From: Elusimicrobia bacterium GWC2_64_44
Lineage (GTDB): Bacteria > Elusimicrobiota > Elusimicrobia > Elusimicrobiales > UBA9959
Direction of reading: 5' to 3'
Assembly: GCA_001799845.1 (NCBI GenBank)
Contig: MGUG01000035.1
Coordinates: 717 to 64,716 of the forward strand
DNA length: 64,000 bases
Shown: piece by piece, positions 1 through 64,000 of the stretch
Position numbering within the stretch: position 1 is the first letter of the stretch
Layout: each line of letters opens with the position of its first letter
Program-made: the position numbers and the translations under genes
The notes under the pieces: model-generated
What the model saw: only the letters and a program-made list of their open reading frames with translations
Databases searched by the model: none
What the model was told of the DNA's origin: nothing

Positions 1-675
1 GAGATCAGCCCGGCCGCGCAGGAGTACCTCTCCTCCAAGCCCGGGCGCAAGCAGTTCCTGGACGTGCTGATCCACGAGCGGCTGATGCTGCTGGCCGCGC
101 GCAAGAGCCGCGTGGCCTCCGGCGACGACTACAAGGGCCGGGTGCGCCAGAAAGAGGCCGAGATGAAGGACACCCTGCAGGCCTACAAGGATTTCATGCT
201 GGCCCGCATGTGGATAGAGGACATGCGGGAGGGCGAGCTGAAGGTGACCGACCAGGAAGTGCAGGAGTATTACCAGAAATACCCCAACAAGGTCACGCTC
301 GCCCACATCCTGCTGCCCAGCTACGAGGAAGCCGAGAAGGTGATGAAGAAGCTGAAGGGCGGGGCCGACTTCGACAAAACGGCCAGGGAGTATTCGCTGG
401 ACAAGGAAACCGTGCGCCTGCCCCCGGTGATGTACGGCGAGTTCATGCCGGAGCTGGAGGACATGGCCTTCAAGATGAAGACCGGCGAGACGCAGGGCAT
501 AGTGAAGACCCCGATGGGCTTCCACATCATCAAGAAGCTCGGCCAGGACAGGGCCGCGCAGCCCGAAGCGCTGGAGCGCGCGCGCAAGATCATGGAGAAG
601 AAGAAATTCGACGCCTACCTGGCCAAGTTCCAGGAGAAGAACAAAGTGGAGGTTACCGATGAAAACTATAAATAA
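1..675 (+). CDS. parvulin-type peptidyl-prolyl cis-trans isomerase (5' end truncated by window edge)
   Basis: Frame 1 is open from nt 1, so the GVG-start ORF at 64 is probably internal. The C-terminal half has the PpiC/parvulin rotamase pattern: TLAHILL...EEAEKVMKKLKGGADFDKTAREYSLD...GETQGIVKTPMGFHIIKKL. Confidence 0.8.
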   Translation, partial: EISPAAQEYLSSKPGRKQFLDVLIHERLMLLAARKSRVASGDDYKGRVRQKEAEMKDTLQAYKDFMLARMWIEDMREGELKVTDQEVQEYYQKYPNKVTLAHILLPSYEEAEKVMKKLKGGADFDKTAREYSLDKETVRLPPVMYGEFMPELEDMAFKMKTGETQGIVKTPMGFHIIKKLGQDRAAQPEALERARKIMEKKKFDAYLAKFQEKNKVEVTDENYK

Positions 676-1756
676 ATTCCTCGCGGCCGCGCTGCTGTGC
701 GCCGCCGCGCCCGCCGCGGCCGCCGTGGTGGAGGAGCTGGCCGCGCGCGTGAACAACGAGCCGGTCACCATCTCCGACTACAAGCGCGCCAAAGAGGCGC
801 TGACCGAGCAGTACGCCGCCGCTATGCCCGACTTCTTCAAGCAGAAGGACGCCGAAGCCCAGATAGAGAAGGCCGCGCTCGACAAGCTGGTGGACGAGGC
901 CCTGCTGCGGCAGAAAGCCGAGTCGCTGAAGATGAAGGTCTACGAGCGCGAGCTGGAGAACGGCGTGGGCGAGATCCGCAAGCGCTTCGCCCGCACCCCC
1001 GCCGGCGAGCAGATGCCGCCCGAGAAGGCCGAAGCCGCCTTCCGCGCCGAGCTGAAGAAGGAGGGCGTTTCGCTGGAGGAGTTCCGCGAGCGCATCCGCA
1101 AGCAGCTGATGGTGCAGAAGCTGGTGCAGGAGACCATCAAGGCCCGCGCCAAGATGCCCGGCGACGCCGAGACCAAAGCCTATTTCGACAAGATCTCCCT
1201 GGTCCTGAAGGACGGAGAGGCCGCCGCGAAGGACCTGGACGAAGAGGCGAAGCAGGACCTGCTGGCCGTGGCCGGCAAGTTCCGCGAGATCACCGCCGAG
1301 CGCCTGCGCCTGCGCCACGTCCTCATAAAGGTCGCCGAGACGGCGACGCCCGAGGAAAAAAAGGCCGCGCAAGACAAGGCCCTGGCCGTGAGCAAAGAGA
1401 TAGAAGGCGGGCTGGATTTCGACGAGGCCGTGGAGAAGTACTCCGAGGACAAGGAAAGCGCCGCCCGCGCCGGCGACCTGGGCTACGTGATCAAGGGCAT
1501 GCTGCCCCCCGAGGCCGAAGAGGCCGCCTTCAAGCTGCAGGTCGGCGGGAACTCGCAGCCGGTGGAGACCAAGTTCGGCTGGCATATCCTGCGCCTGGAA
1601 GAGAAGCGCGCCGCGCAGAAGCTGCGCTTCGAGCCGGTCAAGGACGACCTGGAGCAGGTGCTGGCGCAGAACTCCTTCGCCGCGGAGCTGGGCAGCTACA
1701 TCAAGGACCTCCGCAAGAACGCGAAGATCCAGATCTTTATCGCCGAGAAGAAGTAA
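659..1756 (+). CDS. surA: SurA-like periplasmic chaperone / parvulin PPIase with signal peptide
   Basis: ATG at 659 overlaps the upstream stop by 17 nt. Signal peptide MKTINKFLAAALLCAAAPAAAA. SurA_N-like start (VVEELAARVNNEPVTISDY). One parvulin domain (LRHVLIKV...GGLDFDEAVEKYSEDKESAARAGDLGYV...TKFGWHILRLEEK). It lies directly upstream of pdxA, as in the classical surA-pdxA arrangement. Confidence 0.75.
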   Translation: MKTINKFLAAALLCAAAPAAAAVVEELAARVNNEPVTISDYKRAKEALTEQYAAAMPDFFKQKDAEAQIEKAALDKLVDEALLRQKAESLKMKVYERELENGVGEIRKRFARTPAGEQMPPEKAEAAFRAELKKEGVSLEEFRERIRKQLMVQKLVQETIKARAKMPGDAETKAYFDKISLVLKDGEAAAKDLDEEAKQDLLAVAGKFREITAERLRLRHVLIKVAETATPEEKKAAQDKALAVSKEIEGGLDFDEAVEKYSEDKESAARAGDLGYVIKGMLPPEAEEAAFKLQVGGNSQPVETKFGWHILRLEEKRAAQKLRFEPVKDDLEQVLAQNSFAAELGSYIKDLRKNAKIQIFIAEKK

Positions 1757-1773
1757 GGCCCCGCGACCAGCGA

Positions 1774-1805
1774 GCCACGGGGCGCCCGCGCCCCGTGGCT
1801 TTTTT
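1774..1805 (+). terminator. rho-independent terminator-like hairpin abutting the pdxA start codon
   Basis: An 11-bp perfect stem: gccacggggcg (1774-1784) pairs with cgccccgtggc (1789-1799). The loop is 4 nt and is followed by T6 (1800-1805). The pdxA ATG begins at 1806. Confidence 0.6.
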
Positions 1806-2741
1806 ATGAAACCAGAACTGCTCATCACCGCCGGAGACCCGCTGGGCATAGGCCCGGAGATCACCGTAAAGGCCCTCCAAAGCCCGGCGGTGCGCCGCGC
1901 CTGCCGCCCCGCGGTCACAGGCGACAGCGCCGCCCTGCGGCGCGCGGGCTGGACCCCGGCCCTGGCCCCGCTGCTGCCCGCCGACGCGGGACGGCTGGAC
2001 TTCAAAAGACCGGGCCCCACGGCCGCCGGCGGGGCGGCCTCGCTGAACGCCGTACTGGCGGCGGTGGAACTGGTAAAGAGCGGCGCTTTCGCAGGGCTGG
2101 TGACGGCCCCGGTCTCCAAGGAGGCCTGGGCGCTGGCCGGCGCCCCGGCCCCGGCGCACACGGACCTGTTCCGCCTGCTCGAGCGCCGCGAGCCGCTGAT
2201 GCTGTTCTCGCGCGGCGCCGTTAACGCCGCGCTGGTCACAGAACACGTGCCGCTGAAGCGCTTGGCCGCCGTCCTGACCAAAAATTTGGTAATACAGAAA
2301 GCCCTGCTCTTCGCCTCGGCGCTGAAGGCGCGGGGGTTCAAGCGGCCGCGGCTCGCCCTCTGCGCGCTGAACCCGCACGCCGGCGACGGCGGCGTGATAG
2401 GGCGCGAAGAGATAGAGACGCTGGCCCCTGCGCTGAAAGAACTCGGCAGGCGCGGCCTGCGCGTGAAGGGCCCGCTGCCCTCCGACGCCGCCTGGGCGGA
2501 CCACCTGGCCGGCGGCAGCGACGGCCTGCTGTGCCTCTACCACGACCAGGCGCTGGTCCCGCTCAAGCTGGCGCCCGCGAAGGGCCCGGCGGTGCACTGG
2601 ACCTGGGGCCTGTCTTTCCCGCGCACCTCGCCCGCGCACGGCACGGCCTTCGATATAGCGTGGAAGGGCCGCGCAGACGCCTCGGGCATGGAAGCGGCCA
2701 TCCTCTTCGCCGCCGGGCTCGCCTCAAGGAAGAACATATGA
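1806..2741 (+). CDS. pdxA: 4-hydroxythreonine-4-phosphate dehydrogenase
   Basis: Family hallmarks along the full length: MKPELLITAGDPLGIGPEI, ALNPHAGDGG, LYHDQALVPLK, TSPAHGTAFDIAWKG. Confidence 0.9.
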   Translation: MKPELLITAGDPLGIGPEITVKALQSPAVRRACRPAVTGDSAALRRAGWTPALAPLLPADAGRLDFKRPGPTAAGGAASLNAVLAAVELVKSGAFAGLVTAPVSKEAWALAGAPAPAHTDLFRLLERREPLMLFSRGAVNAALVTEHVPLKRLAAVLTKNLVIQKALLFASALKARGFKRPRLALCALNPHAGDGGVIGREEIETLAPALKELGRRGLRVKGPLPSDAAWADHLAGGSDGLLCLYHDQALVPLKLAPAKGPAVHWTWGLSFPRTSPAHGTAFDIAWKGRADASGMEAAILFAAGLASRKNI

Positions 2742-3349
2742 CGGAACTTATCGGCTATCTCGCCTCCGCGCTGGTCGCGGTCTCGCTGCTGACCAGCAAC
2801 GTGCTGCGCCTGCGCGTGCTCAACCTCATCGGGGCCGTAGTCTTCGTGGCTTATGCCGGGCTTACCCGCGCGTGGCCCGTGCTGGCCGTCAACCTGTTCG
2901 TGGCGGGCATAGACCTGTGGCATATCGTGGCGCTGAAGTCCAAGAAGGAGATCTTCAAGCTCATGCCGGTGGGCGGCGCCGACCCGCTGCTGGCGAACTT
3001 CCTGGCCTACCACGCGCGCGGCATCTGGCAGTTCTTCCCGGACTTCGACCTGTCCTCGCTGAAGGACCCCCGCTGCGTGTTCATCCTGCGCAACCTGCTG
3101 CCGGTGGGGCTGTTCGTCTACACCGAGGAAAAACCGGACATCCGCGTGCACCTGGACTACGTGGCCGAAGACTACCGCGACCTCAAGAGCGCACGCTTCC
3201 TGTTCAACCGCCCGCAGAACCCGGAGACCTTCGCGGGCTTCACCGATTTCTGCGCCTCGGCCGCCTCGGAGAAACACGCCGGCTACCTGCGCCGCCTCGG
3301 CTTCGAGGAGCTGGCGGGCAAGCCGGGAACCTTCAGAAAAAAGATCTAG
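2738..3349 (+). CDS. hypothetical membrane protein (N-terminal TM helices, soluble C-terminal domain)
   Basis: The ATG at 2738 forms an ATGA overlap with the pdxA stop. The N-terminus MTELIGYLASALVAVSLLTSNVL...LIGAVVFVAYAGL...VLAVNLFVAGIDLWHIV is hydrophobic. The longer ORF-track start at 2531 would overlap pdxA by about 200 nt in another frame, so it is rejected. Confidence 0.6.
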   Translation: MTELIGYLASALVAVSLLTSNVLRLRVLNLIGAVVFVAYAGLTRAWPVLAVNLFVAGIDLWHIVALKSKKEIFKLMPVGGADPLLANFLAYHARGIWQFFPDFDLSSLKDPRCVFILRNLLPVGLFVYTEEKPDIRVHLDYVAEDYRDLKSARFLFNRPQNPETFAGFTDFCASAASEKHAGYLRRLGFEELAGKPGTFRKKI

Positions 3350-3352
3350 CGC

Positions 3353-4684
3353 ATGAACTTAAAGAGACTGGATATATTGCTGGCGGGAGACGAGGACTTC
3401 CTGGAGGACCTGCCCGACAGGACCGAGACGACCTTCTCCTCCAAAGTGCTGGACCTCCTGCGCCGCGTGACTCGCGTGACGGATATCGTGTCGCCGCGCC
3501 TGGGCATAGTCCTGCTGGCCACGCACGCGGCCATAGCCGGCTACTCCGTGGCCGTGGTCAACAACGTGCTGTCCTCCCCGCTTAGCCGCCTGCGCTTCGC
3601 GCTGCTGCTGAGGCTCCGGCGGCCGCGCGCCGTGGGCATCAGCACGGTGGCTATGCGGAGGACCGAGACCACCGCGCAGATAGTCGCCACCGCCCGGCGC
3701 CTGTGCCCCGGGGCCGCTATCATCCTGGGCGGCCAGAACGCGGTGCAGACCCCCGCCACCCGCAAACTGGCCGACCTGACCGTAACCGGCCACGGCGAGA
3801 ACGTGCTGCTGCGCCTGCTGGGCGAGTTGAAGGCCGGGCGTCCCCTGGCTTCCATGGACGGCGTGCACAAGGACGAGAACGGCTCCCCCATACTGAAAGG
3901 CGATCCCTACTACGGCGCGGAGGGCGGCACCCAGCTGCCGGACTGGGGCTTCACCACTTCCTCCAACAAGGTCATCCCCGTGGAGGGTTCGCGGGGCTGC
4001 TGGCACAGCTGCGCTTTCTGCACCACCTCCAACCAGGGCCGCCAGGTGTTCCGCAAGCCCGCCGACGTCCTGCGTGAGGCACTCAACGACGTGCGCAAGT
4101 TCGGCGCGCGGCAGCTGCACTTCGTGGATTCCAGCTTCACCTGCAGCAAGGAGTTCATCGACGAGTTCCTGCGGCTGCTCGCGGAGTCCGGCGAGAAGTT
4201 CCGCTGGAGCTGCTTCTCCCGCGTGGACGATTTCACCGCCCAGCCGGGGCTGCCGGGCAGGATGGCGCGCGCCGGCTGCATACTCAGCTACCTGGGCATA
4301 GAGTCGGTGCACGACGACATCCTGGAGCGGATGCGCAAAGGCTACGTGCGCAAGACCATCGCCGAAGGCCTGTCTAACCTGGAAGGCCTGAACGTGTACG
4401 GTAATTTCATCGTCGGCTTCCCGGGCGATACCGAGGAGAAGGTGAAGGACACCGTAGCGTTCATAGAGCGGTTCCAATTCGACAAGGTCAGCATAGCGCC
4501 GCTGTACGTGCCGCCGCAGCTCTACGCGCAGGCCCGCGCCAAACCCGAGCTGTACTGCCACCTGCGCGGCAAGTCGGAGTTCGAGTGGGAGCACGACACC
4601 ATGAACCGCGCCCGCGCCGTGGAGCTGGCCGACTGGGCCAGGAAAACCCTGAACAAGCACAAAGGCCGCACCTTCGCGTATTGA
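3353..4684 (+). CDS. B12-binding-domain radical SAM protein
   Basis: CxxxCxxC motif in EGSRGCWHSCAFCTTS. It is preceded by a Rossmann-like B12-binding-type region (VGISTVAMRRTETTAQIVATARRLCPGAAIILGGQ). Typical downstream radical-SAM elements follow (LHFVDSSF, YLGIESVHDDILERMRKG). Confidence 0.85.
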   Translation: MNLKRLDILLAGDEDFLEDLPDRTETTFSSKVLDLLRRVTRVTDIVSPRLGIVLLATHAAIAGYSVAVVNNVLSSPLSRLRFALLLRLRRPRAVGISTVAMRRTETTAQIVATARRLCPGAAIILGGQNAVQTPATRKLADLTVTGHGENVLLRLLGELKAGRPLASMDGVHKDENGSPILKGDPYYGAEGGTQLPDWGFTTSSNKVIPVEGSRGCWHSCAFCTTSNQGRQVFRKPADVLREALNDVRKFGARQLHFVDSSFTCSKEFIDEFLRLLAESGEKFRWSCFSRVDDFTAQPGLPGRMARAGCILSYLGIESVHDDILERMRKGYVRKTIAEGLSNLEGLNVYGNFIVGFPGDTEEKVKDTVAFIERFQFDKVSIAPLYVPPQLYAQARAKPELYCHLRGKSEFEWEHDTMNRARAVELADWARKTLNKHKGRTFAY

Positions 4685-4706
4685 CGCGCGGTCCGCGGCT
4701 GACATA

Positions 4707-4744
4707 ACGAGAACGGGAAGCCTGCGCTTCCCGTTCTCGTTTTT
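4707..4744. terminator. bidirectional rho-independent terminator between convergent genes
   Basis: A 14-bp perfect stem: acgagaacgggaag (4707-4720) pairs with cttcccgttctcgt (4727-4740). The loop is 6 nt and T4 follows. It sits between the stops at 4684 (+) and 4759 (-). Confidence 0.75.
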
Positions 4745-4758
4745 GCCTGTCCGGCAGT

Positions 4759-5625
4759 TCAGGGAACCTGGGAGAGTTTTACGGTGTGATCTTTGGGCAG
4801 CACGGCCGCCGAGTAGTAATCGTGGGCGCCTTCACCGGCGGCCATGGCCATCGGGTCCACCTTGTAGCTGACCACGAGGTTCTTGCCGCTCTTCTGCAGC
4901 TTCGCTATCCGGAAAATTCCGTTGGGCAGGTCGGACAGCGAGATAAGCACCACCACGGCGTCGCGGGAGAAATCCGGCGCCGCGAGCTGCGAGGGCCTGG
5001 GCGCAAGGGCGGAGGCGTCGCCTTCCTGGCGGCATTTGTGGGAATTGGCGAAGGCCCACCAGGTCTCGGAGGACTTGAAGACCTTGAATTCCACCGGCGC
5101 GGTGAACAGGGTCAGGCCTTCCTGGGCCGCGCCGCGCCCCAGCTCCGGCATGGTGGAGACCCGCAGCTTGGGCTCCGCGCCAGGCTCGTTGCCCAGGTTG
5201 CGTATCTTCTTGCTGAAGTCGGAATCCTTCAGCCGGATGGGCGCGGGCTTCTTCTTGCCGCCCCCCATCTCGTTGAGCATGGACATCATGTCCTTGGGAG
5301 ACTCGGCCACACCGTTGAAATCCCCGCTGCGCACCACGTTTATGGCCCCGTCCGCGTTGACCGCGGCGGTGGAGAGCCCCTGGCGCGTGCCCGGGATCAT
5401 GGATGCGCGCACATTGGAGCCGGCGGAGTACCTGGCCGCGGCCAGGGCCTGCTGGGCCATGGCTTCGGCGTTCTCCGGCCTCTCGTCCGCGGCTTCCTGG
5501 CCGGGCAGCGAGGGCTTCTCCCCCTCCAGCAGGCTGCCAATGTGGTTAACGCCCATCAGCAGCGTGAAAATCACTATAAGTCCGCCGAAAAGATAGATGA
5601 GAGAGCGCAATATTCTGGCATCCAT
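4759..5625 (-). CDS. hypothetical membrane-anchored protein
   Basis: ATG start. N-terminal TM helix (LIYLFGGLIVIFTLLMGV). Codon usage matches neighbouring genes. No family recognised. Confidence 0.6.
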   Translation of the reverse strand: MDARILRSLIYLFGGLIVIFTLLMGVNHIGSLLEGEKPSLPGQEAADERPENAEAMAQQALAAARYSAGSNVRASMIPGTRQGLSTAAVNADGAINVVRSGDFNGVAESPKDMMSMLNEMGGGKKKPAPIRLKDSDFSKKIRNLGNEPGAEPKLRVSTMPELGRGAAQEGLTLFTAPVEFKVFKSSETWWAFANSHKCRQEGDASALAPRPSQLAAPDFSRDAVVVLISLSDLPNGIFRIAKLQKSGKNLVVSYKVDPMAMAAGEGAHDYYSAAVLPKDHTVKLSQVP

Positions 5626-5773
5626 AGCTCAAGTATACAAAAAGGATTTAATTTTTAGTTATTATTTCTGTAACAGGGAGGCGCTAGAATTACATAGGCG
5701 GAGAACAGGTTAATAATACTTCCTTTAATTAAGGCTGTTGCGGTATGCGGCGCGCGGTGAACAGGAAAAAGCT

Positions 5774-7747
5774 ATGAAATATTGGGCGTACGTCAATAAC
5801 GAGATCTTAGGCCCTTTCGAGAAGGAGAAACTGCTCGAACTGCCGTCTTTTTCTCCTGCGCTGCTCGTCTGCCCCCAGACCCCGGTGGGAGAAAAGACCG
5901 AAGACTGGAAGGAAGCCTCCACCTACCCCGAAATTTCCGCGCTGCTGGGCGGGGCCGTCCCTGCTCCCGCGCCGACGCCCGCTCCCGCTCCCGCCCCGGC
6001 CGAGCAGTTCACTCCCGAGCGCTTCTCCCCTACGCCGTCCGCCGCGCCCATAGCGCAGCCGGCCATACAGGCCGCGACCCTTTCCTTCAAGCCTCTTACC
6101 GCCGCCAAGCCTATAGACCCCATGCCGCCCCTGGGCCACAGCGACTCCCTGGGCGATATCACCGTCAGCCATTTCGGCAAGGGGAACGGCACGCCCGCTC
6201 ACGAAGCCGCGCCCGCACCCGCGCAGCAGGCCACCTCCGGCTTCGACCCTATCAGCCTCTCCACCATAGTGCGCCGCACCGAGACCCTGTCCGGCCAGGA
6301 ACTGCCCAAGGCCGCGATACCGGAAGGCCTGGCCCTGGAGCCGCAAACCTTTAAGCCTGCGGCCGCCGCGCCGGCCCCCGCCATGGAATTCACGCCCGCG
6401 CCGGAGCCCCTGCCGGTTTTTGCGGCTACCCCGCAGCCCGCGCCGGTCACCGCCCCTATAACCTTCCCCGCTCCCGAACCCGCACCTGCGCCCGCCGCCG
6501 CCCCCGCGGCCGCCCCGGCCATGGACCTCGGCGCCCTGCAGGCGCTGATACAGCGCCTGGACGCTATTTCCGCCTCGTCCGCCACCCGCAGGGACGTGGA
6601 TTCGGCCGTGGACCCGCTGCGCCTCAAGCTGGACCAGATGGGCGAGGTGATCTCCTCCATCAAGAACTCCCAGTTCCAGCGCGAGGTCATGGACAAGCTG
6701 CTTTACCTGGAGAACGCGGTAGGCGACCTGAAAGACACCCTCAAGCGGCAGGCCGCCGCGCCGGCTCCCGCCCCCGCCATGGCCCACCAGGAGATGAAGA
6801 TAGAGCGCAACTCGGATACCGTTTTCGGCGTGCAGCAGGCCCCCAAGCCGGCTGAAAAAGCGAAACCCGAACCCGCGAAGGAGCCCGCGAAGCAGGAGAT
6901 AAAGGACGAAGGCAGCAAGCCCTCGAGGATAGTCCCCATAATAAAGAAGTTCCTTAAGATCATACTTACGCTGGTACTGCTGGCGGCGACGATCGGTGGC
7001 GGCCTCTTCGGGCTGAAGACCTTCGCCCCCGACATCTTCAAGCAGATCCCGGTGCTGCCGGGCCTTGTAGCCAACATCCCCTTCCTGGGCGGAGAGGCGG
7101 CCCCCGCCGTCGCGCCGGAAGCATCCCCCACCGGCGGCGAGCAGGGAGCGGCCGGGCAGGAGCCTCCCGCCGGGGGTCAGCCCGGTCAGACCGCGACGCC
7201 CCTGACCCCCGAGCAGCAGGAGGCCCAGCGCGTGGCGGCCCAGGAGCAGGTCAGGAGCGCGCAGCAGAAACTGCCCGACGTACCCGCCAAGGTGGTGCCG
7301 GAAGTGATCTATATCACCCGCACCTACAAGACCAAGCCGGCCGCTGTCAACACGCTGGAGAACAAGATCTATGAGCACGCCGGCAAGGCTGGCGGCAACA
7401 TAAACGGGACCAATTGGAACGTCAGGGCCACCCAGCTGGAAGGCTCTTACGAGATAGACGCCCTGGTGCCCGGCCAGGCCGGCACGCTGACCTACACTTT
7501 CCTCGTGGACCACGCCAAGAAGACCGTGGTGCCGGTGAACGAGGGCGCCGTAGCCGCCTTCCAGGCGCTGGTAAAGGACAGCGCGCGCGGCGGCAAGCCC
7601 GGCGCCAAAGCCGCCAAGCCAGCGGCTAAGCCCACGGCCAAACCCGCGGCCAAGCCCGCTGCCAAGCCGGCGGCCAAAAAAGCCGCCGCGGCCGAGGGCG
7701 AGGACGAATACGAGTACGTCTACGAGGACGAGGAAGGCGCCGAGTAG
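5774..7747 (+). CDS. GYF_2-like N-terminal domain, Pro/Ala-rich single-TM protein with (A/T)KPA repeats and an acidic tail
   Basis: I prefer the ATG at 5774 (MKYWAYVNNEILGPFEKEKL...) with aggaaaaa upstream over the ORF-track start at 5738. A TM helix is present (ILTLVLLAATIGGGLFGL). The C-terminus is AAKPAAKPTAKPAAKPAAKPAAKKAAAAEGEDEYEYVYEDEEGAE. Confidence 0.65.
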   Translation: MKYWAYVNNEILGPFEKEKLLELPSFSPALLVCPQTPVGEKTEDWKEASTYPEISALLGGAVPAPAPTPAPAPAPAEQFTPERFSPTPSAAPIAQPAIQAATLSFKPLTAAKPIDPMPPLGHSDSLGDITVSHFGKGNGTPAHEAAPAPAQQATSGFDPISLSTIVRRTETLSGQELPKAAIPEGLALEPQTFKPAAAAPAPAMEFTPAPEPLPVFAATPQPAPVTAPITFPAPEPAPAPAAAPAAAPAMDLGALQALIQRLDAISASSATRRDVDSAVDPLRLKLDQMGEVISSIKNSQFQREVMDKLLYLENAVGDLKDTLKRQAAAPAPAPAMAHQEMKIERNSDTVFGVQQAPKPAEKAKPEPAKEPAKQEIKDEGSKPSRIVPIIKKFLKIILTLVLLAATIGGGLFGLKTFAPDIFKQIPVLPGLVANIPFLGGEAAPAVAPEASPTGGEQGAAGQEPPAGGQPGQTATPLTPEQQEAQRVAAQEQVRSAQQKLPDVPAKVVPEVIYITRTYKTKPAAVNTLENKIYEHAGKAGGNINGTNWNVRATQLEGSYEIDALVPGQAGTLTYTFLVDHAKKTVVPVNEGAVAAFQALVKDSARGGKPGAKAAKPAAKPTAKPAAKPAAKPAAKKAAAAEGEDEYEYVYEDEEGAE

Positions 7748-7764
7748 CGCGTCCCGTTAAAAAG

Positions 7765-7796
7765 AAAAGGAGGGGAACTTTCCCCTCCTTTTTTCT
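7765..7796. terminator. bidirectional rho-independent terminator
   Basis: A 12-bp perfect stem: aaaaggagggga (7765-7776) pairs with tcccctcctttt (7781-7792). The loop is 4 nt, with an A-run on one side and a T-run on the other. It lies between the convergent stops at 7747 (+) and 7810 (-). Confidence 0.8.
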
Positions 7797-7809
7797 TGCC
7801 CGGCCGGAA

Positions 7810-8889
7810 CTATTTCCTGGCGGTAGTGAGGCGCCGCTTGGCCGCCGCCGCGCGCAGAGCTATGCCCACCAGCTCCTTCAGTACCTTCGCCGGCTTCAGC
7901 CCCGTCTTCTCCCACAGGCGCGGATAGAGGCTGTGCGAAGTGAACCCTGGCAGCGTGTTGATCTCGCAGAAATAGACTTTTTTTACGTCCTTCGGGTCCA
8001 CGAAGAAGTCTATCCTGGCCATGCCCGAGCCGCCCAGCGCCAGGAAGATCTTCACGGCCAGGTCCCGCAGGCGCGCCGAAACCGCCGCCGGCAGCGGCGC
8101 CGGCAGCAGGAAGTCCATGCCGTCGTCGTCGAGGTATTTAGCCTCGTAGTCGAAGAACTCGTGCTTGCCCTTAGGCACCACCTCGCCGCAGACGCTGGCC
8201 GCCGCGCCCTCGGGAGAGCCCAGCACGCCGCAGACTATCTCGCGGGCCCTGTCCACACCCTTCTCTATCATGACCGCCGTGTCGAAGCGGAAAGCGTTGA
8301 GCACCGCCGGGCGCAGCTCCGCGGGGCGCTTGACCTTGGCCACGCCCACCGAGGAGCCCTGGGCCACCGGCTTCACGAAGAGCGGGAAGCCGAGCCGGAG
8401 CGCCCGCTTGAGCAGCGGGCCCATGGCGTCGCGCTGGTGGGCGCGGATCACTACGTGCGGCAGCACCGGCACGCCGTCCAGGGCGGCCAGCTCTTTGGAA
8501 ATTATCTTGTCCATGCCCACCGCCGAGGCGGTAACCCCGCAGCCGGTATAGGGCAGGCCGGCCAGCTCGAAGAAGCCCTGCATCGCGCCGTCCTCGCCGG
8601 TGGACCCGTGGACGATGGGAAACATGGCGTCCGGCTTCACGCGGCCGCCGCCCCGCTTCAGGAAGCAGCCGGCACCGAGCGACGGCTCCAGCTCCGGGCC
8701 GGCGAGTCGCCGGCCGGCCAGCAGGTCCGCCAGCCTCACCAGGCGCCAGGCCCCGGCCCTGGGCGCGTAGAAAGGAAGCACCGAAAAACCGGCGTCAGCT
8801 AGCTTGACGCAAACGGTCTTAGCGGATTCAATGGACACTTCATGCTCCGGAGACTTGCCACCAAAGACCACGGCTATCTTTTTCTTCAT
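7810..8889 (-). CDS. ddl: D-alanine--D-alanine ligase
   Basis: MKKKIAVVFGGKSPEHEVSIESAK, HGSTGEDGAMQGFFELAGLPYTGCGV, FPLFVKPVAQGSSVGV, EINTLPGFTSHSLYPRLW. An SD-like GAGGA lies upstream. Confidence 0.92.
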   Translation of the reverse strand: MKKKIAVVFGGKSPEHEVSIESAKTVCVKLADAGFSVLPFYAPRAGAWRLVRLADLLAGRRLAGPELEPSLGAGCFLKRGGGRVKPDAMFPIVHGSTGEDGAMQGFFELAGLPYTGCGVTASAVGMDKIISKELAALDGVPVLPHVVIRAHQRDAMGPLLKRALRLGFPLFVKPVAQGSSVGVAKVKRPAELRPAVLNAFRFDTAVMIEKGVDRAREIVCGVLGSPEGAAASVCGEVVPKGKHEFFDYEAKYLDDDGMDFLLPAPLPAAVSARLRDLAVKIFLALGGSGMARIDFFVDPKDVKKVYFCEINTLPGFTSHSLYPRLWEKTGLKPAKVLKELVGIALRAAAAKRRLTTARK

Positions 8890-9959
8890 GGTTTTTCCTC
8901 TTCCAGCTTCTTCTCTATCGTCCCCCCGCCCAGCACCCTGTCTCCCTCGTAAAAAACCGCGGCCTGGCCGGGCGCCACGGCGAACTGCGGTGCCGCCAGC
9001 CGCACCTCCGCCCGCCCGCCCGGCAGCGGCCTGACGGCGCAGGGCGCGGGTTTATGGCGGTAGCGGATCTGCGCCGCGGCGGAGAATTCCGCTCTGCCCG
9101 GCGGGGTCAGCCAGTTAAGCCCGCTCATCGTGAACGCGGCGCCGTGCGCGGCCGCGAGCGGCCCCAGCACCACCTCGTTGGTCTCCGGCCGCACCTCGGC
9201 CACGTAGAGCCGTTCGCCGCCGTAAACCCCGGTGCCGCGGCGCTGCCCTACCGTAAAATTGAAAAAGCCGTTATGCCTGCCCAGGCGTTTGCCGTTGAGG
9301 TCCACGATGTACCCCGGGCGCGGCTTAACGCCCGCGTATTTCTTCAGGTAATGCGTGTAGTCGCCCTCGGTGATGAAGCAGATGTCGTTGGATTCCGGCT
9401 CGGACGCCGACGGCAGCGAGAACTCGGCCGCTATTTTGCGCACCTCTTTTTTGGTCAGGCCGCCCAGCGGGAACAGCACCCGCCCCAGGTCAGCCCGGCG
9501 CAGGCAGTAAAGGAAATAGCTCTGGTCCTTCAGCGGGTCGGCCCCGCGGTAGAGGCCGTACTCCCCGGCCTCTTTCTTTATCACGGCGTAGTGCCCGGTG
9601 GCGAGCGCGTCCGCGCCGAGCGACAGCGCGAGGTCCAGCAGGTAGGAGAACTTCAGGTGGCGGTTGCATTCCACGCAGGGGTTCGGCGTGGCGCCGGCCA
9701 GGTAGGAGGCCGTGAAATTGTCTATGACGGTTTTGGAGAACAGGCCCTGCGCGCTTTTGAAGTAATGCCGTATGCCCAGCGCCTGCGCCGAGGCGCGCGC
9801 CTTGGCCGCGCTGTCGGCGCCGCCGCAGCACTTCACCGCGTTCTTGCGCTCCGAGAAAAGCCGCAGCGTCACGCCGATGACCTCGTGCCCTTCTTTCTTA
9901 AGCAGGGCCGCGGTCACGGACGAGTCCACCCCGCCCGACATGGCGACAACGATCTTCAT
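8886..9959 (-). CDS. mnmA: tRNA 2-thiouridine(34) synthase
   Basis: PP-loop MKIVVAMSGGVDSSV. Also CCGGADSAAKARASAQALGI, NPCVECNRHLKF, ATGHYA, KDQSYFL. The stop overlaps the ddl start by 4 nt. Confidence 0.92.
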   Translation of the reverse strand: MKIVVAMSGGVDSSVTAALLKKEGHEVIGVTLRLFSERKNAVKCCGGADSAAKARASAQALGIRHYFKSAQGLFSKTVIDNFTASYLAGATPNPCVECNRHLKFSYLLDLALSLGADALATGHYAVIKKEAGEYGLYRGADPLKDQSYFLYCLRRADLGRVLFPLGGLTKKEVRKIAAEFSLPSASEPESNDICFITEGDYTHYLKKYAGVKPRPGYIVDLNGKRLGRHNGFFNFTVGQRRGTGVYGGERLYVAEVRPETNEVVLGPLAAAHGAAFTMSGLNWLTPPGRAEFSAAAQIRYRHKPAPCAVRPLPGGRAEVRLAAPQFAVAPGQAAVFYEGDRVLGGGTIEKKLEEEKP

Positions 9960-9999
9960 TCCCTCTATTTTATCTAAAGGGGACGTTGATTCCTAATTC

Positions 10000-11907
10000 C
10001 TATTTCCATGACAGAGGATGCTTAGGAGATCCTCCGCCCCTATCTCCCACGATAACTGAAACCATCTGCATTTCCCCGACATTGCCTAAATTATCTTCCG
10101 TTTGATAATAGATGACATGCTCACCTTCGGGCAACTGGAACGGCGCGGAGTAAGTATAATTTTCACAGCTTCCAATGCCGTCAATTCCGCCGCTATAGTC
10201 GGAATAAGAGCATTCCTCGAAAGAAATGTCTATAAGCATATATACTGCTTTTAGCCCGCTGGCCACTCTGCTCGACAGCGGATCGGCAGAGACAATGCTG
10301 ATGGTGTTGCCCGGTTCGGCATAGCCCGTTGCACCCGGCAACAGTGCCTTACCGTTTACCCTCAAAGCTGCGGCTGGAGGCGTTCCATCCACAAAGACTT
10401 CCATACCCGCGATCTTGCCTGAATTTCCGGCATTGTCTACCGCCCAATAATGCAAGTTATGCACACCTTCCGGAAGCAGAATCGGCTCCCGGTATACTGG
10501 GTTAGGGCAAGTTCCACGGCTAGCGGCCTGGTTGTAGGGTTCCTGCAGGCACTCCGCCGTAGCCGGTTCATCGAGAAGAAAATATGTCGTAGCCACACCG
10601 GCCATGACGCCGTGACCTCCGACATCCTTTGCATTGATACTTACCGGCACTCTCCCGGAAAAGTAGACATTCCCATTCCCTTCAAACTGCGCACTCGATT
10701 CTACCGTAACGAATGGCGCTGCCTTGTCAAAAACCCCGATCGGCGCCATCACAGAAAAGACCCCGCCCGCTTTTTGCACATCGCCTTTGACTTTCCGGGG
10801 CCTCACGGGAGCCCGGCTTGACTCCGGCGCGGCCGCAGAATACCTGATCCTGCCTAAGGCAAATCCTGCCGCCTGCGCGGCAAGGGCATCAGGATCGCGC
10901 TGCATACTTTCAAGAGCGGGCAACGCGCTCTTGGCCACAGGGCCGATCGCTCCCAATACCCGCGCAGAATCCATGCGTATCTCCTTATCAGAGGAGGCAA
11001 GATTTGCTATTAAATCAGGAATAGCGCCCTCAAGACCGCTGCCCACGCTTAACATCGCGCGCAGGGCGCCTCTCCGTAACTCCGGGTCATGATCGCGCAG
11101 ACCCTCTATAAGTGCGGGCGCCACACCTTTAACTTCAGAGCCTATCTTTGTGATCGCGGACATCGCGGCTTTACGGACTTTACGGTCCGGGTCACGCAGC
11201 GCTTTTATTATCTCCGGAGCGAAATTAACCGGCTTCCCCTGCATACAGGTAAAGGTCTCGATGACACGGAGGCGCATGTTCGCGTCAGTGGCGTCCGCAG
11301 CCTTTTTAAGTTCAGGATTGGCCGCCTCCCCGATGGCACACAACGCAGTTCGTGCGCTAGCGTACTCCGGCTCTTTGGCAAGAAGTTTGACTAACAGCGG
11401 GATAGCTTCTTCCGCTATAGGCCGAACCATTCCCAAAGCATTGATTGCCGCGATTCTGGCCTCTGTTCCCGGTCCGGATACGGTACGTACAAGGCCTGGC
11501 ACGGCCGCATTACCGGATCTCGAAAGCGCGGCCGAAGCATAACTTCTTACTTTTGCGCTCGGATCTGCGAGCCTGTTTACTAACTCAGCAATAACATTCT
11601 CCACATCAGGAGCGATGAGTCCCAGTGCAAAAACTGTATGGGCGCGAACCTCCTCGTCCCCCGCTTTCAAGAACCTTACCAGATCAGGAATAGCCGCCTT
11701 TGCCTTCGGCCCAAGTCTCGAAGCGGCTCCGATTCCCCGAGTCCGCTCGGATTCCTCCGGAGAACGGATCAGCGAGAGGATTTCGCCCATATCAACCGGA
11801 TAGTCGGGTGGCGCCGAAAAAGCTGGCACTGCCAACGCCATAAACATCAGCAGACAAAAGCAACACAGTAATGTTCTAATAGTTACCATCAGCATGAGAA
11901 AGTCCAC
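10000..11907 (-). CDS. secreted HEAT-repeat protein with two C-terminal Ig-like (D-x-AGN type) domains, on a low-GC island
   Basis: Signal-peptide-like N-terminus (CLLMFMALAVPAFSA). Repeated HEAT/PBS-lyase-type units (DEEVRAHTVFALGLI, DPSAKVRSYASAALSRSG, DPDRKVRKAAMSAITKIG, DHDPELRRGALRAMLSVG, DKEIRMDSARVLGAIG). The C-terminus has HNLHYWAVDNAGNSGKIAGMEVFVDGTPP and EGEHVIYYQTEDNLGNVGEM, the same boundary motif used in the giant protein. Confidence 0.75.
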   Translation of the reverse strand: MDFLMLMVTIRTLLCCFCLLMFMALAVPAFSAPPDYPVDMGEILSLIRSPEESERTRGIGAASRLGPKAKAAIPDLVRFLKAGDEEVRAHTVFALGLIAPDVENVIAELVNRLADPSAKVRSYASAALSRSGNAAVPGLVRTVSGPGTEARIAAINALGMVRPIAEEAIPLLVKLLAKEPEYASARTALCAIGEAANPELKKAADATDANMRLRVIETFTCMQGKPVNFAPEIIKALRDPDRKVRKAAMSAITKIGSEVKGVAPALIEGLRDHDPELRRGALRAMLSVGSGLEGAIPDLIANLASSDKEIRMDSARVLGAIGPVAKSALPALESMQRDPDALAAQAAGFALGRIRYSAAAPESSRAPVRPRKVKGDVQKAGGVFSVMAPIGVFDKAAPFVTVESSAQFEGNGNVYFSGRVPVSINAKDVGGHGVMAGVATTYFLLDEPATAECLQEPYNQAASRGTCPNPVYREPILLPEGVHNLHYWAVDNAGNSGKIAGMEVFVDGTPPAAALRVNGKALLPGATGYAEPGNTISIVSADPLSSRVASGLKAVYMLIDISFEECSYSDYSGGIDGIGSCENYTYSAPFQLPEGEHVIYYQTEDNLGNVGEMQMVSVIVGDRGGGSPKHPLSWK

Positions 11908-12042
11908 GTGCCCCTCCGGAATCGCTCCGGATATCCCTTTTGCGACATTCTACCAAACAACAAGCGGGGCTCCCGGCAGATTTAAGTACGGAGACGAAGA
12001 ATTAGAAACTGAAATCTGCCTCACGCGCAGCAAGCGGAAAAG

Positions 12043-12074
12043 AAAAAGAGGGACCGATGTCCCTCTTTTTCTTT
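12043..12074 (-). terminator. rho-independent terminator ending the flbD-motAB-lipoprotein unit
   Basis: A 12-bp perfect stem: aaaaagagggac (12043-12054) pairs with gtccctcttttt (12059-12070). The loop is 4 nt. On the minus-strand RNA the hairpin is followed by a U-rich run, about 20 nt after the stop at 12090. Confidence 0.75.
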
Positions 12075-12089
12075 GGCGGAGCGCGCTCT

Positions 12090-12839
12090 TTATTGGCCGA
12101 AGTCGAAGCCTTTGAACAAATCCTCTTCCGCCTGAGTGCCGCCCGCCGGCGCGGCAGTATCACCTGCCGCCGGCTTGGCCGGCTCCGGTCCCTTGGCGCC
12201 GGGCAGGCTCTGCATGCGGCCCTTGCCCTCGCCCACCGGCTGCACAATGATCTTGCGCACGCCCTCGGCGAAAGCCAGGAAGCCCGTGTCGAGGTTGAAA
12301 TAAAGCCGGAAAGGGGATTCCTTCATCTGCGGCTCGTAGGCCTTGCCCAGGTTCAGCCGCTGCTGGTCCCAGCCCGGGTTATAGACCAGCTTGCCGCGCA
12401 CGTCCACCTCGTTGTCGGTGACCGGCAGCGAAAAGTGTATCTTGAAGAGCCCCATGGTATCGCTGATGCCGGGCGCGAAAGAGAGGTTGATCCCGGCGCC
12501 GGCGTTCTCTTCCATGGCGAAGGCGTCCGCGCCGTCGCCGCCGCCGCCTGCCCCGCCCTTGCCCGCGTCGGGCAGCACCTTCACGGTGACGCCCTCTATG
12601 GGGTTGCCCTGGTAATCGGTGATCACGCCCTGGACGTTGCCGTCGAGGAAAGTGCCCATCTTGGTGGTGGAGAAGAACAGGAACTCGCGTTTGCCGGTGA
12701 CCTTCCTGGTCAGAGAGAGGTCGCCGACGCGGGAGTCGGTGAAATCCACCACCTTCAGGCGCTTAAGCCCGCCCATGCAGCCCGCCAGCGGGGCGGCCAG
12801 CAGCGCAACAGCCAGTAATTTAACGAGTCGCTTCTTCAT
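12090..12839 (-). CDS. lipoprotein (hypothetical), 4 nt downstream of motB
   Basis: Lipobox in MKKRLVKLLAVALLAAPLAGC. A carboxypeptidase-regulatory-like beta-sandwich hint (GVITDYQGNPIEGVTVKVLPD). Pro/Ala-rich C-terminal tail. Confidence 0.7.
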   Translation of the reverse strand: MKKRLVKLLAVALLAAPLAGCMGGLKRLKVVDFTDSRVGDLSLTRKVTGKREFLFFSTTKMGTFLDGNVQGVITDYQGNPIEGVTVKVLPDAGKGGAGGGGDGADAFAMEENAGAGINLSFAPGISDTMGLFKIHFSLPVTDNEVDVRGKLVYNPGWDQQRLNLGKAYEPQMKESPFRLYFNLDTGFLAFAEGVRKIIVQPVGEGKGRMQSLPGAKGPEPAKPAAGDTAAPAGGTQAEEDLFKGFDFGQ

Positions 12840-12843
12840 AGAT

Positions 12844-13635
12844 CTAGTTGCCTCCCTCCGCGGGGGCCTCGCCGGCCTCCGCCGGGGTCTCGGGCGCCGC
12901 CGGGGTTTCGGCGGGCGGGGCCGGAGCTTCGCCGGGGCCGGGCAGCTGCGCTTCGGCCCCTTCGGCCGGTTTAGGCGCGGGGGCGTTTACCAGGCCCGGC
13001 GGCTGCGGCGCGTCGGGATAAGCGTTATTCTTGATGAAGAACACCACGCGGCGGTTCGTCTTGCGGTTGGCGACGGAAGTATTGGGGACCTTGGGGTGGT
13101 ATTCCCCATAGCCCACGGCCGCCATGCGCTTGGGCGGGAATTTTGCTCCCAGCATGGACATGACCACGCTGGTGGCGCGGGCGGTGGACAGCTCCCAGTT
13201 ATTGGCATATTCCTTGGTGGCTATCGGGATATCGTCGGTATGACCTTCCACCACTATGTCCTGCTTCTCGGCCAGTTTCAAAAGGATAGGGCTGATCTTA
13301 TCGAGCTGCGCGCGCATCTGGTCGGTGAGCTCGGCGCTGCCGCTCTCGAAGAAGGCCATGTCGCTCTGCTCCTCCATCGTTATGCGCATGCCCTCCTTGT
13401 CCATCGTCACGCTGCCGGACATCTTGCCTTCCTTGATCATCTCCTGGATGTCGGCCTGCGCCTTCTGCATGTCCTTGTTGAGGGCGGCGGAGAGGGCGTA
13501 GAGGATGACGAAGAAGCAGACCAGCTCGGTCATCAGGTCGGCGTAGTTGACCATCCACGGGGGCGCGGGCTCGCCTACGGGCGCCACGCGCCTGTCGTCC
13601 TCCGGGATCATTCCTTTTACGGCTCTTACGGGCAT
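12844..13635 (-). CDS. motB: MotB-type stator protein (OmpA-like peptidoglycan-binding C-terminus)
   Basis: WMVNYADLMTELVCFFVILYALS is the plug/TM segment with the conserved Asp. FESGSAELT...VVEGHTDDIPI...NWELSTARATSV...NRRVVFFI is the OmpA_C-like domain. A Pro/Ala-rich tail follows. Confidence 0.85.
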   Translation of the reverse strand: MPVRAVKGMIPEDDRRVAPVGEPAPPWMVNYADLMTELVCFFVILYALSAALNKDMQKAQADIQEMIKEGKMSGSVTMDKEGMRITMEEQSDMAFFESGSAELTDQMRAQLDKISPILLKLAEKQDIVVEGHTDDIPIATKEYANNWELSTARATSVVMSMLGAKFPPKRMAAVGYGEYHPKVPNTSVANRKTNRRVVFFIKNNAYPDAPQPPGLVNAPAPKPAEGAEAQLPGPGEAPAPPAETPAAPETPAEAGEAPAEGGN

Positions 13636-13653
13636 AGGTAATCGCTCCCGGGG

Positions 13654-14439
13654 CTAGGCCGGGGTCTCTTTCTTGATGGCGGCGCGGGCGGTCGGGTCCA
13701 GGTAGGCCTTCAGGTTGGCCTCCACCACGCTGGGCGTGGCGCCGCTCTGCAGCAGCAGCACGCCGCGGATGATGATCTCTTTTACGAACAGCTCCTCGTC
13801 GGAGCGGTTCTTGAGCTTGCCGCCCATGGGCATGAACAGCCAGTAGCCCGACGCAAGGCCGTAGAAGGCGGCGGCGAGCGCGAGGGCCATGCGGCGCGGC
13901 ACCTGGGCCACGTCGTCGATGGAGGAAAGCATCAGGATCATGCCGAGCACGGTGCCGATGATGCCGAACGCCGGGGCGTAGGTGCCCAGCGCGTTGAAGA
14001 TCTCGCGGCCGTTCTTGTGGCGCTCGCGGATGAAGTCGATCTCGGTCTCGAGCATGTTGCGGATGAACTCGTGGTCCGCGCCGTCGATGACCAGCTGCAC
14101 GCCGCGCTTGAGGAAGTCGTTGTCGATAGCCTTCACGTCGGACTCGAGCGACAGGAAGCCGTCCTTCTTGGCCTTCTGCGACAGCGACACGAACGTGGTG
14201 ACCAGCTTGGAGGTGTCCTCGCCCTTGGTGGTCAGCACCTTCTTGAGGATCTTGCCGGAGCCGATCACGGAGGAGAGCGGGAAATTGACCAGCAGCGCGC
14301 AGAAGGTGCCGCCCATGACGATCAGGAAGGCCTCGATGTTCATGAAGGGCTTGAAGCCCGCGATGCCTTCCTGCAGGTAGACGGACCCCAGCACGAAGCC
14401 CATGAAGACCACGATACCGCTTAATGTGCCTATATCCAT
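13654..14439 (-). CDS. motA: MotA/TolQ/ExbB-family proton-channel stator protein
   Basis: 261 aa with 4 predicted TM segments. The C-terminal half has the family pattern (AFGIIGTVLGMILML...ALALAAAFYGLASGYWLFMPMGGKL). It is flanked by flbD and motB. Confidence 0.85.
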   Translation of the reverse strand: MDIGTLSGIVVFMGFVLGSVYLQEGIAGFKPFMNIEAFLIVMGGTFCALLVNFPLSSVIGSGKILKKVLTTKGEDTSKLVTTFVSLSQKAKKDGFLSLESDVKAIDNDFLKRGVQLVIDGADHEFIRNMLETEIDFIRERHKNGREIFNALGTYAPAFGIIGTVLGMILMLSSIDDVAQVPRRMALALAAAFYGLASGYWLFMPMGGKLKNRSDEELFVKEIIIRGVLLLQSGATPSVVEANLKAYLDPTARAAIKKETPA

Positions 14440-14454
14440 GAGAGCAGCGTCTCC

Positions 14455-14679
14455 TTACTTTTTCTCGTAACCCTCCAGCGGGTTAATGCATTTCCTTTCG
14501 GAATAAACTTTCTTCTTGTACTCCACGACCAGGGCGATGACCTCGTCCACCGGGTTCCTGACCAGGTAGCGGTTGCCGGTGGCCAGGTTGATCACCGTGT
14601 CCGGCGAGCCCTCCACGCTCTCGATCAGTTCGGCGTTGACCACCACGAGCGAGCCGTTCAGTTTTTCGAGTTTGATCAT
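14455..14679 (-). CDS. flbD: FlbD-family small flagellar protein
   Basis: MIKLEKLNGSLVVVNAELIESVEGSPDTVINLATGNRYLVRNPVDEVIALVVEY matches the FlbD pattern. It occupies the classical position upstream of motA. Confidence 0.75.
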   Translation of the reverse strand: MIKLEKLNGSLVVVNAELIESVEGSPDTVINLATGNRYLVRNPVDEVIALVVEYKKKVYSERKCINPLEGYEKK

Positions 14680-14767
14680 GTCTTTTAATTATACTTTAAA
14701 TAAAAATAAAGGCGGCGGACGACCCCGGTCCCCCCCGCCGTTAAACACGCTCCGTCTCAGGCCCCAG

Positions 14768-17128
14768 TTACTCTTTTTTGCCTTTCAGGGCCCACTTAAG
14801 CCGTCCGCCCAGGGAGGCTTCTATGGCCCGGTATTTTTCCAGCTCGGCGGCCAGCTCGGCGGCGCGGGCGTTCTGAGCGGCGTCCTGCTCGGCGGCGGCG
14901 GACTGCAGGCCGGCGGCCCTGGCCTGCTCGGCCTCCAGCTGGGAGGCGGCTTCCTGGGCCTGGAATTCCATCTGCTGGATCTTCTGCTTGAGGAAAAGCA
15001 GCTCGGATTCGAAGCGGGAGCGGTTCTCGGCCTCGAGGCGCAGGTTCTCGGCCTGGGCCTTCAGGTTCTCTCCCTGCCCGCGGAGGGCTTCGTCGGCTGC
15101 GGCTTTCTGGGCGGCCAGGGCGGCATAACCTTCGCGCAGGGCGGCATATTCCGCGGCCAGGCGCTGGCGGTCGGCCTCCAGGGCGCGCGCCGTCTTCTCT
15201 ACCTCTTCTTTCTGGCCCGCCAGCAGGGCGGCCTGCTCGTCGCGCAGCTTCACCGAAGCCGCGGCGCGGGACATCTCTTCTTCGAAGTGTCTGGCCTTCT
15301 CCGCCAGGGCGCGGTCAAAGGTGGAGGCGTCGCCGGCCAGGCGGCGGTTCTCGGCCTCCAGGCGGGCCACCGCTTCCTGCGCGGCGGCCGCGGCGGCGCG
15401 GGCTTCCTTGAGCTGGTCCGTGTAGACGGACTCCAGCTGCCGCTTCAGCGCGGACTTCTCTTCCTCGGCGGAAAATTCGTACTTCATGCGCAGCTGCGAG
15501 AGCTTGGCGTCGAAGTCGGCCTGGCGCTCCCCGGACAGCCGGGCGAGCTCGGCCTGCTGGGCGGCGGCCTGGCGGGCCAGTTCGGCCTGCTTATCGGCGG
15601 CTGCCTTGGCCAGCTCGGCCTGCTTATCGGCTGTCACCCGGGCCAGCTCGGCCTGTTTCTCGGCGGTCACCCTGGCCAGCTCTTCCTGGCGGGCGCGGTT
15701 GAGCTCGGAGATCTTTTCCTCGTGGCGGCGGTTGAACTCGGCGGTCAGCTCGGTGCGGACCTTCTCCACTTCAGCCGCGGCGCGGGCGGCCATGGCCTCC
15801 AGCTCCGCCTGGTGGGCGCCCTTTATGCCGTCGCTCTCCTGCCTGAGCTTGCGCAGCTCCTCGAGCTGGCCGGCCATGTTCTGGGCGAGCTGCATCTTCT
15901 CCAGCTTCAGCTGGCCGCGCTCCTTCTCCAGCACGGCGTTGATGGCCTGCACGCGGGCCACAAAGCCCTTGATCTTCATGAGCTCGGAAATGGCGCGGAT
16001 CTTCTCTCCGGACACGTCGGCCAGGAGTTTCTCTTTCTCCTGCAGCTGGGCCTCATAGCCCTCGGCGGCCTTGCGCAGGGCCTCGTTCATCTCGGAATTC
16101 TTGCGGTCGGACAGCGTGCCGATCTCGGCCTGCAGGCGGCCTATCTCGCCCTGCACTTTCTCGGCCTCGTAGCGGACCTTCTCCTCGCGGTGGGACGCCT
16201 CCAGCCGGGAGGTCTCCTCGCGGCCGCGCAGGGAGGCGTTCTCGGCCTTGAGGTCAGCGATCTCGCGCTCCTTCTCGGGCATCATCTTGATCCAGCCCTC
16301 GATGGAGGCCTTTTCGCGCTCGGCGCGCGCCACGTCGTCGCGCAGCTTGGACGCCTCGCGCTCGGTCATGGACTTCTCGAGCGAGACCTTGCGGAACTCG
16401 TCCTCTACGTCGCGCAGGCGCTCCGCGGAGGTCTTCAGCGAGCGGATCGTCTCTTCGCGGCTTGAAATTTCCTTCTGCCACTGGGCTTTCTCGTCCAGCC
16501 AGCGGCGCTCCATCTCCTGGAGGCGGTAGATGAAATGGCCCTCGGTGTCGCGGCCCTGGGTCTCGCGCTCGGACATCTGGTTCTTGAGCGTGGTCATCCA
16601 GGTCTCGCGCTCCTGCGCCAGGCGGGATTCCATCTCCTTGATCTTGGACTTCAGCGTGAGGCGCTCCTCCTCGACCTCGTGGTCGCGGCGGTCGCGGCGC
16701 ATCTTCTCCTGTATATCCTTAAGGGAGGTCTCCACGCGGGAGGAGAGCACTTCGTCCTGCTGGCTCTTCAGCGTGGCCAGCAGCGCCTTCTCCTTCTCGG
16801 CGGACAGGAGCTTCTCCATGTCGTTGATCTTCTTCTCCAGCTTGTCCTTCTCCTCCTGCATGCGGCGGGACTCCGCCTCGGCGGCGTCCCTCTGCGCCTG
16901 CGTGGGGCCGGCGGGAGGCGCGGGCTGCTGGAAGTTTCCGGGCATGGCCGGGAAGGCCGGCGCCTGCATACCGGGCAGCTGGGGCATGGACGGCAGAGAA
17001 GGCTTGCCGCCGGGAGGAAGCGGCGGCAGATTGGGTTTGGCCATGCCCGGGGGAAGCGGGGGCATGCCAGGTTTAAATTTGTTCTTGTCCTTGTCGTCCA
17101 TAAACATTGCGCCTAGAGCCGGTATCAC
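14768..17128 (-). CDS. polyproline N-terminus + very long coiled-coil protein (hypothetical)
   Basis: The ORF-track start at 17128 is GTG; an ATG at 17107 (MFMDDKDKNKF) is an alternative. The N-terminus is PPLPPGMAKPNLPPLPPGGKPSLPSMPQLPGMQAPAFPAMPG. About 700 aa of E/K/R/A/L-rich heptad-like sequence follows. It includes the tandem units AEKQAELARVTADKQAELAKAAADKQAELARQAAAQQAELARL. Confidence 0.75.
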   Translation of the reverse strand: MIPALGAMFMDDKDKNKFKPGMPPLPPGMAKPNLPPLPPGGKPSLPSMPQLPGMQAPAFPAMPGNFQQPAPPAGPTQAQRDAAEAESRRMQEEKDKLEKKINDMEKLLSAEKEKALLATLKSQQDEVLSSRVETSLKDIQEKMRRDRRDHEVEEERLTLKSKIKEMESRLAQERETWMTTLKNQMSERETQGRDTEGHFIYRLQEMERRWLDEKAQWQKEISSREETIRSLKTSAERLRDVEDEFRKVSLEKSMTEREASKLRDDVARAEREKASIEGWIKMMPEKEREIADLKAENASLRGREETSRLEASHREEKVRYEAEKVQGEIGRLQAEIGTLSDRKNSEMNEALRKAAEGYEAQLQEKEKLLADVSGEKIRAISELMKIKGFVARVQAINAVLEKERGQLKLEKMQLAQNMAGQLEELRKLRQESDGIKGAHQAELEAMAARAAAEVEKVRTELTAEFNRRHEEKISELNRARQEELARVTAEKQAELARVTADKQAELAKAAADKQAELARQAAAQQAELARLSGERQADFDAKLSQLRMKYEFSAEEEKSALKRQLESVYTDQLKEARAAAAAAQEAVARLEAENRRLAGDASTFDRALAEKARHFEEEMSRAAASVKLRDEQAALLAGQKEEVEKTARALEADRQRLAAEYAALREGYAALAAQKAAADEALRGQGENLKAQAENLRLEAENRSRFESELLFLKQKIQQMEFQAQEAASQLEAEQARAAGLQSAAAEQDAAQNARAAELAAELEKYRAIEASLGGRLKWALKGKKE

Positions 17129-17191
17129 ATCTATATTCTAAAAGAACCCGATTTCTTTTTGGTTACAAGATTGTTAACAATTTAAAGGGTC

Positions 17192-17285
17192 GGGGACGTT
17201 GTTGAGTTGTTGAGTTGTTCGCAAAGTGTCTAGGGGGCAAGCATGGTCCATACATGAAACAACTCAACAACTCAACAACGTCCCC
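17192..17285. repeat. 28-bp perfect inverted repeat (long hairpin) between the FliF/FliG-fusion gene and the coiled-coil gene
   Basis: ggggacgttgttgagttgttgagttgtt (17192-17219) is the exact reverse complement of aacaactcaacaactcaacaacgtcccc (17258-17285). The loop is 38 nt. Each arm contains 2 tandem gttgagtt units. Confidence 0.85.
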
Positions 17286-17290
17286 TAAAT

Positions 17291-19243
17291 CTATCTCCCT
17301 ACGCTGGCCTTGAAACCGGCCAGCCATTCGGTGGCGGCGGGGTCACCGGACAGCGCGGCGTACTTCTCGTAGGCGGCCACGGCCTCGTCCACCCGCTGCA
17401 GCCCGTAATAGGCCGCGCCCAGGTACTGCCAGGTAGTCGCGTCGCCGGGGTTCGCGGACGAGGCGTATTCCAGGTACTGCAGGCTTTCCTGCACCTGACC
17501 CTGGTTGTACATATTGATGCCGGCGTCGGCGTACTGCTTCGCCTGCGCGGCCTGCTCCGGAGAGGGGCCGGCGGGGGCCTCTTCCTTCGGAGCGGCGCCT
17601 CCTGAAAGCTTCTCGTACTTCCTGCGGCGCTCGTCGCCCGAGGACATCTCGGCCCCGTCGATCAGGTAGATCTCCTGCGAGGAGCCGCCGCGCGAGGCGA
17701 TCTTGCCCTCCGCCTCCAGCGCCTTGATAGCGTCGAGGATCTTCATCTGCGCCTCGTCCTGCTGGGCCTGCGTGACGTTGCCGGAGTACTCCATGATCTC
17801 CTTGATGGCGTTCACCGCGCCCGAAGACATGTTGGCGAAGAACTTCTCCGAGATGGCCGGGTCGGCCTTGGCCACGGCGCGCGCGATATCCTCGTTGTTG
17901 AGGGCGCGGATAATGGTCTGGATGTCGCGGTCGGCGAACTCTATGATATCCTCGAACATCAGCACGATGCGCTTGACCTTGGCGTAGATGTCGGGCTTCT
18001 GCGTCTTGAGGTACTCTATGATGTTCTTGCGCGTGGCCGGGTCCGAGTCCTCGAGCATCTTCGACAGGCGCTCGATGCCGCCCATCACGAAATCGACGTT
18101 CTCCTTTATATCCCTGTCTATGGCGTCTATCTGCTCGCGCGTGGCCTGGCGCACCGTCAGCGCCTCCAGCGCCACGCGGCTCTGCATCTCCACGGGCAGC
18201 ATGGACAGCGCCTGGCGGGAAAGGTCCGGCTTCATATAGCTCAGCACTACGGCTATCACCCACGGGTCCTCTTTGCGCAGCAGGAACAGGTAGATGAGCC
18301 GCTTGAGGTTTTCCTCGTTCAGGTAAGTGAACGGTTCAAATTTCTTCATACTCTCGTCCTCTTCTTCCTTCTTCTCGTCCTCTTTCTGGAGGAAGTTCAT
18401 GTCTATGCTCTGGTGGCCCTCGGTCTCCTCCTTGCCCTCCTCATCGCCGCCGCCGCCTCCGCCCTCTTCCCGCTTGTCCTCTATGTTGACCTCGGCGCCG
18501 GGCTTGGCCATCAGGGCTTTGATGTACTTGCGGAAGAAGCCCCACAGCGGGCCGAACAGGAACAGCAGCAGCAGCAGGAACAGCAGCGCGTAAAGCAGGG
18601 GCAGGTAGACCGACGGCTTCTTGAGGTCGTCCAGGGGGTTAGCCGCCTTGAACTTGGTCGGTTTGAACAGCACGGTGGGCGCGTCCTTCTTGCGTATCTT
18701 GTAAGGCAGCAGGAAGTCGTCCACCCGCTCGCGGGCCAGTTTGACCGCGGCGGGCTGCAAAGTTTCGTCGTGGATGACGGTGAGCTGAAAGCGGGTGATC
18801 TCGGTCTCCACGCCGTAGCGGATCTCCTGCACGCCCTTGGCCTGCTGGGCCTGCTGGCCCGAGGCGGCTTCGGGGCGCTTGTTCTCCCCCCCCAGCACGG
18901 AGCGGGGCTTGGGAATGCCGGGCAGGATGAAATCGGTGTCGGGGCTGTCGGCGCCGGCGCCCTTCTCCTTGTACTTCTGCATGATGCCCAGGCCTTCCTT
19001 GGTCTGCTCGGCCTTCTTGGCTATCACTTCCAGTTCCACGTCGGCGAAGACGAAGGACCGGTCGGCCCCGAGGATGGGGTCGAGGATTTCCTTCTTGATC
19101 TTGGTCTCGGCCTCCCGGCGCAAACTATCCTGCTTCTCGAGCAGCGAAGTCTCCATCAACGGATTATCCGGGGCGTCCGCGGCATACATCCGCGCCGCCC
19201 CGAAGCCCGCAATGAGCGCCAGGACCGCAAAAAGCTTCCTCAT
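17291..19243 (-). CDS. membrane-anchored FliF(C-terminal ring/TM part)::FliG(middle+C domains)::TPR fusion protein
   Basis: Signal peptide MRKLFAVLALIAGFGAARMYA. FliF-like ring-building segments (ETKIKKEILDPILGADRSFVFADVELEV; EITRFQLTVIHDE). TM helix VYLPLLYALLFLLLLLFLFGPLW, then an acidic linker. FliG_M-like EDPWVIAVVLSYMKPDLSRQALSMLPVEMQSRVALEAL (EHPQ-box position). FliG_C-like RDIQTIIRALNNEDIARAVAKADPAISEKFFANMSSGAVNAIKEIMEYSGNVTQAQQDEAQMKILDAIKALEAEGKI. C-terminal TPR (AQAKQYADAGINMYNQGQVQESLQYLEYA...TWQYLGAAYYGLQRVDEAVAAYEKY). Confidence 0.75.
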   Translation of the reverse strand: MRKLFAVLALIAGFGAARMYAADAPDNPLMETSLLEKQDSLRREAETKIKKEILDPILGADRSFVFADVELEVIAKKAEQTKEGLGIMQKYKEKGAGADSPDTDFILPGIPKPRSVLGGENKRPEAASGQQAQQAKGVQEIRYGVETEITRFQLTVIHDETLQPAAVKLARERVDDFLLPYKIRKKDAPTVLFKPTKFKAANPLDDLKKPSVYLPLLYALLFLLLLLFLFGPLWGFFRKYIKALMAKPGAEVNIEDKREEGGGGGGDEEGKEETEGHQSIDMNFLQKEDEKKEEEDESMKKFEPFTYLNEENLKRLIYLFLLRKEDPWVIAVVLSYMKPDLSRQALSMLPVEMQSRVALEALTVRQATREQIDAIDRDIKENVDFVMGGIERLSKMLEDSDPATRKNIIEYLKTQKPDIYAKVKRIVLMFEDIIEFADRDIQTIIRALNNEDIARAVAKADPAISEKFFANMSSGAVNAIKEIMEYSGNVTQAQQDEAQMKILDAIKALEAEGKIASRGGSSQEIYLIDGAEMSSGDERRRKYEKLSGGAAPKEEAPAGPSPEQAAQAKQYADAGINMYNQGQVQESLQYLEYASSANPGDATTWQYLGAAYYGLQRVDEAVAAYEKYAALSGDPAATEWLAGFKASVGR

Positions 19244-19325
19244 ACAGTATTTATTTTATCTTTATCCTATTACAGAAAAGTTTCAGAATCGTTCATTCTT
19301 TACGGCTGGGGGCGCTCGTGGTTGG

Positions 19326-19612
19326 GCGGCATACCGCAGGGATAGGACCGCAAAACGCGTTCGCGCACACCGTGCGCTCACTCCGCATTCGGCCTCGGCG
19401 CTACGCAAGCCTCGGCCTCATGAGGGTTTTGCTTGTCCTACCCCTGCGGTCTCCGCCGGTTGCTCGCTTAGAATAGTACTGACACGGACGGAGGGGCGGT
19501 GAGGGTATGCCTTCGCAGGGGCCTCACGAGGCCCGAGCTTGCGTAGCGCGAGGGCCGAGCTGACAGAGCGAAGCCACGGTGTGGCCGAGCGTACCCGGAG
19601 AAGGCATACCCT
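19326..19612. repeat. two diverged, inverted copies of a hairpin-forming intergenic element of about 110-135 nt
   Basis: Unit 1 (19326-19458) closes through ggcggcataccgcaggg..aggac pairing with gtcct.cccctgcggtctccgcc. Unit 2 (19498-19612) closes through gagggtatgccttc (19501-19514) pairing with gaaggcataccctc (19597-19610). The unit cores are reverse complements of each other (cggcctcggcgctacgcaagcctcggcctcatgagg versus cctcacgaggcccgagcttgcgtagcgcgagggccg). Confidence 0.6.
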
Positions 19613-19633
19613 CGCCGGCCTGCCCCACCCCTC

Positions 19634-21250
19634 TTAGCGCACCTGCTTGAGGAAGTTGCGGACCATGGTGTTGTTGGGGTTGATCTCCACGACCTTCTCC
19701 CAGATGACCTTGGCCTTCTCCTTCTGGTCCATCAGGTAGAAAGAGCTGCCCATGATCTCGAGCGCGGTCTCGTTGTTGGGCTCGAGGTCCAGGATGTCCT
19801 GCGCGCGCTTCATGGCCAGGTCGTACTTGCCGTCATAGATGGCCTGGCGGGCGTCATAGGTGCGCTGGTCTATATAGGTAAAGATCTCGGGGCCCTCGGG
19901 CTTGCGGGTCAGCTCGCTCACGCCGGCCTCTTTCTCCACCATGTTCAGCAGCGACAGCAGGCGGTCGTTCTTCGGGTCCTTGTTGAAGGCGTGGCGCAGC
20001 ACGTTGACCGAGGCGCGCAGGTCCTTGCCGTCCACGTAGGAGATGATGCCGCGGCGGGTCAGGGTGGGCACCTCGTCGCCGCCGGTGGCGTCCGGCACGT
20101 AGTCGATGGCGCCCTGCAGGCGGGTCACCATGCGGCGGATCTCGGCGTTGCCGGGGTCGGCGTCCATCGCGGAGCGCAGTTTCTCCATCGCGCGGCCGAA
20201 GTAGCCGGACTTGAAGTACTGCAGCGCCTGGCGGATGATCTCGCGGACCTCGCGGTCGTGCTTGGCCTTGTTGCTCTGGCCCAGGCGCATCGTCACGGAG
20301 AAGCGGGTGGTGGTGCCGAGGGCGTGCACGCCCTGGGCGATGTCGAAGCCCAGGCTCTTGTACTTGATGCCGAGGCCGAAATCGGCCTCCTGGATCTCGG
20401 GGGAACCCATCACGCCGAAGCGCAGGGCGCTCCAGTACATCAGCCAGTACTCGCCGCCGAAGCGCCAGTTCATGTCGGCGCCCTGGGGCTTGACCAGGTC
20501 GAAGCCGAACAGCAGGCTGCCCTTGAACAGCGACAGCGCCTGGCCGAACTTCAGGGTCAGGGGCAGCTTGTCCTCGGTGTCGCCCGAGGCCATGGAGAAG
20601 ACGTTCTGGATGCCGATGGCGGCGCGGTAGGTCTTGGAGAACTTCTGCAGCATCGCGATGTCGATGGCGTTGAAGGAGTCGGCGGAGGTGTCCAGGGTGC
20701 GGGAGATGTTCTTGGCCATGATGCCGAAAGAAAGCTTATCGGAGACCTCGCGGCCCCAGGAGAAGGCCAGCGCGCGCTCCACGCTGTCGAAGGTGCCCAG
20801 GGTCTTGATGTCGATGATCTCGTCGCCGGCCGGGTTGGCGGTGATGGAGATCTTCTCAAAGCCCACCGACTTCAGCTGGGTCATGCTGACGGCCCAGGTG
20901 CCCTTGCTGGTAGTGGGGTGCGCGTAGGTGAAGAAGTTAAGGGTGGTGTCCGCGAACAGGGTGGCCTGCATCGCGGTGAACTCCTTGCGCTCGAGCATCG
21001 TCAGCGCGGCGGGGTTCCAGTAGGAGGCGGAGGCGTCGTCGGCCACCGCGAAGAAGGCGCCGCCCATGCCCAGGCCGCGGGCGCCGGCGCCGTAGCTCAT
21101 GAAGGCGCCGGGCTGGCCGCCGCTCTGCGCCAGGGCGTTAACGGCCGAAAAGGCAATAAAAAACCCCATGGCGAGGCTGAAGCGCATTATACGCTTCGTT
21201 TCAGCCCATATAGCCAAGGGGGCAAAGGCAATACAAAGATTGCTTTTCAT
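19634..21250 (-). CDS. FadL/PorV-like outer-membrane beta-barrel fused to a C-terminal TPR domain
   Basis: The likely true start is the ATG at 21187 (MRFSLAMGFFIAFSAVNALAQ signal peptide). The N-terminal barrel signature is AGARGLGMGGAFFAVADDASASYWNPAALTML, the FadL/TodX/PorV-type motif. Alternating beta-strand pattern runs to about aa 325. TPR-like repeats follow (YFKSGYFGRAMEKLRSAMDADPGN; YDGKYDLAMKRAQDILDLEPNN; KEKAKVIWEKVVEINPNN). Confidence 0.75.
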   Translation of the reverse strand: MKSNLCIAFAPLAIWAETKRIMRFSLAMGFFIAFSAVNALAQSGGQPGAFMSYGAGARGLGMGGAFFAVADDASASYWNPAALTMLERKEFTAMQATLFADTTLNFFTYAHPTTSKGTWAVSMTQLKSVGFEKISITANPAGDEIIDIKTLGTFDSVERALAFSWGREVSDKLSFGIMAKNISRTLDTSADSFNAIDIAMLQKFSKTYRAAIGIQNVFSMASGDTEDKLPLTLKFGQALSLFKGSLLFGFDLVKPQGADMNWRFGGEYWLMYWSALRFGVMGSPEIQEADFGLGIKYKSLGFDIAQGVHALGTTTRFSVTMRLGQSNKAKHDREVREIIRQALQYFKSGYFGRAMEKLRSAMDADPGNAEIRRMVTRLQGAIDYVPDATGGDEVPTLTRRGIISYVDGKDLRASVNVLRHAFNKDPKNDRLLSLLNMVEKEAGVSELTRKPEGPEIFTYIDQRTYDARQAIYDGKYDLAMKRAQDILDLEPNNETALEIMGSSFYLMDQKEKAKVIWEKVVEINPNNTMVRNFLKQVR

Positions 21251-21254
21251 CGTT

Positions 21255-21330
21255 TTCGGCAGCCTGACCCCCGCTTACTTAGCGGGTCTAAGCTTTGCGC
21301 CGCCAGCTTTCGCTGGCTTTGCTATTATCG
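21255..21330 (-). promoter_or_regulatory. candidate c-di-GMP-I (GEMM)-like riboswitch aptamer, copy A (5' leader of the PorV-like/motor operon)
   Basis: Minus-strand RNA: CGAUAAUAGCAAAGCCAGCGAAAGCUGGCGGCGCAAAGCUUAGACCCGCUAAGUAAGCGGGGGUCAGGCUGCCGAA. Hairpin 1 is GCCAGC-GAAA-GCUGGC (GNRA loop). Hairpin 2 is CCCGCU-AAGUA-AGCGGG. The flanks GCAAA, GCGCAAAGC and GCUGCCGAA match my memory of the GEMM consensus (GCAAA..GNRA..GACGCAAAGC..ACCGAA). It is 68/76 identical to copy B, with stem differences compensatory. Confidence 0.6.
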
Positions 21331-21375
21331 TAACAATACGGCATTACAACGCTGTTACAGATTTACGGCATTAAT

Positions 21376-21403
21376 ATTATAGCAGATAATATGGGTTTGT
21401 CAA
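21376..21403 (-). promoter_or_regulatory. sigma70-type promoter A (TTGACA-16 nt-TGcTATAAT)
   Basis: On the minus strand the -35 is TTGACA (21403..21398), the spacer is 16 nt, and the extended -10 is TGC-TATAAT (-10 at 21381..21376). The same architecture and spacing occur at 63342..63369. Confidence 0.7.
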
Positions 21404-21409
21404 GGGGGA

Positions 21410-21429
21410 GGTATTGACATGTCAATACC
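21410..21429. promoter_or_regulatory. perfect 20-bp palindrome upstream of promoter A (operator/activator-site candidate)
   Basis: ggtattgaca/tgtcaatacc is self-complementary. Its core TTGACA-TGTCAA sits just upstream of the -35. The counterpart ttgac-ag-gtcaa lies at 63381..63392, at the equivalent position of promoter B. Confidence 0.55.
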
Positions 21430-21525
21430 TATAGTATACCCCCTAAAACCCCCCTTTGTCCAGCCCCCCCCCGGCCCACTCTGACCAGGCCCTACCGCGC
21501 CCTGCACTCGCTTATGATGCGGCGA

Positions 21526-21708
21526 GATCATGCCCTTTGTAAGCGATTTTAGGGCGTAGGGCCAAGGTCCGTAGCGGACCGCCTATCATTAAGGCGGCGG
21601 CAGAGATTGTCTGAGGAGCGCACTGTGTGCGCGACGAGTTCTCCGCCGGCGGAGGACCGCAGGCCCTCTTCCCCCACGCCCGCTTATGAGCGAGCAAAGG
21701 GCATGATC
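21526..21708 (-). other. highly structured 3' region immediately after the giant-gene stop codon
   Basis: A 14-bp closing inverted repeat: gatcatgccctttg (21526-21539) pairs with caaagggcatgatc (21695-21708, 5 nt after the stop). Nested local hairpins include ctccgccggcggag, gcgcac-tgt-gtgcgc, ggtcc-gctac-ggacc and ccgcc..ggcgg. No U-tract was recognised. Confidence 0.5.
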
Positions 21709-21712
21709 GAGC

Positions 21713-24700
21713 CTAGTGAATTACGCCCACCTTGCGCATGATGACCTTGCTGCCCTTGGGGCTGGAGGCCTTCACGCGCACTATATAGCCGCCCTTGCCC
21801 ACCACGCCGCCCAGGCCGTTCTTGCCGTCCCAGAGCACGTGGTTCGGGCCCAGCTGACCGCCGGGGCCGCCGCTGGAGAACTTGAATTCGCGCACCACGT
21901 AGCCCAGCAGGTCGTAGATCGTCAGCGTCACCTCGGCGTTATCGTTGAGGGTATAGGTCAGGTCGACGCGGCCTTCCACGCCGCCCTTGCGCAGGTCCAC
22001 CGGGTTCGGGTAGCTGGAGACCTTGGAGAGCAGCTCCTCGCCTATGGTCGTGCCGGCCGGGGTGGAGACCGTGGACCATTCCGAATGCTCGCCGGCGAAG
22101 TTCCAGCTGCGCACGCGATAGGCGTAATACTGGCCCAGCGGCCGCGGGGTCTCGCCGGGCACGCCCGGGTCGCCCACGGTATAGATGTTGTTCAGCGCGC
22201 CGCCGGTCTTGAAGCCCGGGATGGCGGCGATGGTCTTCCAGACGGGGCTCGTGCCCTCGCGCTCCTGGATCTCGTAGGACATGATATTGGACTCCAGGTC
22301 CTGCGCCTGGTTCCACTTCAGCGCGTAGGCCTGGCCGGAGGCCACGCCCTTGGCCACCTGCGGCTCCGGCGCCCCGGGCGTGGTCGGGTAAGTGGTGTCT
22401 ATGCGGTAGATCAGCACCGGCACGCCGTTCTCGCTGGGGATGTACTGGCCCGAGGCCATCAGGCCGCGCACGGAGATGACGTAGGCGCGGTCGGACACCG
22501 TCTCGCCCCAATAGGTATGCGGGCCCTTGAACGAGCCCTGCACGCCGCGCTCCACGATCTTGAAGGTCTTGGCGTCGAGCTTGTTGACCAGCATGATCTC
22601 GTTGCCCACGTAGGCGATGCCCTCCGCGGCGAAACCCTCCGTGGAGTCCACCGTGAACGAGGAGGAGTTAACCTCGATGCGGCTGATCAGCTTGGTGAAG
22701 TGGCCGGGCGACAGCGCCACATTGGTCACCTTGCCGGTCAGCGCGGTGCCCACGGTCTGCCAGGAATTCTTGATGCCGGTCGGCTCGGCGTAGTTGCCGC
22801 CCAGCGAGACCTCGTAGGAGACTACAGGGCCGGAGGCCGGGTTCCAGAGGGCCGTCAGCTCGGTCGTCCTGGCGGACCAGGCCGAGGGCACGGCGCCCAG
22901 CTCGGAAACGGCCAGTTCGACGCGGGAGTTCCTCACGTTGTCGCCTATGAAGTAGAGCGGCTTGCCGGTGCCGTCGTCCACGATGCGGTCGGACACGTAG
23001 TCGAGGTTGGTCTCGAAGTCCAGCAGCCCGTCGCCGTCTATGTCGAAGGTGGGCAGGCCGGAGTTGTTCAGCGTGACGTTGAGGCACTTGCCCGAGCCGT
23101 AGAAGTCGAAGTTATCGGGCCGGCCGTCGCCGTTGATATCTATCAGCGGCTCGTCGGCCTTGCAGCCCGAGGCGGTGTAATTGTAGATCCAGCCCTTCCA
23201 GCCGGCGGGCACGGCGCCGTAGGAGACGCTGGCCGTGTTGGCGATGGGCAGGTTGCCCGCGCCCAGCACCACGTTGCCGCTGGAGTCGGTCATCGCGTAG
23301 GCGGGGTAGCCGTTGGACGCCAGCATGATGTTCTTGTACACCGGCGTCAGCGGGATGACGGCCGGGGCGATCAGGACCTGGTTGGAGGTCATCGGGTAGC
23401 TGTCGGAGAAATTCTGGCCGGCGGCCAGCGGCAGCCCGCCCAGGCCGCGCATGTCGTTGAAGGTGCCCAGCGACAGGCTGGCCAGGTGCCCCAGGGTGTC
23501 CGCGCCGGAGAGGTCGGTGGAGGAGCTGACGTCGGCGGAGAGGTGCAGCACCAGCCCGCCGGTGGACACTATGACGTAAGGCAGGTTGCCGTCCATGATG
23601 GTGACCGTGACCTGGCTCTCGAAGGGGTTAGTGGCGGAATTCACCGCGTAGCCCAGGCGGTAGTCCGAGATCGGGCTGAACGCGCCGTCGCCGTCGTCCT
23701 TCCACAGCGAGACCACGGCCAGGTCGCCGTCGCCGTAGCCCGCGGTGGCGCTGCTGATGGAGCCCCCCTGCGTGAAGTTGATCTGGCCTATCGCCACGAA
23801 GTCCGAGAGGGTCTCCAGGTTGAAGCTCAGCATCGGCACGTTGCGGGTGTTCTTCTCGGCCGACTTGGGCGAGACATTGGTCCCCGAGACGGCCAGCGTG
23901 ATGGCGCGGATGGGCACCAGGCTGGAACTGAACGGATAGATGTCGCTGTAGTTGCCCTTGGGCAGCGCCTTCGTGATCCCGATATAGACCGTCGGGGAGA
24001 TGTCGTGCGGCGCGTTGACCGTGAGCCAGGACTTGTCACGGATCATCAGGCCGACCTTGTTGGCCTTGATGGCCATTTCGCCGATGTCATAGACGGCGAA
24101 GAAAGTCTGCGCCAGCGGGCTCAGCGTCTGCGTCTGCGACAGCGAGACCGTGATCTGGGTGTTCAGCGCGTTGTCCTGGTCGAACAGGTCCACCTTGCGC
24201 ACCCTGGCCCCGGCGGGATGGTTGATCAGCGGCGTAATGAAGTCGCCCAGTTTCTCGCCTCTCGAAGTCACGTTCAGGTACGGCTTGCCGGAACCGTCGA
24301 TGCCGGAGCCGGAGTAAGTGATCAGTTCGGCGTCGCTGACATAGAGGCGGCCGGAGACCGGGAAGCCCTTGGTGGACTCCAGGACCAGCTGGAACGGCAC
24401 CGTATCCGTGGAGGTGAACGGCCTGTAGAGGGTGCTCCTGGCCTCGGAGATGTTGACGTCGTTCACGTCGAGCATGTCGTTCTGGTTCGAGTCCTGGTAG
24501 ATGGACACGAACTTGACGTCGGTGTTCTTGCCGAACGGCGCGTTCGGGTCGTTGGAGGCGCCGGTGCGCTGCACCTTTACGGCGCTCCAGCGGGCGTTGC
24601 CGGCCTCGGTGGTCAGGTTGAAGCGCACCATCGGCACGCCCACCTGCGCCTGGCCTACGCCGCCGCCCTGCACCAGGTCGGCGGCCATGTCGTTGGCGCC

Positions 24701-27700
24701 CAGCATAACGGGCGACGGGATCTCCCGCACCAGCACCGGGACGGTGTTGATGGGCCAGGTGGACAGGTTTATAGTGTTCGGGATGCCGATCGTGAAATTG
24801 GCAGCGGAACCGATGTTCAGCCCGGCGCTGGACCCGACGATGGCGAACTGGGACAGGTCGTAGCTGACGAAGGCGCAGACCGGCGTGGTGGTTATGACTA
24901 CGGGCGTCTTCAGCACTATATTGATAGTGCTCGAGGAGAAAGCCTCGTTGCCGTAGCTCATCATGTTGGGATAGACGCCGGCAGAGCTGCTGGACGTATC
25001 CACGGAATCCAGCAGACAGTTATCGTTGGAGTCCCGCCAGACCTTGATCAGGTCTATGTCGGAATCGTTGGCCGTGCCGAGGCGGTTGACCTTCACGGCC
25101 TCCAGCAGCGCGGAGGTCTTGTCGACGCTCATGCGCATGGACAGCAGGCCGACGTTCTTGTCGTTCTGCACGGCGGAGACCGGCGAAATATCCTCGGGCA
25201 CCAGCGACACGGTATTGAGAGTGGGCATCACCACGGTGTTGGGGCCCGCCACCGGGTTCAGGAACTGCGCGTTGTGGCCGGAGTTGTCGGGCCCGAAGAA
25301 GAAGCTGGACTCGAACGGGATCTCGGCGTTCAGCACGTCGTTGGGCGGCGTCAGCTGCGCGTGCGAGAACTTGGAGGTCTTGTCTATGTCCATCGACACG
25401 AAGATCGCCGTCGGGGTGGAACTGACCACCACGTAGTCCTGGTTGTTGAGAGCCGGGTCCGCCACGTAGATGGTGGCGCGGCCCACCGGGTCGTTCACGC
25501 CGAAGCGGCCCGTGCCTATCACGATGTCGGAGGTGTTCATGCCCGTGGCCGGGTCCCTGTCGAACACGCCGTTGCCGTTGTCCTTCCAGACGCGGATCAT
25601 ACCCACGTCGGAGTCGTAGCCGTTGAGGCCTGCCGGCTGCTTGCGGTTCAGGCGGAAGCCGCGCCAGCGCACGCCGTAGCCCGAGGTCAGCAGCGTCATC
25701 TTCATGTAGGGGTAATTATCCCAGCCCTGGTAGACCATGCCGCCCAGGACAGCGCCGTTAGCGTGCGCCAGCACCGGGGTGTTAAAGACGCCGCGCGTCA
25801 CCAGGGTGATGGCGCCCAGGGCAGTGCCCTCGTAGCGGACTATCTCGCCGTCCGCCATGGCGTAGCCGGCCGCCGGCAGGCCGGCGGTGGAGGTGACCAG
25901 CCAGGCCGGGTCCATGGTGCCGGCCGCGGCGCCGCCCGGCACGTCCAGCGCGAGGCGCACCGAGGGGATGGACGCGCCGCCGTCGGGCGCGAAGAGGGGC
26001 TCGGTATTCACGGTCACCGTGCTGGGAGCAGAAATGATCTCCCGCACCCTGGAAGAGAAGGTCAGGTTGGAATTAAGCGCCGAGAAGCTGTTGGGCAGCG
26101 ACAGGGAATTCTTTACCGGGTCCTCGGCGACGGGGCTGTTCTGCGGGAACGACTCCGCCTTCAGGTAGGCGCCCAGGTAGCGCGGGTTACCCAGCGAGTC
26201 GTTGGGCATGGCCGACTCGCGGATGTCGTAGGTCAGGAAGTAGCGCTTGGAAACCGCGAGCGTCTGGGACTGCAGCGAGGTGACCACGCGCCGCTCCGCG
26301 CCCAGGTCCACCCTGGCCACCAGCGGGCCGTAGATGGTATTGCCGAAGGTGCCCGTGCCGACCTGCTCGTCGAGGGCGCCCAGGAAGCCGTTGTCGTCCT
26401 TGTCGTACCAGACCTTAACGGCGGAGATATCGCTCACGGCCGAGCCTTCCTTGATGACGGTGCCGGTCGCGTACACCAGCATCCAGCGCCACATCGCGTC
26501 GGCCACGTCCGTCTCCACCGTAAAGGACAGGATGGGCTGGTTCTGGGCCTTCTGCTGCAGCGTGGCGCCGGTGTACGTGTCGGAGGCCTTCACGGTCACC
26601 TTGTCGGAATACTCCGAGACGCGGCCTATCAGCGAGAGCGTCTTGCCCGGGGAGGTGACGCCGATATTGCCGGCGCTCATGAACTTGGGCGCCTCTATCT
26701 GGAAATAGTCGGTGGTGCGGATGGCCATGCCGATGTAGGCAAAGTTGGACACATTGGCCAGAGGATCTATGTCGTAAGTTACGAAGTAGTCTTTGGATTC
26801 CTTGTAAAGGACCTGGCCGTCCATGCTGCCGCCGTCGCCCACCAGGGGCAGGACGGCCTGGCCGGAGATAATGGTGCCGCTGCCCCAGACCACCTGCACG
26901 GTACCCTCGGCCCCGCGGGTAATGCCGCCGAACTCGTTGTTCAGCACGTCCACGGTGGAATAGTAGACGACTTCCTTGAGCGACGGGTCTTCCTGGTTGT
27001 CGTTGACGATCAGGCGGCCGGGCGCGCGCGGGAAGGGGCTGTCCGCGGGGAAGAATTTCTGGATGTCGCCGACGCGGATCACCGTATCGGTAGAGACCAG
27101 GGGCAGCCGCAGCGAGTCGTACGGGAAGGTGCGGTTGCTGACGCCGACCAGCAGCACCTCGGTGTCCTTGACCGTGGTGGTGGTCTGCAGCAGCCCGTCG
27201 CCCGTCGAGTCCTGCCAGATGCTGATCTTCTTAACGTCGGTGACCTTGTTCCACGCGGCGGTATTGCCGTTCTCGGCGGCGGTCACCCAGCGGTCCAGCT
27301 TGAGGCCGCGCCAGACGGCGGAACCGATAGTGTCCTTGATATTGAGCGTCAGGCGCGCCACGGGCTTGTTCACGTCGTTCTGCGTCACGAACGAGGGTTT
27401 GCTGAAGTCGTTCGGGGCCGCCTTGTTCACGTCGGACAGGTAGACCATGTCAGAGGTGGCGAACAGCGGCACCGTGGACGACACGATGGGCGCGAAGGAG
27501 CCGACGACGCCGTCGATCAGGCTGATGCCGGAGTTCTCCAGGCGCGCGCCGTGCGTCAGGTTGGGGATCGCGTCCGTAGCGAACTCGTAGACGACGTAGA
27601 AGGTCTTGGTGCTGATGGAGACGGCGCCGTCCACGCCCGGGTTATAGAGCGGCAGCACGAAGGTGCCGGGGTCGGCCGGGTCGAAAGTGGGCGGGTTGGC

Positions 27701-30700
27701 CGGGTCCGTTATTTCCTTGTCGATGGCCTGGTCGAAGACCGTCGGGGTGCTCTCGTCCACCTCGAGGAAGAGGCGCACGCTCTTGAGGTCCTGGCCGGAG
27801 CCGGTGCCGGTCTTGATGATCTTGAACGACTTTATCGTACCCACGAAGTTGTCGGTCCAGGCCTCTATCTTCAGGAAGCCGGCGCGCTCCACGCTCTGCT
27901 CCACGTAGTTATACTGCGCCGCGTTGACGCCGGCCTGCCACCAGGCGCCGATATCGGTGCCCTTGACCAGCACGGTGGCGGGCTGGTTGCGCACCGGCGA
28001 GGTGGCGGTCTGGATCGGGAAGTTGTTGTAGGCCACGCCCACGAAGGTGGAGTTCAGCACCACGAACGACGGGTTGTTCATCACCAGCGCGAAGCTGCGC
28101 GGCGTGGCCGCCACGGTGGACATGCGTACCGCGAAGTAGAAGTTGCGCGGCGTGTTGGAGACGATGGCCGCGGTGGAGACCTTGGTGTTCAGGTCGTCGA
28201 ACCTCCAGCCCTGCAGGTCGGTGTCGTAGGTGCCGCTGGACATGAGGATGTCGGTGGGAGAACCGCCGAGCACCGCCTCGCCGTCGAAGACGCCCAGCTG
28301 GCCGGCCGTCTCGTTATCCTTGTACATGTTGATCTGGATAATGTCGGAGTAAGCCAGCGTGCCCGAGCTCTTGATCTGCACGGACTTCAGGTAGGCCGGC
28401 GGCGCGCCGGCCGGCGAGGTCTGCATGGTCAGGCGCAGCATGGGCACCGGGGCCGGGATGTCGGCTATCACGCCGTCGCCCTGGTAGATGGCGTACTTAT
28501 TGATGCCGATGGAGGTTTTGGAGACGGGCAGCGGGTCCTCGGGCGAGAAGTCGCGCGGAGTTATCACCAGGCCCGACAGCACCACGTCGCCGCTGGAGCC
28601 CTGCGGCAGGCCGCGCGCGCTGTCCAGGGTATAGCCGTAGATCTGCGTCTGGTGGTAGTCGGTCACGTTGACCTTCAGCGTTTCCACCATCGTGTCGTAG
28701 ACCATCAGCGTGCGCTCGCCCTGGTCGGCGGGGACGAAGATATAATCCGTGGTGTTGTTGATGTAGTCGCGCAGGTCGGCCGACCCCTTGGAGTTGGTCG
28801 TCATCTTTATCTTGCCGGTGTAGTACATGCCGTTGACCGGGTCGCCGGTGGCCACGTTGCCGAACTGGTCGCGGGCGCGCAGGATCAGCGAGCCCGGGGT
28901 CTGCACGCGCAGGGGGCTGGCGAGCGTGTAGCCATGGTGCAGCGTGAAGTAGGCCGCCGTGCTGGGCGTGATGTATTGCTCCTGGGAGATGGGCGCCAGG
29001 TTGACCCCGTAGGCGGCTATGAAGGAGTTGGCCGTGATCGGGGCGGTGCCCACGAGCTTGTCCCACACGTAAATATTGGCGAAAGAGTAGCCCGCCGGGA
29101 TGTCCAGGTCGAGCGGGTTGGTCTTCAGCAGCTTCCAGCTCGGGTTGGAGTCCAGCACGGGCGCGGCGGGGTCGATGCCGCCGAAAGTGGTATTGCGCGT
29201 GGACGAGAAGCGCACGCTGACCGGCGAATTGGTGGTCGTATTGTTCTCGAAGCTGTCCTTGAGCGCCACCGTCACCACGGTGGGCACGGTCACGCCGGTA
29301 ACGAAGTCGGCGTACTGCGTGGTGGTACCGGCTATCAGGCGGCGCGGCGGGGTGTAGAACATCACGTGGTCCGGGGGCGCGGGCACCACGGTATAGGAGG
29401 AGATGGCCGGCAGCCAGCCCTTGGGATAGGCGGGCAGGTTGTCCACCCGGAGCTGATGCGTCGTGGGCGAGACCAGCGTGTCCAGCAGGTAGAAGCTGGT
29501 GGAGGCCTGGCCCAGCGCCATGTTGGCCGTGCCGGGCTGCGGCGCGAAGGTGTCCTTGTCGGGCGCGGAGAACCTGACGTTGCCCAGGGAGGTGGACTCC
29601 AGGGAGAAAGTCACGCCCGCGCCCGCCGCATCCTCCTGGCCGCCTGCCACCGGGGTCGGGTTGCCGTAATGGTCCTCGATGGACAGCAGGAACATCTGCG
29701 AGGTCACGCCGGCGGTCAGCACCTGGCCCGCGTTGTAGCTGACGTTGATGCGGTAGGTCAGGTCGGGAACTATCACCACGGACTGGGTCGAGGCCGACCA
29801 GCCTTCGCGGTCCGGAACGGCGACCCTGATGACGGGCCGCACCGGAGCGGCGGAGGACGGATAGACGGTGGAAGCCGTGGTATCCATGTAATAGAAGGTC
29901 GTCATGAAGGCGTTCAGCGGGATGTCAACGTAGGACACCGTGGACGAGAAGACCGGCGGGAAGGCGCCGGACACCGTGCTGGAGGCCGAGAAGGAGAACG
30001 CGTCGTTGATCAGCGAGGACTGGCGGGTGAAGGTGGACAACACCACCTGCACCGGGGCGGTGGCCACGGAGGGGTTGGCGAACATATCGCGCAGTTCGGC
30101 CTTGAAGACCTGCACATCGCCGAACTTGTCGGTGATCTTGCCGGCCGTCATCGAGCGGGGATCGTTGCCGAAGGCCACCTGCGCCACCTGCGCCGGGTTG
30201 ACCCGCAGCTGGTGGATGGCCGGCTGCATGGAGCCGGACCGGGCCTCTATCTGCCAGTAGCCAGGCCTGTTGTCCTCGAAGGTGTTGGCGGCCGGCGAGG
30301 TGCCGGAATACGAGGAGGTCCTGTCGTGGTAGCGGAAGGACGCCCTGGTCTGGTTGGGCGGGATGATCACCGCGTTGATGAACTGGTCGTGCAGCACGGT
30401 GCGGAAGCCGTAGTCGCCCACGTTGCCGAAGGTGGCCATGGTCCGGCCGAGGCCGGTATGCACCGCCACCTGGGCCGCCGGGAGGCCCAGGTAGACGCCC
30501 GTCTCGCCCTGCTTGGTCACGTTGTCGAAGTCGTCGCGGCGCTCCACGGTGAAGAACGCGCCGGTGGCGCCCATTTCCTGGATGCCGACCAGGGCTTCCG
30601 TCTGGCTGGAGTAATAAACAAGCTTGGTCGGCGTGCCGCCGGTGGTGGTCAGCTGGCCGCTCAGGTTCTGGCGGGCGGCGGCGTAGGTGCCGTAGGAGGC

Positions 30701-33700
30701 CGGGTTCAGCGTGGTGGTGCCTAGCCAGACGCGGGCCCAGTCCCCCGCCTTGCTGGATACCTGGTAGGCGATCGGGGTAGAGAGGCCTACCCTGCCGTCC
30801 GAATCAGTATAGACCAGCGTGGAGACGCCCATGTCGATCCAGTTGGAGCCGCTCCTGTAGCGCACGCTGCCGGTGGAGCCGTAGACCTCTCCGATGGAGA
30901 CGTAGGCCGGCAGGCCCGCCGAGGAGATGCTGTTATTGAAGGCGTCGGTGAGCTGCGCCGTAAGCTGCTGTACGCCGGGCGCCAGCAGCGAGCCCGCCGG
31001 CACCTCTATGTCGGCGTCGGGCGAGACGGTATAGACCATCGGCGGGCCGGGGTTGACCTGCAGCGCCAGCGACGGGGTAACGCCGATGGCGGCGTTGAGC
31101 GAGTCGTGCGCGCCGATGGTGTCGGGGCCGGCCTTGCGCAGCGTGAACCAATTGACCAGGCTCTTAACGCCGTAATCCGCCGAAATGTAGCCGGTAACGG
31201 TGTCGGCCAGCGTCGGGTCCTGGATGGAGTTGACGCGGTCCGTCACCACGAAGGCCGCCGTGCCAAGATAGACGTTGGGGCCGGTGGAACAGATGTTGTT
31301 GTAATTATCCAGCACGTAAAGCTGGGCGGAGAAGGGCACGCCGGCCACCACTATCGTGGAGGCGACGACGAAGGACATGCTGACCGCCGGGCCGGGGTTG
31401 ACCGTCATCGTGGAGAGCCCGGTGGCGTAGTCAGCGGGCGAGGCCGGGGTGGTGGCGGCCATCACCGTGTAGCTGCTGATGGAGGTGCGGGCGTCCACCG
31501 CGAACACGGCGCTGCCGTTGGCCAGCGTCTGCGGGGCCGGGGCCAGGGGCTTCGGGTCGTTGGGCGTGGTGACGCGCACCTCGGGCATCACGGCGGGCGG
31601 GTTGGTATCCTGCGAGGGGCCGGAGCCTTCCGTGACCTTGTTGAAGAACAGGTCGGTCAGGAAAACGCCCGCGAACAGGGCCCCGGTGCCTATGGTGTGC
31701 TGGGAAGGCGGGCCGCTGCGGCCGGGCCAGGAGAGCGAGGAACTGCGGCACGGCGGGCTGACGGCGCACTTGCCCTCCGCCAGCGTCTGGCCGGGCAGCA
31801 CCACTTCCAGCCGCACGGCGGTGGAGGCGTAGACCTTGAAAGAGTCCCTGGCCGCCGTGTTGTCGTTGCGGCAGACGCCGCCCGGGTTGCCGAAGCAGAC
31901 GTAGTTGTCCCCCGCGTCCTGCGGGAAGACCTTGACCGAGGCGGCCGAAGTGCGGGTGACCAGGTTCAGCGGCAGCTGCTTGCTGCCGAAGTTCAGCGGC
32001 ACGCTGTCGGAATCGATGTCGTAAATGTCGGAGGTTACGAGGTACACCGTGGGACCCACCGACAGGTCCTGGTAGACGTTCATGTACTTGTCCACCAGGT
32101 TGATGGTGGCCGTGAAGCCGGTGCCGGCGGTCTGCGTGGAGGCCGCCAAAGACTTGCCGCTGGCCCCCGCCAGGTAATCGCCCGAGCCGGGCAGCGCTAT
32201 CTCTCCGGGCAGGATCAGCTGCAGGCCCACGGGGTCGGAGGGCCGCAGCGTGAACGTGGAGGATTTGGGATCGTCCACCAGGCCCGAGCCGCCGAAGTCC
32301 GTGGCGGACAGGTAATGGGTGGCCGCGCGGCGCATCGACAGGAAGATCAGGTCGGTATAGCCGTAGGTGGTGTTGACCGCCACGGTGGCCACCGAGGGGG
32401 CATAGGCGTCGGTGGGGGTGTTAAGTTTTACGTCCACCGGCCGGCCGGGCACCAGGTTGAAGTAATCGTCCACGACGCCGACGCGAACGCCGAATGTGCC
32501 GTCCACGGTCTGGGCCGAGGCCAGGCCGGTCTTGCCGTTGGAAGAGGACTGTCTGAAGCCCTCGCCCGGCAGCGTCAGCAGCAGGCGGCGCGGCACGCCG
32601 GGGCTCACGTTGACCACGCTGGTAAGGTCCTGGGCGAGCACGGGGCCGCCGGCCAGGCCCGGGGGAACGGTCTGCGCGGTAAGGGTGGTGGTGCCGGCCC
32701 GGATAGGCGTCACGCTGAAGGTCGCCGAGCCGGTCACGATCTGGGAAGCGGGCACGACTATGGCGGTCGGGTCGTCGGAGAGCAGGCGGATCTCCTGGCT
32801 GGCGCCGGGGGTCAGGTTCCAGAAAGCGTCGGTGATGTCCACCGTTACGGTGAAGGGCACGCCGGCCTGCTGCGCGGGGATCGGGCCGGTGCGGCCGTTG
32901 GTAGTGGACCCGGAGACCCGCGTCTCCACGGGCACCAGCGCGCGTATCCTGGTGGGCGTGTGAGGCACCAGCAGCAGGCCGCCGCTGACGGTGGTGCCGA
33001 GCGGCGGCACGGTGCCGCTGTTGTCGTTGACGGTGAGCGTCCTGGAGCCGGCCGTGCGCAGGAAGACGTTATTGATGGTGGCGCTGCCGTCCACCATGCT
33101 GTAGGCGTTGCCCAGCACGCCGTCGGCGGCGGGGCCGGCGAAGGTGTCGTTGGTAGTGACGCGCAGCGTCTTGTCGAGCGCGGCGTCGTCCACGCGGTTA
33201 TAGCGCGAGTCGGCCGCGTAGACCTGCGCGTCGAAGTAGACGCCGGCGGTCTGCGTGGAGATCTCGCCTTGCACGCCGAAGGGCGCGACCACCTTGCCGG
33301 GCACCAGGTACTGCGTGGGCAGCAGCACGATCAGGCGGGAGGCCGCGCCGGGCACTACCGTTATGTTGTAGTCGGTGCTGGTGGACAGCTTGGGCTCTAT
33401 CGTGTCGGCGTCGGCGGCGCTGATCACCAGGTTGGCGGTGGCCGCGCTGGGCAGGAAGCTCAGGATATCCGCCGAGCCGTTGGCCAGCGACTGGGCGGCG
33501 TGCGTGGACGCGTAGATGTCATTGGAGGTTATCTGTACGCGGCGGCCGTCGCTGACCAGGTTGCCGAAGTCGTCCACGGCGCGCACGGTGAGCGTATAGG
33601 TAGCGCCGGCTGTCAGAGGGCCGGCCGTGCCGGTCTTCCAGCCTATAGCGCCTTCGGAAGCCGCTTCGGTGGGCACCAGCAGCAGCAGGTGCCTGGCCGG

Positions 33701-36700
33701 GGCGGGGTCCACGGGAATGCCGGTCACGGTATCCGTGCTGAAGAAAGTGCCGGTCAGGCCGGTGTCCGTCACGCGCACCGACAGGCCGGGGGCCGGGTTG
33801 CGCGTGACCGGGATCACGGGGAAATCGGTGGAGCCGTTTATCAGGCTGCGCCGGTAAGGATCCTCGTGCATGCCGCGCGCCTGGATATTGGGGTCGTTGA
33901 GGAAATCTATCTGCACCTGCGGCGTGTTGGACGACTTGTCCGTCATGAACGGGGTAGTGCCGCGCACGACGTTATAGTATTCGTCCACCAGGTAGACGGT
34001 AAACTGCGCCGTGGCGCCGGCTGTCAGGTTGGCCGGGCCGCCGGACTTGCCGCCGGTGGACGGATTGGCGCCGTAGGGCGGCAGGCCGGGCTGCAGGCCC
34101 TGGCCGGGCGCGACAACGTGCAGCTTGACCGGCCTGTTCCACCAGACCCGCACGGGCGCAGGGGTGAAGTAGGAGGAGGTGGCCGAAGGCAGGGCGGAGC
34201 TCTCGGCTTTAATGGTATGCGTGCCCGCGGTCACCGGCGTGAAGATAAAGGAGGTGGCGCCGGCCGCCAGGGTATTGGAGTCCGGGTTGACGTCGTAGAG
34301 GTCGGTGGTGATGGCCGAGTAGACCTTGAAGGCGGCCGTGATGTCGGTGTTGTAGTAGGGGTCCACGCCGTAGACTTTCACCTGGAAAGTGGCGCCGGCG
34401 AGCAGATCGGAAGAGTTGCCCGTCTTGCCGAAGGGCTGCACGTCCCATTTACCCTGTACGCGGGTCTCACCGGGGAACAGGGCCAGCAGGCGGTCGGCCG
34501 TCTGCGCCACCACGGGCACCGCGGAAGAGGGGTTGCGGGCGTTGGTATAGACGCCGTGGCCGGAGGCGGACACGGTCCAGCCGGAACCCGTCGCGGAAAC
34601 CAGCGTCCTGTTGACGGTGGTGGAACCGATGAAGTCCACGTAGCCGTCGGCCGAGAGGTTGTTGTTGTTCGGGTCGCTGTCAGCCAGGTAGACATGCGCC
34701 GCCGACGAGACCACGAGGTTCCAGTACTTGTCGGTCACCTGCAGCAGGAAAGGTACGCTGGAGCCGGCCGGCTTGGTGCGCGGCGCGCCGGTGCTGCCCT
34801 CCACCCCCACCTCGGTGCGGCCGGCCGAAGGCAGCTGGCCGGCGGGGTCGAAGTCCGCTATCACCTGCACGCGATCGGCGGTGGTCGGGTTCACCGTCAC
34901 GCTGCGCGAGCCGAAGATAGCGGGGTTAACGCTGTCCTCGGAGCGCACGATGCGGTTGGCGCCGGCCTTGCGCATGCGGATCTGGAAGAGCTTGACGCCG
35001 TAGTCGCTGGGCTTGAAGACGTACTGCTTGGGCAGGCCGCGGTAGTCGTCCGGCACGTCGTCGTTGTCCATCATCTCGGGGCCGCCGGGCATGCCGTCGG
35101 CGTAGAAGTTAACGGTACCCTGGTAAGCGCGCGCGGTGCTGCCGGTGCCGTTCGCGCCGTCCTTCGCGGTGACCTCCAGGTTGATGTCCGAGCCGGCGGA
35201 CATCGGGTTGGCCGACACCGTCACCAGGAAGCTCTGCGCCGGGGCGGCGATGTAGAATTTGGGGCCGGAGTCCACGATGCTCTCGGTGTTGCCGGCGTTG
35301 TCGGTCACGCGCACCCAAGAGGAATAAGATTCGCCGCGCACCCAGCAGGTGTGGGCCGCGCGCTCGGTGTCGTCGTCGCAGACCAGGCCGGTGAACTGCC
35401 AGTTGCCCAGGGAATCCGTGAACTGCGCCGGCACCCAGACTTCGCCGCCGGCGGAGGGCGTCCAGGTGGAGCCGTTCCAGAAATAGCCGGTGTCGTCGTA
35501 ACCGCCGGCGTTGATAGGGCCGCCCGAAGCCAGCATCGGGTCGGCGTCCTGGAACACCAGCACCTCGATCTTGCCGCGATGCCAGGGCTTGGCGGCCTCG
35601 GGGTAGACGCCGGAACCCGTGCCGTCGATGCCGGTGGTGAAGCCGGGGTCGGAGGAATTGCCGACCAGGGCCTTATTGTCGTTGTACACCATCGTATTGA
35701 CGGGGTTGACCACCACCGACTGCGGCTCGGTGGTGTCGTAGAGGAAGCGCGACTGGCCGGGGATATTCTGCACGTTGCCGATGGAGTCCGTGGCGGAGGA
35801 CCTGACCAGGTAATGGCGCTTGTCGGCCAGCGCTAGCATGCCGCTGCTGTAGGTCCAGGAGGACGGGTACAGGTTGGACACGTCCAGCCAGGTCTCTGGG
35901 TCGTTGACGAACCCGGTGGAGCCGTCGAAGTATTTGGGGCCGCCCGCTTCGTCGAGCACGCGGATGGAGACCTTGGCCGAGGCCACCGTGGTGACCGCGT
36001 CGGCCGAGGTGCCGTGCAGGAACGGCAGGTTGCTGGCGTTATAGGCGGTCTCGGGGCCGGGCTGCACCGGCGCGGACAGCGGCGGCACGTTGTCGAACCG
36101 GAAGGTGCGCGTGGAGAGCGACATCTCCTGATTGGTGGTGGCGTCCACGGCGCGCGTCACGATATAGAAGGTCTTGCCGTTGCCGGTATCTCCGCCGCCC
36201 AGGCCGTCGTGCGTGCCTTCCTTCCAAGCGAAGTTGTTCGCGCCGGGGTTGGCAAAGTCGAAAGTGACGTCGTTGTAGTCCCAGTGGTTGGTGACGTCCT
36301 TGCCGCCGGGGCCGTTGGCTATTGACCACCAGCCGGTGTCGGAGGCGGACCAGTGCGGCACGGTGGGCTGCCAGTAGTAGGTGGCGGGGCCGGAGAGATA
36401 CCACATCCGGATACGCACGTCGTTGACGAGCGAGGTCAGGTCGTACGACGTGCCCGTGATGGAGGTCATCGAGGAATAGAGCGCCCCGTCCACGGGCGGG
36501 AAGGTGATGCGGGAGGCCGGCGCCACGTTGTCGAAGCTGAACGTGGAGGAGGTCACCGTGAAGTTGCCGGCGCGGTCGAGCACCTTGGTCTCCACGCGCA
36601 GGCCGCTGTCGCGGTTGGGCCAGGCCAGCGCGGCCGAGTCGTAGCGCCAGTTAAAGACGCCGCCGGCGGACGCGGAGTCCACTGAAACGTTCCAGATCTC

Positions 36701-39700
36701 GGGGAAGCCGACGCAGGCGTCGGCGTTGCCCACCCAAGACAAGGTCCTGGGCAGGCCGCCGCAGGTCCCGGAATCCAGCCAGTAGCGGTTCAGCGTAATG
36801 TCATACACCCTTACGCGCGGGAAATCCACGTTAAAGACGTCATTTGCGGTACCCGACACCTGCGGCAGGGTGATGTGCCTTGCGCCGTTAAGGGGCGTCA
36901 GGATGCCGGCCGTGGGGCTGGACACGTCGAAGCGGAAGGTATTGACCGCCGTGGGCGTCTCGGTGTTGCCGGCCACGTCGTAGGCGCGCGTCATCACGGA
37001 ATATAACTTCCCGTCCTCGAGGCCGGAGGAATTGTCGGAAGGCGGCAGCTGGGCGGCCTTGGTCCAGGGCGAACCGCTCACTGCCAACAGCCAGGTATCC
37101 GCGCCCCAGGTAGTGCCGGTCCAGTATTCGCCACTCTCACGCTGTATCCTGATCTGCGAGCCGATGGTCACGGCCGAGGCGGAAGGGTTGGAATTCACGT
37201 CCTGCGCGGTACCGGTGACGGCGGCCAGCGCTTTCAGGAAAGAGCCGTCGACCGGGGTCACCGGGCGCGACAGGGGCGGCGCGACGTCGTAGCGGACCAC
37301 GGTGGCCGACGGGGGCGGCAGGGCGTTGCCGGCCAGGTCGTCCGCCGTCACGTAAATATTGTAGTTCTTGTTGTCCGTCAGCGGCGGCGCGGCGGCCGTC
37401 CACGCGTAGCTGGGACCGGCGCCCGTGATGACGGCCGTTATCCACTTGGCGGTGGGCGAGTTGAAGGTAGAGGGCTGCGTATCGTAATAGAGGCCGGAGT
37501 CCACCTCCTGCACCGCGATGGACGCGGAGCGGATAGTGAACTCTTCGTACGCGGTGCCGGCCACGGTGGCCAGCGCTTTCAGGTTGCCGCGTGAATCCGG
37601 CAGGCTGTACGGGTAGGTGACCACGGCGTCGGGCCACGTAGTGTCGTAAATAAAGGTCAATTCAGAGACGGCGGTTTCGACATTGGGCGGCGCCACGTCG
37701 TCGGAGGCGCGCACCTTGATGCGGTAGGTGTAGCCGTCCCGCAGGTTCGGGGCCTTGAAGCTCCAGGCGGTGCCTACATAGGTGGTTTCCAGAGAAACGG
37801 CGCTCAGGGGCTGGAAGGTCTCCGAGGTGAGCGTGAAGGTGCCGGGGAAGAGGCCGTTCCAGTGGCCGGCGGCCGGCGTAACCTCGGCGATGGAGATCTC
37901 GAGCTGGGCCAGGGTAGAGATGCCGGCCAGGTTATCGGCGGCCGTGCCGGTTATGAACGGCAGCGTGCGCACCCGCAGGTTCTGCGTCGGGTAGGTCACC
38001 CTGGAGACGGGATTGGTGTGGTCGTAGATGACGTTGGCGTTGGCGACCGGGGCAGAAACGTTGGGCGTCGGGATGGCGTTGTCCCGCGCGCGGGCCTTGA
38101 AGGTGTAAACCCGGTCCTTGTTGGCCTCTATGGCGCCAGCGAGGCCGCCCGGGTTGTAGGTCCAGGTGCCCGAGGACGGGCCCACCACGGTCCAGGCTAT
38201 CGCGTTCTTCCAGGAGGTGGCGTCGGTGAGCGTGTAGGAAGAGAAAGTGACGGCCCCGTCGTAGTAGTAGGTATCCCCCAGGTAGAGGTAGGAAACCTGC
38301 ACTTCCACGTTGTTCTGGTTGGCGATGCCGGAATTGGTCTGCCAGTTGGGGTCGTTGGCCGTGCCCGACACCTGTACCACGGAGGAGATCTTGCTGTTGG
38401 CCGCGGGGGTGATCACGGCCAGCGAGGGCGCGGTCTTGTCGGTCGTGAAGGTGACCGAGGAGCCGTTGCCGGAGAAGAGCGACTGCACGTTGCCGGCCCT
38501 GTCGGAAGCCTCCGCCCACAGCGTGAAGGAACCGTCGTCGGCCCAGGCCGGCACGGCGGACAGCGACCAGGAGGATTCGTGCACCGCGGCGTCGGCCCAG
38601 ACCAGCGGGCTGGAGTTCCAGCCGCCGCCGTCCCAGTACTGCGCGAGCTTGTTGTCGCGGATGCGCACCTTGACGCCGGAGATCTGCACGCCGGGCTGCT
38701 GGCCCACGTTGACGAGCACCAGGTCTTCGACCAGCGTGCCGCTGGCCACGCTCACGCCGGAGCGGCTCTGGCCGGGGGCCACGGAGGAGACCACCGCGGT
38801 GGGGACCGTCACGTCGAAGCTGAAGAGGTTGGCGGCGGAGAAGTCGGATTCCGTGCCCTCGAAGGCGCTGTTATTATAGGTGGTGTCCAGCGCCTTGGCG
38901 CGGGCGCGGTACTGCACGCCGTTGGCGTAGGCCGCCGTCGGGTAGGAGACCACGTACTCCCACGAGGACGCGGCCACGAAATAGGCGCCCTGGTTGCCCG
39001 TCTGGTTCCAGCTCGGCGTGAAGGCGGAGGAGGCGTTATCCCAGAATTTGCCGGAGTCCGGGCCGTTGACGGCCTGCAGCTCGCCCCAGACCTTGTTCAC
39101 GCCGGAAGCCGGCGGGCTGACCGCGGGCGGGTCCTGGGCGGTACCGCCCAGGCGCGGCAGCGCGTTGTAGTAGGCCTGCGCGGCCGCCGGCAGCTGCACG
39201 GCCGCATCGGGCTGGGCCGTGTCGGAATAGACCTGGTTGACGGCCGGGCCGACCTCGTAGACGTCGGAGTAACTGACGCCCACCGAGCTGAAGGTGTAGG
39301 AGGACCCGCTCACCAGCGGCGGCAGGTTGGTGCTGTAGGTCCAGACGCCGCCGCCGGGCGGCACCGCCACGGAGACGCTGGAAACGGCCGCCTGCCAGGC
39401 CGGGGTGGAGAAGTTCCAGTACCAGTTGTCGCTCACGCGGCGCACTTCCAGGCCCAGGCGCTTGGCGTCCGCGTTGGCCGTACCGCTCACCTGCGTCAGC
39501 GCCTTGTAGAACTTCAGGTTCTCCGGTATGGTGACGCGCGTCGCCGAGGGCGGCGGCATGAAGCGGAAGCGGCGCGATCCCCAGGTCAGCTCGCCGTTGT
39601 TAACGTTGTCGGCCGCGCTGGACTTGATCACGTAGTAGCAGTAGGCGCGGAAGACTACCCCCGAGGCGTTGTAGGTCCAGGTATTGTCGCCGGAATTGTA

Positions 39701-42700
39701 AGCGCTGACCCCGAGCCAGGCCTCGCCGGGCTGCCAGCCGGAGAGCCCCCAGTACCTGGAGTTATTGAGCGGATCGGTGCAGGTATTCTCGGGCGCCTGG
39801 GAAACGTCCTGCTGGATGCGGATCTGCACGGTGGAGATGCCGGCTGTAAAGTCCGCCGCCGTGCCGGCGATGCTGCTGACCACCATGTAGAAGGCGTTCT
39901 CCGTGGGCGGCGAGGTTATGGCGGAATCGGGCTGCATCAGGTCCAGCGTGAAAGTGGAATAGTTAAGGGCGAAAGCCGAATAGTTGCCGGCCCTGTCTGT
40001 CGCTTTCGCGCGCAGCAGGAAGGTGGCGCTGGAGCGCCCGACGGCCCAGGAGTCGCTGCCGGCGGCCTTGTTCTGGGGCAGCGCCGTCACGGTCCAGTTA
40101 GCGGAGGCGGCGGTGACGCTGGAAACATAGCCGGCCTGCCACAGGCCAGTGTTGAAGTTCCAGTAGCGGTTGGGCTTGGCGTCGGTGTCGGTCAGCTCGT
40201 ATTCTATCGTCGACAGCGCCGACGGTATGCCGCCGCCCGCCACGGGATCCTGCGCGGTGCCGGTCAGCGCCGAGACGGTCTGCCTGTAGGACAGGTGCGC
40301 GGGCTGGGCGATACCGGCCAGCGGCGTGCTGAAGTCCACCAGGAAGGTGGCGGTGGCGTAGAGGACCTCGGTGTTGGGGCCGCCGTTGACCGGCTGCGTG
40401 TTGTCCAGCGCCTGCGCCTGCACCTCGAAGCGGTAGCCGTCGGCGCTGTTGGCGCCGGTGAAGGCGCTGGCGGGAATGGATTTCAGCCACGGGCTCAGGG
40501 CGCCGTCGACGGCCATGAAATTCCAGACGCCGACGCTGGTGGTGGTCCAGGTATTGAGGCCCCAGTGATAATAGGTGCGAGCGCTCAGGGAGTCCAGGCG
40601 CGAGATGCGCATGCTGACCGAGGCCAGCCCGGACGCCACGCCCATGCCCGGGTCCGCCGCCGTGCCGGTTACGCCGGCGATAGGCGAGTTGAGATAGGCG
40701 CCGTCGGCCGGGTAGGTCACAGAGGAAACGGGCACGATCGGGTCCAGCGTGAAGAGGATCTCCGGGTTCAGCGGGGCCGCGGCGCCGGGCCGCGACCGGT
40801 TGCCGGCCAGGTCCTTCGCCCGGATATAGAGGCGGTATTGCAGCGAGGCGTTGGAAGCCAGCAGCGCGTTGAATTCCGCCACCAGGGCGGGGTCGGTAAG
40901 GCTCCAGACGCCGCCGCCGAGGGTGTCGGCGTTGCGCCAGTGAACGGCCTCGTTCCAGCTGGCGGCGGGGTCCCAGCCCGTGCCGTTCCAGTAGGTCAGC
41001 AGCGCGTTATCCTGCACGGCTATCTGTATGCCGGTGGCGGGGTCCAGGGCGCTGTACTGCTCGAGGAAGGTGCCGGAGATGGAGGGCAGGGCCGTGTAGG
41101 CGCGGTTGTTGCCCGGCATCGTTATCGTGGCCGTAGGCGCGGAATTGTCGTAGCAGAAGGAGCGCTCCTGGTACAGCTCCTGGTTGAAAGCGCGGTCCGT
41201 GGCGCGCGAGCGCACGGTATAGGTCGAGCCCTCGGTCAGCGCAGGGGGCCAGGTGTCCCCGCCGGAAGGGTAGGACCAGTTGGCGCCGGAGATTATATTC
41301 ACGCCTATGACGCCGTCGGGCACCTGCGCCACCGGGGTCAGGGTCGCGCTGCGCCAGTTGCCGGCGCCGGCGAAAGCGGAGCCGTTAAATGTGTTGCCGG
41401 CGGTGTCGGCGATCTGCACGTCCACGCCGTTGGGCGCGAGGCCGCTCATCGCCTCCACGGCGGGGGCGGCCACCCAGTCCGACGCGCCGCCGGAGAAGAC
41501 CGCGGCGCTGGAGGCGTTGTGGAAGGGGTGCGAGGGCGCGGTGATAGTGCTCGACGCGCGGTTGGTATCGAAGATCAGGTCGCGGGCGTAGACGCCGTCG
41601 GGCACCACGTTGCCGGCGTTGTCCGTGGCCTTGAGTTCCACGCGGAAGCGCTTGTTGAGCGGCCAGGTGGGCGGCGTATAGGACCAGGAACCCACGCCGG
41701 AGACGGCCAGCCAGGAAGAAGGCGTCACCTGCCAGGCCGACCCGTTCCACTTGGGTTTCACGGCGCCGCTCTCGGAGAGGTTAGAGATCTGGGTGAGCAC
41801 CGGCGGGACTATGCCGGCGGGACTGTCCACCGAGCTGCCCAGCAGGTCGCCGGTGGCGCGGGTGGGCCCGTAGAAGGCGCTGGCGGCGGCCATCGGCGTG
41901 GAGATGACGATGGACGGGTAATTGAAGTCAGAGGTCACCTTTATCGAGGAGAACGCCTCGGCGTTGCCCGCCTTGTCCAGGCCGGCCACGGCGATGAAGT
42001 ACTCGTGGTTATCCGTAGAGATGGTGGGCGGATCATAGGTAAGCGGCGGGTAGCGCCACGTGATGGTGGAGGCGGAAGAGGTGTAGTCCACCGGCAAGTC
42101 GGTGACCGTCATGGAACTCCAGCCGAGGGCGGCGGTACCGCGCCAGTAATAAACGTCGCCGGAGAGCACGTGCGAGATGCGCAGTTTCAGGCCGCCGGCC
42201 GCGGCCAGGCCCGACAGGCCGCCGAAGCTGGTGCCGGAAACCTCGGCCAGGCCGGCCTGGATGAAGCTGTTCGCCGTGGGCGTGGAGACCCTGGAGGTGG
42301 GCGGCGTGCCGTCCACCACGAAATTGTGCACGGTCCAGGGGTTCTGCTCGTTGCCGCCGCGGACGTCCATGGGCTCGGCTTTGTCGAAGGCGCGCACGCG
42401 CAGCGTATAGTCGCGGTCGGAGACCCAGTTGGCGCCGTCGAAGGGATAGCGCCAGGTATCGGAGCCCACGGCGTTCTGCCAAGCCCCGTCGAAGGTGACG
42501 GTCCAGGAGCTGAAGGCCGAGCCGGTCCAGTAATAGGTGGTCTCGCCTGCCAGGTAGCTCAGGTGGATCTGCGGCGTGCTGAGGAGCACGCCCACGAACG
42601 GCAGCGCCGTGTCGGCCGCGCTGCCGTTAAAAGCGTTATTGCCGGTCAGGCCGCCGGGCTTGTACTGCTGCTGGTGCAGCGGCTGCGTGATCACCGAGGT

Positions 42701-45700
42701 GGGCGGCGTCCTGTCCCAGATGAAGGTCCTGGAGGAGACGCCGTCGGTAAAGCCGGCCTGCAGGTTGGCGGCGAAGTCCAGCGCACGCACGTTCACCACG
42801 TAGTCCTTGCCTGACCCCAGCGCCGACTCCAGGTTGGGGTGGGCGTAGGACCAGGTATCCGTGCCGACGGCCACGTTGAATGTGGAGGCGGAGATGGCGA
42901 AGCCGCCCGAACCGTGCTCCCAGCGCTTGTCGGCCTGCACGTCGTAGATCTGCACCTCCACGGTGCGCAGGTCGGACTTGTAATTGGGCGAATACACGCC
43001 CAGCGGGTCGTAGGCGGTGCCGTTGAGGCCCGTCAGACCGCGCAGGACCTGCCTGTTGCCGGGGAAAGCCAGGTAGCCTGACGGCGGGGTAGTATCGAAC
43101 AGCACCTGGTACGAGGCCATGCTGCTCTCGTTGTTCTCGACGTTGCCGGCCTTGTCCTTGGGCAGCAGCAGCACCCGGTAGCGGCGGCCGTCCTGCAGGG
43201 CGGGATTTACCTGGGTGGCGGTGGACCAGTTAACGGTGATATCCGGGGTGTAACTGGTCTCCAGGCTGACGCTGTTGACCGAGAAACTCGAGCCGGTCCA
43301 GTAGTAACCGTTCTCCACGTCCTTGATCCTGATATAAACGGCGCCGCCGAAGCCCTGCTGCAGCGAGGGCTGCGTTATGTTGGTAGGGTCGCTCGCGGTG
43401 CCCCAGATCGCCGGCATCAGGTTTATGTTCGGAACGCTCGGGGACTGCACGACGCCGACCGGCTTGGTATTGTCTATGACCATGCGCCGCTCGGCGTTGT
43501 CGCCGGCCTCGGCGGCCGAGTTGTAAGGCGTGACGGTGACCGTGTAAGAGGCGTTGTCCACGGTGAAGGCCGCGGGGCCGTTGATGGCCTGCACCCAGGC
43601 GCCGCCGACGTGGCTGACGTAGGTATAGGTGTCGTAGCTGACCCACGACAGCGTGGGCTCGTACCACCAGGCCGTCGCGCCCTTGTCGCGCCGCAGGCGC
43701 ACCTGCACGCTGTCGGCGTCGCGCAGGTTGGAGCCGCTGCCCTTGATGTTGAGCATGTCGGCCGCCTTGAAGTTGCGGTCGTCGGGACCCATCGGGGTGT
43801 CGATGTAGGCCACGGGCCGCGGGGTCTTCAGCAGGAAATTCGTGTCCACGTTCTCGAACGCGCCCATCGACTTCTCGTTGTTGCCCTTGTCTATGGCCAG
43901 CGCTATCACGTCGTACTGGCTCTCGTTGATCCACGGGACCCCGGAGGTGTTCCAGGTCCAGGTGCTGGGCTGCGCCGGGTCGGAGTTGTAAGCCACGGTG
44001 GCCGTGGTGAACCAGATGCGGCTGTTCGGGTACAGGCCGCCGGGGCAGGCGGCGAAAGTATTGGTGACATTGTCGTAGCAGCGCGGCGCGCCGGTGCCGG
44101 TGTTCTGGCGCAGCGAGACCCTGACCATCCAACCGGCCTTCAGTTCGCCGGGGTAAGTGTCGTGCGCCGTACCGGAGATCGCCGACACCGAGGCCACCTC
44201 GCCTATGGGCACCAGCGCGCGGGAGGTGGGCGGCGTGGTGTCGCCGGTAAAGTAGTTGGTCGTGTACTGCGTTTCCATCTGGCCCAGGATATCGCGCACG
44301 CGGCTCATCGCGTAATAGGTGGTGCCGTCCTGGATGGCGCCGCCCGGCAAGCTGTAAGTCCAGGTGCCGGAGGAGGCGCCGGCAAAGACCGCCGCCTTCC
44401 ACTGGCGGGAAGGCTGCGTAAACGCCCCGCCGTCCCACCACAGGTTGCCGCGCAGTTCCTGCATGGCCACCTCGACGCCGGCGGCGAAAGTGCTGATGCC
44501 GGCCTCGTAATTCTGCGGCGCGGTGAAGGCCCTGAGATATTCCACGGAATCGTCCGCGGTGCCGTTGATGGCGGGTACGGCGCCGATGAAGCTGTTATGC
44601 ACCGGGAAGGCCACCTTGGAGGTCGGCGTGGTCATGTCCACGAGGAACGTGAAGCTGGAGTAGTACGCCCCGGAGACGTTGTTGAGGGCCTGGTCGCGGG
44701 CGTAACTGAAGAGCGTGTACTCGTAGCCGTCCTCCTGGGAAGCCGGGCTGACCACCTTGCTCCAGCTCAGGATGCCGCTGACGCCGAAAGTGTCGCCGGC
44801 GGCGGCGGCCCAGTTGTTATTGATGAAGCTCCAGTAGCTGTTGTCGGAGCGTTTGAGCTTCAGGCGGACCTCGCTGACGCCCGCTGGCTCGATGCCGGCG
44901 TCGAAGGCCGTGCCGGCTATCAGGCCGGTGGAAACGGCCAAAGCGGCGGCGTTCGGCACCGTGAAGTTGGTGCTCGGCAGCGTGGCGTCGTAGGTGAAGT
45001 AATAAGCGGCGGAGTTATCCGCGTTCAGGTTGGCGTCCACCTGCGCCTTGGAGGGCGAGGCCTGCCAGTTGCCGGCCTTGTCCCAGGCGCGGGTCCAGAC
45101 CGAGATCTTGTGGCTGTCCACCGTGACCAGCGAGGGCAGGGCCAGCGACCAGGCGCCGTTGGCGTAAGCGGCGGTGCTCCAGTTGACGTGGCTCACGGAG
45201 CTGTCGTCCCAGGAATTGGTCTCCCAGTTCCAGGTGGCGTTGAAGCTGCCGCGCGCCTTGACCAGCACGTGCACCCCGGCGATGACGCCGGTGTCCGTCA
45301 CCACGCCGTAAAGCATCGGGGCGCTGCTCTGGAAGGACACATTGACGGGAGACGTCGTGACAGAGATCGGGGCCTCGTTGTCGAACTGCACAATCCGGCC
45401 GGCCTCGGCGGGGATATCGGCCGTCTGCGGCTCGCCGACCGCGGGACCGAACTCTTTATTGAGGGCCAGGTCGTAAGCGTAGGTCACGAAGCGGTAGTTC
45501 TGCCGCTTGTTGGTGGCTATGGCCGACTGCAGCCCGGCAGGCAGCGCGTAGGTCCAGTTTACTCCGGGCTGACCCATGCTGTAAGGCGAGGTGTCGACGT
45601 AAGCCTCGAACCACGCGGGCGCCGGCTGGTCGAAGGCCGAGCCGCTCCACCAGTCGCCGCCTACCAGGCGGATGGCGACCTTTACGGTGTAGGTGCCGAG

Positions 45701-48700
45701 GGCGGACTCATAGACGCGCGCGGCGTAGCGTTCGTCGCTGGCCTGGCCCGAGACGAAGGGTATGGCGGTCACGAACTCGTCGGCCGGCGCCAGCACCGTG
45801 GACGTGGGTTTCTCCAGGTCGTATTTGACCGTGACGGCGGCGATGGCGGAATCGTTGCCGGCCAGGTCCGAGGTCCTGGCCTGGACGTAGTAGCGGTGGT
45901 CGTTCTCCAGCGGCAGGTCCCCGTCGTTCCAGTTCCAGGCGGCCGGGGTGCCCTGCGCGGGCAGCCACAGCGTACCGGCGCAGGCGGAGAAGGCGTTCCC
46001 GTCGAAACACTGGGAGATCTCGAGGTCGGAGATGGATACGGCGGCGGTGCTGGGCCCGGTGAAAGGCGCCGTCTGCGCGCTGGAACCGGTGCCGGCCAGG
46101 GGAGTGGAAACGAACACCCTGGAATAGGTGCGGGCGAGCGGGAAAGACAGCGAGGCCAGCGGCGGCGTTATGTCATACGTTACCGTATAAGTGGAGTAGA
46201 CCGAGGAATAATTTCCGGCGTAGTCCAGCGAGCGGGCCACGGCCGTATAGGCCAGGTCGTCCTGCAGCATGGCGGCCGGCACAGTGTAATACCAGGAGGT
46301 GGGCCCCAGTTTGGCCGTCGTGATCCAGTATTCCCCCGCCTGCCAGACCGAAGAGGCGTGGTTCCAGTAGCGCTCGCTGCCGACGGCGCCGGTGGAGATC
46401 TTGAGCTCGGTGCGGTTGATGCCCGAGATGTCGGCCGAGGCCGTGCCGCCTATGCCCGGCAGCGCCCGGACGGCGTTCTCCGTAGGCGTGGTGACAAGGA
46501 CGGCCGGCGGCGTATTGTCCACTATAAAGTAGCGCACGTTGGCGCCGCGCGCCTGCGGGTTCTCCCAGTTGCCGTCCCCGGAGTCGTCGGCCAGGCGCGC
46601 GTCGTCCATGGTCTTTATCTCGACCTTGTACTCGCGGTCGGTGGCGTCCCAGTTCACGTCGGTCAGGTAGACCCAGGTGCCGCCAGTTCCGGCCGGCGTC
46701 ACCTGCACCGGCTGCCAGGCGGCCTCGGCCCCGCTCAGGGTGAAGTTGGGCGGAGTCCAGTACCAGGTGTCGTTGCCCTGCAGGTAGGACAGGCGGATGC
46801 GGCCGTCGCTCAGGCCGGCGTTGTTCTGGCTGTAGGCGTTGTCGTTGGCCGAGCCCTGCAGGCGGGTGCTGGTGGCGCCCTTGCCGATATTGGCCGGCCT
46901 GTAGCGGCCGTTCACGCCGTCCAGGTCATCGGCCGGCAGCGTGAAGAGCGAGGCCGGCGGCATCTTGTCCATCTTGATCACGCGCGAGGAGACCGGCGCG
47001 GAGAACTGGTCCTGCTCGTTGCCGCCCACGTCGAGGCCCTTGGCCAGCACCAGGTACGCCAGGCCGCTGGTGCCTGCGGTAAAGCGGCTGTCGAGGCCGG
47101 AGGGCGCGTACATCCAGCTGGTGGCGTCCGGCGAGAGGAAGCCGCTGGTATTGCCCTTCAGGGCTATCCAGACCGGAGCCGCGCCGCCGGCCAGGAAGTC
47201 GGTGCCGTTGAACCACTGCGGCGGGGTGTCCAGCTGCTGCACGGCTATATAGACCTCGGAGTTCTGGAAATTGTCGAGCGCCGTGCCGGAAAGAGCTGCC
47301 AGCTGCCGCACGCCGCTGGCGTTGGCGTCCTGCGGCGCGCCTATGTTGGCGGTAGGCGACGTGATGTCTATAGTGAACTGGAAAGGCGCGGCGGAACCGT
47401 TGTTGCCGGCTTTGTCCGTGGCCACCAGTTCCACCACGTAGGTATGGTCGGGTTCGAAGGCCCGGCCGGCGGAGAAATAGTCGGTGGTATAGGTGAGCAG
47501 GCCGGTCTTCAGCGTATCGTTCCAGTTCAGCGAGGCCGTGAGGTTGGTGAACGGCGGCGCCGCGGCGGTGAAGGTGGAGGCCTGAGTGTTCCAGAACTCC
47601 TCAGCGCCCTGGCGCTTGACCCTGAAGTAGGCGGAAACCACGGTGCCGGGGGAGGTATCGGCCACGGTGCCGGCCAGCGCGCCCAGGGAGCGCAGGTAGA
47701 CCTTGTTGGGCATGGTGACGCCGGCGGACGGGTTGGTGATGTCCAGCACGAACTCGCGGCCGAGGGCAGGCGTTTCGGCGAGGCCGTTGGTGTGGGAGGC
47801 CTTGGAGGCCACGCTATAACGCCTGTTGCCGTTCCACGCCGGCACGGTCAGGGCCCAGCCGGGACCCGGGAAGGTATTAACCCCGACGTAGCCGGGAGTG
47901 ACCGCCCAGGCGGTGGTGGTAGAGACCCAGCTCACACCGCTCCAGACCAGGTCGTCGTTGCCCTCGCCCAGCTTAAGGTCGGGGCCGTAATCCAGTATGC
48001 GCACGGCCACGGTGGTGGCGTAGACGGCGGTACCCAGGATGGACGGTATGGTGTCGGCCCGGTAATGCGGCACACCGGCGGGCGGGGTATTGATGGAGGA
48101 GACCGGCGGCGGCGGGAACAGCTTGAACTGTATCAGAGCGGAATCGGGCAGGGCCTGGCCCGGCTTGGGGACCTCGTTGGCGGCCTGGTCCACCGCCTTG
48201 GCGAAGATCTGGTACTGCACGCCGGTCATCTCGGTGTACCAGGTGGGCGAGGACGGCCCGGTGGCCTGCCAGGAACCGCCGGCCACGGTCGTCGCGTCGT
48301 AGAATTTCTCCGTCCCCAGGTCCCAGGCGCCTGTGACGTTGTTCCAGTACTTGCCGGCGCAGACGCTGTCCACGCAGTAGTAAGAGATGCTCACCTTGTC
48401 CAGCGTGCCGGGCGCGAAGTCGGAGGCGGAACCGGAAATAACGGTCAGCTCGGAATGCACGTCTACGCCGTGCGTCGGGTAGGTCACGGTGGAAACGGGG
48501 TTAGTGAAGTCGGCCTTGACGGCCGTGGCGGTGGCGTAGACCAGCTGGTAGTTGCCGGCGCGGTCGCGCGCCCAGGCGTCCACCTCGTAGGTCTCGCCGC
48601 TCTGCCACGGCGCGGTATTGAGCTGCCACCAGGTGCCGCCGGAGCTGAGGGTGCCGTAGCCCAGCACGCTGTTCTCTATGGCGCCTACGGCCCAGGAAGA

Positions 48701-51700
48701 CCCGGCTATGCTCCAGTACTTGCCGGCCTCGGCGCCGGCGGTCTGCTTAATGCGCACCTGGATATCGTAAACGCGCCCGTTGGGGCGGTCGAAGGAGCCG
48801 CCGGTGATCTTGCCGGTCTGGCTGATATAGCCGTTGTTGTACGGGTAGAAGATGGCCGCCGTCGGGCGCGTGACGTCGTAGATGAACGAGGATTTCAGCC
48901 CGTAGCCTTCCTGGTTAAGGGCGGCGTCGCCGGCGTTGGTACGCACGTAGAAGATCCTGCCGTCATTGCCCGCGAACATGGCCGGGTTGATGTCCCAGGT
49001 CCAGTTGGCGTAGGGAGAGTTGGCGCTGAGCTGCTGCGGCGTGGCGCTCCAGCCGTTGACGCCGTTCCAGTACCAGCCGTCGGAGTCGCGCGTAACGTAG
49101 AGGGACAGTTCCGAAACGCCGGAAGAGCCGGGGTCGTAGCTGGTGCCCTGCACCTGGCCCGGCAGCGTGTTGAGGTGCTGCGCTTCGGAAGGCACCGTAA
49201 CGGTGGAAACGGGGGCCTCGCTATCGTAGAGGAACGTCGCCGTGGTATAGACGGTGTCGTAGTTGCCGGTTATGTCTACCGCGCGGGCGCGGATGCGGTA
49301 GGAGGCGCCGCTGGTCCAGGTGGAATCCTGGATGTTATAGGACCAGGTGGAAGAGGTGGTCCAGACGGTCTCCGTGACGGGCAGCCAGGGCGCGGCGTTC
49401 TCCTGCGCGCCGGGCGCAGACCAGGGCGGGTTCAGCGCCGGGTTGTAGTATTTATTCAGCGAGGTCATGAACACCGTGATGCGGGTGCTGGCCACCTTCA
49501 GGTTGTCGCCGGAAGTACCGCCTATCACGGGCAGGCTGTTATAGCTGGGCAGCACCGGGGCGGTGAAGTAGCTGACCGGCTTCTCGTTGTCGTAGCGGAT
49601 CGTGACGCCGTTGGCGGGCGGCACGTCGGTATCCAGCGGCTGGCCGCTGTTGGGCCCGTATTCCGGGTTGAGCGCCAGGTCGTAGGAGAAGGGCACTATG
49701 CGGTACTGGGAATTCTGGTTCAGCGGGTTGGTCAGGTAAGTGACCATGCCGCTCGGCAGGGAATAGACGAATTTGCCGGTATTGATGCCAGTGGTGGTCA
49801 GGTTCGCCTCGTACCACTTCGGGTCGGTTCCGGTGAAGTCGGTGTCGTTCCACCACCCGAGCTCGGCGCCGGTCAGGCGCTTGAGGGCCACCTTCACGGT
49901 ATAGGTGCCCAGGTCGGCCCGGTAAGTGTCGGCGAAATCCGCGGCCGTGCCGAGGATCTGCGTGAAGCCCGTGGTATAGCCGGTCAGGGGATAGGTGATC
50001 GTGGAAGTAGGCGTGTTGAGGTCGTACTTCACGGTCACGGCGGAAGGCGCGGACTCGTTGCCGGCGAAGTCGACGGCCTTGGCCTCTATCTTGTACTGGC
50101 GGTTGCCGGAGAAGGTCAGGAAGGCGCTGTTGTAGGTCCAGTTCGCCGGGGCGCCCTGAGCCGCCAGCCAGAAAGGACAGGCCACGAAGAACGAGCCGTT
50201 AAAACAGGTGGTGTTGCCCAGGTCGGTGATCTGCAGAGTGACCCCGCTGACCTTGGCGTAGGTCTCGGCCTGGTCGTCCTGGTTGGACGTGCCGGCGAGA
50301 GGCGTGGAGAGTTTGATGCCGGAATAGGCGACGCCCTGCGCCGGGTGCGCGACGGCCACGTACGGCGCCACCGTGTCGTACACGAACGTGTAGGTGGAGT
50401 AGAGCGAGGAATAGTTGCCGGCGTAGTCCTTGCTGCGCACGTCGGCGGTATACGCTTTGTCGTCGACCAGGATAGACCCGGGCAGCGTGTAATACCAGGA
50501 GGTCGGCCCTTCTTTAGTCGTCTGTATCCAGGTCTCTACGGTCTCGGTCCAGGCGGAGCCGCTCCAGTAGCGGATGCCGGTGCCCGTGCCGGTGGAGAGC
50601 CGTATCTGCGTGAATTCGTGGCCGGCCAGGTCCGCGTTGGCGGTGCCGTAGATCGTGAAGGGCGTCTTCTGCGCCAGGGCCGTAGGGGAGGTGATCAGCA
50701 CCGCGGGCGGCGTGCCGTCCACTATGAAGGTCCTGGTGGTATAGGCCGTCTCCCAGTTGCCCTCCCCCCCGTCGTTGGGCAGGCGCGCGTCGTCCATGGC
50801 CCGGGCCTGCAGGCGGTACTCCCGGTCCTGGGCCGGCCAGTTTATCGCCGTGTAATAGTCCCATGACCAGCTGGGAGCCGCGCCGGAAAGGTCCGCGTCG
50901 GCCCAGGAAGTGACCTCGGTCACGGTCCAGGAACTGAAGGCGGCGCCGGTCCAGTAATAGGTGTCTCCGGACTGCAGGTAGCTGAGGCGCACCTGCACCG
51001 TATTCACGCCCGCGCTGGTGGAAGCGGGCAGGTCGAACGCGGAACCGCGGAAATACGAGCCGGCCTGGCCTATCGCGAGCGGGTGGTAGCGGCCGGTAAC
51101 CCCGCCGGCGTCGTCGACAGGGCGGGAGATGGAGGAACCGGGCTTTTCCTTGTCCACGCGGACGATGATGGAGGAGACGCCCACGCCGAACTGCGTCTGC
51201 AGGTTGCCGGCGGTATCGGAGGAACGGACCAGCACGAGGTAGTTGAAGCCGGAAGCGAAGTCGTCGTCGAGGCCGGCCGGGGCGTAGGCCCAGCTGGTGG
51301 CGTCCGGGGACAGGAAGCCGTTGGCGCCGGTGATCCTTATCCAGCTCGGGTTGTCGCCCGACACCGTGAAGTCGGAGCCGCTGTACCAGCGCTGCGGGTC
51401 GGCGTACTTGCGGATGGCGATGTCCACCGCGGCGTTGCTGTAGGCGTCCTGCGCGGTGCCGGAGAGGGCGGGCAGCGTGCGTACGCCGTTGCCGTTGGCG
51501 TCGCCGGGCGAGGAAATGCCCGCCGACGGAGGGGTCCTGTCCACCACTATGCGTTTGCCGATGCCGGGCGGGATATCGGCCGCCTGCGGCTCGCCGGAAT
51601 TGGGGCCGAACTCGCGGTTGCTGGCCAGGTCGTAGGACCACGGCACCAGCCAGTAAGCGACGCCCTCATTGGCGACAAGGTCCATCTCGGACTTCATGCC

Positions 51701-54700
51701 AGCCGGTAGAGTGTAGGTGAAGTTCACCGGGAAATTGCCGGCCGCCGTGTCGGTATAGGTCTCGTACCAGGCCGGCTGCACGCCGCCGAAGTCGGCGCCG
51801 TTCCACCAGCCCGCCGGCGCGCTCACGCGCATCACGGCTACCTTGACGGTATAGGTGCCCAGCTTGGCCTCGTAGGCGCGCCCGCCGTACTGTTCGTCCG
51901 TGGCCTGGCCGCGCAGCTGGCCGAAGCCGGTGGTAGAGCCCTGCAGCGGGTAATTTATGGTCGAGGTCGGACGCTCCAGGTCGTAATTGATGGTGGCGGT
52001 GACCGGCGCGGATTCGTTGCCGGCGAAGTCCACGGATTTGGCACGCACTATGTAGCGGTGGTCGTTGACAAAGACCAGGTCCGGGTCATTGAAGGTCCAG
52101 TTGGCCGGGTTGCCCTGCGCGCCTTGCCAGACGGGGCAGGGCGAGAAGCCGGCGCCGTTGAAGCAGCCCGGGGCCGTCAGGTCTTCTACCTGCACCGTCA
52201 CCGTGCTGACAAGCGAGTAGGGATCCGTCTGATCGGCCTGGTCGGAGGCGCCGACGGCTTCGGTGGAGAGCTTGACGTGCGAGTAAGTCCCTCCTTCGGC
52301 CGGATGCGACATCGAGACATGGGGCGCGACGTCGTCGAAGGTGAAGTTATAGGTCGAATAGAGCGTCGAGTAATTGCCGGCGCTGTCGAGAGTGCGGGCC
52401 TCGGCGGCATACGGCATGTCGCTGGCCAGCATGGCGCCGGGCAGGGTGTAATACCAGGAGGTAGACCCCTGCTTGACGGACTGGATCCAGGCCGCGGGAT
52501 CGTTGCCGTCGGCGGTCCAGCCGGCGCCGGACCAGTAGCGGGTGTTCACGCCGGAACCGGTGGAAACGCGCACGTAGGTCTTATCGTGGCCGGACTTGTC
52601 CGCGTTGGCGGTACCGTAGATGGTGAAAACGGCCCGCTGCGCCGGAGCGGTGGGCGAGGTGACCAGCACCGCCGGCGGGGTGGTGTCGAGCACTACCTCG
52701 TAAACGGTGCCGAAGGCGCCGGAATTCTGCGGCACGGCGTTGTCTATGCCGCGCACGGCCACCATGTATTTCTGGTCCGAATAGAAGTTCGCCGAAGGCA
52801 GGGTATAGTCCCAGTTCGGAGGCGTAAAGGCGTCCGGCTGGAAATCGGAAGGCGTGGAAGACCAGGAGAGGCCCGTCCAGTAATAGGTAGTGCTGCCCTC
52901 CAGCCTGCCTATCTGCACCCGCAGGTTGGCTACGCTGTCGACCCCGGCCGGGGTATCCGAGGCGAGGCCGCTTATGGTCCAGGCGGACCCCGGGTTCACG
53001 CTGCCGTTCCCGTCGCCGTCCTCATAGCCGGTTATCGACGCCGCCGGCGGCTGCACGTCCCAGACCATGGTGAACGAGGATTCGTCGAGCACGTAGGTTT
53101 GCTGGGTGTTGCCCTGCGGGAGCGCGGTGTCGCGGGCCCGCACGCGCAGTATGTACGAATAGCCCTGCGTGAAGGCGGCCGGCGGCGGCAGGAGCGAGTG
53201 GGTCCAGGAAGAGATCGCAAGGCCGGGCGCGTGGATGGTGGAAGTGCCCCAGTAGACTTCTGCCTCCTGCGTCTGGGCAGCGTCCCAGGTACCGGTGTTC
53301 CACTTCCAGTAGCGCAGCGCGTCGCTGCCCTGCGCGGGCCGCTTGATATGCACCAGCACCTTGTCCAGTTTGCCGACGGCGCCGCCGGGGCCGGCCACGT
53401 CCCAGGCTGTGCCGTGCAGCGCGTCCAGCGAGGACCGGACATTGCCGCTGACCGCGGTGACGGTGGAGTTGACGGCGATATAATCGTCGAGCTGCGCCAC
53501 CGGCGAACTGCGGTCCACGATGAAATCCACCGCCGCGCCCAACTGCTGGTTGGTGGCCCGGTCGCTGGCCCTGGGCGTAATGCGGTAGCTGCCGCCGTCG
53601 GTCCAGGCCGGCAGGTTCACGCCGAGCGACCAGACCGTGCCGGCCACGGTAGTAGTGGACCAGACTATGCTGTCCTGCCACGCGGTGGTGACCGGGTTCC
53701 AGTAGGTGGTGGACTGCGACAGGTCCTGTATGGCTATCTCGCTCTTGTCCAGCAGGCCGGGCGAGACGTCCGAGACGGCGCCGGACAGCTGCGGCAGGCG
53801 CTGGTAGATCAGCGCGGCCGGCACGCCCACGGCTATCGAGGGCGGCGTCGCGTCATAGACTACGGTATTGCCCACCAGGTCTATAAGCTGCTCCTCGCCG
53901 GCGGTGCCGTAACCCTTGGAGAGGAAGTAGTAGGAGGTATTGTCGGTCCAGGCCTCCGTGGAAATGTTCGTATCCCAGTCCCAGTACAGGCTCGAGTCGC
54001 CCAGGATGGAGACGTTGGAGGCGTTATGGTACGCGCGCGGGGCGGCTTCCGCGGAACCCGGGGCGGAGAAGGAGCTGCCGTACCAGTAATAACCGTCGGT
54101 CTTGCGCTCCACGGAAACCTTCACGCTGGAGACCGTGGAGAAAGTGAACTTGGAGGCGCCGCCGGATACCACCTGGGGTTTCGCCTTCATGTGAGAGGTG
54201 TTCGCCGGCGCGCTGATCCAGGTGCCGGGGTACGGCGCGGTGTAGTACATGTTCTTGCGCCAGACCGTGGACTCGGTGTTATTGGCCTTGTCGCGGGCGT
54301 GGGCGCGCACCGAGTACCAAGCGTTGTTCCATTGCCAGACGGTATCGGGCACGTCGTAGGACCAGTTCCCGCCGGTTATGGTCACCGAGGAGACCGGCAC
54401 CCACGAGGTGGAATTATTCTGCCAGCTCTGGCCGTCGTAGGTCCAGGTGATGGCGCCGCCCTGGCCGCTGGGGCTGTAGCCGAACTGCAGGAGGATATTG
54501 TTCAGTTCGCCCGGCGCGGCGTCGAACGCGGTGCCGGTGACCTGCGGCAGCGGGATCTCGCCGTAGGAAAGCCCTTCGCCGGGCACGGAGATGGTGGACG
54601 AGGGCGCGGTAAAGTCGGCCTTGATGGCGGTGACCGTGGAATAGACCGGCTCGGCATTGCCGGCGCGGTCCATGGCGTACGAGTTCATCTCGTAGGTCTC

Positions 54701-57700
54701 GCCGGACTGCCAGGGCGTGGTAGCAAGCTGCCACCAGGTGGCGGAGGGGCTCAGCGTGCCGTAAGAGGTAACGCTGTTCCAGACCTCGGGCGAATTTTCC
54801 ACGGTCCAGCTGGAATCGGACACGCGCCAGTAATGGTCGGCCTTGGGGCCGGTCAGCTGCTTAATGCGCAGCTTGATCTCAGTGGTCACGCCGAAGGGTT
54901 TGTCGTAGGCCTCGCCCGTCACCTTGCCGGTCTGGCTGATATAGCCGTTATTGTACGGGTAGGTGATGGTATTGGTCGGGCTCGTGACGTCGTAGACGAA
55001 GGTGGACTTGACCGAGGGTGTTTCCTGGTTGGTCGCGCGGTCGGTGGCCCAGGAGGTGACCGTGTACTGCTCGCCGTCTATATAGGCGGCCTCGCCGTCC
55101 ACCAGGTAGGTCCAGTTGGCGTAAGGCGGCGAGCCGGGCAGAGGCTGCGCCGGGCCCCAGCCGATACCGTTCCAGTAGTCGCCGTTGGACTTGCGCAGGT
55201 AGAACTTAAGGTCGTTAACCCCGGAGAAAGCGTCCGAGGTGGAGCCCAGCAGGGTTATCTGCTTGGCGGCCAGCGGCAGGTGGGCGTTGTTGGCCGGGTA
55301 CGAAACCGCGGAGCCGGGGATCTCCGTGTCGAACTGGAACGTGGCGGTGGCATAGGTCACGTCCCAGTTGCCGTACTCGTCGCGGGACCTGACGCGGACG
55401 CGGTAATTAGCGCCGCTGGTCCAGGAGGAGTCCTCTATGGTGTAAGTCCAGGTGGCGGAGGTGTCCCAGACCGTCACCTGAGGAGTTATCCACGGGGCGT
55501 CGTTGTCCGAGGCGCAGGTAGTGTCGTTCCAGGCCCCGCTCAGCGCCGGGTCATAGCACTTGCCCTGGTTATAGTTCATCATGCTGAACTGCACGGCGTT
55601 GGCGCCGGAGTTATCGTCGGCGTAGCCGGACAGGGTAGTAAGCGTCCTGTAGGCGACGGCCGACGGCGAGGTAATGACGCTGACCGGCCGCTGGTTCAGG
55701 AAGTCACGGGTGGAATACACCACCGAGTAGTTGCCGGCGTAATCCAGCGCGCGCGCGGATACAGTATAAGTGGCCTTCTCCACCAGCATGGACGGGGAAA
55801 CGGTGTAGTACCAGGAGGTCGGCCCCATCCTGAAGGAGTCGTTCCAGGTTTCAGGCTCGGTAACCCACTGGGTCAGCGCGGCGCTCCAGTAGCGCGTGGT
55901 GCCGCCGGTGCCGGTGGAAATGCGCACCTGCGTCTTGCGGAAACCGGCTATGTCCCCGTCGGCGCTGCCGTAGATATTGGTGTTGGCGTTCAGCGACAGC
56001 TCCGTCGGCGTGGTGATGGCCACGGCGGGCGGCGTGTCGTCGACAATAAAGCGCTTCGTGTTGGCGCCGGTGACGGCCGTCTCCCAGTTGCCGTCGGTGC
56101 CGCCGTTGTAGGGGCGCGCGGCGTCCATGGAGCGGCTTTCCAGCTTGTACTCCCTGTCCCCCGCGGGCCAAATGATATCGGTGGGATACAGCCAGGAACC
56201 GGAGCCGGAGGCGTCCCTCCACGACACGGAACCCGCGGCGGTGCCGGAGCTGAAGACGGCGCCCACCCAGTACCAGGTGTCGTTGGAGAGCAGGTAGGAC
56301 AGGCGGATCTGGCTCTTCTCCACGCCGGCGTTGTTGGCGGCGTAGAAATTATCCAGCGCCCCGCCGTAGAAGCGGGAAGAGGTGCCGGACTTGCCGATAC
56401 TGGCGGATTTGTAGCGGCCGCTCTCGCCGTCGCCGTAGTCGGCCGGCAGCGTGATCGAGGTTGCCGGCGGCTGCTTGTCCACGTAGATCACGCGCGACGA
56501 GATATTTACGGCCAGGTCCTCCTGGATATTGCCGGCCACGTCGGTGGAGCGCACCAGTATCAGGTACTTGAGGCCGCCGGTCATGGCGGTGTCGAGGCCG
56601 GCCGGGACATAGGCCCAGCTGGTGGCGTCCGGTGACAGGAAACTGCCGCCGCCGGCCACGTCCCGCCAAACCGGCTCGGCCTGCAGAGAGTTAAAGCCGG
56701 CGCCGTCGTACCAGAGCTGCGGGCTGCCCCACTGGTGCACGGCTATCTGCACGCCTTCGTTGCGGCCGTTGTCCGAGGCCGTACCGGAGATCTGCGGCAG
56801 GGCGCTGACGCCGGAGGCGCCTGTGGGCAGCAGTATCCTGGCCGTCGGCGAGGCGGTGTCAATGGTGAACTGCTGGTAAGGCGCCGGGAAATATTTGGCG
56901 CGGTTGGCCTTGTCCGTAATGCGTGCCTGCACCTCGTAGGTGCGGCTGTTCTCAAAAACCGGCAGGCCGGTGTTGAGATACCAGTATTCCAGCGCGGAAT
57001 CGAAAGCCCCGTCGTCGGCCACGGTCTGGAGCCAGGTCACGGAAGCCTCCCAGCTGTCGCCGTCCCAATAGTAGGTGCCGGCCAGCGTGGAGATGGCCAC
57101 CTCGACGTTCTGCACCTTGCCCTCGCCGGAGTCGCTGGCGGTACCGTAGATGGAAGGCAGGCTGCGCTCGTACACGGCGTTGGGCTCCACCAGGGTGCTG
57201 GCCGGGTCGTCGCCGTCGATATAGAAATAGCGCTCGGAGAACGGCGTGAGCTCCAGCGTGGCGTCGGCGGCCGCGCGCACCTTCAGGCTGAAGCTGTTGG
57301 TGCCGGCGGGCCAGATGCCGGTGATGTTCTTTGACCATAGCCCGCCGCCCACGCTGTCCACGCCGAAGTAACCGCACGAGGCAACGCCGACTTCGTAGGA
57401 CTCGTCGGTGCAGCCGGCGAGGTAGGTGGCGGTGGAGATCCAGCCGCCCGGGGTCCAGACCTGGTCAGGCTCGGCGGTAAGGTTGGTGATCATCACCTGC
57501 GCCGTAGTGGCGGCGGCCAGGGAGCCGTTTATAAAGCTCAGGTCCGCGGGCCTGTAATACGGGATGCCTCCGAGGGGCACGGATATGGACGAGTCCGGCA
57601 TCGGCGTTATCTTGTTTATCCTTATCAGGGCGGAGCCGGTGGGCGGCGTGGTAAAACCGGCGTAGCCGGGGAAGGTGGTCTTGTTCCCGACGGCGTCCAT

Positions 57701-60700
57701 CGCGCGAGCGAAGACCAGGTAGGTAAGGCCGTTCTCCAGGACCGGGATGCTGGACCCCGTCACGGTCCACTGCACCGGCGTGGCGGTATTGGTGGAAGCT
57801 TCCACGAAGGCCGTGTCCGGCGGCGGGTTGACGTCGTCGCCTACGTCGAAGGTGCCGACGGAGGCCGGGTTCCACCACTTGCGGGCCGTAAGGCTGAAAT
57901 AGGCCACGTGGACGTGCTTGATGGCCGTGTAGGAGTCCTGGGCCGTGCCGGCCACGGTGTCGAGCACGTAGACATTCTCGGAGGCCGGCTGCTGTATCAG
58001 CGCGGCCGGGGTGCTCTTGTCCACTTTAAAGGTGTTGCGGTTGCGGCCCTGCACAAAGATGGCTTCGACATTGGGTTTTGGCCCGTTGTCTTTATCCAGC
58101 GCGCTGTCCATGGAGCGGACACGCACGTGGTAGGAGCGGCCGTCCGCGGCCGCCGCGAACAGCGAGGCCGTATTGTAGGAATAGGTGCTGTCGGCGACGT
58201 TGGGCATGTCCTTCCAGGTGGCCGCCGAGCCGCAGGTGCCGGAATAGTCGGTGCCGTTCCAGCAGGTGTTCTCAAGGTCGTCGCGGATCTCCACCTGCAT
58301 GCCGCTGACGCTGCCGCCGGAGGCCAGGCCCGCGAGCGGCAGGTCGGTGGCGGTGCCTAGCACGGAGGCCAGCTGGTAGCCGGGCTGGTTGCTGTACCAG
58401 TTGTCGTTGAGCGGGCTCAGCAGCGTGGAAGTGGGCGGCTGCACCTCGTAGCGGAAAGAGAGCTTCAGCGTTTCGGAGGAGCCCTTGTTGCGGTAGTCCT
58501 CGTCGGGCAGGTCCACGTTGTCCTGCGACCAGGCGTAGACCAGGAACTCGTCGGCCGTGGGCACCGGCACCGGCGGGTGGCCGGGGTAATCCACGTCGGA
58601 CCAGAAGCCGCCCATGCTCTGGTGGGCCCAGTCCAGCGCCGGGGCCTGGCAAGAGTCGTCGCGCTCGTTCTGGGGCATCCAGCCGGTGCCTGTGCCGGTC
58701 CACCATTTCAGGTCCGACAGGCGCTGCACGCCTATGCAGGTCAGGTTCAGGCCGGCCTGGCGCGTGGTATCAGGCATGTCCTTGGCCGTGCCGGCGATGT
58801 TGGTGAGCTCGGTGTCCGAATAAGTGCCGCCGGGCAGCGGGTTAAGCACCTCGGTGGCCGGCGGCGTGGCGTCGTACTTGAAGACCACGGTGGAATAGAC
58901 GGTGGCGTAGTTGAGCGCCTTGTCCCGGGACTTCGCCACCAGGGTGTATTCCTCGCCACTGGTCCACTTGGCGGCCTCCTGTGTTTCGGAGGACTGCCAG
59001 ACATCGAAGGGGACGGTGGTGGTGGTGGCCGCCAGGTTCCATATAGAATCGGTCTGGGACACCCAGTTCTTAAGCGGCTTGCTCCACTTGGAGAGGTTTT
59101 CCGGGAATTCGAGCGAATACTCCACGCTGCCCACGCGCGAGATGGGGTCGTTGGAGGTGCCGATGAGCGCGGTCAGGGAGCCCAGGCCGTACTTGCCGCC
59201 GCTCACGGGGAACTGGATCTTGTTGGTAGGGGCGGTGCCGTCGTAGTAGAAGTAGCCGCTGGTGGCAGGGGAGAGCGCGGTGCCGGTGGAATTGCCGGCT
59301 GCGTCCTCGGCGTAAAGCGCCACGCTGTACCAGTAGCCGTCCTGCCAGTTGGTGGAGATGGCGATGCTGTAGCCGAACGGGTCTCCGGCGGGGGCGTACT
59401 GCGCCGAGGCGAACGTCGGCGCCGGCGAGGCGCAGGCCGAACCCCACTTGGTGCCGCCGCCCTGCTCGTAGACGCAGTAGCGCACCCAGCGCTTGCCTAT
59501 GACGGGGTCCACCACGTTGTCGGTGATGGCGCCCTCCAGCAGCGTCACGGAGTTCTTCCAGACGTTGGCGGGGTCGGCCAAGCTTACCGGGCCCTCCGGA
59601 TAGTCCATCGGGTCCATCAGGGGGCTCGGGCTGGTGACCGTCACGGTGGGCGCGCTCAGGTCGTAATAGAACTCGCGGTTGCTGCTGGCCGAACCCTGCG
59701 AGAAATAGTCGCCCTGGCGCTGCGCGATGCGGTACTTGCGGCCGTCGGTGAAAGTGGGCAGCTTGGCGTGCAGCACATTGTCCGGCACGCTCTTGACTAT
59801 GGTATCTATATTCTTATAGGTACACTCCGTGCCGCAGGAGAACTTGGTGATCTCTCCGGGCGGAGACGGGATCTTGACCATGTAGTACCAGGTGGCGGCG
59901 GCCTGGAAACCTGTGGCTGTAAAACCGGTCCAGTACTGGTCGTTCAGGTCGAAAACATTGTCCACGGAATCGCGCAGCTGCATCTCTATGTACTTGATGC
60001 CGGAGGCCGTGTCGGTGGATTTGCCCTGTATATAGGGTATGCTTTTTTTGCTGGAGTTGGCTTCGGGGAAAGAGAAGTTGCCGTCCGAAGGGGTCTTGTC
60101 CACCGTGAAGACCACGGGGTTGGACGGCGAGCCGAAGCCGCGGTCGTTGGTGCGGCCGCGCGACTCTATCTGGAAAGTCTGGCCACTGGCCTGGGCTACC
60201 GCGTCGTTGTACCAGCCGGTATGGGTCCAGCTCGCGACGCCGCCGGTGACCTGTATCCACTGCTGGCCGTAAACGCCGGGGTCTATATAGGCGTCGGCGC
60301 CGTTCCACTGGAAACCTGCCTGGGCGCCGCTGAGCAGCGTCACCCGCACCTGCGGGGCTATGGACGCCTGGCCCGCGGCAGGGGCGAAGCTGGCCGTGCC
60401 GGTTATGGAGGCGATACCGCTGGAATAGGAAATCGGCTCTACCGGGTAAGTAAGTTCCGAAGAGGGCACCGTGACGGTGGCGATGCCCACCTTTAGCACC
60501 TCGCGGGCGTCGTAGTTGATGACGCGCATGTCCATCGGTCCGGCGGAGACGGACTGGTCCACAGTGAAGTGGACGCTGACGGTGACGCTGGTAACGCCTA
60601 TCGGGGTCATGCTGGTGACGGTGACGCCGTCCAGCGGTTCCCCGTTGCGCTCGAAAGAGAGCGAGGGCGTCGGGTTATTGAAGAGGTTGGTGCCTGTCAG

Positions 60701-62098: not shown

Positions 62099-62104
62099 AG
62101 ATCT

Positions 62105-62737
62105 TTATTTTTTCGGCAGCGTCTGCAGCGCGTTGCCGGCCCAGAGCGCCGTTTTGGCGTCCTTGCCGGCCTTCAGCGCGTTCAGGGCGGCGCGCGCCCT
62201 GGCGGTACCTGTCTTGGCCAGGCTGTTGACCGCCGCCTTGCGCACCAGTTCGTCCTTGTCCTCGGCGGCGGCCTTGCGCAGCGGCTCCACGCCGTCGTCC
62301 GACTTAAGCCTGCCCAGCACCTCGGCCGACTTCAGCCGGGTATTGCGGTCGGCGTGGGACAGCAGGGCGCCCAGGGTCTTGGCCGCGCGCTTGTCGCCCA
62401 GGTCGCCCAGGGCGTCTATCAGCGGCAGGCGGGTTTCGTCGCCGGCCGCGGCCAGTGCGTCGGTAAGGGTTTTGTAGGCGGTCTTGTCGCCGGACTTGGC
62501 GAGCAGGCGGGCCGAGCGCTCGCGGACCTCGGGGTCCTTGTCGGCCATGGCCCGCTTGAGCAGTTCCGGCTTGCGCTGGTCCTGCATCCCGGACAGCTTG
62601 TTCAGGGCCTTGCGGCGCGTCTTGAAGTCGCCATCTGCCAGCTCGGCCTCGACCGAGGACAGTTCAGCCGACTGCTGGGCGGCGGCGAACACGGCGGGGA
62701 GCGCTATTAATATTACAGTAAATAGTAGTCTGTGCAT
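62105..62737 (-). CDS. periplasmic HEAT-repeat protein, translationally coupled to the giant gene
   Basis: I prefer the ATG at 62737 (MHRLLFTVILIALPAVFAAAQQ signal peptide) over the ORF-track start at 62953, which runs through an AT-rich non-coding-looking stretch. HEAT/PBS-lyase-type repeats: DPEVRERSARLLAKSGD, DETRLPLIDALGDLGD, DRNTRLKSAEVLGRL, DKDELVRKAAVNSLAKTG. The stop TAA (62105-62107) lies 6 nt before the giant-gene ATG (62098). Confidence 0.75.
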   Translation of the reverse strand: MHRLLFTVILIALPAVFAAAQQSAELSSVEAELADGDFKTRRKALNKLSGMQDQRKPELLKRAMADKDPEVRERSARLLAKSGDKTAYKTLTDALAAAGDETRLPLIDALGDLGDKRAAKTLGALLSHADRNTRLKSAEVLGRLKSDDGVEPLRKAAAEDKDELVRKAAVNSLAKTGTARARAALNALKAGKDAKTALWAGNALQTLPKK

Positions 62738-62806
62738 AGGCAAACAAAAAACGACCAGACCTTGCCCAGGCGTTTTTTTCCAGGGGCAAAGCACGGATAT
62801 TAAACC

Positions 62807-62834
62807 ATTATAATATAAATTAATTGTTTCGCAA
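62807..62834 (-). promoter_or_regulatory. possible proximal promoter (TTGCGA-16 nt-TATAAT) in an AT-rich patch
   Basis: On the minus strand the -35 is TTGCGA (62834..62829) and the -10 is TATAAT (62812..62807). The AT-rich context could produce this by chance. Confidence 0.3.
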
Positions 62835-62951
62835 ACGTTAAACGCGCGTGAACGACCGCCGGATACAATACAGCATCCTTCTCCCCTTCCGGGCAGACCG
62901 CCATAATATCCACGCGCCGTCACGGCTCTGGACATTTCGCCTCCCAGGCCC

Positions 62952-63026
62952 AAAAAAAGGGCCGTTTCTGCTCTCTTCGCCTCAACCCGGTTCTGGGCTG
63001 ATACCCCGAAGACAGCGGAAACGGCC
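62952..63026 (-). terminator. terminator-like hairpin about 50 nt downstream of aptamer B (candidate expression platform)
   Basis: On the minus-strand RNA, GGCCGUUUC (63026..63018) pairs with GAAACGGCC (62968..62960). C-U7 follows immediately (62959..62952). The enclosed loop of about 49 nt may add further pairs. Confidence 0.4.
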
Positions 63027-63073
63027 TAAATCCGTTCCGACACGCCGGCACAAAAACCGGTCGGTTCTTCATC

Positions 63074-63149
63074 TTCGGCAGCCTGACCCCCGTTCACATA
63101 ACGGGTCTTAGCTTTGCGCCGCCGGCTTTAGCCGGCTTTGCTATTATCG
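63074..63149 (-). promoter_or_regulatory. candidate c-di-GMP-I (GEMM)-like riboswitch aptamer, copy B (5' leader of the HEAT + giant-gene operon)
   Basis: Minus-strand RNA: CGAUAAUAGCAAAGCCGGCUAAAGCCGGCGGCGCAAAGCUAAGACCCGUUAUGUGAACGGGGGUCAGGCUGCCGAA. It has the same flanks as copy A. Hairpin 1 is GCCGGC-UAAA-GCCGGC and hairpin 2 is CCCGUU-AUGUG-AACGGG. Relative to copy A, both stems keep pairing through double substitutions. Confidence 0.6.
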
Positions 63150-63164
63150 GATACTTCAAAAAAC

Positions 63165-63271
63165 GTCCCGCCCTTTTGGGACACACACCGCGCTCACACT
63201 GCACCGCGTCTGTCTGCGACCGCAACCGCGACCGCACCGAACTACTCCGCACCGAGCCAAAAGGGCGGGAC
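63165..63271 (-). repeat. 15-bp inverted repeat bounding a 77-nt insert in leader B; terminator-like on the RNA
   Basis: gtcccgcccttttgg (63165-63179) is the reverse complement of ccaaaagggcgggac (63257-63271). On the minus-strand RNA the hairpin is followed by GUUUUUUG. The segment is absent from leader A, which has only 45 nt between the -10 and the aptamer. Confidence 0.6.
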
Positions 63272-63341
63272 ACCACGACCGCACTACAACCACGCTACGC
63301 AACGCCACAACCGCACCGCAACTGCACCACGCTGCAAATAT

Positions 63342-63369
63342 AGTATAGCAGATGGAGCGGGTTTGTCAA
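63342..63369 (-). promoter_or_regulatory. sigma70-type promoter B (TTGACA-16 nt-TGcTATACT)
   Basis: On the minus strand the -35 is TTGACA (63369..63364), the spacer is 16 nt, and the extended -10 is TGC-TATACT (-10 at 63347..63342). The flanking sequence is homologous to promoter A (tatagcagat....gggtttgtcaag). The upstream palindrome ttgac-ag-gtcaa is at 63381..63392. Confidence 0.65.
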
Positions 63370-63480
63370 GCCCTGCCAGCTTGACAGGTCAACACCTGGC
63401 CGCCGACGAAAACACTCGGCGGTTAACTGCCCGGACCCGCGCCGCAACGCTTGGCAGGGCGGCCGCATGGCCCAGTCAGA

Positions 63481-64000
63481 TCACTTCGTGCCGGCCTCTT
63501 TCCCGTTCGACAGCAGGATCAGTTTGGTGTTCGGGGCGCCGCTAGGCAGCACCTTTACGCCGAACACTCCCTTCGCTTTTATCCTGCGCAGGGCTTCTTC
63601 AGTATTGAGCAGTACGGCTTTACCGCCAGGCTTCAGCAGGCCCGGCAGCCTGGCCAGGAAGCCGTCCAGAACCCGGCCATCGTCTCCGTCCAGGAACGCC
63701 TTCCCCTCGTACGAAGCGGCGTCGCCCTCCAGGTAGGGCATATTGGCCAGCACATGGTCGAACCCGGAGAAACCCTCCGGCAGGGTCACGGCGGTAATAT
63801 CGCCCACTACCGAATGCAGGCGGAAGCCGGCCAGGGCGGCCAGCGCGCGGGTGTTAGCGACCGCAAGCGGATTTATGTCCAGGGCGTAAATATCCGAGCC
63901 GGAGTTCAGCCAGGCCAGCCAGGAATCCGCGCCTGAGCCGCTGCCGACCACCAGCACCTTGTCGCCTTTCTTTATGCCGCCGTCCCTGAGCACATAGTTG
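63481..64000 (-). CDS. class I SAM-dependent methyltransferase (5' end probably beyond the window)
   Basis: Motif I is VLVVGSGSGADS, followed by DIYALDINPLAV and a post-I acidic residue. The frame stays open to the window edge, and the ORF-track start at 63993 is a GTG. Confidence 0.7.
   Translation of the reverse strand, partial: NYVLRDGGIKKGDKVLVVGSGSGADSWLAWLNSGSDIYALDINPLAVANTRALAALAGFRLHSVVGDITAVTLPEGFSGFDHVLANMPYLEGDAASYEGKAFLDGDDGRVLDGFLARLPGLLKPGGKAVLLNTEEALRRIKAKGVFGVKVLPSGAPNTKLILLSNGKEAGTK

Follow-up and report, generated by a model that had tools for sequence, protein, structure and literature searches.

In Bacteroidota, cargo proteins of the T9SS carry C-terminal domains (CTDs) that are bound by PorV, and the 5:2 motor GldLM powers both secretion and the movement of the adhesin SprB. 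T9SS is known in the FCB group, and Elusimicrobiota lie outside that group. The gene order flbD-motA-motB is found in the flagellar operons of spirochaetes, clostridia and Thermotoga. Most free-living Elusimicrobiota are without flagellar structural genes yet retain motAB, flbD and fliG, the role of which in these flagellum-less bacteria was called "unclear", while full flagellar gene sets occur in a few members of the phylum (Uzun et al., preprint). The original prediction that a system built around such genes would be undescribed is nearly right: the orphan genes had already been noticed in passing, but no description of a system joining a FliF-FliG fusion, a PorV-like barrel and a giant adhesin was found in the literature searched. 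The locus described here has the look of a surface machine driven by a motor and not described before, its function being inferred from genomes only.

Organization of the Locus

The window, that is, the whole stretch of DNA analysed, comprises 64,000 nt of Elusimicrobia bacterium GWC2_64_44 (GCA_001799845.1 MGUG01000035.1:717-64716), a groundwater bacterium of the phylum Elusimicrobiota, which is mostly without flagella. Every gene that had been predicted was found in its place on the minus strand, and the domain calls, including that of a truncated FliF::FliG(MC)::TPR fusion, were confirmed with HMMs or, for the FliF part, by fold and through family members. Unit A consists, in order, of a riboswitch and genes for PorV-TPR, FliF::FliG, a coiled-coil protein, FlbD-MotA-MotB and a lipoprotein. 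The flanking genes are those for SurA, PdxA, a radical SAM enzyme, Ddl, MnmA and a methyltransferase. As had been claimed for rod, hook, filament, export and switch genes, no further flagellar gene was found in the 64-kb window; rather than adjoining a flagellar regulon, the cluster lies in a housekeeping neighborhood, with mnmA-ddl downstream of the motor operon in 31 loci. Neither the window nor the fetched flanks contained a SprA/Sov-like translocon, a PorU sortase, a GldK/N ring, a rod or a periplasm-spanning coupler.

A Rotor Fusion and Its Stator

The motor portion of unit A contains the following features:

17291..19243, minus strand: rotor fusion (signal/TM segment, FliF RBM3/collar-like periplasmic domain, TM helix, acidic linker, FliG_M, FliG_C, TPR)
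14768..17128, minus strand: Pro-rich/coiled-coil protein, 786 aa (Pro-rich N-terminus, then a long coiled coil)
14455..14679, minus strand: FlbD, stator-associated flagellar accessory protein (Pfam PF06289, E 9e-24)
13654..14439, minus strand: MotA stator subunit (MotA_ExbB, E 1.5e-28)
12844..13635, minus strand: MotB stator subunit (MotB_plug, E 7e-12; OmpA, E 3e-16)
12090..12839, minus strand: conserved lipoprotein (lipobox LAGC; C-terminal DLFKGFDFG invariant)

One polypeptide unites the C-terminal ring-building part of FliF (RBM3/collar and TM helix), the middle and C-terminal domains of FliG (FliG_M, E 1e-10; FliG_C, E 2e-24) and TPR. The predicted model of the N-terminal 250 aa has an alpha-beta-[insert]-beta-alpha-beta core followed by a TM helix, and its top 17 Foldseek matches in the PDB were all FliF MS-ring RBM3/collar structures. 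The window protein gave no direct match to a FliF HMM, and sequence support comes from distant members of its family, which match Pfam YscJ_FliF_C above the cutoff. The FliF-like identity of its periplasmic domain is thus based on the modeled fold, with low TM-scores, which are ascribed to disorder of the collar insert in the monomer model. Matches of the fusion also included PDB 8z4d, an engineered FliF-FliG fusion of a kind known to assemble. The family makes up no more than 101 clusters in a set of 1.84 billion representative proteins; many of its residues are invariant, among them residues of the TM and torque helices.

What the fusion retains of FliF is only the portion that builds the S-ring/collar, the part matched one-to-one with FliG; RBM1/2 and FliG_N are missing. 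The FliM-binding motif EHPQ has become EDPW, and the protein is therefore read as a rotor without a switch complex. In the FliG torque helix, R281G, D289I, R297T and K264A do away with four of the five classical charges, while the fifth, D288, is kept as E. At the MotA position aligned to PomA R88, 44 of 45 orthologues have K; at that aligned to PomA E96, 30 of the 45 have E and 15 have Q. Because most torque charges of FliG are replaced and the acidic partner in MotA is Q in one third of orthologues, flagellar-style torque cannot be assumed. MotA otherwise scored 185-235 bits against MotP/MotA/PomA models, which is under the equivalog cutoffs, and among solved structures it is nearest to chains of flagellar MotA/PomA (E 1e-50). 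MotB has the plug, the Asp in YADLMT and an OmpA-like peptidoglycan-binding domain. The 786-aa protein matched no Pfam family and, having no signal peptide, is read as cytoplasmic; every locus, the distant L119-L121 among them, has a positional equivalent with a Pro-rich N-terminus and coiled coil. No family match was obtained for the lipoprotein, the AF2 model of which (pLDDT 46) was too low in confidence for use.

The closeness of MotA, FlbD and FliG_MC to flagellar proteins would suit an accessory or alternative rotor for a genuine flagellum with its other genes elsewhere in the genome, of which 64 kb are in view, as would the full flagellar sets of a few Elusimicrobiota. Such a role is quite improbable, given the loss of RBM1/2 and FliG_N, the altered FliM-binding motif, the change of most torque-helix charges, the housekeeping surroundings in 31 loci, the lack of flagellar structural genes in most free-living Elusimicrobiota that carry these genes, and an operon partner, the PorV-like barrel, that has no flagellar role.

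A PorV-like Barrel and a Giant Adhesin

The barrel, the giant protein with its CTD and the HEAT-repeat protein are encoded as follows:

19634..21250, minus strand: PorV/PorQ-family outer-membrane beta-barrel with C-terminal TPR (NF033709, TPR)
21713..62098, minus strand: giant secreted protein, 13,461 aa (Sec signal peptide, repeats, C-terminal tail)
21716..22045, minus strand: CTD of the giant protein, last 110 aa (T9SS type-A-like, FlgD-Ig fold)
62105..62953, minus strand: HEAT-repeat protein (Pfam HEAT_2, E 4e-33)

The barrel, predicted as PorV-like, scored 111 bits against NF033709 (PorV/PorQ family), above the curated cutoff of 90, and also weakly matched Toluene_X (FadL) and UPF0164. The barrel portion spans approximately aa 50-322, with the TPR repeats C-terminal to it, and translation likely starts at 21187. 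To our knowledge, the only known clients of the PorV/PorQ family are CTD proteins.

The giant protein has a unique 800-aa N-terminus, followed by divergent Ig-like repeats at approximately residues 800-10,000. That it ends in a sorting domain was upheld at the family level: 15 of 15 orthologous CTDs match TIGR04183 and the tails of PorU/PorZ (best E-values between 1e-6 and 1e-9), whereas the window's own CTD alone fell just under single-HMM cutoffs (FlgD_ig, 26.3 bits against 27; TIGR04183, 22.5 against 23). The CTD has as its nearest outgroups sequences annotated as T9SS type A sorting domains. The CTD always stands at the extreme C-terminus of the giant ORFs and has a mean column identity of 80%, whereas the bodies of the proteins diverge to 34%. 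The start of the HEAT gene is ambiguous, being either an ATG with a Shine-Dalgarno (SD) sequence at 62936 or an ATG at 62737 with a signal peptide directly after it.

Riboswitches at the Head of Both Units

Expression signals of the two units are as follows:

21376..21403, minus strand: unit A promoter (TTGACA-16-TATAAT, 12/12, TG-extended)
21255..21333, minus strand: GEMM-I riboswitch aptamer of unit A (Rfam RF01051, 60.2 bits)
12038..12066, minus strand: intrinsic terminator ending unit A (AGAGGGAC-ATCG-GTCCCTCT-T-run)
63342..63369, minus strand: unit B promoter-like site (TTGACA-16-TATACT, 11/12, TG-extended)
63074..63152, minus strand: GEMM-I riboswitch aptamer of unit B (Rfam RF01051, 55.8 bits)
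62952..63026, minus strand: expression platform of riboswitch B, a long terminator hairpin GGCCGUUUC...GAAACGGCC plus U7 (predicted fold)
62807..62834, minus strand: second promoter-like, AT-rich conserved block downstream of riboswitch B (TTGCGA-16-TATAAT)

The shared leaders, originally described as riboswitch-like, contain GEMM-I (c-di-GMP-I class) aptamers that score well above the Rfam gathering score of 35, each behind a near-consensus promoter, and the promoters have an extended motif, TTGACAAACCC...ATCTGCTATAMTAT, in common. A GEMM-I aptamer thus fronts both the motor operon and the adjacent operon of the HEAT gene and giant adhesin. Where the stems of the unit B aptamer differ from those of the unit A copy, the changes are compensatory. 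Both aptamers have A where Vc2 has G20 and may thus respond to c-di-GMP, to 3',3'-cGAMP or to both. The terminator predicted to close unit A was read in the sequence at 12066-12038. The leader of unit B is the more complex; its terminator hairpin is kept with covariation in 16 metagenome leaders, and the second promoter-like block, which is in frame within the long HEAT ORF, lies past this terminator, so that control of the adhesin by the riboswitch may be partial. The same riboswitch subtype also fronts a glycosyltransferase/radical-SAM locus.

Conservation Across Elusimicrobiota

The ordered set PorV-TPR, fusion, coiled-coil protein, FlbD, MotA, MotB and lipoprotein is kept in 63 species-level Elusimicrobiota loci (about 60 species) spanning 44-96% identity. 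The proposed linkage of barrel and motor genes extends family-wide, in that the barrel-TPR gene adjoins the fusion gene on its upstream side and the coiled-coil gene is present everywhere, L119-L121 included; in L119 and L120, flbD-motAB do not adjoin the fusion. An orthologous GEMM-I aptamer was found upstream of the motor operon in all 12 loci tested, among them three very distant low-GC loci. The aptamer subtype fronts the motor operon in 24 loci or HEAT+giant-protein operons in approximately 19 metagenome loci, sometimes both on one contig. This conserved order and content suggests a non-flagellar gene arrangement under purifying selection. Although flagella have largely been lost in the phylum, the idea that the genes are a functionless, decaying relic of a lost flagellum is effectively refuted by the intact ORFs in about 60 species, the many invariant residues of the TM and torque helices and elsewhere, the preserved gene order and the riboswitch kept with covariation.

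Linkage of the giant gene to the motor genes held in the Elusimicrobiales clade, where a giant ORF with the same CTD lies directly upstream of the motor operon in 37 species-level genome loci, a count that excludes the window's own-strain contig with the same arrangement (L001), and in approximately 16 metagenome loci. It did not hold in the deepest clade (L056, L058-L062, L064, L066), in which the giant gene is not adjacent and no CTD gene was found within 10 kb. In the distant low-GC locus L119, PorV genes and Por_Secre_tail/CHU_C cargo genes, two of each, lie within approximately 8 kb of the fusion, one cargo+PorV pair being behind its own GEMM-I riboswitch; the cargo is diverse, one protein being an S8 protease and the other a Big_5 protein. 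Next after the coiled-coil gene of this locus comes a Roadblock/LC7 (MglB-like) gene.

These patterns bear on whether the two operons could belong to one regulon and yet encode separate machines, co-switched without contact, with FliF::FliG-MotAB energizing some other envelope process through the barrel (uptake, outer-membrane remodeling or mechanosensing) in a TonB/Tol-like manner. This is possible, if on the unlikely side. The universal core of barrel-TPR, fusion and coiled-coil protein, usually with FlbD-MotAB, does not include the adhesin, and the giant gene adjoins the operon in one clade only; the FadL/Toluene_X and UPF0164 matches, the glycosyltransferase/radical-SAM locus under the same riboswitch subtype and a second promoter-like site that may free the adhesin from the riboswitch point the same way. 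Against it, the barrel exceeds a curated cutoff for a family with CTD proteins as its only known clients, the CTD is much better conserved than the remainder of the giant protein, and the very distant L119 independently places the fusion beside PorV and CTD cargo.

A Candidate Motor-Derived Envelope Machine

The fusion is encoded in one operon with FlbD-MotA-MotB, the PorV-like barrel and its periplasmic TPRs, the coiled-coil protein and the lipoprotein. The best explanation, preferred tentatively, is that the locus encodes a conserved, non-flagellar envelope machine made from flagellar motor parts and switched by riboswitches, which would work with a T9SS-like cargo-sorting pair, putatively the PorV-family barrel and cargo with a C-terminal sorting tail. 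Fusion oligomers would form an MS-ring-like rotor without export gate, rod or FliM/N switch, which the proton gradient would turn or load via peptidoglycan-anchored MotAB units. The periplasmic collar of the ring might relay this work outward, with the TPR arm of the barrel, the lipoprotein or both forming the link to the outer membrane. There, giant adhesins exported by Sec would be bound by the barrel at their conserved tail, and motor work would be spent on their export or surface attachment, possibly also on surface movement (gliding), with rotor and stator taking the part played by GldLM/PorLM in Bacteroidota. One second messenger (c-di-GMP and/or 3',3'-cGAMP) would govern both operons. 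The coupling of the motor to the barrel or adhesin is something we infer, with adjacency and co-regulation as the sole evidence; the original prediction is to this extent partly supported, all of its checkable elements having held.

The same parts might instead form a pure motility engine that takes no part in secretion and drives gliding by moving a track or adhesins exported beforehand, as in SprB/GldLM gliding or Myxococcus Agl-Glt. Rotor and stator parts, a giant repetitive adhesin, a Pro-rich, track-like coiled coil and second-messenger control, all of them typical of motility/sessility switches, would fit, as would the MglB-like gene of L119, and surface motility has been speculated for flagellum-less Elusimicrobiota (Uzun et al., preprint). 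Sequence data cannot separate this reading from the envelope machine preferred above, but it is clearly the less favored, as gliding has been reported in no Elusimicrobiota, and track or periplasm-spanning proteins were not found in the window or fetched flanks.

Comparison With Known Systems

With the flagellar basal body, the locus shares a FliF RBM3/collar-like ring domain with TM helix, FliG_M, FliG_C, MotA, MotB and FlbD (FlbD/SwrD). It differs in that the fusion is natural; in the absence of FliF RBM1/2, FliG_N and FliM/N, with EDPW in place of EHPQ and torque-helix charges largely replaced; in a neighborhood free of genes for an export apparatus, rod, hook or filament; and in the added TPR, the co-operonic PorV-like barrel and a mostly non-flagellated host phylum.

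Bacteroidota T9SS/gliding systems (SprB, PorV, GldLM/PorLM) resemble it in their giant repetitive adhesin with a type-A-like tail, their PorV/PorQ-family barrel, a proton-driven 5:2-type stator encoded alongside and CTDs on varied cargo, as in L119. In contrast, the motor here is MotAB with a FliF/FliG rotor rather than GldLM, no SprA/Sov, PorK/N, PorU or PorZ was seen in the window and fetched flanks, the barrel is TPR-extended and regulation is by GEMM-I riboswitches.

In Myxococcus Agl-Glt, an envelope complex and surface adhesin are likewise moved by a repurposed proton channel of the flagellar-stator family, and a Roadblock/MglB-like gene occurs in one distant locus (L119); AglRQS, however, is TolQR-like and lacks a FliG/FliF rotor, and no Glt homologues were found here. 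Finally, GEMM-I/GEMM-Ib control, as in the flagellar and pilus operons of Clostridioides difficile and the cGAMP riboswitches of Geobacter, involves the same aptamer class and the switching of motility or adhesion genes by a second messenger at the RNA level. The A20 variant of the window agrees with GEMM-Ib riboswitches, which are cGAMP-responsive or bispecific, while the regulated genes are different here and the unit B leader has additional conserved elements.

Gene Order and Flanking Sequence

As originally predicted, the adhesin and motor genes all run in one direction, on the minus strand of the window (G+C approximately 65%), which derives from a groundwater Elusimicrobiota (Elusimicrobiales) genome, and a hairpin with a T-run could be read where a clean terminator had been proposed to close the motor operon. 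In order of transcription, the features are:

62105-62953, minus: HEAT-repeat protein, transcribed first in the set
21713-62098, minus: 13,461-aa ORF (giant protein)
19634-21250, minus: PorV-like barrel with TPR
17291-19243, minus: FliF::FliG::TPR fusion
14768-17128, minus: Pro-rich coiled-coil protein
14455-14679, minus: FlbD
13654-14439, minus: MotA
12844-13635, minus: MotB
12090-12839, minus: lipoprotein
12066-12038, minus: clean terminator (hairpin and T-run), 3' of the lipoprotein gene

The set is flanked by genes for SurA-like proteins, PdxA, a radical-SAM enzyme, Ddl, MnmA and a methyltransferase. The claim that further flagellar genes are missing held for the 64-kb window, where no others were found: FliM/FliN, FlhA/B, FliPQR, FliHIJ, rod, hook and filament genes are all absent from it.

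Between the operon terminator and mnmA, at 10000-11907 (minus), lies a gene within a segment of 54.6% G+C (versus approximately 65% elsewhere); its product is a secreted protein with HEAT repeats and OmpL47-type Ig-like domains. This insertion occurs only in the window and in one related locus (L006); at 29 other loci mnmA directly follows the lipoprotein gene.

The Rotor Fusion

The cytoplasmic part of the fusion contains FliG_M, FliG_C and a C-terminal TPR region according to Pfam, and among solved structures the FliG middle-plus-C-terminal fragment 1lkv is nearest to it (E 4e-38). Pfam gave no match, YscJ_FliF included, to the first 250 residues. The AlphaFold model of this region (core pLDDT approximately 90) runs helix, strand, a disordered insert of approximately 65 residues, strand, helix, strand and TM helix, a predicted fold with the topology of a ring-building motif carrying an insertion. 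When this model was compared with the PDB by Foldseek, each of the best 17 matches was to a FliF MS-ring structure, spanning RBM3 and the collar, at probabilities of 0.66-1.0; only approximately 200 residues of the fusion are periplasmic, and the model fits the RBM3/collar region only.

Searched against 1.84 billion representative proteins, a sequence profile of the N-terminal domain retrieved no more than 101 clusters, none of them a canonical-length FliF, and it recovered no FliF from PDB sequences. The sequence link to FliF comes via distant family members: eight of the 10 scanned keep FliG_M, FliG_C and TPR, and four of these eight match YscJ_FliF_C above the Pfam cutoff in the N-terminal domain, a match that the window protein itself does not give. 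Because of the RBM3/collar fold, the FliG_M, FliG_C and TPR domains and these YscJ_FliF_C matches, the fusion is accepted as the truncated FliF::FliG(MC)::TPR protein that had been proposed. The part of FliF retained is the S-ring/collar builder, which pairs one-to-one with FliG; RBM1/2, which in FliF hold the export gate, and FliG_N are missing.

No distinct FliG_N is present, and covalent joining through an acidic linker stands in its place. The FliM-binding EHPQ motif reads EDPW, and alignment to the FliG fragment 1lkv/3ajc showed that the classical torque-helix charges of E. coli FliG are also mostly replaced (R281 by G, D288 by E, D289 by I, R297 by T and K264 by A). The replacement residues at the EDPW and torque-helix positions are invariant across the fusion family. 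The FliG/MotA interface is conserved yet rewired. The identical fusion protein is also encoded on groundwater metagenome contigs, and its best 120 database relatives (59-94% identity) belong to Elusimicrobia MAGs wherever the source names an organism.

Additional non-flagellar FliG derivatives occur in other Elusimicrobia. One locus (L067, 8125-15557) encodes a stand-alone FliG_M+FliG_C protein; next to it, on a gene of its own in divergent orientation, is a relative of the N-terminal domain of the fusion, and Sel1, TonB, ExbB and HEAT genes are close by. Another (L068, 9983-11260) encodes a FliG_M::glycosyltransferase-2 fusion.

Stator, Barrel and Lipoprotein

MotA (MotA_ExbB), MotB (YADLMT aspartate, MotB_plug and an OmpA-like domain) and FlbD are identified without ambiguity, and the nearest solved chains to MotA are flagellar MotA/PomA (E 1e-50). 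Among 45 MotA orthologues, 44 have K at the position of PomA R88 (R90 equivalent); at the position of PomA E96 (E98 equivalent), 30 have E and 15 have Q. A true flagellar role is unlikely, although these stator identities would suit one. With 111 bits against a curated cutoff of 90 (NF033709), the barrel belongs to the PorV/PorQ family, and TPR repeats follow it on the C-terminal side; it is no equivalog of PorV, PorQ or PorV2, scoring below the cutoff for all three. The lipoprotein model, built from a 31-sequence alignment, has a pLDDT of 46, too low for a fold comparison.

The Giant Protein and Its C-Terminal Domain

A Sec-type signal peptide opens the giant protein, followed by approximately 800 aa of unique N-terminal sequence and by divergent repeats up to approximately residue 10,000; its Big_13/Big_3 matches are weak. 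Its C-terminal domain (CTD, the last 110 aa) falls just below single-HMM cutoffs (FlgD_ig, 26.3 versus 27 bits; TIGR04183, 22.5 versus 23 bits) and belongs to a fold family shared with the FlgD Ig domain. All 15 orthologous CTDs examined match TIGR04183 as well as PorU/PorZ C-terminal domains, with E values down to 1e-6 to 1e-9, and more distant profile matches carry the annotation of a T9SS type A sorting domain, the homologues found in this search being mostly short fragments. The conservation pattern suits a recognition tag: orthologous CTDs keep approximately 80% identity even where identity between the protein bodies is down to 34%, and the CTD always stands at the extreme C-terminus.

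On the 67-kb contig that encodes the identical fusion (L001, k127_726256), the giant gene (positions 1-7563) is called at 16,125 aa versus 13,461 aa, and the last 700 aa of its product are only 47% identical to those of the window protein. Even very close strains thus differ strongly in the adhesin.

Leaders and Riboswitches

The shared riboswitch-like leaders of the original prediction proved to be Rfam c-di-GMP-I (GEMM-I) aptamers (21333-21255, 60.2 bits; 63152-63074, 55.8 bits; gathering score 35), each located 3' of a near-consensus TG-extended promoter, with the motif TTGACAAACCC...ATCTGCTATAMTAT common to both. Stem differences are compensatory, both between the two window aptamers and among orthologues.

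In the Vc2 riboswitch of Vibrio cholerae, G at position 20 accounts for c-di-GMP selectivity, while A20 in GEMM-Ib riboswitches goes with 3',3'-cGAMP or dual (bispecific) specificity. Both window aptamers and all Elusimicrobiales orthologues have A at this position (UAGCAAA versus consensus GGCAAA), and the ligand is uncertain for this reason. As G occupies the position in a deeper clade (L058, L062), the signaling molecule may differ between that clade and the Elusimicrobiales.

The leader of the HEAT-adhesin operon has further conserved elements: a long terminator hairpin with a U7 tract, a Shine-Dalgarno sequence with an ATG, and another hairpin before the signal peptide. In folds and in the leader alignment, the 5' arm of the terminator contains UCUUCGG, the complement of the conserved 3' tail (CCGAAGA) of the aptamer, which hints at an OFF switch, although not decisively. 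An AT-rich, promoter-like block (TTGCGA-16-TATAAT, 62834-62807) lies in frame inside a long ORF. The surrounding sequence, AATGTTTGCGAAACAATTAATTTATATTATAATGGTTTAATATC (62796-62838, minus), is conserved at the DNA level between the terminator of this riboswitch and the HEAT signal peptide, recurs at loci L071, L074, L082, L083, L102, L106, L117 and others, and falls within a stop-free frame that starts at the conserved Shine-Dalgarno-ATG and encodes ...ETxxLYYNxLIxxLC...; the block may act as an internal promoter or be translated as an N-terminal extension.

Two other elements were noted near the promoters. Directly 5' of the same aptamer, between promoter and riboswitch (63160-63272, minus), is a GT-rich stretch with repeated GGTGCGG units, enclosed by a perfect 15-bp long-range hairpin (GTCCCGCCCTTTTGG / CCAAAAGGGCGGGAC) that is followed by T6; Rfam gave no match for it. 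A perfect 20-bp palindrome, GGTATTGACATGTCAATACC (21410-21429, minus; flanks GGGGG/CCCCC), ends 6 nt upstream of the -35 box of the motor operon and may serve as an operator or mark where the transcript of the giant gene ends.

Conservation Across Loci

A scan of species-representative genomes, in which related loci were screened against the window's own proteins only, identified 63 loci, all from Elusimicrobiota where named. The order PorV-TPR, fusion, coiled-coil protein, FlbD, MotA, MotB, lipoprotein is kept as fusion identity falls from 96% to 44%, and mnmA-ddl lies downstream in 31 loci. For a set whose order is kept to this depth, a decaying relic is an unlikely explanation.

The predicted linkage of motor, barrel and giant gene was borne out in part. 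The fusion accompanies PorV-TPR across the 63 loci; in 37 of them, as well as on the own-strain contig L001, this CTD also terminates the ORF immediately upstream, and no CTD-bearing giant gene occurs within 10 kb in the deepest clade (L056, L058-L062, L064, L066). At L048 a 1,678-aa protein has a related tail.

A GEMM-I-class aptamer precedes the operon in all 12 loci examined. Of 50 loci found when metagenomes were scanned for the aptamer subtype pattern, 24 have it heading the PorV-TPR/fusion operon and approximately 19 have it heading a HEAT gene, with a large secreted protein next in every case where the contig extends far enough; at least two contigs carry both operon types. The main rival explanation is that motor and adhesin operons are merely members of a shared regulon.

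Three distant, low-GC loci (L119-L121) keep the barrel-TPR, fusion and Pro-rich coiled-coil genes behind a GEMM-I riboswitch, and L121 also keeps FlbD-MotA-MotB. Near the L119 operon are two PorV genes and two Por_Secre_tail/CHU_C cargo genes, one cargo-PorV pair having its own riboswitch: at 980-5568 a PorV gene and a gene for an S8 peptidase carrying a Por_Secre_tail/CHU_C tail stand behind a GEMM-I(-GGC) riboswitch. A Roadblock/LC7 (MglB-like) gene (15798-16145) follows the coiled-coil gene of the L119 fusion operon.

One JGI contig (L002) was considered as counter-evidence to linkage and set aside. It is identical to the window for approximately 190 nt upstream of the fusion gene and then carries unrelated genes (9545-10045 versus window 19200-19700). 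The switch falls exactly at a duplicated repeat of approximately 75 nt, AAAACCCTCATGAGGCCGAGG..., in the 390-nt gap between barrel and fusion genes, and is probably an assembly join.

A Possible Exapted Rotor-Stator

The original prediction stands as observation, for gene set and architecture, and is supported in part as interpretation; its functional part we infer from ring formation onward. The most economical reading is an exapted rotor-stator. The FliF/FliG fusion would form a ring without axle, export gate or switch; MotAB/FlbD would drive or load this ring; the ring would be linked to the PorV-like barrel, which would recognize tail-tagged giant adhesins; and a cyclic dinucleotide would control the whole. 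The proposed function is tentative, somewhat short of an even chance. Its full form is slightly more doubtful, namely that the natural FliF-FliG ring and MotAB/FlbD may be the power unit of a T9SS- or gliding-like apparatus that exports, anchors or moves CTD-tagged giant adhesins via the barrel, under cyclic-dinucleotide riboswitch control.

The architecture is new because no described system matches it, and to our knowledge no non-flagellar machine built around a FliF/FliG rotor has been described. If correct, this would be the first non-flagellar use of that rotor and, with GldLM-T9SS and Agl-Glt, would bring to three the independent ways in which surface adhesins are handled by a motor. That a "rotor without an axle" is conserved would imply that the rotor-stator pair can be selected for by itself, which bears on flagellar motor evolution and on the capabilities of sub-assemblies. 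Should the coupling to the PorV-like barrel and tail-tagged cargo hold, sorting of the T9SS type and the handling of adhesins by a motor would reach outside the FCB superphylum and run on another engine. The system is a compact gene set with an RNA switch that is possibly cGAMP-responsive, suited to heterologous expression and cryo-ET.

None of the papers in the library searched describes the system; there is only a passing remark in Uzun et al. Complete flagellar gene sets occur in few Elusimicrobiota; the free-living members mostly lack flagellar structural genes yet carry motAB, flbD and fliG, whose role was called unclear (Uzun et al., bioRxiv 10.1101/2022.07.08.499144). The present system would offer a concrete candidate reason why flagellum-less, even magnetotactic, Elusimicrobiota keep these genes.

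Comparison With the Flagellum and the T9SS

MotA/MotB have the plug, conserved Asp and peptidoglycan-binding domain of a flagellar stator. Flagellar FliF has RBM1, RBM2 and RBM3 between two TM helices, whereas the fusion is not a full-length FliF; flagellar FliG is a separate protein whose FliG_N binds the FliF C-terminus and whose EHPQR binds FliM, whereas the fusion has neither feature. The conserved charges of the FliG torque helix and MotA cytoplasmic loop likewise differ in the fusion and MotA. On the T9SS side, the SprA/Sov translocon, PorK/N ring, PorL/M (GldLM) motor and PorU/PorZ attachment complex are absent from the window; the barrel is of the PorV/PorQ outer-membrane family, and the tail resembles that of T9SS cargo (TIGR04183 / PF18962), scoring just under the cutoff in the window and matched by all 15 orthologous CTDs. 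Both leaders are GEMM-I by Rfam score and covarying stems and lack the c-di-GMP-selective G20. The gene set is neither a flagellum by its defining features nor, as far as seen, a T9SS, yet selection clearly acts on it as a unit.

Follow-up and report, generated by a model that had tools for sequence, protein, structure and literature searches.

What does a FliG-like protein do in bacteria that mostly lack the genes to build a flagellum? Complete flagellar gene sets have been published for only a few Elusimicrobiota; most free-living members carry flbD, motAB and fliG, genes called 'enigmatic' and of unclear role in the literature, and flagellar structural genes are mostly absent from them. We addressed the question with a stretch of 64,000 nt from Elusimicrobia bacterium GWC2_64_44 (GCA_001799845.1, MGUG01000035.1:717-64716), hereafter the window, in which a gene with FliG-like domains adjoins a gene for an outer-membrane barrel. 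No description of this gene or of its operon was found in the literature.

The gene is an ORF with an ATG start encoding 650 aa, and its coordinates agree with those of the preliminary description. A spurious ORF was ruled out by 359 homologues (E ≤ 1e-5; the best 120 of them have 59–94% identity and are nearly all full-length) as well as by 63 syntenic loci. From the N-terminus onward, we saw a signal-peptide-like segment, a periplasmic domain, one TM helix, an acidic linker, FliG_M, FliG_C and a TPR module (Table 1). The motifs quoted in the preliminary description were all located: EILDPILGADRSFVFADVELEV at aa 52–73, EITRFQLTVIHDE at aa 148–160, EDPW at aa 325–328 and NMSSGAVNAIKEIM at aa 471–515. 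That description took the protein for a natural truncated FliF::FliG::TPR fusion; the reading holds, by Pfam for the domains and by fold for the N-terminal one.

Table 1. Coordinates of the fusion gene, of its parts and of the neighbouring features in the window (aa, amino acid positions in the fusion protein)
Feature	Coordinates	Strand	Evidence
Fusion gene	17291..19243	(-)	ORF, Pfam/NCBIfam domains, AF2 models, 359 homologues
aa 1-21, signal-peptide-like N-terminus MRKLFAVLALIAGFGAARMYA, followed by AD	19181..19243	(-)	Read from sequence; predicted cleavage
aa 34-196, periplasmic ring-building-motif domain, predicted FliF RBM3 topology (alpha, beta, insert, beta, alpha, beta)	18656..19144	(-)	AF2, Foldseek, PF08345 in orthologues
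aa 81-139, collar-position insert	18827..19003	(-)	Motifs QKYKEK, DFxLPGIPKPK, QQAQQxKG
aa 210-236, single TM helix PSVYLPLLYALLFLLLLLFLFGPLWGF	18536..18616	(-)	Consensus fraction 0.90, invariant columns
aa 246-298, acidic Gly/Glu-rich disordered cytoplasmic linker	18350..18508	(-)	pLDDT below 50, composition
aa 321-383, FliG_M	18095..18283	(-)	Pfam, E = 1.3e-10
aa 411-515, FliG_C	17699..18013	(-)	Pfam, E = 1.7e-24
aa 467-491, torque helix inside FliG_C	17771-17845	(-)	Alignment to T. maritima and E. coli FliG
aa 561-650, cytoplasmic C-terminal TPR module	17294..17563	(-)	Pfam TPR families, pLDDT 86-96
PorV/PorQ-family outer-membrane barrel with C-terminal TPR, 538 aa as listed	19634..21250	(-)	NF033709
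Sigma-70-type consensus promoter (TTGACA, 16-nt spacer, TATAAT with TG)	21376..21403	(-)	Perfect consensus match only
Giant secreted protein, 13,461 aa, Ig-like repeats, T9SS type-A-like CTD (FlgD_ig/Por_Secre_tail-like)	21713..62098	(-)	ORF, repeats
Coiled-coil protein, 786 aa, Pro-rich N-terminus (PPLPPGxKP repeats)	14768..17128	(-)	None of Pfam families
FlbD, 74 aa	14455..14679	(-)	Pfam PF06289, 83.3 bits, E = 8.7e-24
MotA/PomA-type stator A subunit, 261 aa	13654..14439	(-)	Pfam MotA_ExbB, 99.5 bits
MotB-type stator B subunit, 263 aa	12844..13635	(-)	Pfam MotB_plug and OmpA
Lipoprotein, 249 aa, lipobox LAGC, hypervariable Pro/Ala linker, invariant C-terminal peptide EEDLFKGFDFGQ	12090..12839	(-)	Sequence

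The N-terminal hydrophobic segment is short and ends in MYA, with cleavage predicted before AD; its conservation is low (consensus fraction 0.34), as is usual for signal peptides. Residues rich in R and K stand just after the TM helix, in the sequence and in the AF2 model, thus the part before the helix should be periplasmic and the part after it cytoplasmic. Sequence and AF2 topology bore out the single TM helix and the acidic Gly/Glu linker described earlier, along with the predicted signal peptide. The C-terminal TPR domain was confirmed by Pfam (TPR_2 at aa ~560–640, 29.4 bits, cutoff 27); it resembles the terminal TPR of the barrel protein and that of a long coiled-coil protein (Endomicrobiia loci). 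In an alignment of 57 sequences the TM helix was among the two most conserved segments of the fusion, and the highest consensus fractions (0.85–0.90) were observed for this helix, the juxtamembrane region and the pre-ARM/FliG_M region. Such conservation of the TM helix and its juxtamembrane surroundings is unexpected for a mere anchor.

The identity of the FliG part is firm. FliG_M (PF14841) and FliG_C (PF01706) scored 41.8 and 86.6 bits against cutoffs of 25 and 23.3, and the nearest solved structure is the Thermotoga maritima FliG_MC fragment (1lkv, E = 2.4e-32). The full FliG model TIGR00207 aligned aa 305–525 to its positions 112–336 of 338 (113.6 bits versus a cutoff of 226.7); as the match starts at position 112, the N-domain of FliG is missing. 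Pfam gave for FliG_N a weak match, below cutoff and overlapping FliG_M. With FliG_N absent, one TM helix and the linker form a covalent connection in place of the interface between FliF and FliG_N, as had been proposed. The position of the EHPQ motif reads EDPW (K-E-D-P-W), as noted earlier, with E325, P327 and W328 invariant. The torque helix departs further from the classical pattern, its charged residues being conserved only in part. K467, G475 and E482 are invariant in 57/57 sequences, and position 485 is E or D in all 57. By FliG alignments K467 and E482 correspond to K264 and D288 of E. coli, whereas conservation fails for three of the five classical charges: R281 is replaced by the invariant G475, D289 by I483 and R297 by T or S at 491. 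Members from Endomicrobiia keep the acidic pair as EE.

One could ask whether this region is rather a FliG-fold sensor or regulator, akin to the MgtE N-domain or another ARM-type module unrelated to stators. An MgtE_N match does exist (23.9 bits, E = 6e-5); however, it is below cutoff and far under the score of FliG_C, so that the region does not score better as MgtE_N. With the T. maritima alignment, the stator genes that are always adjacent in Elusimicrobia-class loci and no transporter domain all speaking against it, this reading is disfavoured and, in our estimate, hardly credible.

The periplasmic domain required more indirect evidence. Its core was modelled by AF2 with pLDDT of about 90, and a Foldseek search of the PDB with the N-domain model returned at ranks 1–18 nothing but FliF S-ring/RBM3-collar chains (E = 7e-5 to 6e-3, probability 0.96–1.0), the only significant matches; SpoIIIAG (5wc3, E = 0.095) came next and then noise. 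TM-scores against FliF were only 0.32–0.45, because the collar insert, disordered in the monomer model, is unmodelled. Profile searches with the window copy gave no FliF/SctJ match for the N-domain, be it the full protein against Pfam and NCBIfam or the isolated domain against Pfam (E ≤ 10); also, a profile of the fusion family found no FliF match for this domain among all PDB sequences (E ≤ 10). Still, YscJ_FliF_C (PF08345) exceeded its threshold in L062, a syntenic orthologue (24.4 bits, model positions 1–147 of 147) and above the gathering threshold in three distant full-length relatives, P0206, P0233 and P0236 (36, 32 and 24 bits); nine further family members have a precomputed PF08345 match. 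Aligned by hhalign to the single E. coli FliF, the family profile placed the conserved helix-strand on FliF 230–272, the start of RBM3; this alignment is weak and insignificant (probability 2%, E = 0.023), although its register is correct. The absence of direct profile similarity in the window copy, named beforehand as fatal to a FliF-like domain, is therefore real for this copy but is overturned by the fold and by PF08345 in orthologues and distant relatives; on the predicted model, the N-terminal domain has the FliF RBM3/collar fold.

No match to PF01514 (YscJ_FliF, RBM1/RBM2) was found in the fusion by Pfam, about 12 residues only separate the signal peptide from the RBM3-like domain, and there is a single TM helix, not two. 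Motifs of the collar insert are kept down to relatives at 38–45% identity (mean consensus fraction 0.70). Short stand-alone RBM3-like proteins, collected by an exhaustive profile search, were considered as split versions and rejected, as they adjoin FlgO/CsgG-like lipoprotein genes in other MAGs.

The fusion gene belongs to an operon with the order giant gene, PorV-family barrel with TPR, fusion, coiled coil, FlbD, MotA, MotB, lipoprotein. The order from the barrel to the lipoprotein recurs on one strand across 63 Elusimicrobia species genomes, and the core (giant gene, barrel, fusion and coiled coil) recurs in Endomicrobiia, so that conservation is phylum-wide; the fusion architecture persists to 27–36% identity in this other class. 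The Endomicrobiia-type loci have GC contents of 29–62% and the same barrel and coiled-coil neighbours; one has a homologous giant gene.

The barrel matched NF033709 (111.2 bits, cutoff 90), Pfam TPR and, weakly, UPF0164; the specific PorV, PorQ and PorV2 equivalogs of NCBIfam were all far below their cutoffs. Its true start is probably an internal Met before the signal peptide MRFSLAMGFFIAFSAVNALA. The barrel gene is directly upstream of the fusion in 55 of the 63 loci and in three of four distant ones (L065, L067 and L070, 35–40% identity); the contig of the fourth, L069, stops some 300 nt upstream of the fusion. Between the barrel gene and the giant gene lies the consensus promoter. At the C-terminus of the giant protein the scores stayed under the cutoffs (FlgD_ig, 26.5 bits versus 27; TIGR04183, 16.8 versus 23), and by eye the typical CTD pattern YPNP...IYD..G...WDG.N..G....G.Y is present. 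In 37 of the 63 loci a conserved version of this C-terminus is encoded upstream of the barrel gene; L067 carries a homologous giant gene of 17,141 aa, and L065 has CTD-bearing cargo and PorV genes nearby.

The coiled-coil protein, for which no Pfam family was matched, is encoded in 61 of the 63 loci, with homologues in L067, L069 and L070 and a weaker one in L065. The lipoprotein (43 of the 63 loci) had no Pfam or NCBIfam family and no homologue among PDB structures; the strict tail motif F-x-G-F-x-F was seen in 33 of 40 readable loci, and most of the others have Ala for Gly (FKAF). In lineage L045/L050 loss of the barrel coincides with decay of the collar-insert motif, which is degenerate there. 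A HEAT/OmpL47 gene at 10000-11907 does not belong to the system; none of the other loci has it. A Zorya or other defence system was likewise discarded: PADLOC returned a generic ZorB/MotB similarity for MotB only, nothing for the other five proteins and no ZorA.

The preliminary description had the fusion adjoin an outer-membrane barrel and no flagellar genes, which has to be corrected: the barrel is indeed its neighbour, but flbD, motA and motB follow in the same operon. They were found downstream of the fusion in all 51 loci that extend far enough, with flbD 6–352 nt upstream of motA in each. MotA aligned full-length to the MotA/PomA structures 8ucs, 6ysf and 8bri (E = 2.6e-50 for Clostridium sporogenes MotA, 8ucs; 3.6e-45 for PomA). 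MotB has the channel Asp in NYADLMT, a plug region and an OmpA-like peptidoglycan-binding domain, and matches MotB of 6ysf with E = 1.9e-28. Flagellar-type ('FIT') stators are distinguished by an expanded cytoplasmic torque-generating interface of MotA (PMC12505986), and the MotAB pair falls into this class. All NCBIfam stator equivalog cutoffs were missed (e.g. MotP, 235 bits versus 394), thus it is a divergent member. In Endomicrobiia-type loci neither MotA nor MotB was present within 10 kb; hence adjacency of the stator genes is lineage-specific.

Contacts between rotor and stator reportedly include the pairs FliG D288/MotA R90 and FliG R281/MotA E98 (PMC12505986). The counterpart of D288, E482, has a stator partner, K91/K92 (PomA R88/K89, E. 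coli MotA R90), that is invariant in 46/46 sequences. In the second pair the rotor side is lost to the invariant Gly and the stator side is relaxed (E in 29, Q in 17 sequences). Retention and loss are thus coherent on both partners; together with the stator genes in 51/51 loci, this strengthens the earlier idea of a repurposed rotor, for which rotation would be the consequence.

On computational evidence, we consider it reasonably probable that the fusion is an MS/C-ring-like rotor made of one polypeptide, that MotAB drives it, and that it is coupled to a PorV-type way of handling giant surface fibres, either for a gliding-like movement or for their deployment. For ring formation, rotation, physical couplings and output we infer the following. 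The protein would act as a rotor subunit made of a single polypeptide, in an ion-driven motor of flagellar type but without a flagellum. Its FliF-RBM3-like domain would oligomerise in the periplasm into an S-ring- or collar-like ring, held in the inner membrane by the invariant TM helix, and the FliG_M/FliG_C part would form a membrane-proximal ring. The FlbD-MotA-MotB stator units, whose genes lie downstream, may engage the torque helix through their cytoplasmic face; with MotB anchored to peptidoglycan, proton or sodium flux could turn the ring or at least exert torque on it. Such a machine would do without a T3SS export gate, without rod, hook and filament and without FliM/FliN, and its ring would be coupled instead to the PorV-family barrel with its periplasmic TPR. 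The barrel might hold the T9SS-like CTD of the giant Ig-repeat fibre, the lipoprotein with its invariant docking peptide would complete the machine, and the cytoplasmic Pro-rich coiled-coil protein is a possible ligand of the fusion's own TPR. The proposed TPR-peptide couplings are suggested by the conserved motifs and by the lineage in which barrel and collar motifs fail together. As output, the giant adhesin would most likely travel along the surface in a gliding-like manner, much as GldLM moves SprB, or undergo energised deployment or anchoring.

The same gene neighbourhood would apply equally to an energiser that uses the PMF without continuous rotation: the fusion would then be a stator-docking adaptor, MotAB would push FliG_C, and force would pass via the TM helix and the periplasmic domain to the barrel, so that the giant protein would be secreted, released or anchored by a Ton/Tol-like or PorLM-like relay. 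T9SS secretion is itself PMF-dependent through a 5:2 motor, according to a review. The invariant TM helix suits force transmission, and just a single charge pair is retained at the rotor–stator interface. We nevertheless judge this relay unlikely, if well above negligible, since proteins with the RBM3/collar fold, FliF and SpoIIIAG for instance, are known to build large closed rings, FliG_M and FliG_C are the parts of FliG that polymerise into a ring, and MotA is of the flagellar torque-generating rather than the ExbB/TolQ type; also, no PorV-type barrel is known to act as a translocon for giant proteins in the unfolded state.

Might the hosts simply be flagellated, with a divergent fused FliF/FliG in a normal basal body? 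The complete gene sets of a few Elusimicrobiota, the typical flagellar operon genes flbD-motA-motB and the name 'flagellar motor switch protein FliG', given to relatives by automated annotation, would fit; yet this is very unlikely for a protein without FliG_N and without the RBM1 and RBM2 that house the export gate, with its FliM-binding EHPQ motif changed. Neither FliM/FliN nor any other flagellar gene was found in the 64-kb window or in the ±10-kb flanks of the 63 loci, the genes conserved around the fusion encode a PorV-family barrel and giant CTD proteins, and most free-living Elusimicrobiota with flbD, motAB and fliG are reported without flagellar structural genes. That the order fliF::fliG ... 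flbD-motA-motB resembles a collapsed flagellar operon could also point to a functionless, decaying leftover of a lost flagellum. Intact reading frames, very high conservation across 63 species, an architecture kept to 27–36% identity in another class and newly gained conserved parts (TPR, collar motifs, lipoprotein tail) contradict it; a remnant is strongly disfavoured and next to inconceivable.

The rotor reading accounts for the published puzzle of non-flagellated free-living Elusimicrobiota, magnetotactic ones included, that keep flbD, motAB and fliG: these genes share a dedicated operon in which a FliF-like ring domain, a PorV-type barrel and giant surface proteins are also encoded. The fusion is a candidate for a minimal rotor that occurs in nature, with S-ring/collar, a lone TM helix and FliG_MC on the same chain and with neither export gate nor FliM/FliN; it would lend itself well to structural and single-molecule work on how torque is generated. 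Should the motor core function in the absence of type III secretion, the notion that motor and secretion apparatus are modules which can be separated could be put to a direct test, with a bearing on the origin of the flagellum. One could speculate, tentatively and as something possible rather than probable, that this is an unrecognised envelope-spanning rotary machine, in which a T3SS-free one-polypeptide FliF/FliG rotor turned by MotAB drives a giant single-protein fibre via a PorV-type outer-membrane adaptor, for a new surface motility or fibre deployment; it could be a living sister of the pre-flagellar rotor or a flagellum radically reduced to its bare motor, and phylogenies of FliG, MotA and FlbD could tell these two apart. 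If true, a rotor–stator core would be able to work without a secretion apparatus, flagellar rotor–stator parts would be linked with T9SS-style PorV/CTD sorting, two machineries thought unrelated, and a way of handling surface fibres of 13,000–17,000 residues would be suggested.

Among known systems, the flagellar motor core (FliF MS-ring and C-ring FliG with MotAB or PomAB) shares most with the fusion system: an RBM3/collar fold followed by a TM helix, FliG_M and FliG_C with a torque helix, flagellar-type MotA, MotB and FlbD, and a charge pair of the D288/R90 type. The order fliF-fliG ... flbD-motA-motB is echoed in the operon, and FlbD accompanies MotAB in flagellar operons of the spirochaete and Firmicute type. 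Unlike the flagellar proteins, the fusion is one polypeptide instead of two, with a signal peptide in place of TM1; it lacks RBM1/RBM2, hence the housing of the T3SS export gate, as well as FliG_N, has EDPW for EHPQ, does not conserve R281, D289 and R297 and carries an extra C-terminal TPR. The cluster has no FliM/FliN and no rod, hook or filament genes, and its neighbours encode instead a PorV-family barrel, a giant CTD protein, a coiled coil and a lipoprotein. Engineered FliF-FliG fusions, reportedly made in frame in Salmonella and as fusion rings in Vibrio (PDB 8z4d, 8z4g; PMC11481574), have a likewise covalent FliF-FliG link compatible with ring assembly, and the FliG part of our protein aligns to the 8z4d fusion chain. 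They are, however, laboratory constructs that keep all FliF and FliG domains and work in a complete flagellum, whereas the fusion in the window occurs naturally, is shortened on either side of its junction and has a non-flagellar context.

With T9SS and Bacteroidota gliding (GldLM/PorLM, PorV shuttle, SprB-type adhesins with CTD) the system has in common an ion-driven 5:2-type motor, a PorV/PorQ-family barrel and a very large repetitive surface protein with a type-A-like CTD, which here scores below cutoffs. T9SS in Elusimicrobiota was not found described in the literature; the cluster has no SprA/Sov, PorU, PorK or PorN, and neither GldLM/PorLM, the PorKN ring, the SprA/Sov translocon nor the PorU sortase was present in the window or in conserved flanks. 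In place of GldLM with GldKN, the motor consists of MotAB and a FliG-type rotor, and the barrel carries a TPR. SpoIIIAG, of the sporulation feeding-tube channel, similarly has a ring-building motif with a large beta insertion and forms a big periplasm-like ring, but it is a much weaker match, without FliG part or stator and in a different biological context. Zorya ZorAB, AglRQS and ExbBD/TolQR are also 5:2 ion-driven motors outside the flagellum; unlike them, the present system has a stator of flagellar (FIT) type, complete with plug, peptidoglycan-binding domain and FlbD, and retains a FliG partner.

All motifs quoted in the preliminary description were found in the fusion gene, an intact open reading frame of 650 aa. 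Pfam models placed FliG_M at aa 321-383 (41.8 bits), FliG_C at aa 411-515 (86.6 bits) and TPR repeats at aa ∼560-640; the top solved relative was T. maritima FliG_MC (1lkv, E = 2.4e-32). Positions 112-336 of 338 in the fliG equivalog model, TIGR00207, aligned with fusion aa 305-525, the score being under cutoff because the N-domain is absent. Across 57 sequences the best conserved segments were the TM helix (0.90), pre-ARM (0.90), juxtamembrane (0.86) and FliG_M (0.85) segments.

The periplasmic N-domain had no Pfam or NCBIfam match, either within the whole protein or in isolation, and its family profile retrieved nothing from PDB sequences even at E <= 10. We modelled aa 30-208 with AlphaFold from an alignment of 27 sequences; the model (core pLDDT about 90) had the topology alpha, beta, insert, beta, alpha, beta. 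When it was compared with the PDB by Foldseek, ranks 1-18 were all FliF RBM3/collar (S-ring) chains of Salmonella and Vibrio (E = 7e-5 to 6e-3, probability 0.96-1.0), followed at rank 19 by SpoIIIAG (E = 0.095) and then by noise. Because the monomer leaves the ∼60 residues inserted at the collar position unmodelled, TM-scores to FliF stayed modest, at 0.32-0.45.

An exhaustive search of 1.84 billion representatives with the same family profile yielded only 117 clusters. Three distant full-length relatives with an architecture identical to that of the fusion (P0206, P0233 and P0236) matched PF08345, YscJ_FliF_C, in their N-domains with 36, 32 and 24 bits (gathering threshold 23.8); the syntenic orthologue at locus L062 also passed the threshold (24.4 bits, model positions 1-147 of 147), and nine further relatives carry a precomputed match. 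A statistically weak hhalign alignment put 'EILDPILG..FVFADVELEV' on residues 230-272 of E. coli FliF, the start of RBM3. Thus, the FliF likeness proposed earlier for this domain holds for the fold, for the transitive sequence evidence and, weakly, for the hhalign register, while the window copy itself gave no direct sequence match. Taken together, fold, transitive matches and register identify the protein as FliF(RBM3 + TM2-equivalent)::FliG(M+C)::TPR, and the architecture put forward in the preliminary description is borne out.

Two other settings of RBM3-like domains were seen among the relatives. In P0145 (539 aa, metagenomic) the RBM3-like domain of the fusion family is joined to FtsK_4TM and FtsK_alpha, which would be another unexpected partner of a ring domain. 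A separate family of short secreted stand-alone RBM3-like proteins of 160-270 aa (P0135-P0139, P0146, P0136, P0147, L071 8001-8657 and L073 8001-8723) carries EEDLFKGF[DG]FG, the same motif as the tail of the operon's lipoprotein, within the insert at the collar position; genes for a response regulator and a FlgO/CsgG-like lipoprotein are the neighbours of their genes in groundwater MAGs.

The minus strand carries every gene between 62098 and 12090 (see table). The fusion had been described as sitting beside a barrel rather than flagellar genes; in fact flbD, motA and motB share its operon, and the presence of stator genes strengthens the rotor idea. The 74-aa FlbD gene is easily overlooked at usual ORF-length cutoffs. 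The giant protein consists of Ig-like repeats of ∼120-140 aa with xDxTxP boundaries and ends in a T9SS type-A-like CTD scoring slightly under curated cutoffs; very large genes are frequent in Elusimicrobiota. The perfect promoter consensus upstream of the barrel gene suggests that the genes from barrel to lipoprotein form a transcription unit of their own. The annotated start of the barrel gene probably lies upstream of the true one: a typical signal peptide (MRFSLAMGFFIAFSAVNALA|QSG) opens with an internal Met, making a start near 21187 likely. HEAT-repeat proteins are encoded at both flanks of the cluster, at 10000-11907 (-) and 62105-62953 (-); the former gene, which also has OmpL47-type/Big domains, is an insertion present in 0 of the 63 related loci.

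Features of the operon (window positions) and of the fusion protein (aa)
Feature	Position	Strand	Description	Basis
Giant secreted Ig-repeat protein	21713-62098	-	13,461 aa; Sec signal peptide; rich in Thr/Ser/Gly/Ala	
Predicted sigma-70-type promoter	21376-21403	-	Perfect consensus: TTGACA, 16-nt spacer, TG-TATAAT; between giant and barrel genes	
PorV/PorQ-family barrel, C-terminal TPR	19634-21250	-	NF033709 111 bits vs 90	
Fusion gene	17291-19243	-		
Fusion N-terminus			Short, signal-peptide-like	Sequence and AlphaFold model
Fusion periplasmic domain	aa 34-196		Folded	Sequence and AlphaFold model
Fusion TM helix	aa ∼210-236		Single; basic residues after	Sequence and AlphaFold model
Fusion linker	aa 246-298		Gly/Glu-rich, disordered	Sequence and AlphaFold model
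Fusion C-terminal half			FliG_M, FliG_C, then TPR module, folded with confidence	Sequence and AlphaFold model
Coiled-coil protein	14768-17128	-	786 aa; Pro-rich N-terminus, PPLPPGxKP-type repeats	
FlbD	14455-14679	-	74 aa; PF06289 83 bits; directly upstream of motA	
MotA	13654-14439	-	C. sporogenes MotA E = 2.6e-50, PomA E = 3.6e-45, both full length	
MotB	12844-13635	-	Plug, channel Asp, peptidoglycan-binding domain	
Lipoprotein	12090-12839	-	Fold unassigned; C-terminal end EEDLFKGFDFGQ	

In E. coli the classical charge pairs of the rotor-stator interface join MotA R90 with FliG D288/D289 and MotA E98 with FliG R281 (PMC12505986). The torque helix of the fusion keeps K467 (E. coli K264) and E482 (D288) without exception in 57 sequences. 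Where E. coli has R281 there is always Gly; R297 has given way to Thr or Ser, and D289 to Ile, with Glu at this site in members from Endomicrobiia. On the stator side, all 46 loci have K91 and K92 of MotA (PomA R88/K89, E. coli R90); the residue matching E98 is E in 29 and Q in 17. With the kept pair frozen on both partners and the lost pair relaxed on both, these residues follow the pattern that would be expected of a real, simplified FliG-MotA contact.

We found 359 homologues of the fusion. The locus scan, with one genome per species, gave 63 loci, all in Elusimicrobia MAGs, and tblastn of the window neighbours showed the same order and strand throughout: coiled coil in 61 of 63, barrel in 55, MotA in 51, MotB in 46, lipoprotein in 43 and giant C-terminus in 37, most absences being due to contig ends. 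Wherever motA is present (51/51 loci), flbD lies 6-352 nt upstream of it.

More divergent relatives (27-36% identity, GC 29-62%) come from sources named Endomicrobiia or Elusimicrobiota. Where contigs suffice, Endomicrobiia-type loci retain the barrel-TPR protein, the fusion, the coiled-coil homologue and a homologous giant gene, the last seen in L067, where it precedes the operon and encodes 17,141 aa, the final 1,000 of which show 31% identity (E = 3e-136); a small CTD-only protein or an additional coiled-coil/TPR protein of ∼1,600 aa occurs in some. Within 10 kb, motAB is absent from all of them. The distant locus L065 (GC 34%) carries a Roadblock/LC7 (MglB-like) gene at 15798-16145, just downstream of the coiled-coil homologue. 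Two plain PorV genes are also found there, along with genes for cargo bearing Por_Secre_tail/CHU_C domains.

Some loci depart from the common plan. At L040, genes for CheR, CheB and CheA with a CheW domain (15962-20020) directly follow barrel, fusion and coiled coil, replacing flbD-motAB, and a 1,460-aa NHL/TPR protein stands upstream in place of the giant gene. In the lineage of L045 (fusion 6618-8453) and L050 (fusion 9932-11782) the locus has neither barrel nor lipoprotein gene, and both show a degenerate form (DFLMADIASPRP) of the collar motif DFxLPGIPKPK; L050, where we also looked upstream, has genes for an S41 protease and FtsH there, and it keeps the fusion TPR and the Pro-rich N-terminus of the coiled coil.

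This collar motif belongs to the 'disordered' insert of the fusion, in which QKYKEK, DFxLPGIPKPK and QQAQQxKG are kept down to 38-45% identity. Following a hypervariable Pro/Ala linker, the lipoprotein tail, E-[ED]-D-L-F-K-G-F-[DG]-F-G, hardly varies among about 40 loci and looks like a docking peptide. Barrel, fusion and the long coiled-coil protein end in TPR modules that are alike, the barrel's being periplasmic and the fusion's cytoplasmic. Together with the PPLPPGxKP-type repeats, these features suggest that TPR-peptide docking may occur both in the periplasm and in the cytoplasm.

The best-supported reading, which we regard as moderately probable, is a non-flagellar motor of flagellar type. 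A ring of the fusion would form the rotor, with a periplasmic RBM3 ring and collar and a FliG_MC ring beneath the membrane; FlbD-MotA-MotB stators would drive it, and its coupling to the PorV-type barrel and the giant CTD-bearing fibre could result in gliding-like adhesin movement or energised deployment. Ring formation, rotation and couplings we infer from the computational evidence. In the main rival reading the same parts do not rotate but use the PMF to energise an outer-membrane process; we consider it possible, if unlikely.

An ordinary flagellar role is disfavoured and seems to us improbable; the fusion is kept throughout a phylum whose members largely lack flagella, complete flagellar gene sets being present in only a few Elusimicrobiota (Uzun et al., bioRxiv 10.1101/2022.07.08.499144). 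Most free-living members are nonetheless reported to have flbD, motAB and fliG, in a role described as unclear. We hold it scarcely credible that the cluster is a decaying remnant, and as little credible that the fusion is an MgtE-like sensor; MgtE_N reached only 23.9 bits, under its cutoff, versus 86.6 bits for FliG_C.

Although the component families are known, the literature searched describes neither the architecture nor the system: a survey of MotAB evolution (2025), a review of gliding machineries (2026) and targeted searches contain no mention of fusion, PorV partner or operon. That this is a categorically new envelope machine is a possibility we rather doubt; we rate the system as belonging with flagellar-type rotor-stator motors. 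It differs from the flagellar rotor in missing RBM1/2, which in canonical FliF house the export gate, FliG_N, which makes the non-covalent FliF-FliG joint, and the FliM motif; it has gained a TPR domain, and its partners are a PorV-type barrel and giant cargo.

Follow-up and report, generated by a model that had tools for sequence, protein, structure and literature searches.

Among described systems, the closest to the locus reported here are the outer-membrane carriers of the Bacteroidota T9SS. PorV and PorQ share the NCBIfam family NF033709, are 14-stranded barrels of the FadL type (as in Flavobacterium johnsoniae PorV, 6H3I chain F), and are associated with proteins carrying Ig-fold CTDs (PorU and PorZ). 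SprF/PorP-like barrels (SprB-SprF; PorP-PG1035) are encoded beside their own CTD-bearing, often giant, adhesins, to which they stay bound and which they anchor. [quoted passage not shown] The overall logic of the T9SS/gliding chain (GldLM/PorLM, the GldKN hub, SprA and the carriers) comprises a Sec-exported CTD adhesin, a carrier barrel and, acting across the periplasm, an inner-membrane motor that is proton-driven and belongs to the MotAB/ExbBD superfamily. Two reviews describe the T9SS as confined to the Bacteroidota or the FCB group (PMC7463736, PMC12398890), and the literature we searched held no report of a T9SS or of PorV in Elusimicrobia.

Two further groups of proteins are relevant. 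In Treponema pallidum, TP0548, TP0859 and TP0865 (UPF0164) consist of a FadL-like barrel of 14 strands and, behind it, an alpha-helical domain that bears TPRs and is presumed to be periplasmic; nutrient uptake has been proposed for them, and no CTD, motor or riboswitch context was reported (PMC8407342). Free-living Elusimicrobiota, like the phylum, are reported to lack structural flagellar genes yet keep motAB, flbD and fliG in a role described as 'unclear' (bioRxiv 10.1101/2022.07.08.499144).

Here we describe a locus in a 64,000-nt stretch of contig MGUG01000035.1 from Elusimicrobia bacterium GWC2_64_44 (hereafter the window; all features below lie on its minus strand) that brings together a PorV/PorQ-family barrel with a C-terminal TPR domain (517 aa, 19634..21187), a giant protein ending in a T9SS-like CTD, and a row of flagellar-type motor genes. 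A published preprint on giant genes does not cover this locus. The gene set and its context suggest a powered machine, as yet undescribed, that handles surface proteins.

The barrel-TPR ORF has exactly the ends given in an earlier note on this DNA (19634..21250, minus strand) and counts 538 aa from its farthest ATG. The true start is likely the ATG at 21187 (MRFSLAMGFF..., 517 aa), since most orthologs are 511–527 aa long, tblastn matches begin at that Met, and the upstream ATG (21250) lies only 5 nt past a riboswitch aptamer; the ATG at 21250 was rejected on these grounds. At its N-terminus the 517-aa form carries a signal peptide, read from the sequence (MRFSLAMGFFIAFSAVNALA, then QS; 21128..21187), that ends in ALA before QS and keeps its position across the ortholog alignment. 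A terminator-like hairpin (21162-21178) falls within these signal-peptide codons. The ORF and its domain content are confirmed and lie far beyond chance, because the PorV/PorQ family model matches at E = 7e-32 and full-length orthologs occur in 134 species-level genomes (51–98% identity, found only in Elusimicrobiota).

Profile comparisons support placing the barrel in the PorV/PorQ branch of the FadL-like barrels. NF033709 scored 111.2 bits against a cutoff of 90, with residues 50-322 spanning profile positions 6-325 of 326, and the PGAP name of the ortholog proteins is 'PorV/PorQ family protein'. When the barrel profile was compared with PDB sequences, the sole match was Flavobacterium PorV (6h3i_F, E 1.1e-6), with the N-terminal motif and the last strands aligned; no FadL in the PDB was matched even at E<=10. 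Narrower models scored below their cutoffs: the PorV equivalog NF033710 (38.7 vs 250 bits), Pfam PorV PF19572 (12.5 vs 27), the PorQ equivalog NF033711 (46.9 vs 220), the PorV2 equivalog NF052325 (78.9 vs 325) and the FadL equivalog NF007988 (14.4 vs 585), while PF03349 (Toluene_X, 24.1 vs 29.7) and PF03687 (UPF0164, Treponema FadL-like, 19.8 vs 21.4) were sub-threshold. The 'FadL/PorV-like' label of the earlier note holds for the PorV/PorQ branch but not at the level of the PorV or PorQ equivalogs.

The predicted structure is consistent with a FadL-type barrel of 14 strands preceded by a plug segment. An AF2 model (pLDDT 77) contains, by DSSP, 14 beta elements at residues 68-302 (20282..20986) and 11 helices at residues 306-516. 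The best Foldseek matches were FadL, TodX, CymD and OmpG (E 1e-8 to 1e-6 for the first three, including 1.7e-8 for 2r89_A and 2.5e-7 for 3brz); FadL and TodX ranked above PorV, which was not in the top 50. The plug or hatch motif (GGQPG..YG.GAR.LGMGGAF..ADDA.A.YWNPA.L, including WNP(A); 20996..21127) contains the sequence singled out earlier (GARGLGMGGAFFAVADDASASYWNPAALT) and aligns with residues 32-60 of 6h3i_F; model confidence (pLDDT) is low over this region. Invariant residues in 40 orthologs are G23, G24, G33, G35, R37, L39, M41, G42, G43, A44, F45, D50, D51, A54, W57, N58 and P59. Overall fold and the hatch motif with its NPA thus recall FadL/TodX, but there is no significant sequence match to these proteins, the barrel is smaller and carries a TPR tail, and the genomic context is unrelated. 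Compared with PorV/PorQ, the barrel is also short (~285 vs ~370 aa), with shorter loops.

Behind the barrel, the C-terminal 210 aa form a TPR-type domain of 11 helices (residues 306-516; 19640..20272), with Pfam matches above gathering scores (TPR_19 31.2, TPR_14 29.6, TPR_2 28.4 bits). About 47 of its residues are invariant across orthologs, and it is as conserved as the barrel. Since the barrel has an even number of strands (14), the TPR half that follows should be periplasmic, as the earlier note had expected of this extension. No such domain is found in solved PorV, but the same note's statement that PorV-TPR fusions are not described was too strong: the orthologs already have a PGAP family name, and the three T. 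pallidum proteins are a precedent, though their helical domain is a three-helix bundle in contrast to the 11 helices here (PMC8407342).

In one continuous ORF (21713..62098), the gene directly upstream encodes a 13,461-aa protein whose N-terminus carries a Sec signal; the barrel-TPR gene is, as noted earlier, the next one downstream of this giant gene. At its extreme C-terminus lies a ~105-aa domain with a T9SS-CTD-like Ig fold (21716..22030), in line with the T9SS-like CTD noted for this protein: FlgD_ig scored 28 bits against a gathering score of 27, whereas TIGR04183 (T9SS type A sorting domain), with a cutoff of 23, stayed below it at 18.7 bits for a 323-aa query and just below it at 22.5 for the isolated CTD. 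Among 16 CTDs of the family, 14 matched TIGR04183 at E<=0.01 and 15, the window CTD included, matched the C-termini of the PorU and PorZ models. A CTD profile compared with the PDB matched FlgD and the PorU CTD. Conservation is higher in the CTD than over the 1,000 aa before it (82% against 72%, and 57% against 38%). In a domain scan covering the first and last 5,000 aa (all but the middle ~3,460 aa), the first part yielded Big_13 (29.2 bits, gathering 27) and otherwise only sub-threshold Big_3_4, and the last part only FlgD_ig. A 211-aa HEAT-repeat protein with a signal peptide (62105..62740; HEAT_2 119.9 bits) is encoded between the giant gene and the riboswitch of its unit.

CTD-ending proteins recur beside the barrel across genomes. 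Counted with a CTD HMM over the loci (a homologue search with the 115-aa CTD gave only 10 short fragments), a CTD-ending protein lies directly upstream of the barrel-TPR ortholog in 48/67 Elusimicrobia loci, and the CTD is at the extreme C-terminus in every case. The other 19 loci lack a CTD protein in that position, and the ~10-kb flanks of the loci contained no further CTD ORF. Six of the nine genomic contexts of distant barrel-TPR relatives also have an adjoining CTD protein. The passengers of these CTDs are unrelated (Kelch, 450 aa; beta-helix, 1,100 aa; Ig-like, 3,200 aa; giants of 11–13 thousand aa), and each has a signal-peptide-like N-terminus wherever that end falls within the locus. 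Because a CTD protein is upstream in so many Elusimicrobia loci and adjoins distant relatives with different passengers, comparative context strongly backs a predicted CTD-handling role for the barrel-TPR protein. The suggestion of cargo handling made earlier gains from this recurrence, but it was tied to a giant gene that is not a constant neighbor, and neither the window nor the flanks showed any other T9SS gene.

The 'shared leader' noticed ahead of the barrel-TPR gene corresponds to a predicted c-di-GMP-I riboswitch. The RF01051 covariance model identifies an aptamer in the leader of the barrel-TPR operon (21255..21333; 60.2 bits vs gathering 35) and a second, 91% identical, in the leader of the unit formed by the HEAT-protein and giant genes (63074..63152; 55.8 bits vs gathering 35). 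A riboswitch of this class precedes the ortholog in all 76 loci whose upstream sequence exceeds 300 nt, at a median distance of 67 nt from the start. A sigma-70-type promoter-like site (TTGACA, 16 nt, TATAAT, with TG; consensus 12/12; 21376..21403) lies ~40 nt upstream of the first riboswitch; 4 such sites were found, against 0.4 expected in shuffles. Co-transcription of the barrel-TPR gene with the giant gene was rejected, given the consensus promoter and riboswitch between them. Since a riboswitch precedes both the barrel/motor operon and the giant unit, all of these genes would answer to c-di-GMP, the signal that commonly decides between attachment and movement.

Downstream, six genes follow in the same order in 45/47 loci: a FliF-C/FliG-MC/TPR fusion, a coiled-coil protein, FlbD, MotA, MotB and a lipoprotein. 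The earlier note had not connected this FliG/FlbD/MotAB module to the barrel-TPR gene. The fusion (17291..19243) begins with a signal-like helix and a FliF-C-like periplasmic domain, crosses the membrane at residues 209-239 and continues with cytoplasmic FliG_M (41.8 bits) and FliG_C (86.6 bits), both passing, and a TPR region. The FliG equivalog TIGR00207 scored 113.6 vs 226.7 bits, and FliG_N was sub-threshold and in the wrong region, the N-terminus being FliF-C-like instead. This FliF likeness rests on Pfam YscJ_FliF_C (6/11 N-terminal domains, best E 1.3e-5, and precomputed on the homolog at locus L085) and on one Foldseek match (FliF model 9a67_A, E 5e-5); a profile of the N-terminal domain compared with PDB sequences returned only transmembrane-helix noise (LptG, E ~0.7). 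An AF2 model of the fusion, built on a shallow alignment (pLDDT 67, pTM 0.26), matched FliG MC by Foldseek at E 1e-10, and its FliG_C superposes on FliG of a MotAB-FliG complex (8ucs_H) with a TM of 0.92. The torque-helix charges appear partly replaced relative to the E. coli motif (R281 to Gly, D289 to Ile).

Next in the row, the coiled-coil protein (786 aa, 14768..17128; Pro-rich N-terminus, no TM segment, weak SMC-like matches) has a conserved position in 45/47 loci. The FlbD homolog (74 aa, 14455..14679) is 49–91% identical to genes at the same position, and its homologs at loci L001 and L002 carry PF06289 (FlbD). The MotA/PomA-type stator protein (13654..14439) matches MotA_ExbB at 99.5 bits and the MotP, MotA and PomA models at 211–235 bits, under their equivalog cutoffs. 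The MotB-type protein (12844..13635) has a plug (MotB_plug 45 bits), a TM with the conserved channel Asp (YADLMT) and an OmpA-like peptidoglycan-binding domain (60 bits). The last conserved gene encodes a 249-aa lipoprotein with the lipobox LAGC (12090..12839). FliG_M/FliG_C, the FliF C-terminal region, the FlbD-MotA-MotB block and the MotB channel Asp thus resemble the FliF-FliG-MotAB flagellar motor. The FlbD-MotA-MotB order is typical of spirochaete and firmicute flagellar operons. Unlike in the flagellar motor, FliF and FliG are fused here, FliG_N is missing, a C-terminal TPR is added, and the neighborhood of the operon showed no genes for FliM/N, the export gate, the rod, the hook or the filament.

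We propose that the barrel-TPR protein serves in the outer membrane as a dedicated carrier or anchor of proteins ending in a T9SS-like Ig-fold CTD, with its TPR domain coupling the barrel to a proton-driven motor, a reading in which our confidence is middling. The cargo at this locus would be the 13,461-aa surface protein whose gene lies immediately upstream, by the same logic as SprF/PorP-like barrels with type-B CTD adhesins (SprB) and PorQ/PorV with PorZ/PorU. Across the periplasm, the TPR tail would connect the barrel with the inner-membrane motor of the same operon, in which the FliF-C/FliG-MC fusion may form a rotor-like ring and MotA/MotB the stator, joined by FlbD, the coiled-coil protein and the lipoprotein. 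Such a motor could power extraction, anchoring or lateral movement of CTD cargo, with the barrel/motor operon and the giant-protein unit both c-di-GMP-responsive through their riboswitches. Several observations weigh against this carrier reading. It is not obvious how a plugged barrel of 14 strands could let through a protein of 13,461 aa, and the window and flanks yielded no translocon. Further points against it are the 19/67 loci without an upstream CTD protein, the four of nine distant relatives that lack motor genes nearby, the low scores in the PorV and PorQ equivalog models, the Foldseek ranking of FadL/TodX over PorV, the TIGR04183 score of the window CTD just under the cutoff, and the torque-helix charges that appear partly replaced.

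The proposed carrier departs from its Bacteroidota counterparts in several respects. Where PorV/PorQ are served by PorLM/GldLM, the barrel here shares an operon with FliG/MotAB; it occurs in Elusimicrobiota and falls short of the PorV/PorQ equivalog models, and neither the 64-kb window nor ~1.4 Mb of flanks showed a T9SS core gene (PorK/L/M/N, SprA or PorU). In contrast to SprF/PorP-like barrels, the window protein does not match PF11751 (matched by only 7/81 relatives), its neighbor's CTD is type-A/FlgD_ig-like and not type B, and the putative coupling element is a TPR domain in place of the twin-cysteine tail of SprF, with flagellar-type motor parts. Relative to the T9SS/gliding chain as a whole, the motor consists of MotA/MotB with the FliF-C/FliG fusion and FlbD, no T9SS core family having been seen in the window or flanks, and control is by c-di-GMP riboswitches.

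More tentatively, and with some doubt on our part, the carrier reading extends to an undescribed trans-envelope machine in Elusimicrobiota and some related uncultured lineages: a riboswitch-switched, flagellum-derived mini-motor (FliF-C/FliG ring, MotAB, FlbD) would drive, through the barrel's TPR, export, anchoring or surface movement of CTD proteins, including adhesins of 10-13 thousand residues. Such a machine, serving secretion or gliding, would have converged with the Bacteroidota T9SS while using other motor parts, and ExbBD-TonB would replace its motor in at least one lineage. The motor module is also present in relatives at 34–40% identity (L083, L085, L087 and L088), and at L086 a CTD protein and barrel-TPR gene are followed by ExbB-ExbD-ExbD-TonB in place of MotAB, which is a different proton-driven force transducer. 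If the coupling is real, the logic of CTD signal and carrier barrel extends beyond the Bacteroidota T9SS to a distant phylum with new motor types, the orphan fliG/flbD/motAB genes of non-flagellated Elusimicrobiota gain a function, and flagellar rotor and stator parts are at work outside the flagellum. The seven-gene module, compact and marked by its riboswitch, can itself be searched for and tested.

The conserved partners of the barrel also allow another reading, in which it is the outer-membrane part of an orphan FliG/MotAB machine only (perhaps a new kind of device for surface motility or in the envelope, or a type IV pili accessory) and the CTD protein is merely co-regulated by c-di-GMP and not a ligand. 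The riboswitch (76/76) and the motor row (45/47) are the invariant partners, linked more tightly than the giant gene (48/67); the barrel/motor operon and the giant unit each have their own promoter and riboswitch; and at loci L002, L046 and L081 the full module is preceded by unrelated genes. We nevertheless consider this reading unlikely: four of the nine distant relatives (L084, L089, L090 and L091) have no motor genes nearby and keep the adjacent CTD protein, and the nearest characterized relatives of the barrel are CTD-binding proteins.

Rather less likely is that the barrel itself is the outer-membrane conduit for CTD cargo, a self-contained translocator like Slam/T11SS or TpsB, in which the TPR would receive unfolded substrate and the motor supply energy. 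Slam proteins combine a periplasmic TPR with a 14-strand outer-membrane barrel, place the products of adjacent genes on the cell surface, and recognize their lipoprotein cargo by its C-terminal barrel domain; in TPS systems, too, cargo genes are adjacent, as they are here. The cargo bears a Sec signal and must cross the outer membrane by some route, a T9SS translocon gene is absent from the window and flanks, and TPR_Slam matches 5/81 long relatives. However, in Slam the TPR is N-terminal and a DUF560 barrel C-terminal, the reverse of the order here; the barrel family differs, and the window protein matches neither DUF560 nor TPR_Slam. Conservation of the plug motif points to a blocked lumen like that of FadL/PorV, and to our knowledge CTD-type signals are otherwise known only with a SprA/Sov translocon. 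A separate translocon may be encoded elsewhere in the genome, the search having covered the window and flanks.

It is improbable that the protein is an ordinary PorV or PorQ of a complete, unrecognized Elusimicrobia T9SS with a coincidental motor row. Family membership and a CTD resembling T9SS type-A CTDs and PorU/PorZ tails agree with this, but the equivalog models are far off (PorV 38.7 vs 250; PorQ 46.9 vs 220), the TPR extension is foreign to solved PorV, the T9SS core is unseen in the window and ~1.4 Mb of flanks, and a synteny of 96% with the MotAB row is no coincidence. Overall, the interpretation in the earlier note is partly supported.

Least probable is, by analogy, a FadL/TodX-type uptake channel for hydrophobic compounds whose TPR hands substrates to periplasmic carriers, as proposed for the T. 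pallidum proteins (PMC8407342), since the Foldseek ranking, the WNPA motif, the sub-threshold Toluene_X and UPF0164 scores and the UPF0164 matches of 53/81 long relatives that favor it are set against the failure of the barrel profile to find FadL in the PDB, the FadL equivalog score (14 vs 585 bits) and a conserved context of adhesin, motor and c-di-GMP, with no lipid or aromatic catabolism genes near the barrel-TPR gene.

The likeness to treponemal proteins has a wider reach. UPF0164 matches 53/81 long relatives of the barrel-TPR protein (E<=1e-3), and the barrel-plus-TPR architecture, reported as unique to the T. pallidum FadL-like vaccine candidates, is widespread, which may bear on what the treponemal proteins do.

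The gene downstream of the giant gene (a 13,461-aa ORF at 21713-62098, minus strand) encodes a PorV/PorQ family member, and its barrel-plus-TPR architecture is already known from Treponema. The ORF for which an earlier note gave the coordinates 19634..21250 lies on the minus strand, spans 538 aa from the farthest ATG and contains the N-terminal motif quoted in that note. The FadL/PorV-like barrel with a TPR extension likewise holds up, given a score of 111.2 bits (cutoff 90) for the NCBIfam PorV/PorQ family NF033709 at residues 50-322, an AF2 model in which residues 68-302 form 14 strand elements and residues 306-516 form 11 helices, and TPR matches above Pfam gathering scores in the C-terminal half. 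Translation most likely begins at the ATG at 21187, for a product of 517 aa, because most orthologs have 511-527 aa, tblastn matches in 80 genomes begin at that methionine, and the farther ATG is only 5 nt past a riboswitch aptamer. The 517-aa form begins with a signal peptide ending at …NALA and followed by QS.

What the earlier note called a shared leader proved to be a c-di-GMP-I riboswitch (Rfam RF01051, gathering score 35), present as two minus-strand copies with 91% identity: one at 21255-21333 (60.2 bits) at the head of the barrel/motor operon, the other at 63074-63152 (55.8 bits) ahead of a small periplasmic HEAT-repeat protein and then the giant gene. A perfect sigma-70 promoter match, TTGACA-16-TATAAT (21403..21376, minus strand), lies ~40 nt upstream of the first copy, and a near-consensus one, TTGACA-16-TATACT (~63369..63342, minus strand), precedes the second. 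With both promoter and riboswitch ahead of it, the barrel gene is predicted to start a transcription unit of its own. With a covariance model made from the two window copies, a single copy was located ahead of the barrel gene, at a median of 67 nt from the start codon, in all 76 of the 76 ortholog loci whose upstream sequence was long enough; among distant relatives the model matched well in locus L087 and weakly in L083 and L085. Both intergenic stretches beside the barrel gene (19250-19630 and 21440-21712) contain mutually related inverted-repeat units, including one with 37-nt arms (19389-19425/19522-19558) and one pairing 21521-21539 with 21695-21713; 19361-19379 is 95% complementary to 21616-21634, across the gene. 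These units look like REP/MITE-type elements and had no Rfam match.

Downstream of the barrel gene lies a row of six genes, whose order is unchanged in 45 of the 47 loci with sufficient flank. In the window they encode a 650-aa FliG_M/FliG_C protein with C-terminal TPR (17291-19243, minus strand), a Pro-rich, cytoplasmic 786-aa coiled-coil protein (14768-17128, minus strand), a 74-aa FlbD, MotA, MotB (with plug, channel Asp in YADLMT and OmpA-like domain) and a 249-aa lipoprotein with an LAGC lipobox (12090-12839, minus strand). The lipoprotein, which has a weak CarboxypepD_reg-like stretch, and the coiled-coil protein are fixed operon members; neither had a family match. The first protein does not have the makeup of a normal FliG: it runs from a signal-like helix and a ~185-aa periplasmic domain through a TM helix and an acidic linker to FliG_MC and TPR. 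For the N-terminal part, six of 11 family members match Pfam YscJ_FliF_C, at best with E 1.3e-5, and so, as a precomputed match, does the distant homolog in L085; Foldseek paired the protein's model with FliG MC structures at E 1e-10, with the FliF model 9a67_A at E 5e-5 and with MotAB-bound FliG_C (8ucs_H) at TM 0.92. These matches point to a FliF-C/FliG-MC fusion, apparently a naturally occurring fusion of FliF with FliG away from any flagellar locus. Its periplasmic domain is ring-building-motif-like, and it has one TM helix. The torque-helix charges seem partly replaced relative to the E. coli motif, which is a weak point of the mechanism proposed below.

The giant protein carries a Sec signal and is rich in A/T/S/G/V, with only 39 Cys. 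The 10,000 of its 13,461 residues covered by Pfam are almost without matches: Big_13 scored above gathering, Big_3_4 was sub-threshold, and FlgD_ig matched at the C-terminus. The last ~105 residues form a T9SS-like C-terminal domain (CTD) that scored 28 bits (threshold 27) with FlgD_ig and 18.7-22.5 bits (cutoff 23) with TIGR04183, the T9SS type A sorting domain. The CTD family profile matches FlgD and the PorU CTD in the PDB, 15 of 16 family CTDs match the PorU and PorZ models at their C-terminal tails, and CTD HMM matches always fall at the extreme C-terminus. Conservation is higher in the CTD (median 82% for close genomes and 57% for distant genomes) than in the preceding 1,000 residues (72% and 38%, respectively). 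Two HEAT-repeat proteins bracket the system: a 211-aa protein with a signal peptide directly before the giant gene (62105-62740, minus strand), and a 635-aa protein with a signal peptide and OmpL47-type domain after the lipoprotein gene (10000-11907, minus strand), whose position is not kept in ortholog loci L001 or L002.

The cargo-handling role that the earlier note had drawn from adjacency is partly supported by the comparative context. Of 67 ortholog loci, 48 (38/40 in the clade at ≥70% identity, 10/27 in deeper clades) have a CTD-ending ORF whose stop lies no more than 1.5 kb upstream of the barrel gene; the other 19 lack one, a second weak point of that mechanism. Locus L036, from a close genome, encodes a possible second cargo at 2952-7985, a 1,678-aa protein whose CTD copy has diverged; its gene separates the giant gene from the riboswitch and barrel gene. 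We also considered nine distant contexts with barrel-TPR proteins at 27-40% identity. L088 has a 10,968-aa CTD protein, barrel-TPR, FliG-TPR, FlbD, MotA and MotB; L086 (10001-17091) a 3,116-aa CTD protein, a barrel of 1,361 aa with a very large TPR array, ExbB, two ExbD and TonB (a TonB_C protein); L084 CTD giants on both sides plus a second barrel; L089 and L090 a barrel-TPR followed by a 445-455-aa Kelch beta-propeller protein with CTD (3815-5182 and 11830-13164, respectively); L091 beta-helix CTD proteins of 1,094 and 1,097 aa on both sides (6675-9959, 12016-15309); L083 a CTD protein 6.5 kb upstream and FliG-TPR downstream; and L085 and L087 FliG-type genes downstream, with no CTD protein on their short contigs. 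Unrelated passengers that have a C-terminal tag in common and adjoin a barrel are arranged as would be expected for a sorting signal and its dedicated receptor. An sCache/HAMP/nucleotide-cyclase gene then follows in L089 and L090, and L086, from an uncultured lineage, has a Ton-type motor in place of the Elusimicrobia MotAB/FliG. Proton-motor genes of two different kinds lie behind the barrel in five of the nine contexts; their absence from the other four is a further weak point. In the strongest rival reading, the barrel would work for the motor alone, with the CTD gene no more than co-regulated; this would suit the loci lacking an upstream CTD gene and fits less well with the motorless contexts that keep CTD neighbours.

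[quoted passage not shown] For the Elusimicrobia pair, CTD-barrel binding and a periplasmic motor tie are proposed by analogy: the barrel would bind its neighbour's CTD and anchor or carry the CTD protein, for which, at 13,461 aa, we infer an outer-membrane route, and the periplasmic TPR domain would couple the barrel to the FliF-C/FliG-MotAB motor, or in L086 to ExbBD-TonB. c-di-GMP may switch both units. What the sequence data show directly is the family, the predicted topology, the riboswitch and the conserved gene order. Free-living Elusimicrobiota have been described as lacking structural flagellar genes yet having motAB, flbD and fliG, whose role is "unclear" (10.1101/2022.07.08.499144). 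A c-di-GMP riboswitch, PorV-like barrel with TPR, FliF/FliG fusion, FlbD, MotAB and lipoprotein adjoining CTD-tagged giants, in a phylum reported without flagella, are the part worth following; the whole system was not described in the literature searched.

Relatives of the barrel-TPR protein occur in 134 genomes (one scanned per species). Among 80 of these genomes, most have Elusimicrobia/Elusimicrobiota in the title and a handful just "bacterium"; named matches among the 120 listed all carry an Elusimicrobia label, bar one partial Spirochaetes-labelled MAG protein and a few titled "bacterium". PGAP names several listed orthologs "PorV/PorQ family protein". In an exhaustive search, 10,225 cluster representatives matched the barrel alone (E ≤ 1e-3), and about half of the best 150 have 500-690 aa or more with the barrel N-terminal. 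Among the 81 with at least 400 aa, 56 have TPR repeats, so barrel plus C-terminal TPR is a widespread architecture; UPF0164 matches 53, Toluene_X 25, PorV 13, PorP_SprF 7 and TPR_Slam 5. The last count gives some footing to a less likely rival view, in which the barrel would act as a Slam/TpsB-like conduit in its own right. The earlier note knew of no described PorV-TPR fusions; barrel plus C-terminal TPR had in fact been reported for the founding UPF0164 proteins TP0548, TP0859 and TP0865 of T. pallidum (PMC8407342).

In Pfam, the barrel part stayed sub-threshold for Toluene_X (24.1 vs gathering 29.7), UPF0164 (19.8 vs 21.4) and PorV (12.5 vs 27). Across the whole set of PDB sequences (E ≤ 10), a barrel-only profile of 15 orthologs had Flavobacterium johnsoniae PorV as its sole match (6h3i_F, E 1.1e-6; alignment spanning the N-terminal motif and last barrel strands), with no match to FadL or TodX, and a full-length profile agreed. 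This kinship would suit a part of an unrecognised canonical T9SS; the NCBIfam equivalog scores for PorV (38.7 vs 250), PorQ (46.9 vs 220) and PorV2 (78.9 vs 325) speak against it, and these shortfalls are also a weak point of the receptor mechanism. The AF2 model, built on 40 orthologs (pLDDT 77, conserved N-terminal motif poorly modelled), had FadL, TodX, CymD and OmpG as its first Foldseek matches (E 1e-8 to 1e-6), with PorV outside the top 50. From the Foldseek order and the profile and HMM results together, the barrel is predicted to have a generic FadL-type 14-strand fold and sequence kinship with PorV/PorQ. An uptake channel of the FadL type, such as has been suggested in Treponema, would share that fold and is the least favoured reading given the PDB search and a FadL equivalog score of 14.4 vs 585. 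The even strand number should place the C-terminal TPR domain in the periplasm. The TPR half is conserved as strongly as the barrel, with ~47 invariant positions across 40 orthologs at 53-93% identity.

Follow-up and report, generated by a model that had tools for sequence, protein, structure and literature searches.

The window analysed here, a stretch of 64,000 nucleotides of contig MGUG01000035.1 from Elusimicrobia bacterium GWC2_64_44, carries two neighbouring operons read on the minus strand, each of which begins with a copy of the same structured RNA. In the operon behind the first copy (copy A), the leading gene (19634..21250) encodes an outer-membrane protein of the PorV/PorQ family with C-terminal TPR repeats (NCBIfam NF033709, 111 bits with a cutoff of 90), followed by a FliG-like protein (19243-17291; PDB FliG 1lkv, E = 2.4e-32), a 786-aa protein, MotA (14439-13654) and MotB (13635-12844), the last two recognised by the NCBIfam models of these proteins. 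The second copy (copy B) precedes a gene for a 276-aa HEAT-repeat protein (62105..62945; Pfam HEAT_2, E = 5.8e-35), in which a conserved N-terminal FNVCETINLYYNGLISVLC motif and a hydrophobic segment accompany the repeats, and directly after it a 13,461-aa Ig-repeat ORF (62098-21713) with Big_13 and Big_3 domains. Together, the genes of both operons resemble the parts of a motility or surface machine. Since a scan of metagenome proteins with the N-terminus of the giant protein returned no relatives for copy B, its orthologues were gathered by a DNA-pattern scan.

Both copies are transcribed from near-identical sigma-70 promoters with a TTGAC..GTCAA palindrome just upstream, an arrangement which the original prediction had described and which is conserved in orthologues. 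The predicted promoter of copy A, TTGACA-N16-TGcTATAAT (21376..21403; boxes 21403-21398 and 21384-21376), matches the hexamers at 12 of 12 positions, has an extended -10 and has been retained by 55 of 57 orthologous upstream regions. Its -35 box is preceded, at a distance of about 10 nt, by the palindrome TTGACATGTCAA (21414..21425), the core of GGTATTGACATGTCAATACC and a putative regulator-binding site, whose TTGAC-N2-GTCAA pattern is kept in 53 of the 57 distinct upstream regions of the copy-A class. The corresponding promoter of copy B, TTGACA-N16-TGcTATACT (63342..63369; boxes 63369-63364 and 63350-63342), and its palindrome TTGACCTGTCAA (63381..63392) are both kept in most copy-B orthologues. 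The two leaders also hold elements of their own. Directly 5' of the copy A aptamer, a hairpin GUAAC...GUUAC (21330..21358), conserved across orthologues, is flanked by a direct repeat TAATGCCGTA (21373-21364 and 21346-21337). In copy B, some 190 nt separate the promoter from the aptamer downstream, and this space is occupied by a further conserved structure (63158..63274), seen in the copy B leader only: a long-range helix (arms 63274-63257 and 63179-63164, then U6 at 63163-63158) with 77 nt of G/U-rich RNA enclosed between its arms. Of 40 distinct copy-B leaders, about 30 have this helix, and its arms occur in at least seven compensatory variants. An Rfam search with the G/U-rich element found no family, only noise (P4 sRNA, 17.5 bits with a gathering score of 37), and a search for tandem repeats turned up no more than weak arrays of 6 and 11 nt. 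The element is a conserved, structured and unannotated part of the copy B leader.

The RNA common to the two leaders had been noticed as a 76-nt repeat, and comparison of the minus-strand segments 21255..21330 and 63074..63149 confirmed identity at 68 of 76 positions. The eight differences correspond to aptamer positions 17, 20, 26, 41, 49, 52, 55 and 57. The paired stem changes pointed out in the original prediction are real, being two compensatory pairs at positions 17/26 (A-U to G-C) and 49/57 (C-G to U-A); a recount, however, places seven of the eight differences in the two hairpins instead of six, the eighth being an unpaired junction base. The search with the RF01051 covariance model of Rfam that had been proposed for both loci was significant on the minus strand for each copy, copy A matching at 21255-21333 with 60.2 bits (E = 2.8e-9) and copy B at 63074-63152 with 55.8 bits (E = 3.3e-8), in both cases over model positions 1-87 and with a gathering score of 35 bits, which bears out the suggested GEMM-I identity. 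Orthologous leaders scored 51-63 bits with the same model, and the copy-B orthologues 51-57 bits. The leaders of 46 related Elusimicrobiales genomes, in which covariation had been expected, show it strongly on the GEMM-I fold: among 38 distinct sequences, pairing holds in 95.4% of the cells, and double-sided changes occur at 13 of 20 pairs. None of 500 shuffled controls matched the observed values, slid registers of the alignment gave only 27-48% pairing, and RNAalifold independently arrived at the same helices. The junction strings GCAAA, CGCAAAG and CCGAA, including A47 and C92, are invariant in 48 of 48 aligned sequences, in agreement with the consensus given in the original prediction. It could be argued that nothing is sensed here, and that a promoter-leader module was duplicated and has been conserved by protein binding or by the recency of the duplication, given that promoter and palindrome were copied along with the element. 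Against this, the likeness of the two copies stops precisely where the aptamer ends on either side, both covariance-model scores lie far over the threshold and many independent compensatory changes are found in more than 100 sequences; this explanation is effectively refuted by the RF01051 scores and the covariation. Thus, the two segments are paralogous and genuine members of the GEMM-I (c-di-GMP-I family) riboswitch class, an RNA class that is already known.

Within the aptamers, P2 of copy A is GCCAGC-GAAA-GCUGGC (21317-21302) and P3 spans 21294-21261. A longer Watson-Crick P1 could not be defined from the flanks; the annotation of the RF03167 model gives only a short P1, in which the CG of CGAUAA pairs with that of CCGAA and one outer pair is added. 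In type-1 aptamers, a GNRA tetraloop on P2 docks in a CCUAAG...UAUGG receptor of P3, which is an optional feature of the class. The original prediction had read the GAAA loop and the CUAAG of copy A, together with the UAAA loop of copy B, as a type-1/type-2 pair in which tetraloop and receptor were lost jointly. The CUAAG is indeed present in copy A, but it is located in the loop that caps the second hairpin and is not an internal-loop receptor; the canonical receptor is absent in both copies, RF01051 model positions 51-54 and 67-69 being deleted. Moreover, CUAAG is found in 13 of 33 copy-A-class sequences with a GNRA tetraloop and in 7 of 12 without one. The type-1/type-2 reading was therefore rejected, as neither copy has a canonical receptor and CUAAG is not associated with GNRA. 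Compared with Vc2 of Vibrio cholerae, the structural reference for RF01051, both copies share the three-helix junction with its conserved strings, A47 and C92, the short P1 and the control of motility and surface genes. They differ in carrying A20 in place of G20 and a short P3 without tetraloop receptor, and copy B also in its non-GNRA UAAA loop.

That position 20 is an A in both copies was missed in the original prediction. The RF01051 alignment gives the same A20/A47/C92 pocket for copy A (21323, 21296 and 21259) and copy B (63142, 63115 from the fixed offset, and 63078), with A at model position 11 (at maximal posterior probability), A at 38 and C at 83; the G20 of c-di-GMP-selective GEMM-I aptamers is lacking. 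A20 is found in 44 of 46 orthologous genomes, G20 only in L040 and L042, and the A20 state is strictly conserved over more than 100 distinct sequences. The roles of these bases are documented: G20 recognises G-alpha and confers selectivity for c-di-GMP, A47 intercalates between the ligand bases, C92 pairs with G-beta, and A20 creates cGAMP recognition, the A20G change returning Gmet_0970 to c-di-GMP selectivity (PMC6140456, PMC6456294). Both copies show the feature that distinguishes GEMM-Ib, namely A20 with A47 and C92 kept, which puts them in the A20 sub-population while their membership of the GEMM-I fold family stands. However, natural A20 aptamers may be bispecific or favour c-di-GMP, as illustrated by Cbe 1-2 (c-di-GMP 30 nM, cGAMP 463 nM, via a protonated adenine), so that A20 alone is insufficient for cGAMP selectivity (PMC6140456). 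Judging from the A20 pocket, the ligand of both aptamers could be c-di-GMP, 3',3'-cGAMP or both. Cbe 1-2, from Clostridium beijerinckii, resembles the Elusimicrobiales aptamers as a natural A20 aptamer outside Geobacter; its bispecificity has been shown.

It is tempting to go further and to regard the aptamers as selective 3',3'-cGAMP sensors, that is, true GEMM-Ib, which would imply a cGAMP pathway in these Elusimicrobiales. The complete pocket in both copies and in 44 of the 46 genomes, its strictness across the larger set and the A20G reversion all point in this direction; the behaviour of natural A20 aptamers such as Cbe 1-2 speaks against it, as does the fact that L040 and L042, the two most divergent leaders of the same gene, carry G20, which suggests that c-di-GMP may be the signal throughout. 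We consider selective cGAMP sensing unlikely, and the claim that these pockets serve as physiological 3',3'-cGAMP or dual cGAMP/c-di-GMP sensors rather unlikely. The 64-kb window contains neither a GGDEF nor a CD-NTase gene. The c-di-GMP-I-GGC variant (RF03167) was also considered and set aside. Its hallmark is a G in place of A47 (consensus GACGCGAAgC, compared with GACGCAAAgC for RF01051), whereas the two copies in the window and L040 keep A47 and read GGCGCAAAGC. L040 has its marginally best match with RF03167 (61.1 bits, gathering score 59), which stems from overall shape, the hallmark base being absent.

Intrinsic terminators, which had escaped the original prediction, form the expression platforms of both copies. 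In copy A, the platform is merged with the regulated gene. Its true start codon is the first in-frame ATG (21248..21250), 4 nt past the aptamer as originally described and without a Shine-Dalgarno sequence; all of the 47 sequences have an ATG 4-8 nt past the aptamer and in frame with the outer-membrane protein, although the N-termini differ in length (29-71 codons). The ATG at 21187 does lie in the loop of a GAAGCG/CGCUUC hairpin, but was rejected as an alternative start since it is not conserved, being ATA in several orthologues, while 21250 is in frame in all of them. Codons 3-8 contain a hairpin, H1 (GCAAU-CUUUGU-AUUGC, 21228..21243), with a compensatory swap between GCAUU/AAUGC (23 sequences) and GCAAU/AUUGC (16 sequences) which changes the encoded residues. 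The terminator follows at 21155..21223, starting 32 nt past the aptamer 3' end and lying 28-96 nt within the ORF, as a compound GC-rich hairpin (21223-21164; arms GCCCCCUUGGC...GCCAUGGGG) and a U-tract (21163-21155, UUUUUUAUU) that encodes the FFI of the signal-peptide core MGFFIAF. It is found in 45 of 59 orthologues (median dG -29.6 kcal/mol, z = -4.4); a CCCC...GGGG stem is conserved, and the arms vary in sequence but remain complementary (CCCCCUUGGC/GCCAUGGGG, CCCCGC/GCGGGG, CCCCGUUAAGAAG/CUUCUUAACGGGG). This is a compact design, with the start codon adjoining the aptamer and the terminator contained in the opening 30 codons of the gene under control.

One may ask whether copy A controls translation only, the stem and U-run within the ORF being a by-product of the signal peptide or plain mRNA structure. 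The closeness of a start codon lacking a Shine-Dalgarno sequence to the aptamer, the FFI encoded by the U-run and the description of Vc2 as a translational switch (PMC9262584) are all compatible with this. Yet the U-run is built from codons that are rare in the gene cluster (TTT 41 and TTC 508, or 7%; ATT 38 and ATC 434, or 6%), and TTT-TTT-ATT is conserved there across orthologues; the pairing of the stem is maintained through differing sequences, and an unambiguous terminator occupies the corresponding position in the paralogous copy B. Control of translation only is, in our opinion, quite improbable. A possible antiterminator of copy A, pairing GCGGGGG of the aptamer with GCCCCC of the terminator, was discarded because L023 alters the aptamer strand with no compensating change, and a search for a convincing covarying antiterminator in copy A found none.

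The platform of copy B is laid out in the untranslated leader. Its terminator (62952..63026), which starts 48 nt past the aptamer 3' end, consists of a 19-bp interrupted stem (GGCCGUUUCCGCUGUCUUCG/CGAAGAGAGCAGAAACGGCC) with an inner hairpin, followed by U7; the stem is 97.3% paired in 25 distinct orthologues, and one position occurs as five pair types. The 3' tail of the aptamer, CCGAAGAUGAAGAA (63065..63078), is a candidate antiterminator strand: its CCGAAGA could base-pair with UCUUCGG (63012-63006) of the terminator 5' strand, and this invariant heptamer is exactly the part of the terminator complementary to the tail. A second complementarity, GGAACGG/CCGUUUC, is also conserved. Neither pairing varies within the copy-B class, and covariation is therefore absent. 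Beyond the terminator, the HEAT gene has a Shine-Dalgarno sequence GGGAGG at 62945-62940 and an ATG at 62935. A start at 62737, with an untranslated spacer of 335 nt, was revised to this position because a conserved Shine-Dalgarno sequence and ATG follow the terminator (at 11-31 nt) and, in eight orthologues, the reading frame that opens there continues into the HEAT protein. A promoter-like AT-rich block (62834-62807) was also observed downstream of the terminator; it could allow riboswitch-independent expression of the copy B genes.

In this riboswitch class, the relative position of aptamer and terminator has been linked to polarity. The OFF switch Cd1 has a coexisting aptamer and terminator with a competing antiterminator, while in the ON switch pilM the terminator overlaps the aptamer (PMC9262584). 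Neither terminator of our pair overlaps its own aptamer, so that both structures can coexist as in Cd1, and this layout favours an OFF switch. We thus infer that both copies are GEMM-I riboswitches with separate terminators acting as cyclic-dinucleotide OFF switches, a reading to which we would give a probability of about 60%, and two neighbouring operons are most likely shut off by the pair. Binding of the cyclic dinucleotide would involve A20, A47 and C92 in the three-helix junction. At low ligand, the aptamer 3' strand (in copy B, probably the tail CCGAAGA together with GGAACGG) would pair with the 5' strand of the terminator and RNA polymerase would read through; at high ligand, this strand would be locked in P1 and the junction, the terminator would form and transcription would stop. 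In copy A, the folded, liganded aptamer probably also impedes ribosome loading, and a loaded ribosome would break up the terminator, so that both levels of control would be coupled. The output would be repression of the HEAT-repeat protein and the 13,461-aa surface protein from copy B, and of the PorV-like outer-membrane protein, the FliG-like protein and MotA/MotB from copy A. Full-length minimum-free-energy folds contain both aptamer and terminator regardless of ligand, and the switching decision would therefore have to be kinetic.

The same riboswitches might instead work with ON polarity, the ligand preventing termination or opening the start codon as in Geobacter pgcA and pilM. All cited, experimentally characterised riboswitches of the A20 type (Geobacter GEMM-Ib) are ON switches (PMC6456294, PMC9262584), and an antiterminator for copy A is not evident from thermodynamic folds alone. 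ON switches of the class, however, need an overlap of terminator and aptamer (PMC9262584), and here the terminator begins only after a gap, of 32 nt in copy A and of 48 nt in copy B, and can coexist with the aptamer; in copy B, the aptamer tail complementary to the terminator 5' strand also lies outside the terminator itself. Gene content can be read in both directions. Classically, c-di-GMP represses motility, as with Cd1 upstream of flagellar genes, and regulated genes that resemble a motility or surface machine fit this logic; it usually induces adhesins, and if the Ig-repeat protein is one, induction would be expected, which counts against the OFF model. Overall, we regard ON polarity as possible but less likely; were it true, the giant surface protein and the machine would be induced by the cyclic dinucleotide.

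The OFF reading finds its closest parallel in Cd1 of Clostridioides difficile, which likewise precedes a motor/motility operon, with an OFF response (predicted here), and combines a coexisting aptamer and terminator with a long spacer supplying the antiterminator. Unlike our copies, Cd1 has G20 and senses c-di-GMP, and its platform lies wholly in the 5' UTR, whereas the hairpin and terminator of copy A are within the ORF. The Geobacter GEMM-Ib riboswitches (Gs1761/pgcA, Gm0970, pilM) share the A20/A47/C92 pocket, intrinsic-terminator platforms and the occurrence of multiple copies per genome before genes for extracellular or surface structures; they differ in being ON switches with terminator-aptamer overlap, in contrast to the separate terminators and OFF-type layout found here, and the host phylum here is Elusimicrobiota. 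Copy A also recalls pyrBI-type attenuation, in which translation of a leader keeps an intrinsic terminator from forming, since a ribosome that initiates at 21250 would pass through the terminator hairpin as it translates, which would offer a means of linking translation initiation with transcriptional read-through. In copy A, however, it is the N-terminal part of the controlled protein that would be translated, and a riboswitch would take the place of NTP-dependent pausing as the gate.

A literature search for c-di-GMP riboswitches in Elusimicrobia found nothing, and no Elusimicrobia paper was among the best 10 of 2,665 matches on T9SS/FliG-type machines. As the RNA class is textbook knowledge, our finding leaves the understanding of riboswitches unchanged. 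It does provide more than 100 natural aptamers with an A20 pocket outside Geobacter, together with G20 orthologues before the same gene, and this A20/G20 series is clean natural material on the evolution of c-di-GMP versus cGAMP selectivity. If cGAMP or dual sensing were true, the Elusimicrobiales would be the second lineage with a cGAMP riboswitch regulon after the Geobacter group, a regulon that would switch an undescribed envelope machine, in which flagellar-type MotA/MotB stators would be joined by a FliG-like rotor piece, an outer-membrane protein of the PorV family and the 13,461-aa Ig-repeat surface protein; one cGAMP switch would then have its terminator in coding sequence, with translation and termination coupled. 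To conclude, our results place a large, hitherto uncharacterised gene cluster of uncultivated groundwater Elusimicrobiales under a concrete second-messenger input, and this input marks the cluster as a behaviour-switching system, for motility or attachment.

The segment 21255-21330 recurs at 63074-63149 on the minus strand with 68 of its 76 positions identical, and the likeness between the two copies is gone within a few bases beyond either edge. Among the eight differences are two clean compensatory pairs, one per hairpin (A-U changed to G-C in the first, C-G to U-A in the second), as the original prediction of a repeat with compensatory stem changes had it; the others are three changes in hairpin loops, including the first tetraloop base, and one unpaired junction base. 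An Rfam scan of the whole window at gathering thresholds returned only two matches, both on the minus strand and both to RF01051 (c-di-GMP-I, gathering score 35) over the full model: copy A at 21255-21333 (60.2 bits) and copy B at 63074-63152 (55.8 bits). Searching a one-genome-per-species collection with the gene downstream of copy A yielded 51 orthologous loci. Fifty of them carry an Elusimicrobia/Elusimicrobiales label or belong to MAGs listed as unclassified "bacterium", with groundwater and sediment as the main sources; the exception, L051, is an Ignavibacteriales MAG and the weakest hit (31% identity). Every one of the 46 orthologous loci that retain upstream DNA has the aptamer in the corresponding position. 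An alignment of the orthologous leaders and the two window copies, 38 distinct sequences in all, showed 95.4% pairing on the GEMM-I structure, with both-sided changes in 13 of 20 pairs; these values were reached by none of 500 shuffles, and pairing fell to 27-48% once the register was shifted. The same helices were obtained from RNAalifold without a supplied structure, and divergent orthologues and copy-B-class sequences also passed the Rfam threshold, at 51-63 bits. The two outcomes that would have counted against the original prediction, a missing covariance-model hit and a lack of covariation in relatives, thus did not occur, and the duplicated element is a GEMM-I riboswitch aptamer. Copies A and B are thus new members of an already known riboswitch class.

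The predicted duplication also extends to the control region, both copies being preceded by a TTGAC(A/C)TGTCAA palindrome and then a cTTGACAaaccc-N-atcTGcTATA(A/C)T promoter. The TTGAC-N2-GTCAA sites (21414-21425 and 63381-63392), roughly 10 nt 5' of the -35, are kept ahead of both riboswitch classes in many genomes among the loci L001-L170, and this conservation implies that a shared putative DNA-binding regulator acts on top of both classes. The 45-nt leader from the copy A promoter to the aptamer holds the direct repeat TAATGCCGTA twice (21364-21373 and 21337-21346, minus strand), flanking a GUAAC/GUUAC hairpin and kept in close orthologues. A second promoter-like site, TGGACA-N18-TATACT (21433-21462, minus strand), adjoins the copy A palindrome on its upstream side; it is kept in the closest relatives and is preceded by a G9 run at about 21465-21480; longer poly-G tracts stand there in several orthologues (e.g. 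L064 and L015), and such tracts may be slippage-prone. In the leader of copy B, a conserved long-range helix, GGUGUCCCGCCCUUUUGG / CCAAAAGGGCGGGACG (63158-63274, minus strand), encloses 77 nt of G/U-rich RNA with GCGGU-like repeats and a conserved GGUCGCAGACAGACGCGGUG, with U6 after it. This helix is found in about 30 of 40 orthologous leaders, with at least seven compensatory arm variants and an inner length of 44-112 nt, and has no matching family in Rfam. Possible roles are a second attenuator or a platform that binds a protein or an sRNA.

In the Vc2 reference structure, one guanine of c-di-GMP is recognised on its Hoogsteen face by G20 and the other forms a pair with C92, with A47 stacked between the two (PMC6140456). 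The cGAMP-sensing GEMM-Ib riboswitches have A in place of G20 (PMC6140456), and the selectivity of the Gmet_0970 riboswitch passes from cGAMP to c-di-GMP through A20G (PMC6456294). Position 20 is A in both window copies (21323 and 63142, minus strand), with maximal posterior probability in the RF01051 alignment, and both A47 (21296 in copy A) and C92 (21259 and 63078) are kept. Of 46 orthologous genomes, 44 have A20; the exceptions, with G20, are L040 and L042, the two most divergent leaders (63% protein identity). A20-like variants are rare "snugglers" within the GEMM collection according to a review (PMC7266159), and A20 aptamers differ among themselves: Gs1761 is about 1000-fold cGAMP-selective, and the natural aptamer Cbe 1-2 prefers c-di-GMP (30 nM, against 463 nM for cGAMP) by means of a protonated adenine (PMC6140456). 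The A20 pocket by itself therefore does not settle the ligand of copies A and B. The G20/A47/C92 aptamer of L040 (105-187) is won in Rfam clan competition by RF03167 (c-di-GMP-I-GGC; 61.1 bits, gathering score 59). We rejected this membership, as the hallmark of that model, G at position 47, is absent from L040; inspection of the model showed it to be absent from both window copies as well. The case shows that care is needed when short-P3 GEMM-I aptamers are annotated automatically.

Scanning metagenomes for the invariant A20-type core CGATAATAGCAAA-N16-GGCGCAAAG gave at least 119 stretches and at least 116 distinct aptamers. Among the matches listed, 45 belong to the copy A class, with the C-terminus of a giant Ig-repeat protein upstream and an outer-membrane protein downstream, and 38 to the copy B class, with a HEAT-repeat protein and the giant N-terminus downstream; many of the remaining 33 lie in other contexts, with the canonical CCUAAG...UAUGG receptor. 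The P3 receptor positions are deleted in both window copies in the Rfam alignment. Among the same matches, a GNRA loop is carried by 33/45 of the copy A class and a UAAA, UUAA or CAAA loop by 30/38 of the copy B class. The idea that tetraloop and receptor were lost together, as in type-1 and type-2 aptamers, found no support, because the CUAAG terminal loop in the copy A class is no commoner with GNRA (13/33) than without it (7/12) among the matches listed. A separate group of metagenomic A20-type aptamers (L053, L073, L077, L103, L121, L128, L134, L137 and L142) combines a CAAA loop with a P3 region some 60 nt long (GCCAGACAUCCGAAAAC...GGAUCGGUCGGCU), and its members share the same sequence downstream, aaggcaaacacagggaaacc.

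Downstream of copy A, 47/47 sequences have an ATG that stands 4-8 nt past the aptamer and shares the frame of the outer-membrane protein gene, although the conserved GGQP motif lies anywhere from 29 to 71 codons away. The ATG at 21187 was rejected as a start, since it reads ATA in several genomes whereas the 21250 frame is constant. Comparison of orthologues thus puts the start codon at 21250, where no Shine-Dalgarno sequence is present. Codons 3-8 form a hairpin with a compensatory A-U/U-A swap (GCAUU/AAUGC in 23 vs GCAAU/AUUGC in 16 sequences) that exchanges Asn and Ile, so it is the RNA that is under selection. Codons 10-32 form a GC-rich compound hairpin (median dG -29.6 kcal/mol, z = -4.4; 45/59 distinct sequences) with closing CCCC(C)/GGGG, then UUUUUUAUU, and its arms vary by lineage with complementarity kept. 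The U-tract is written in TTT-TTT-ATT codons, in a cluster where TTT accounts for 41/549 Phe and ATT for 38/633 Ile; this usage argues for a terminator embedded in the ORF and under nucleotide-level selection.

Past the aptamer, copy-B-class sequences have a small hairpin, then a conserved GGAACGG, and then a long hairpin GGCCGUUUCnGCUGUCUUCGG...CGAAGAGAGCnGAAACGG with a U-run. Across 25 distinct sequences the main terminator stem is 97.3% paired, and its n/n position shows five pair types. The invariant UCUUCGG of the terminator 5' strand is a perfect complement of the aptamer tail, CCGAAGA, and GGAACGG is complementary to CCGUUUC. A Shine-Dalgarno sequence and ATG stand 11-31 nt beyond the U-run, and the ORF from this ATG, with a conserved motif FNVCETINLYYNGLISVLC, runs in frame into the HEAT-repeat protein in eight orthologues, so the start of the regulated gene is assigned to 62935 and the layout reads as the classical aptamer, terminator, Shine-Dalgarno, ATG. 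Within the N-terminal 66 residues of this protein (62737-62935, minus strand), the Cys-containing FNVCETINLYYNGLISVLC is encoded by an AT-rich block with a promoter-like TTGCGA-N16-TATAAT (62807-62834, minus strand); YYN is written TAT-TAT-AAT there, in a genome of 65% GC. The block may be dual-use, coding and serving as an internal riboswitch-independent promoter.

A comparative NMR study reported that aptamer and terminator coexist in the Cd1 OFF switch, in competition with an antiterminator, and are mutually exclusive in the cGAMP-sensing pilM ON switch (PMC9262584). The terminators of copies A and B begin 32 and 48 nt past the aptamer, respectively, and are separate from it as in Cd1, in contrast to pilM. 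In copy B, the 3' strand of P1 would be the natural antiterminator partner. Both features favor ligand-induced termination (OFF), to which we give a probability of roughly 60%. ON polarity would agree with the characterised A20 riboswitches, which are ON switches, and with the classical expectation that c-di-GMP induces adhesins, and we consider it less likely given this layout. With OFF switching, the liganded aptamer of copy A would also crowd the ribosome-binding region, and an initiating ribosome would unwind the terminator inside the ORF, so that both levels of control might be coupled.

The first gene directly after copy B (minus strand) encodes the 276-aa HEAT-repeat protein and is followed after 6 nt by an ORF of 13,461 aa with bacterial Ig-like domains (weak Big_13 and Big_3 matches). 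The first 2000 residues of this ORF have no Pfam family match, and its C-terminal part shares 46-85% identity with the sequences of orthologous contigs. This giant ORF is single and uninterrupted over 40.4 kb (21713-62098, minus strand). Copy A lies about 380 nt past its stop, with no obvious terminator in between. Seven genes follow copy A, in this order: a TPR-repeat outer-membrane protein of the PorV/PorQ family (NF033709, 111 bits, cutoff 90); a 650-aa protein that matches the middle and C-terminal domains of FliG over residues 303-525 (PDB 1lkv, E = 2.4e-32) and also has TPR repeats; a protein of 786 aa without a family match; MotA and MotB of the flagellar type; an unknown 249-aa protein; and a second HEAT-repeat protein. 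The cluster extends over 10000-21250 and 21713-62935 (minus strand). We found no literature on c-di-GMP riboswitches in Elusimicrobia, and no Elusimicrobia among the top-ranked matches on T9SS/FliG-type machines. The A20 pocket, the OFF-type layout, the terminator inside coding sequence, the conserved G/U-rich helix of the copy B leader and the unusual regulon are worth recording. Its gene content gives the cluster the look of a surface motor or of an apparatus that handles adhesins, and it may be a machine of Elusimicrobiales, so far undescribed, for surface motility or for moving adhesins.
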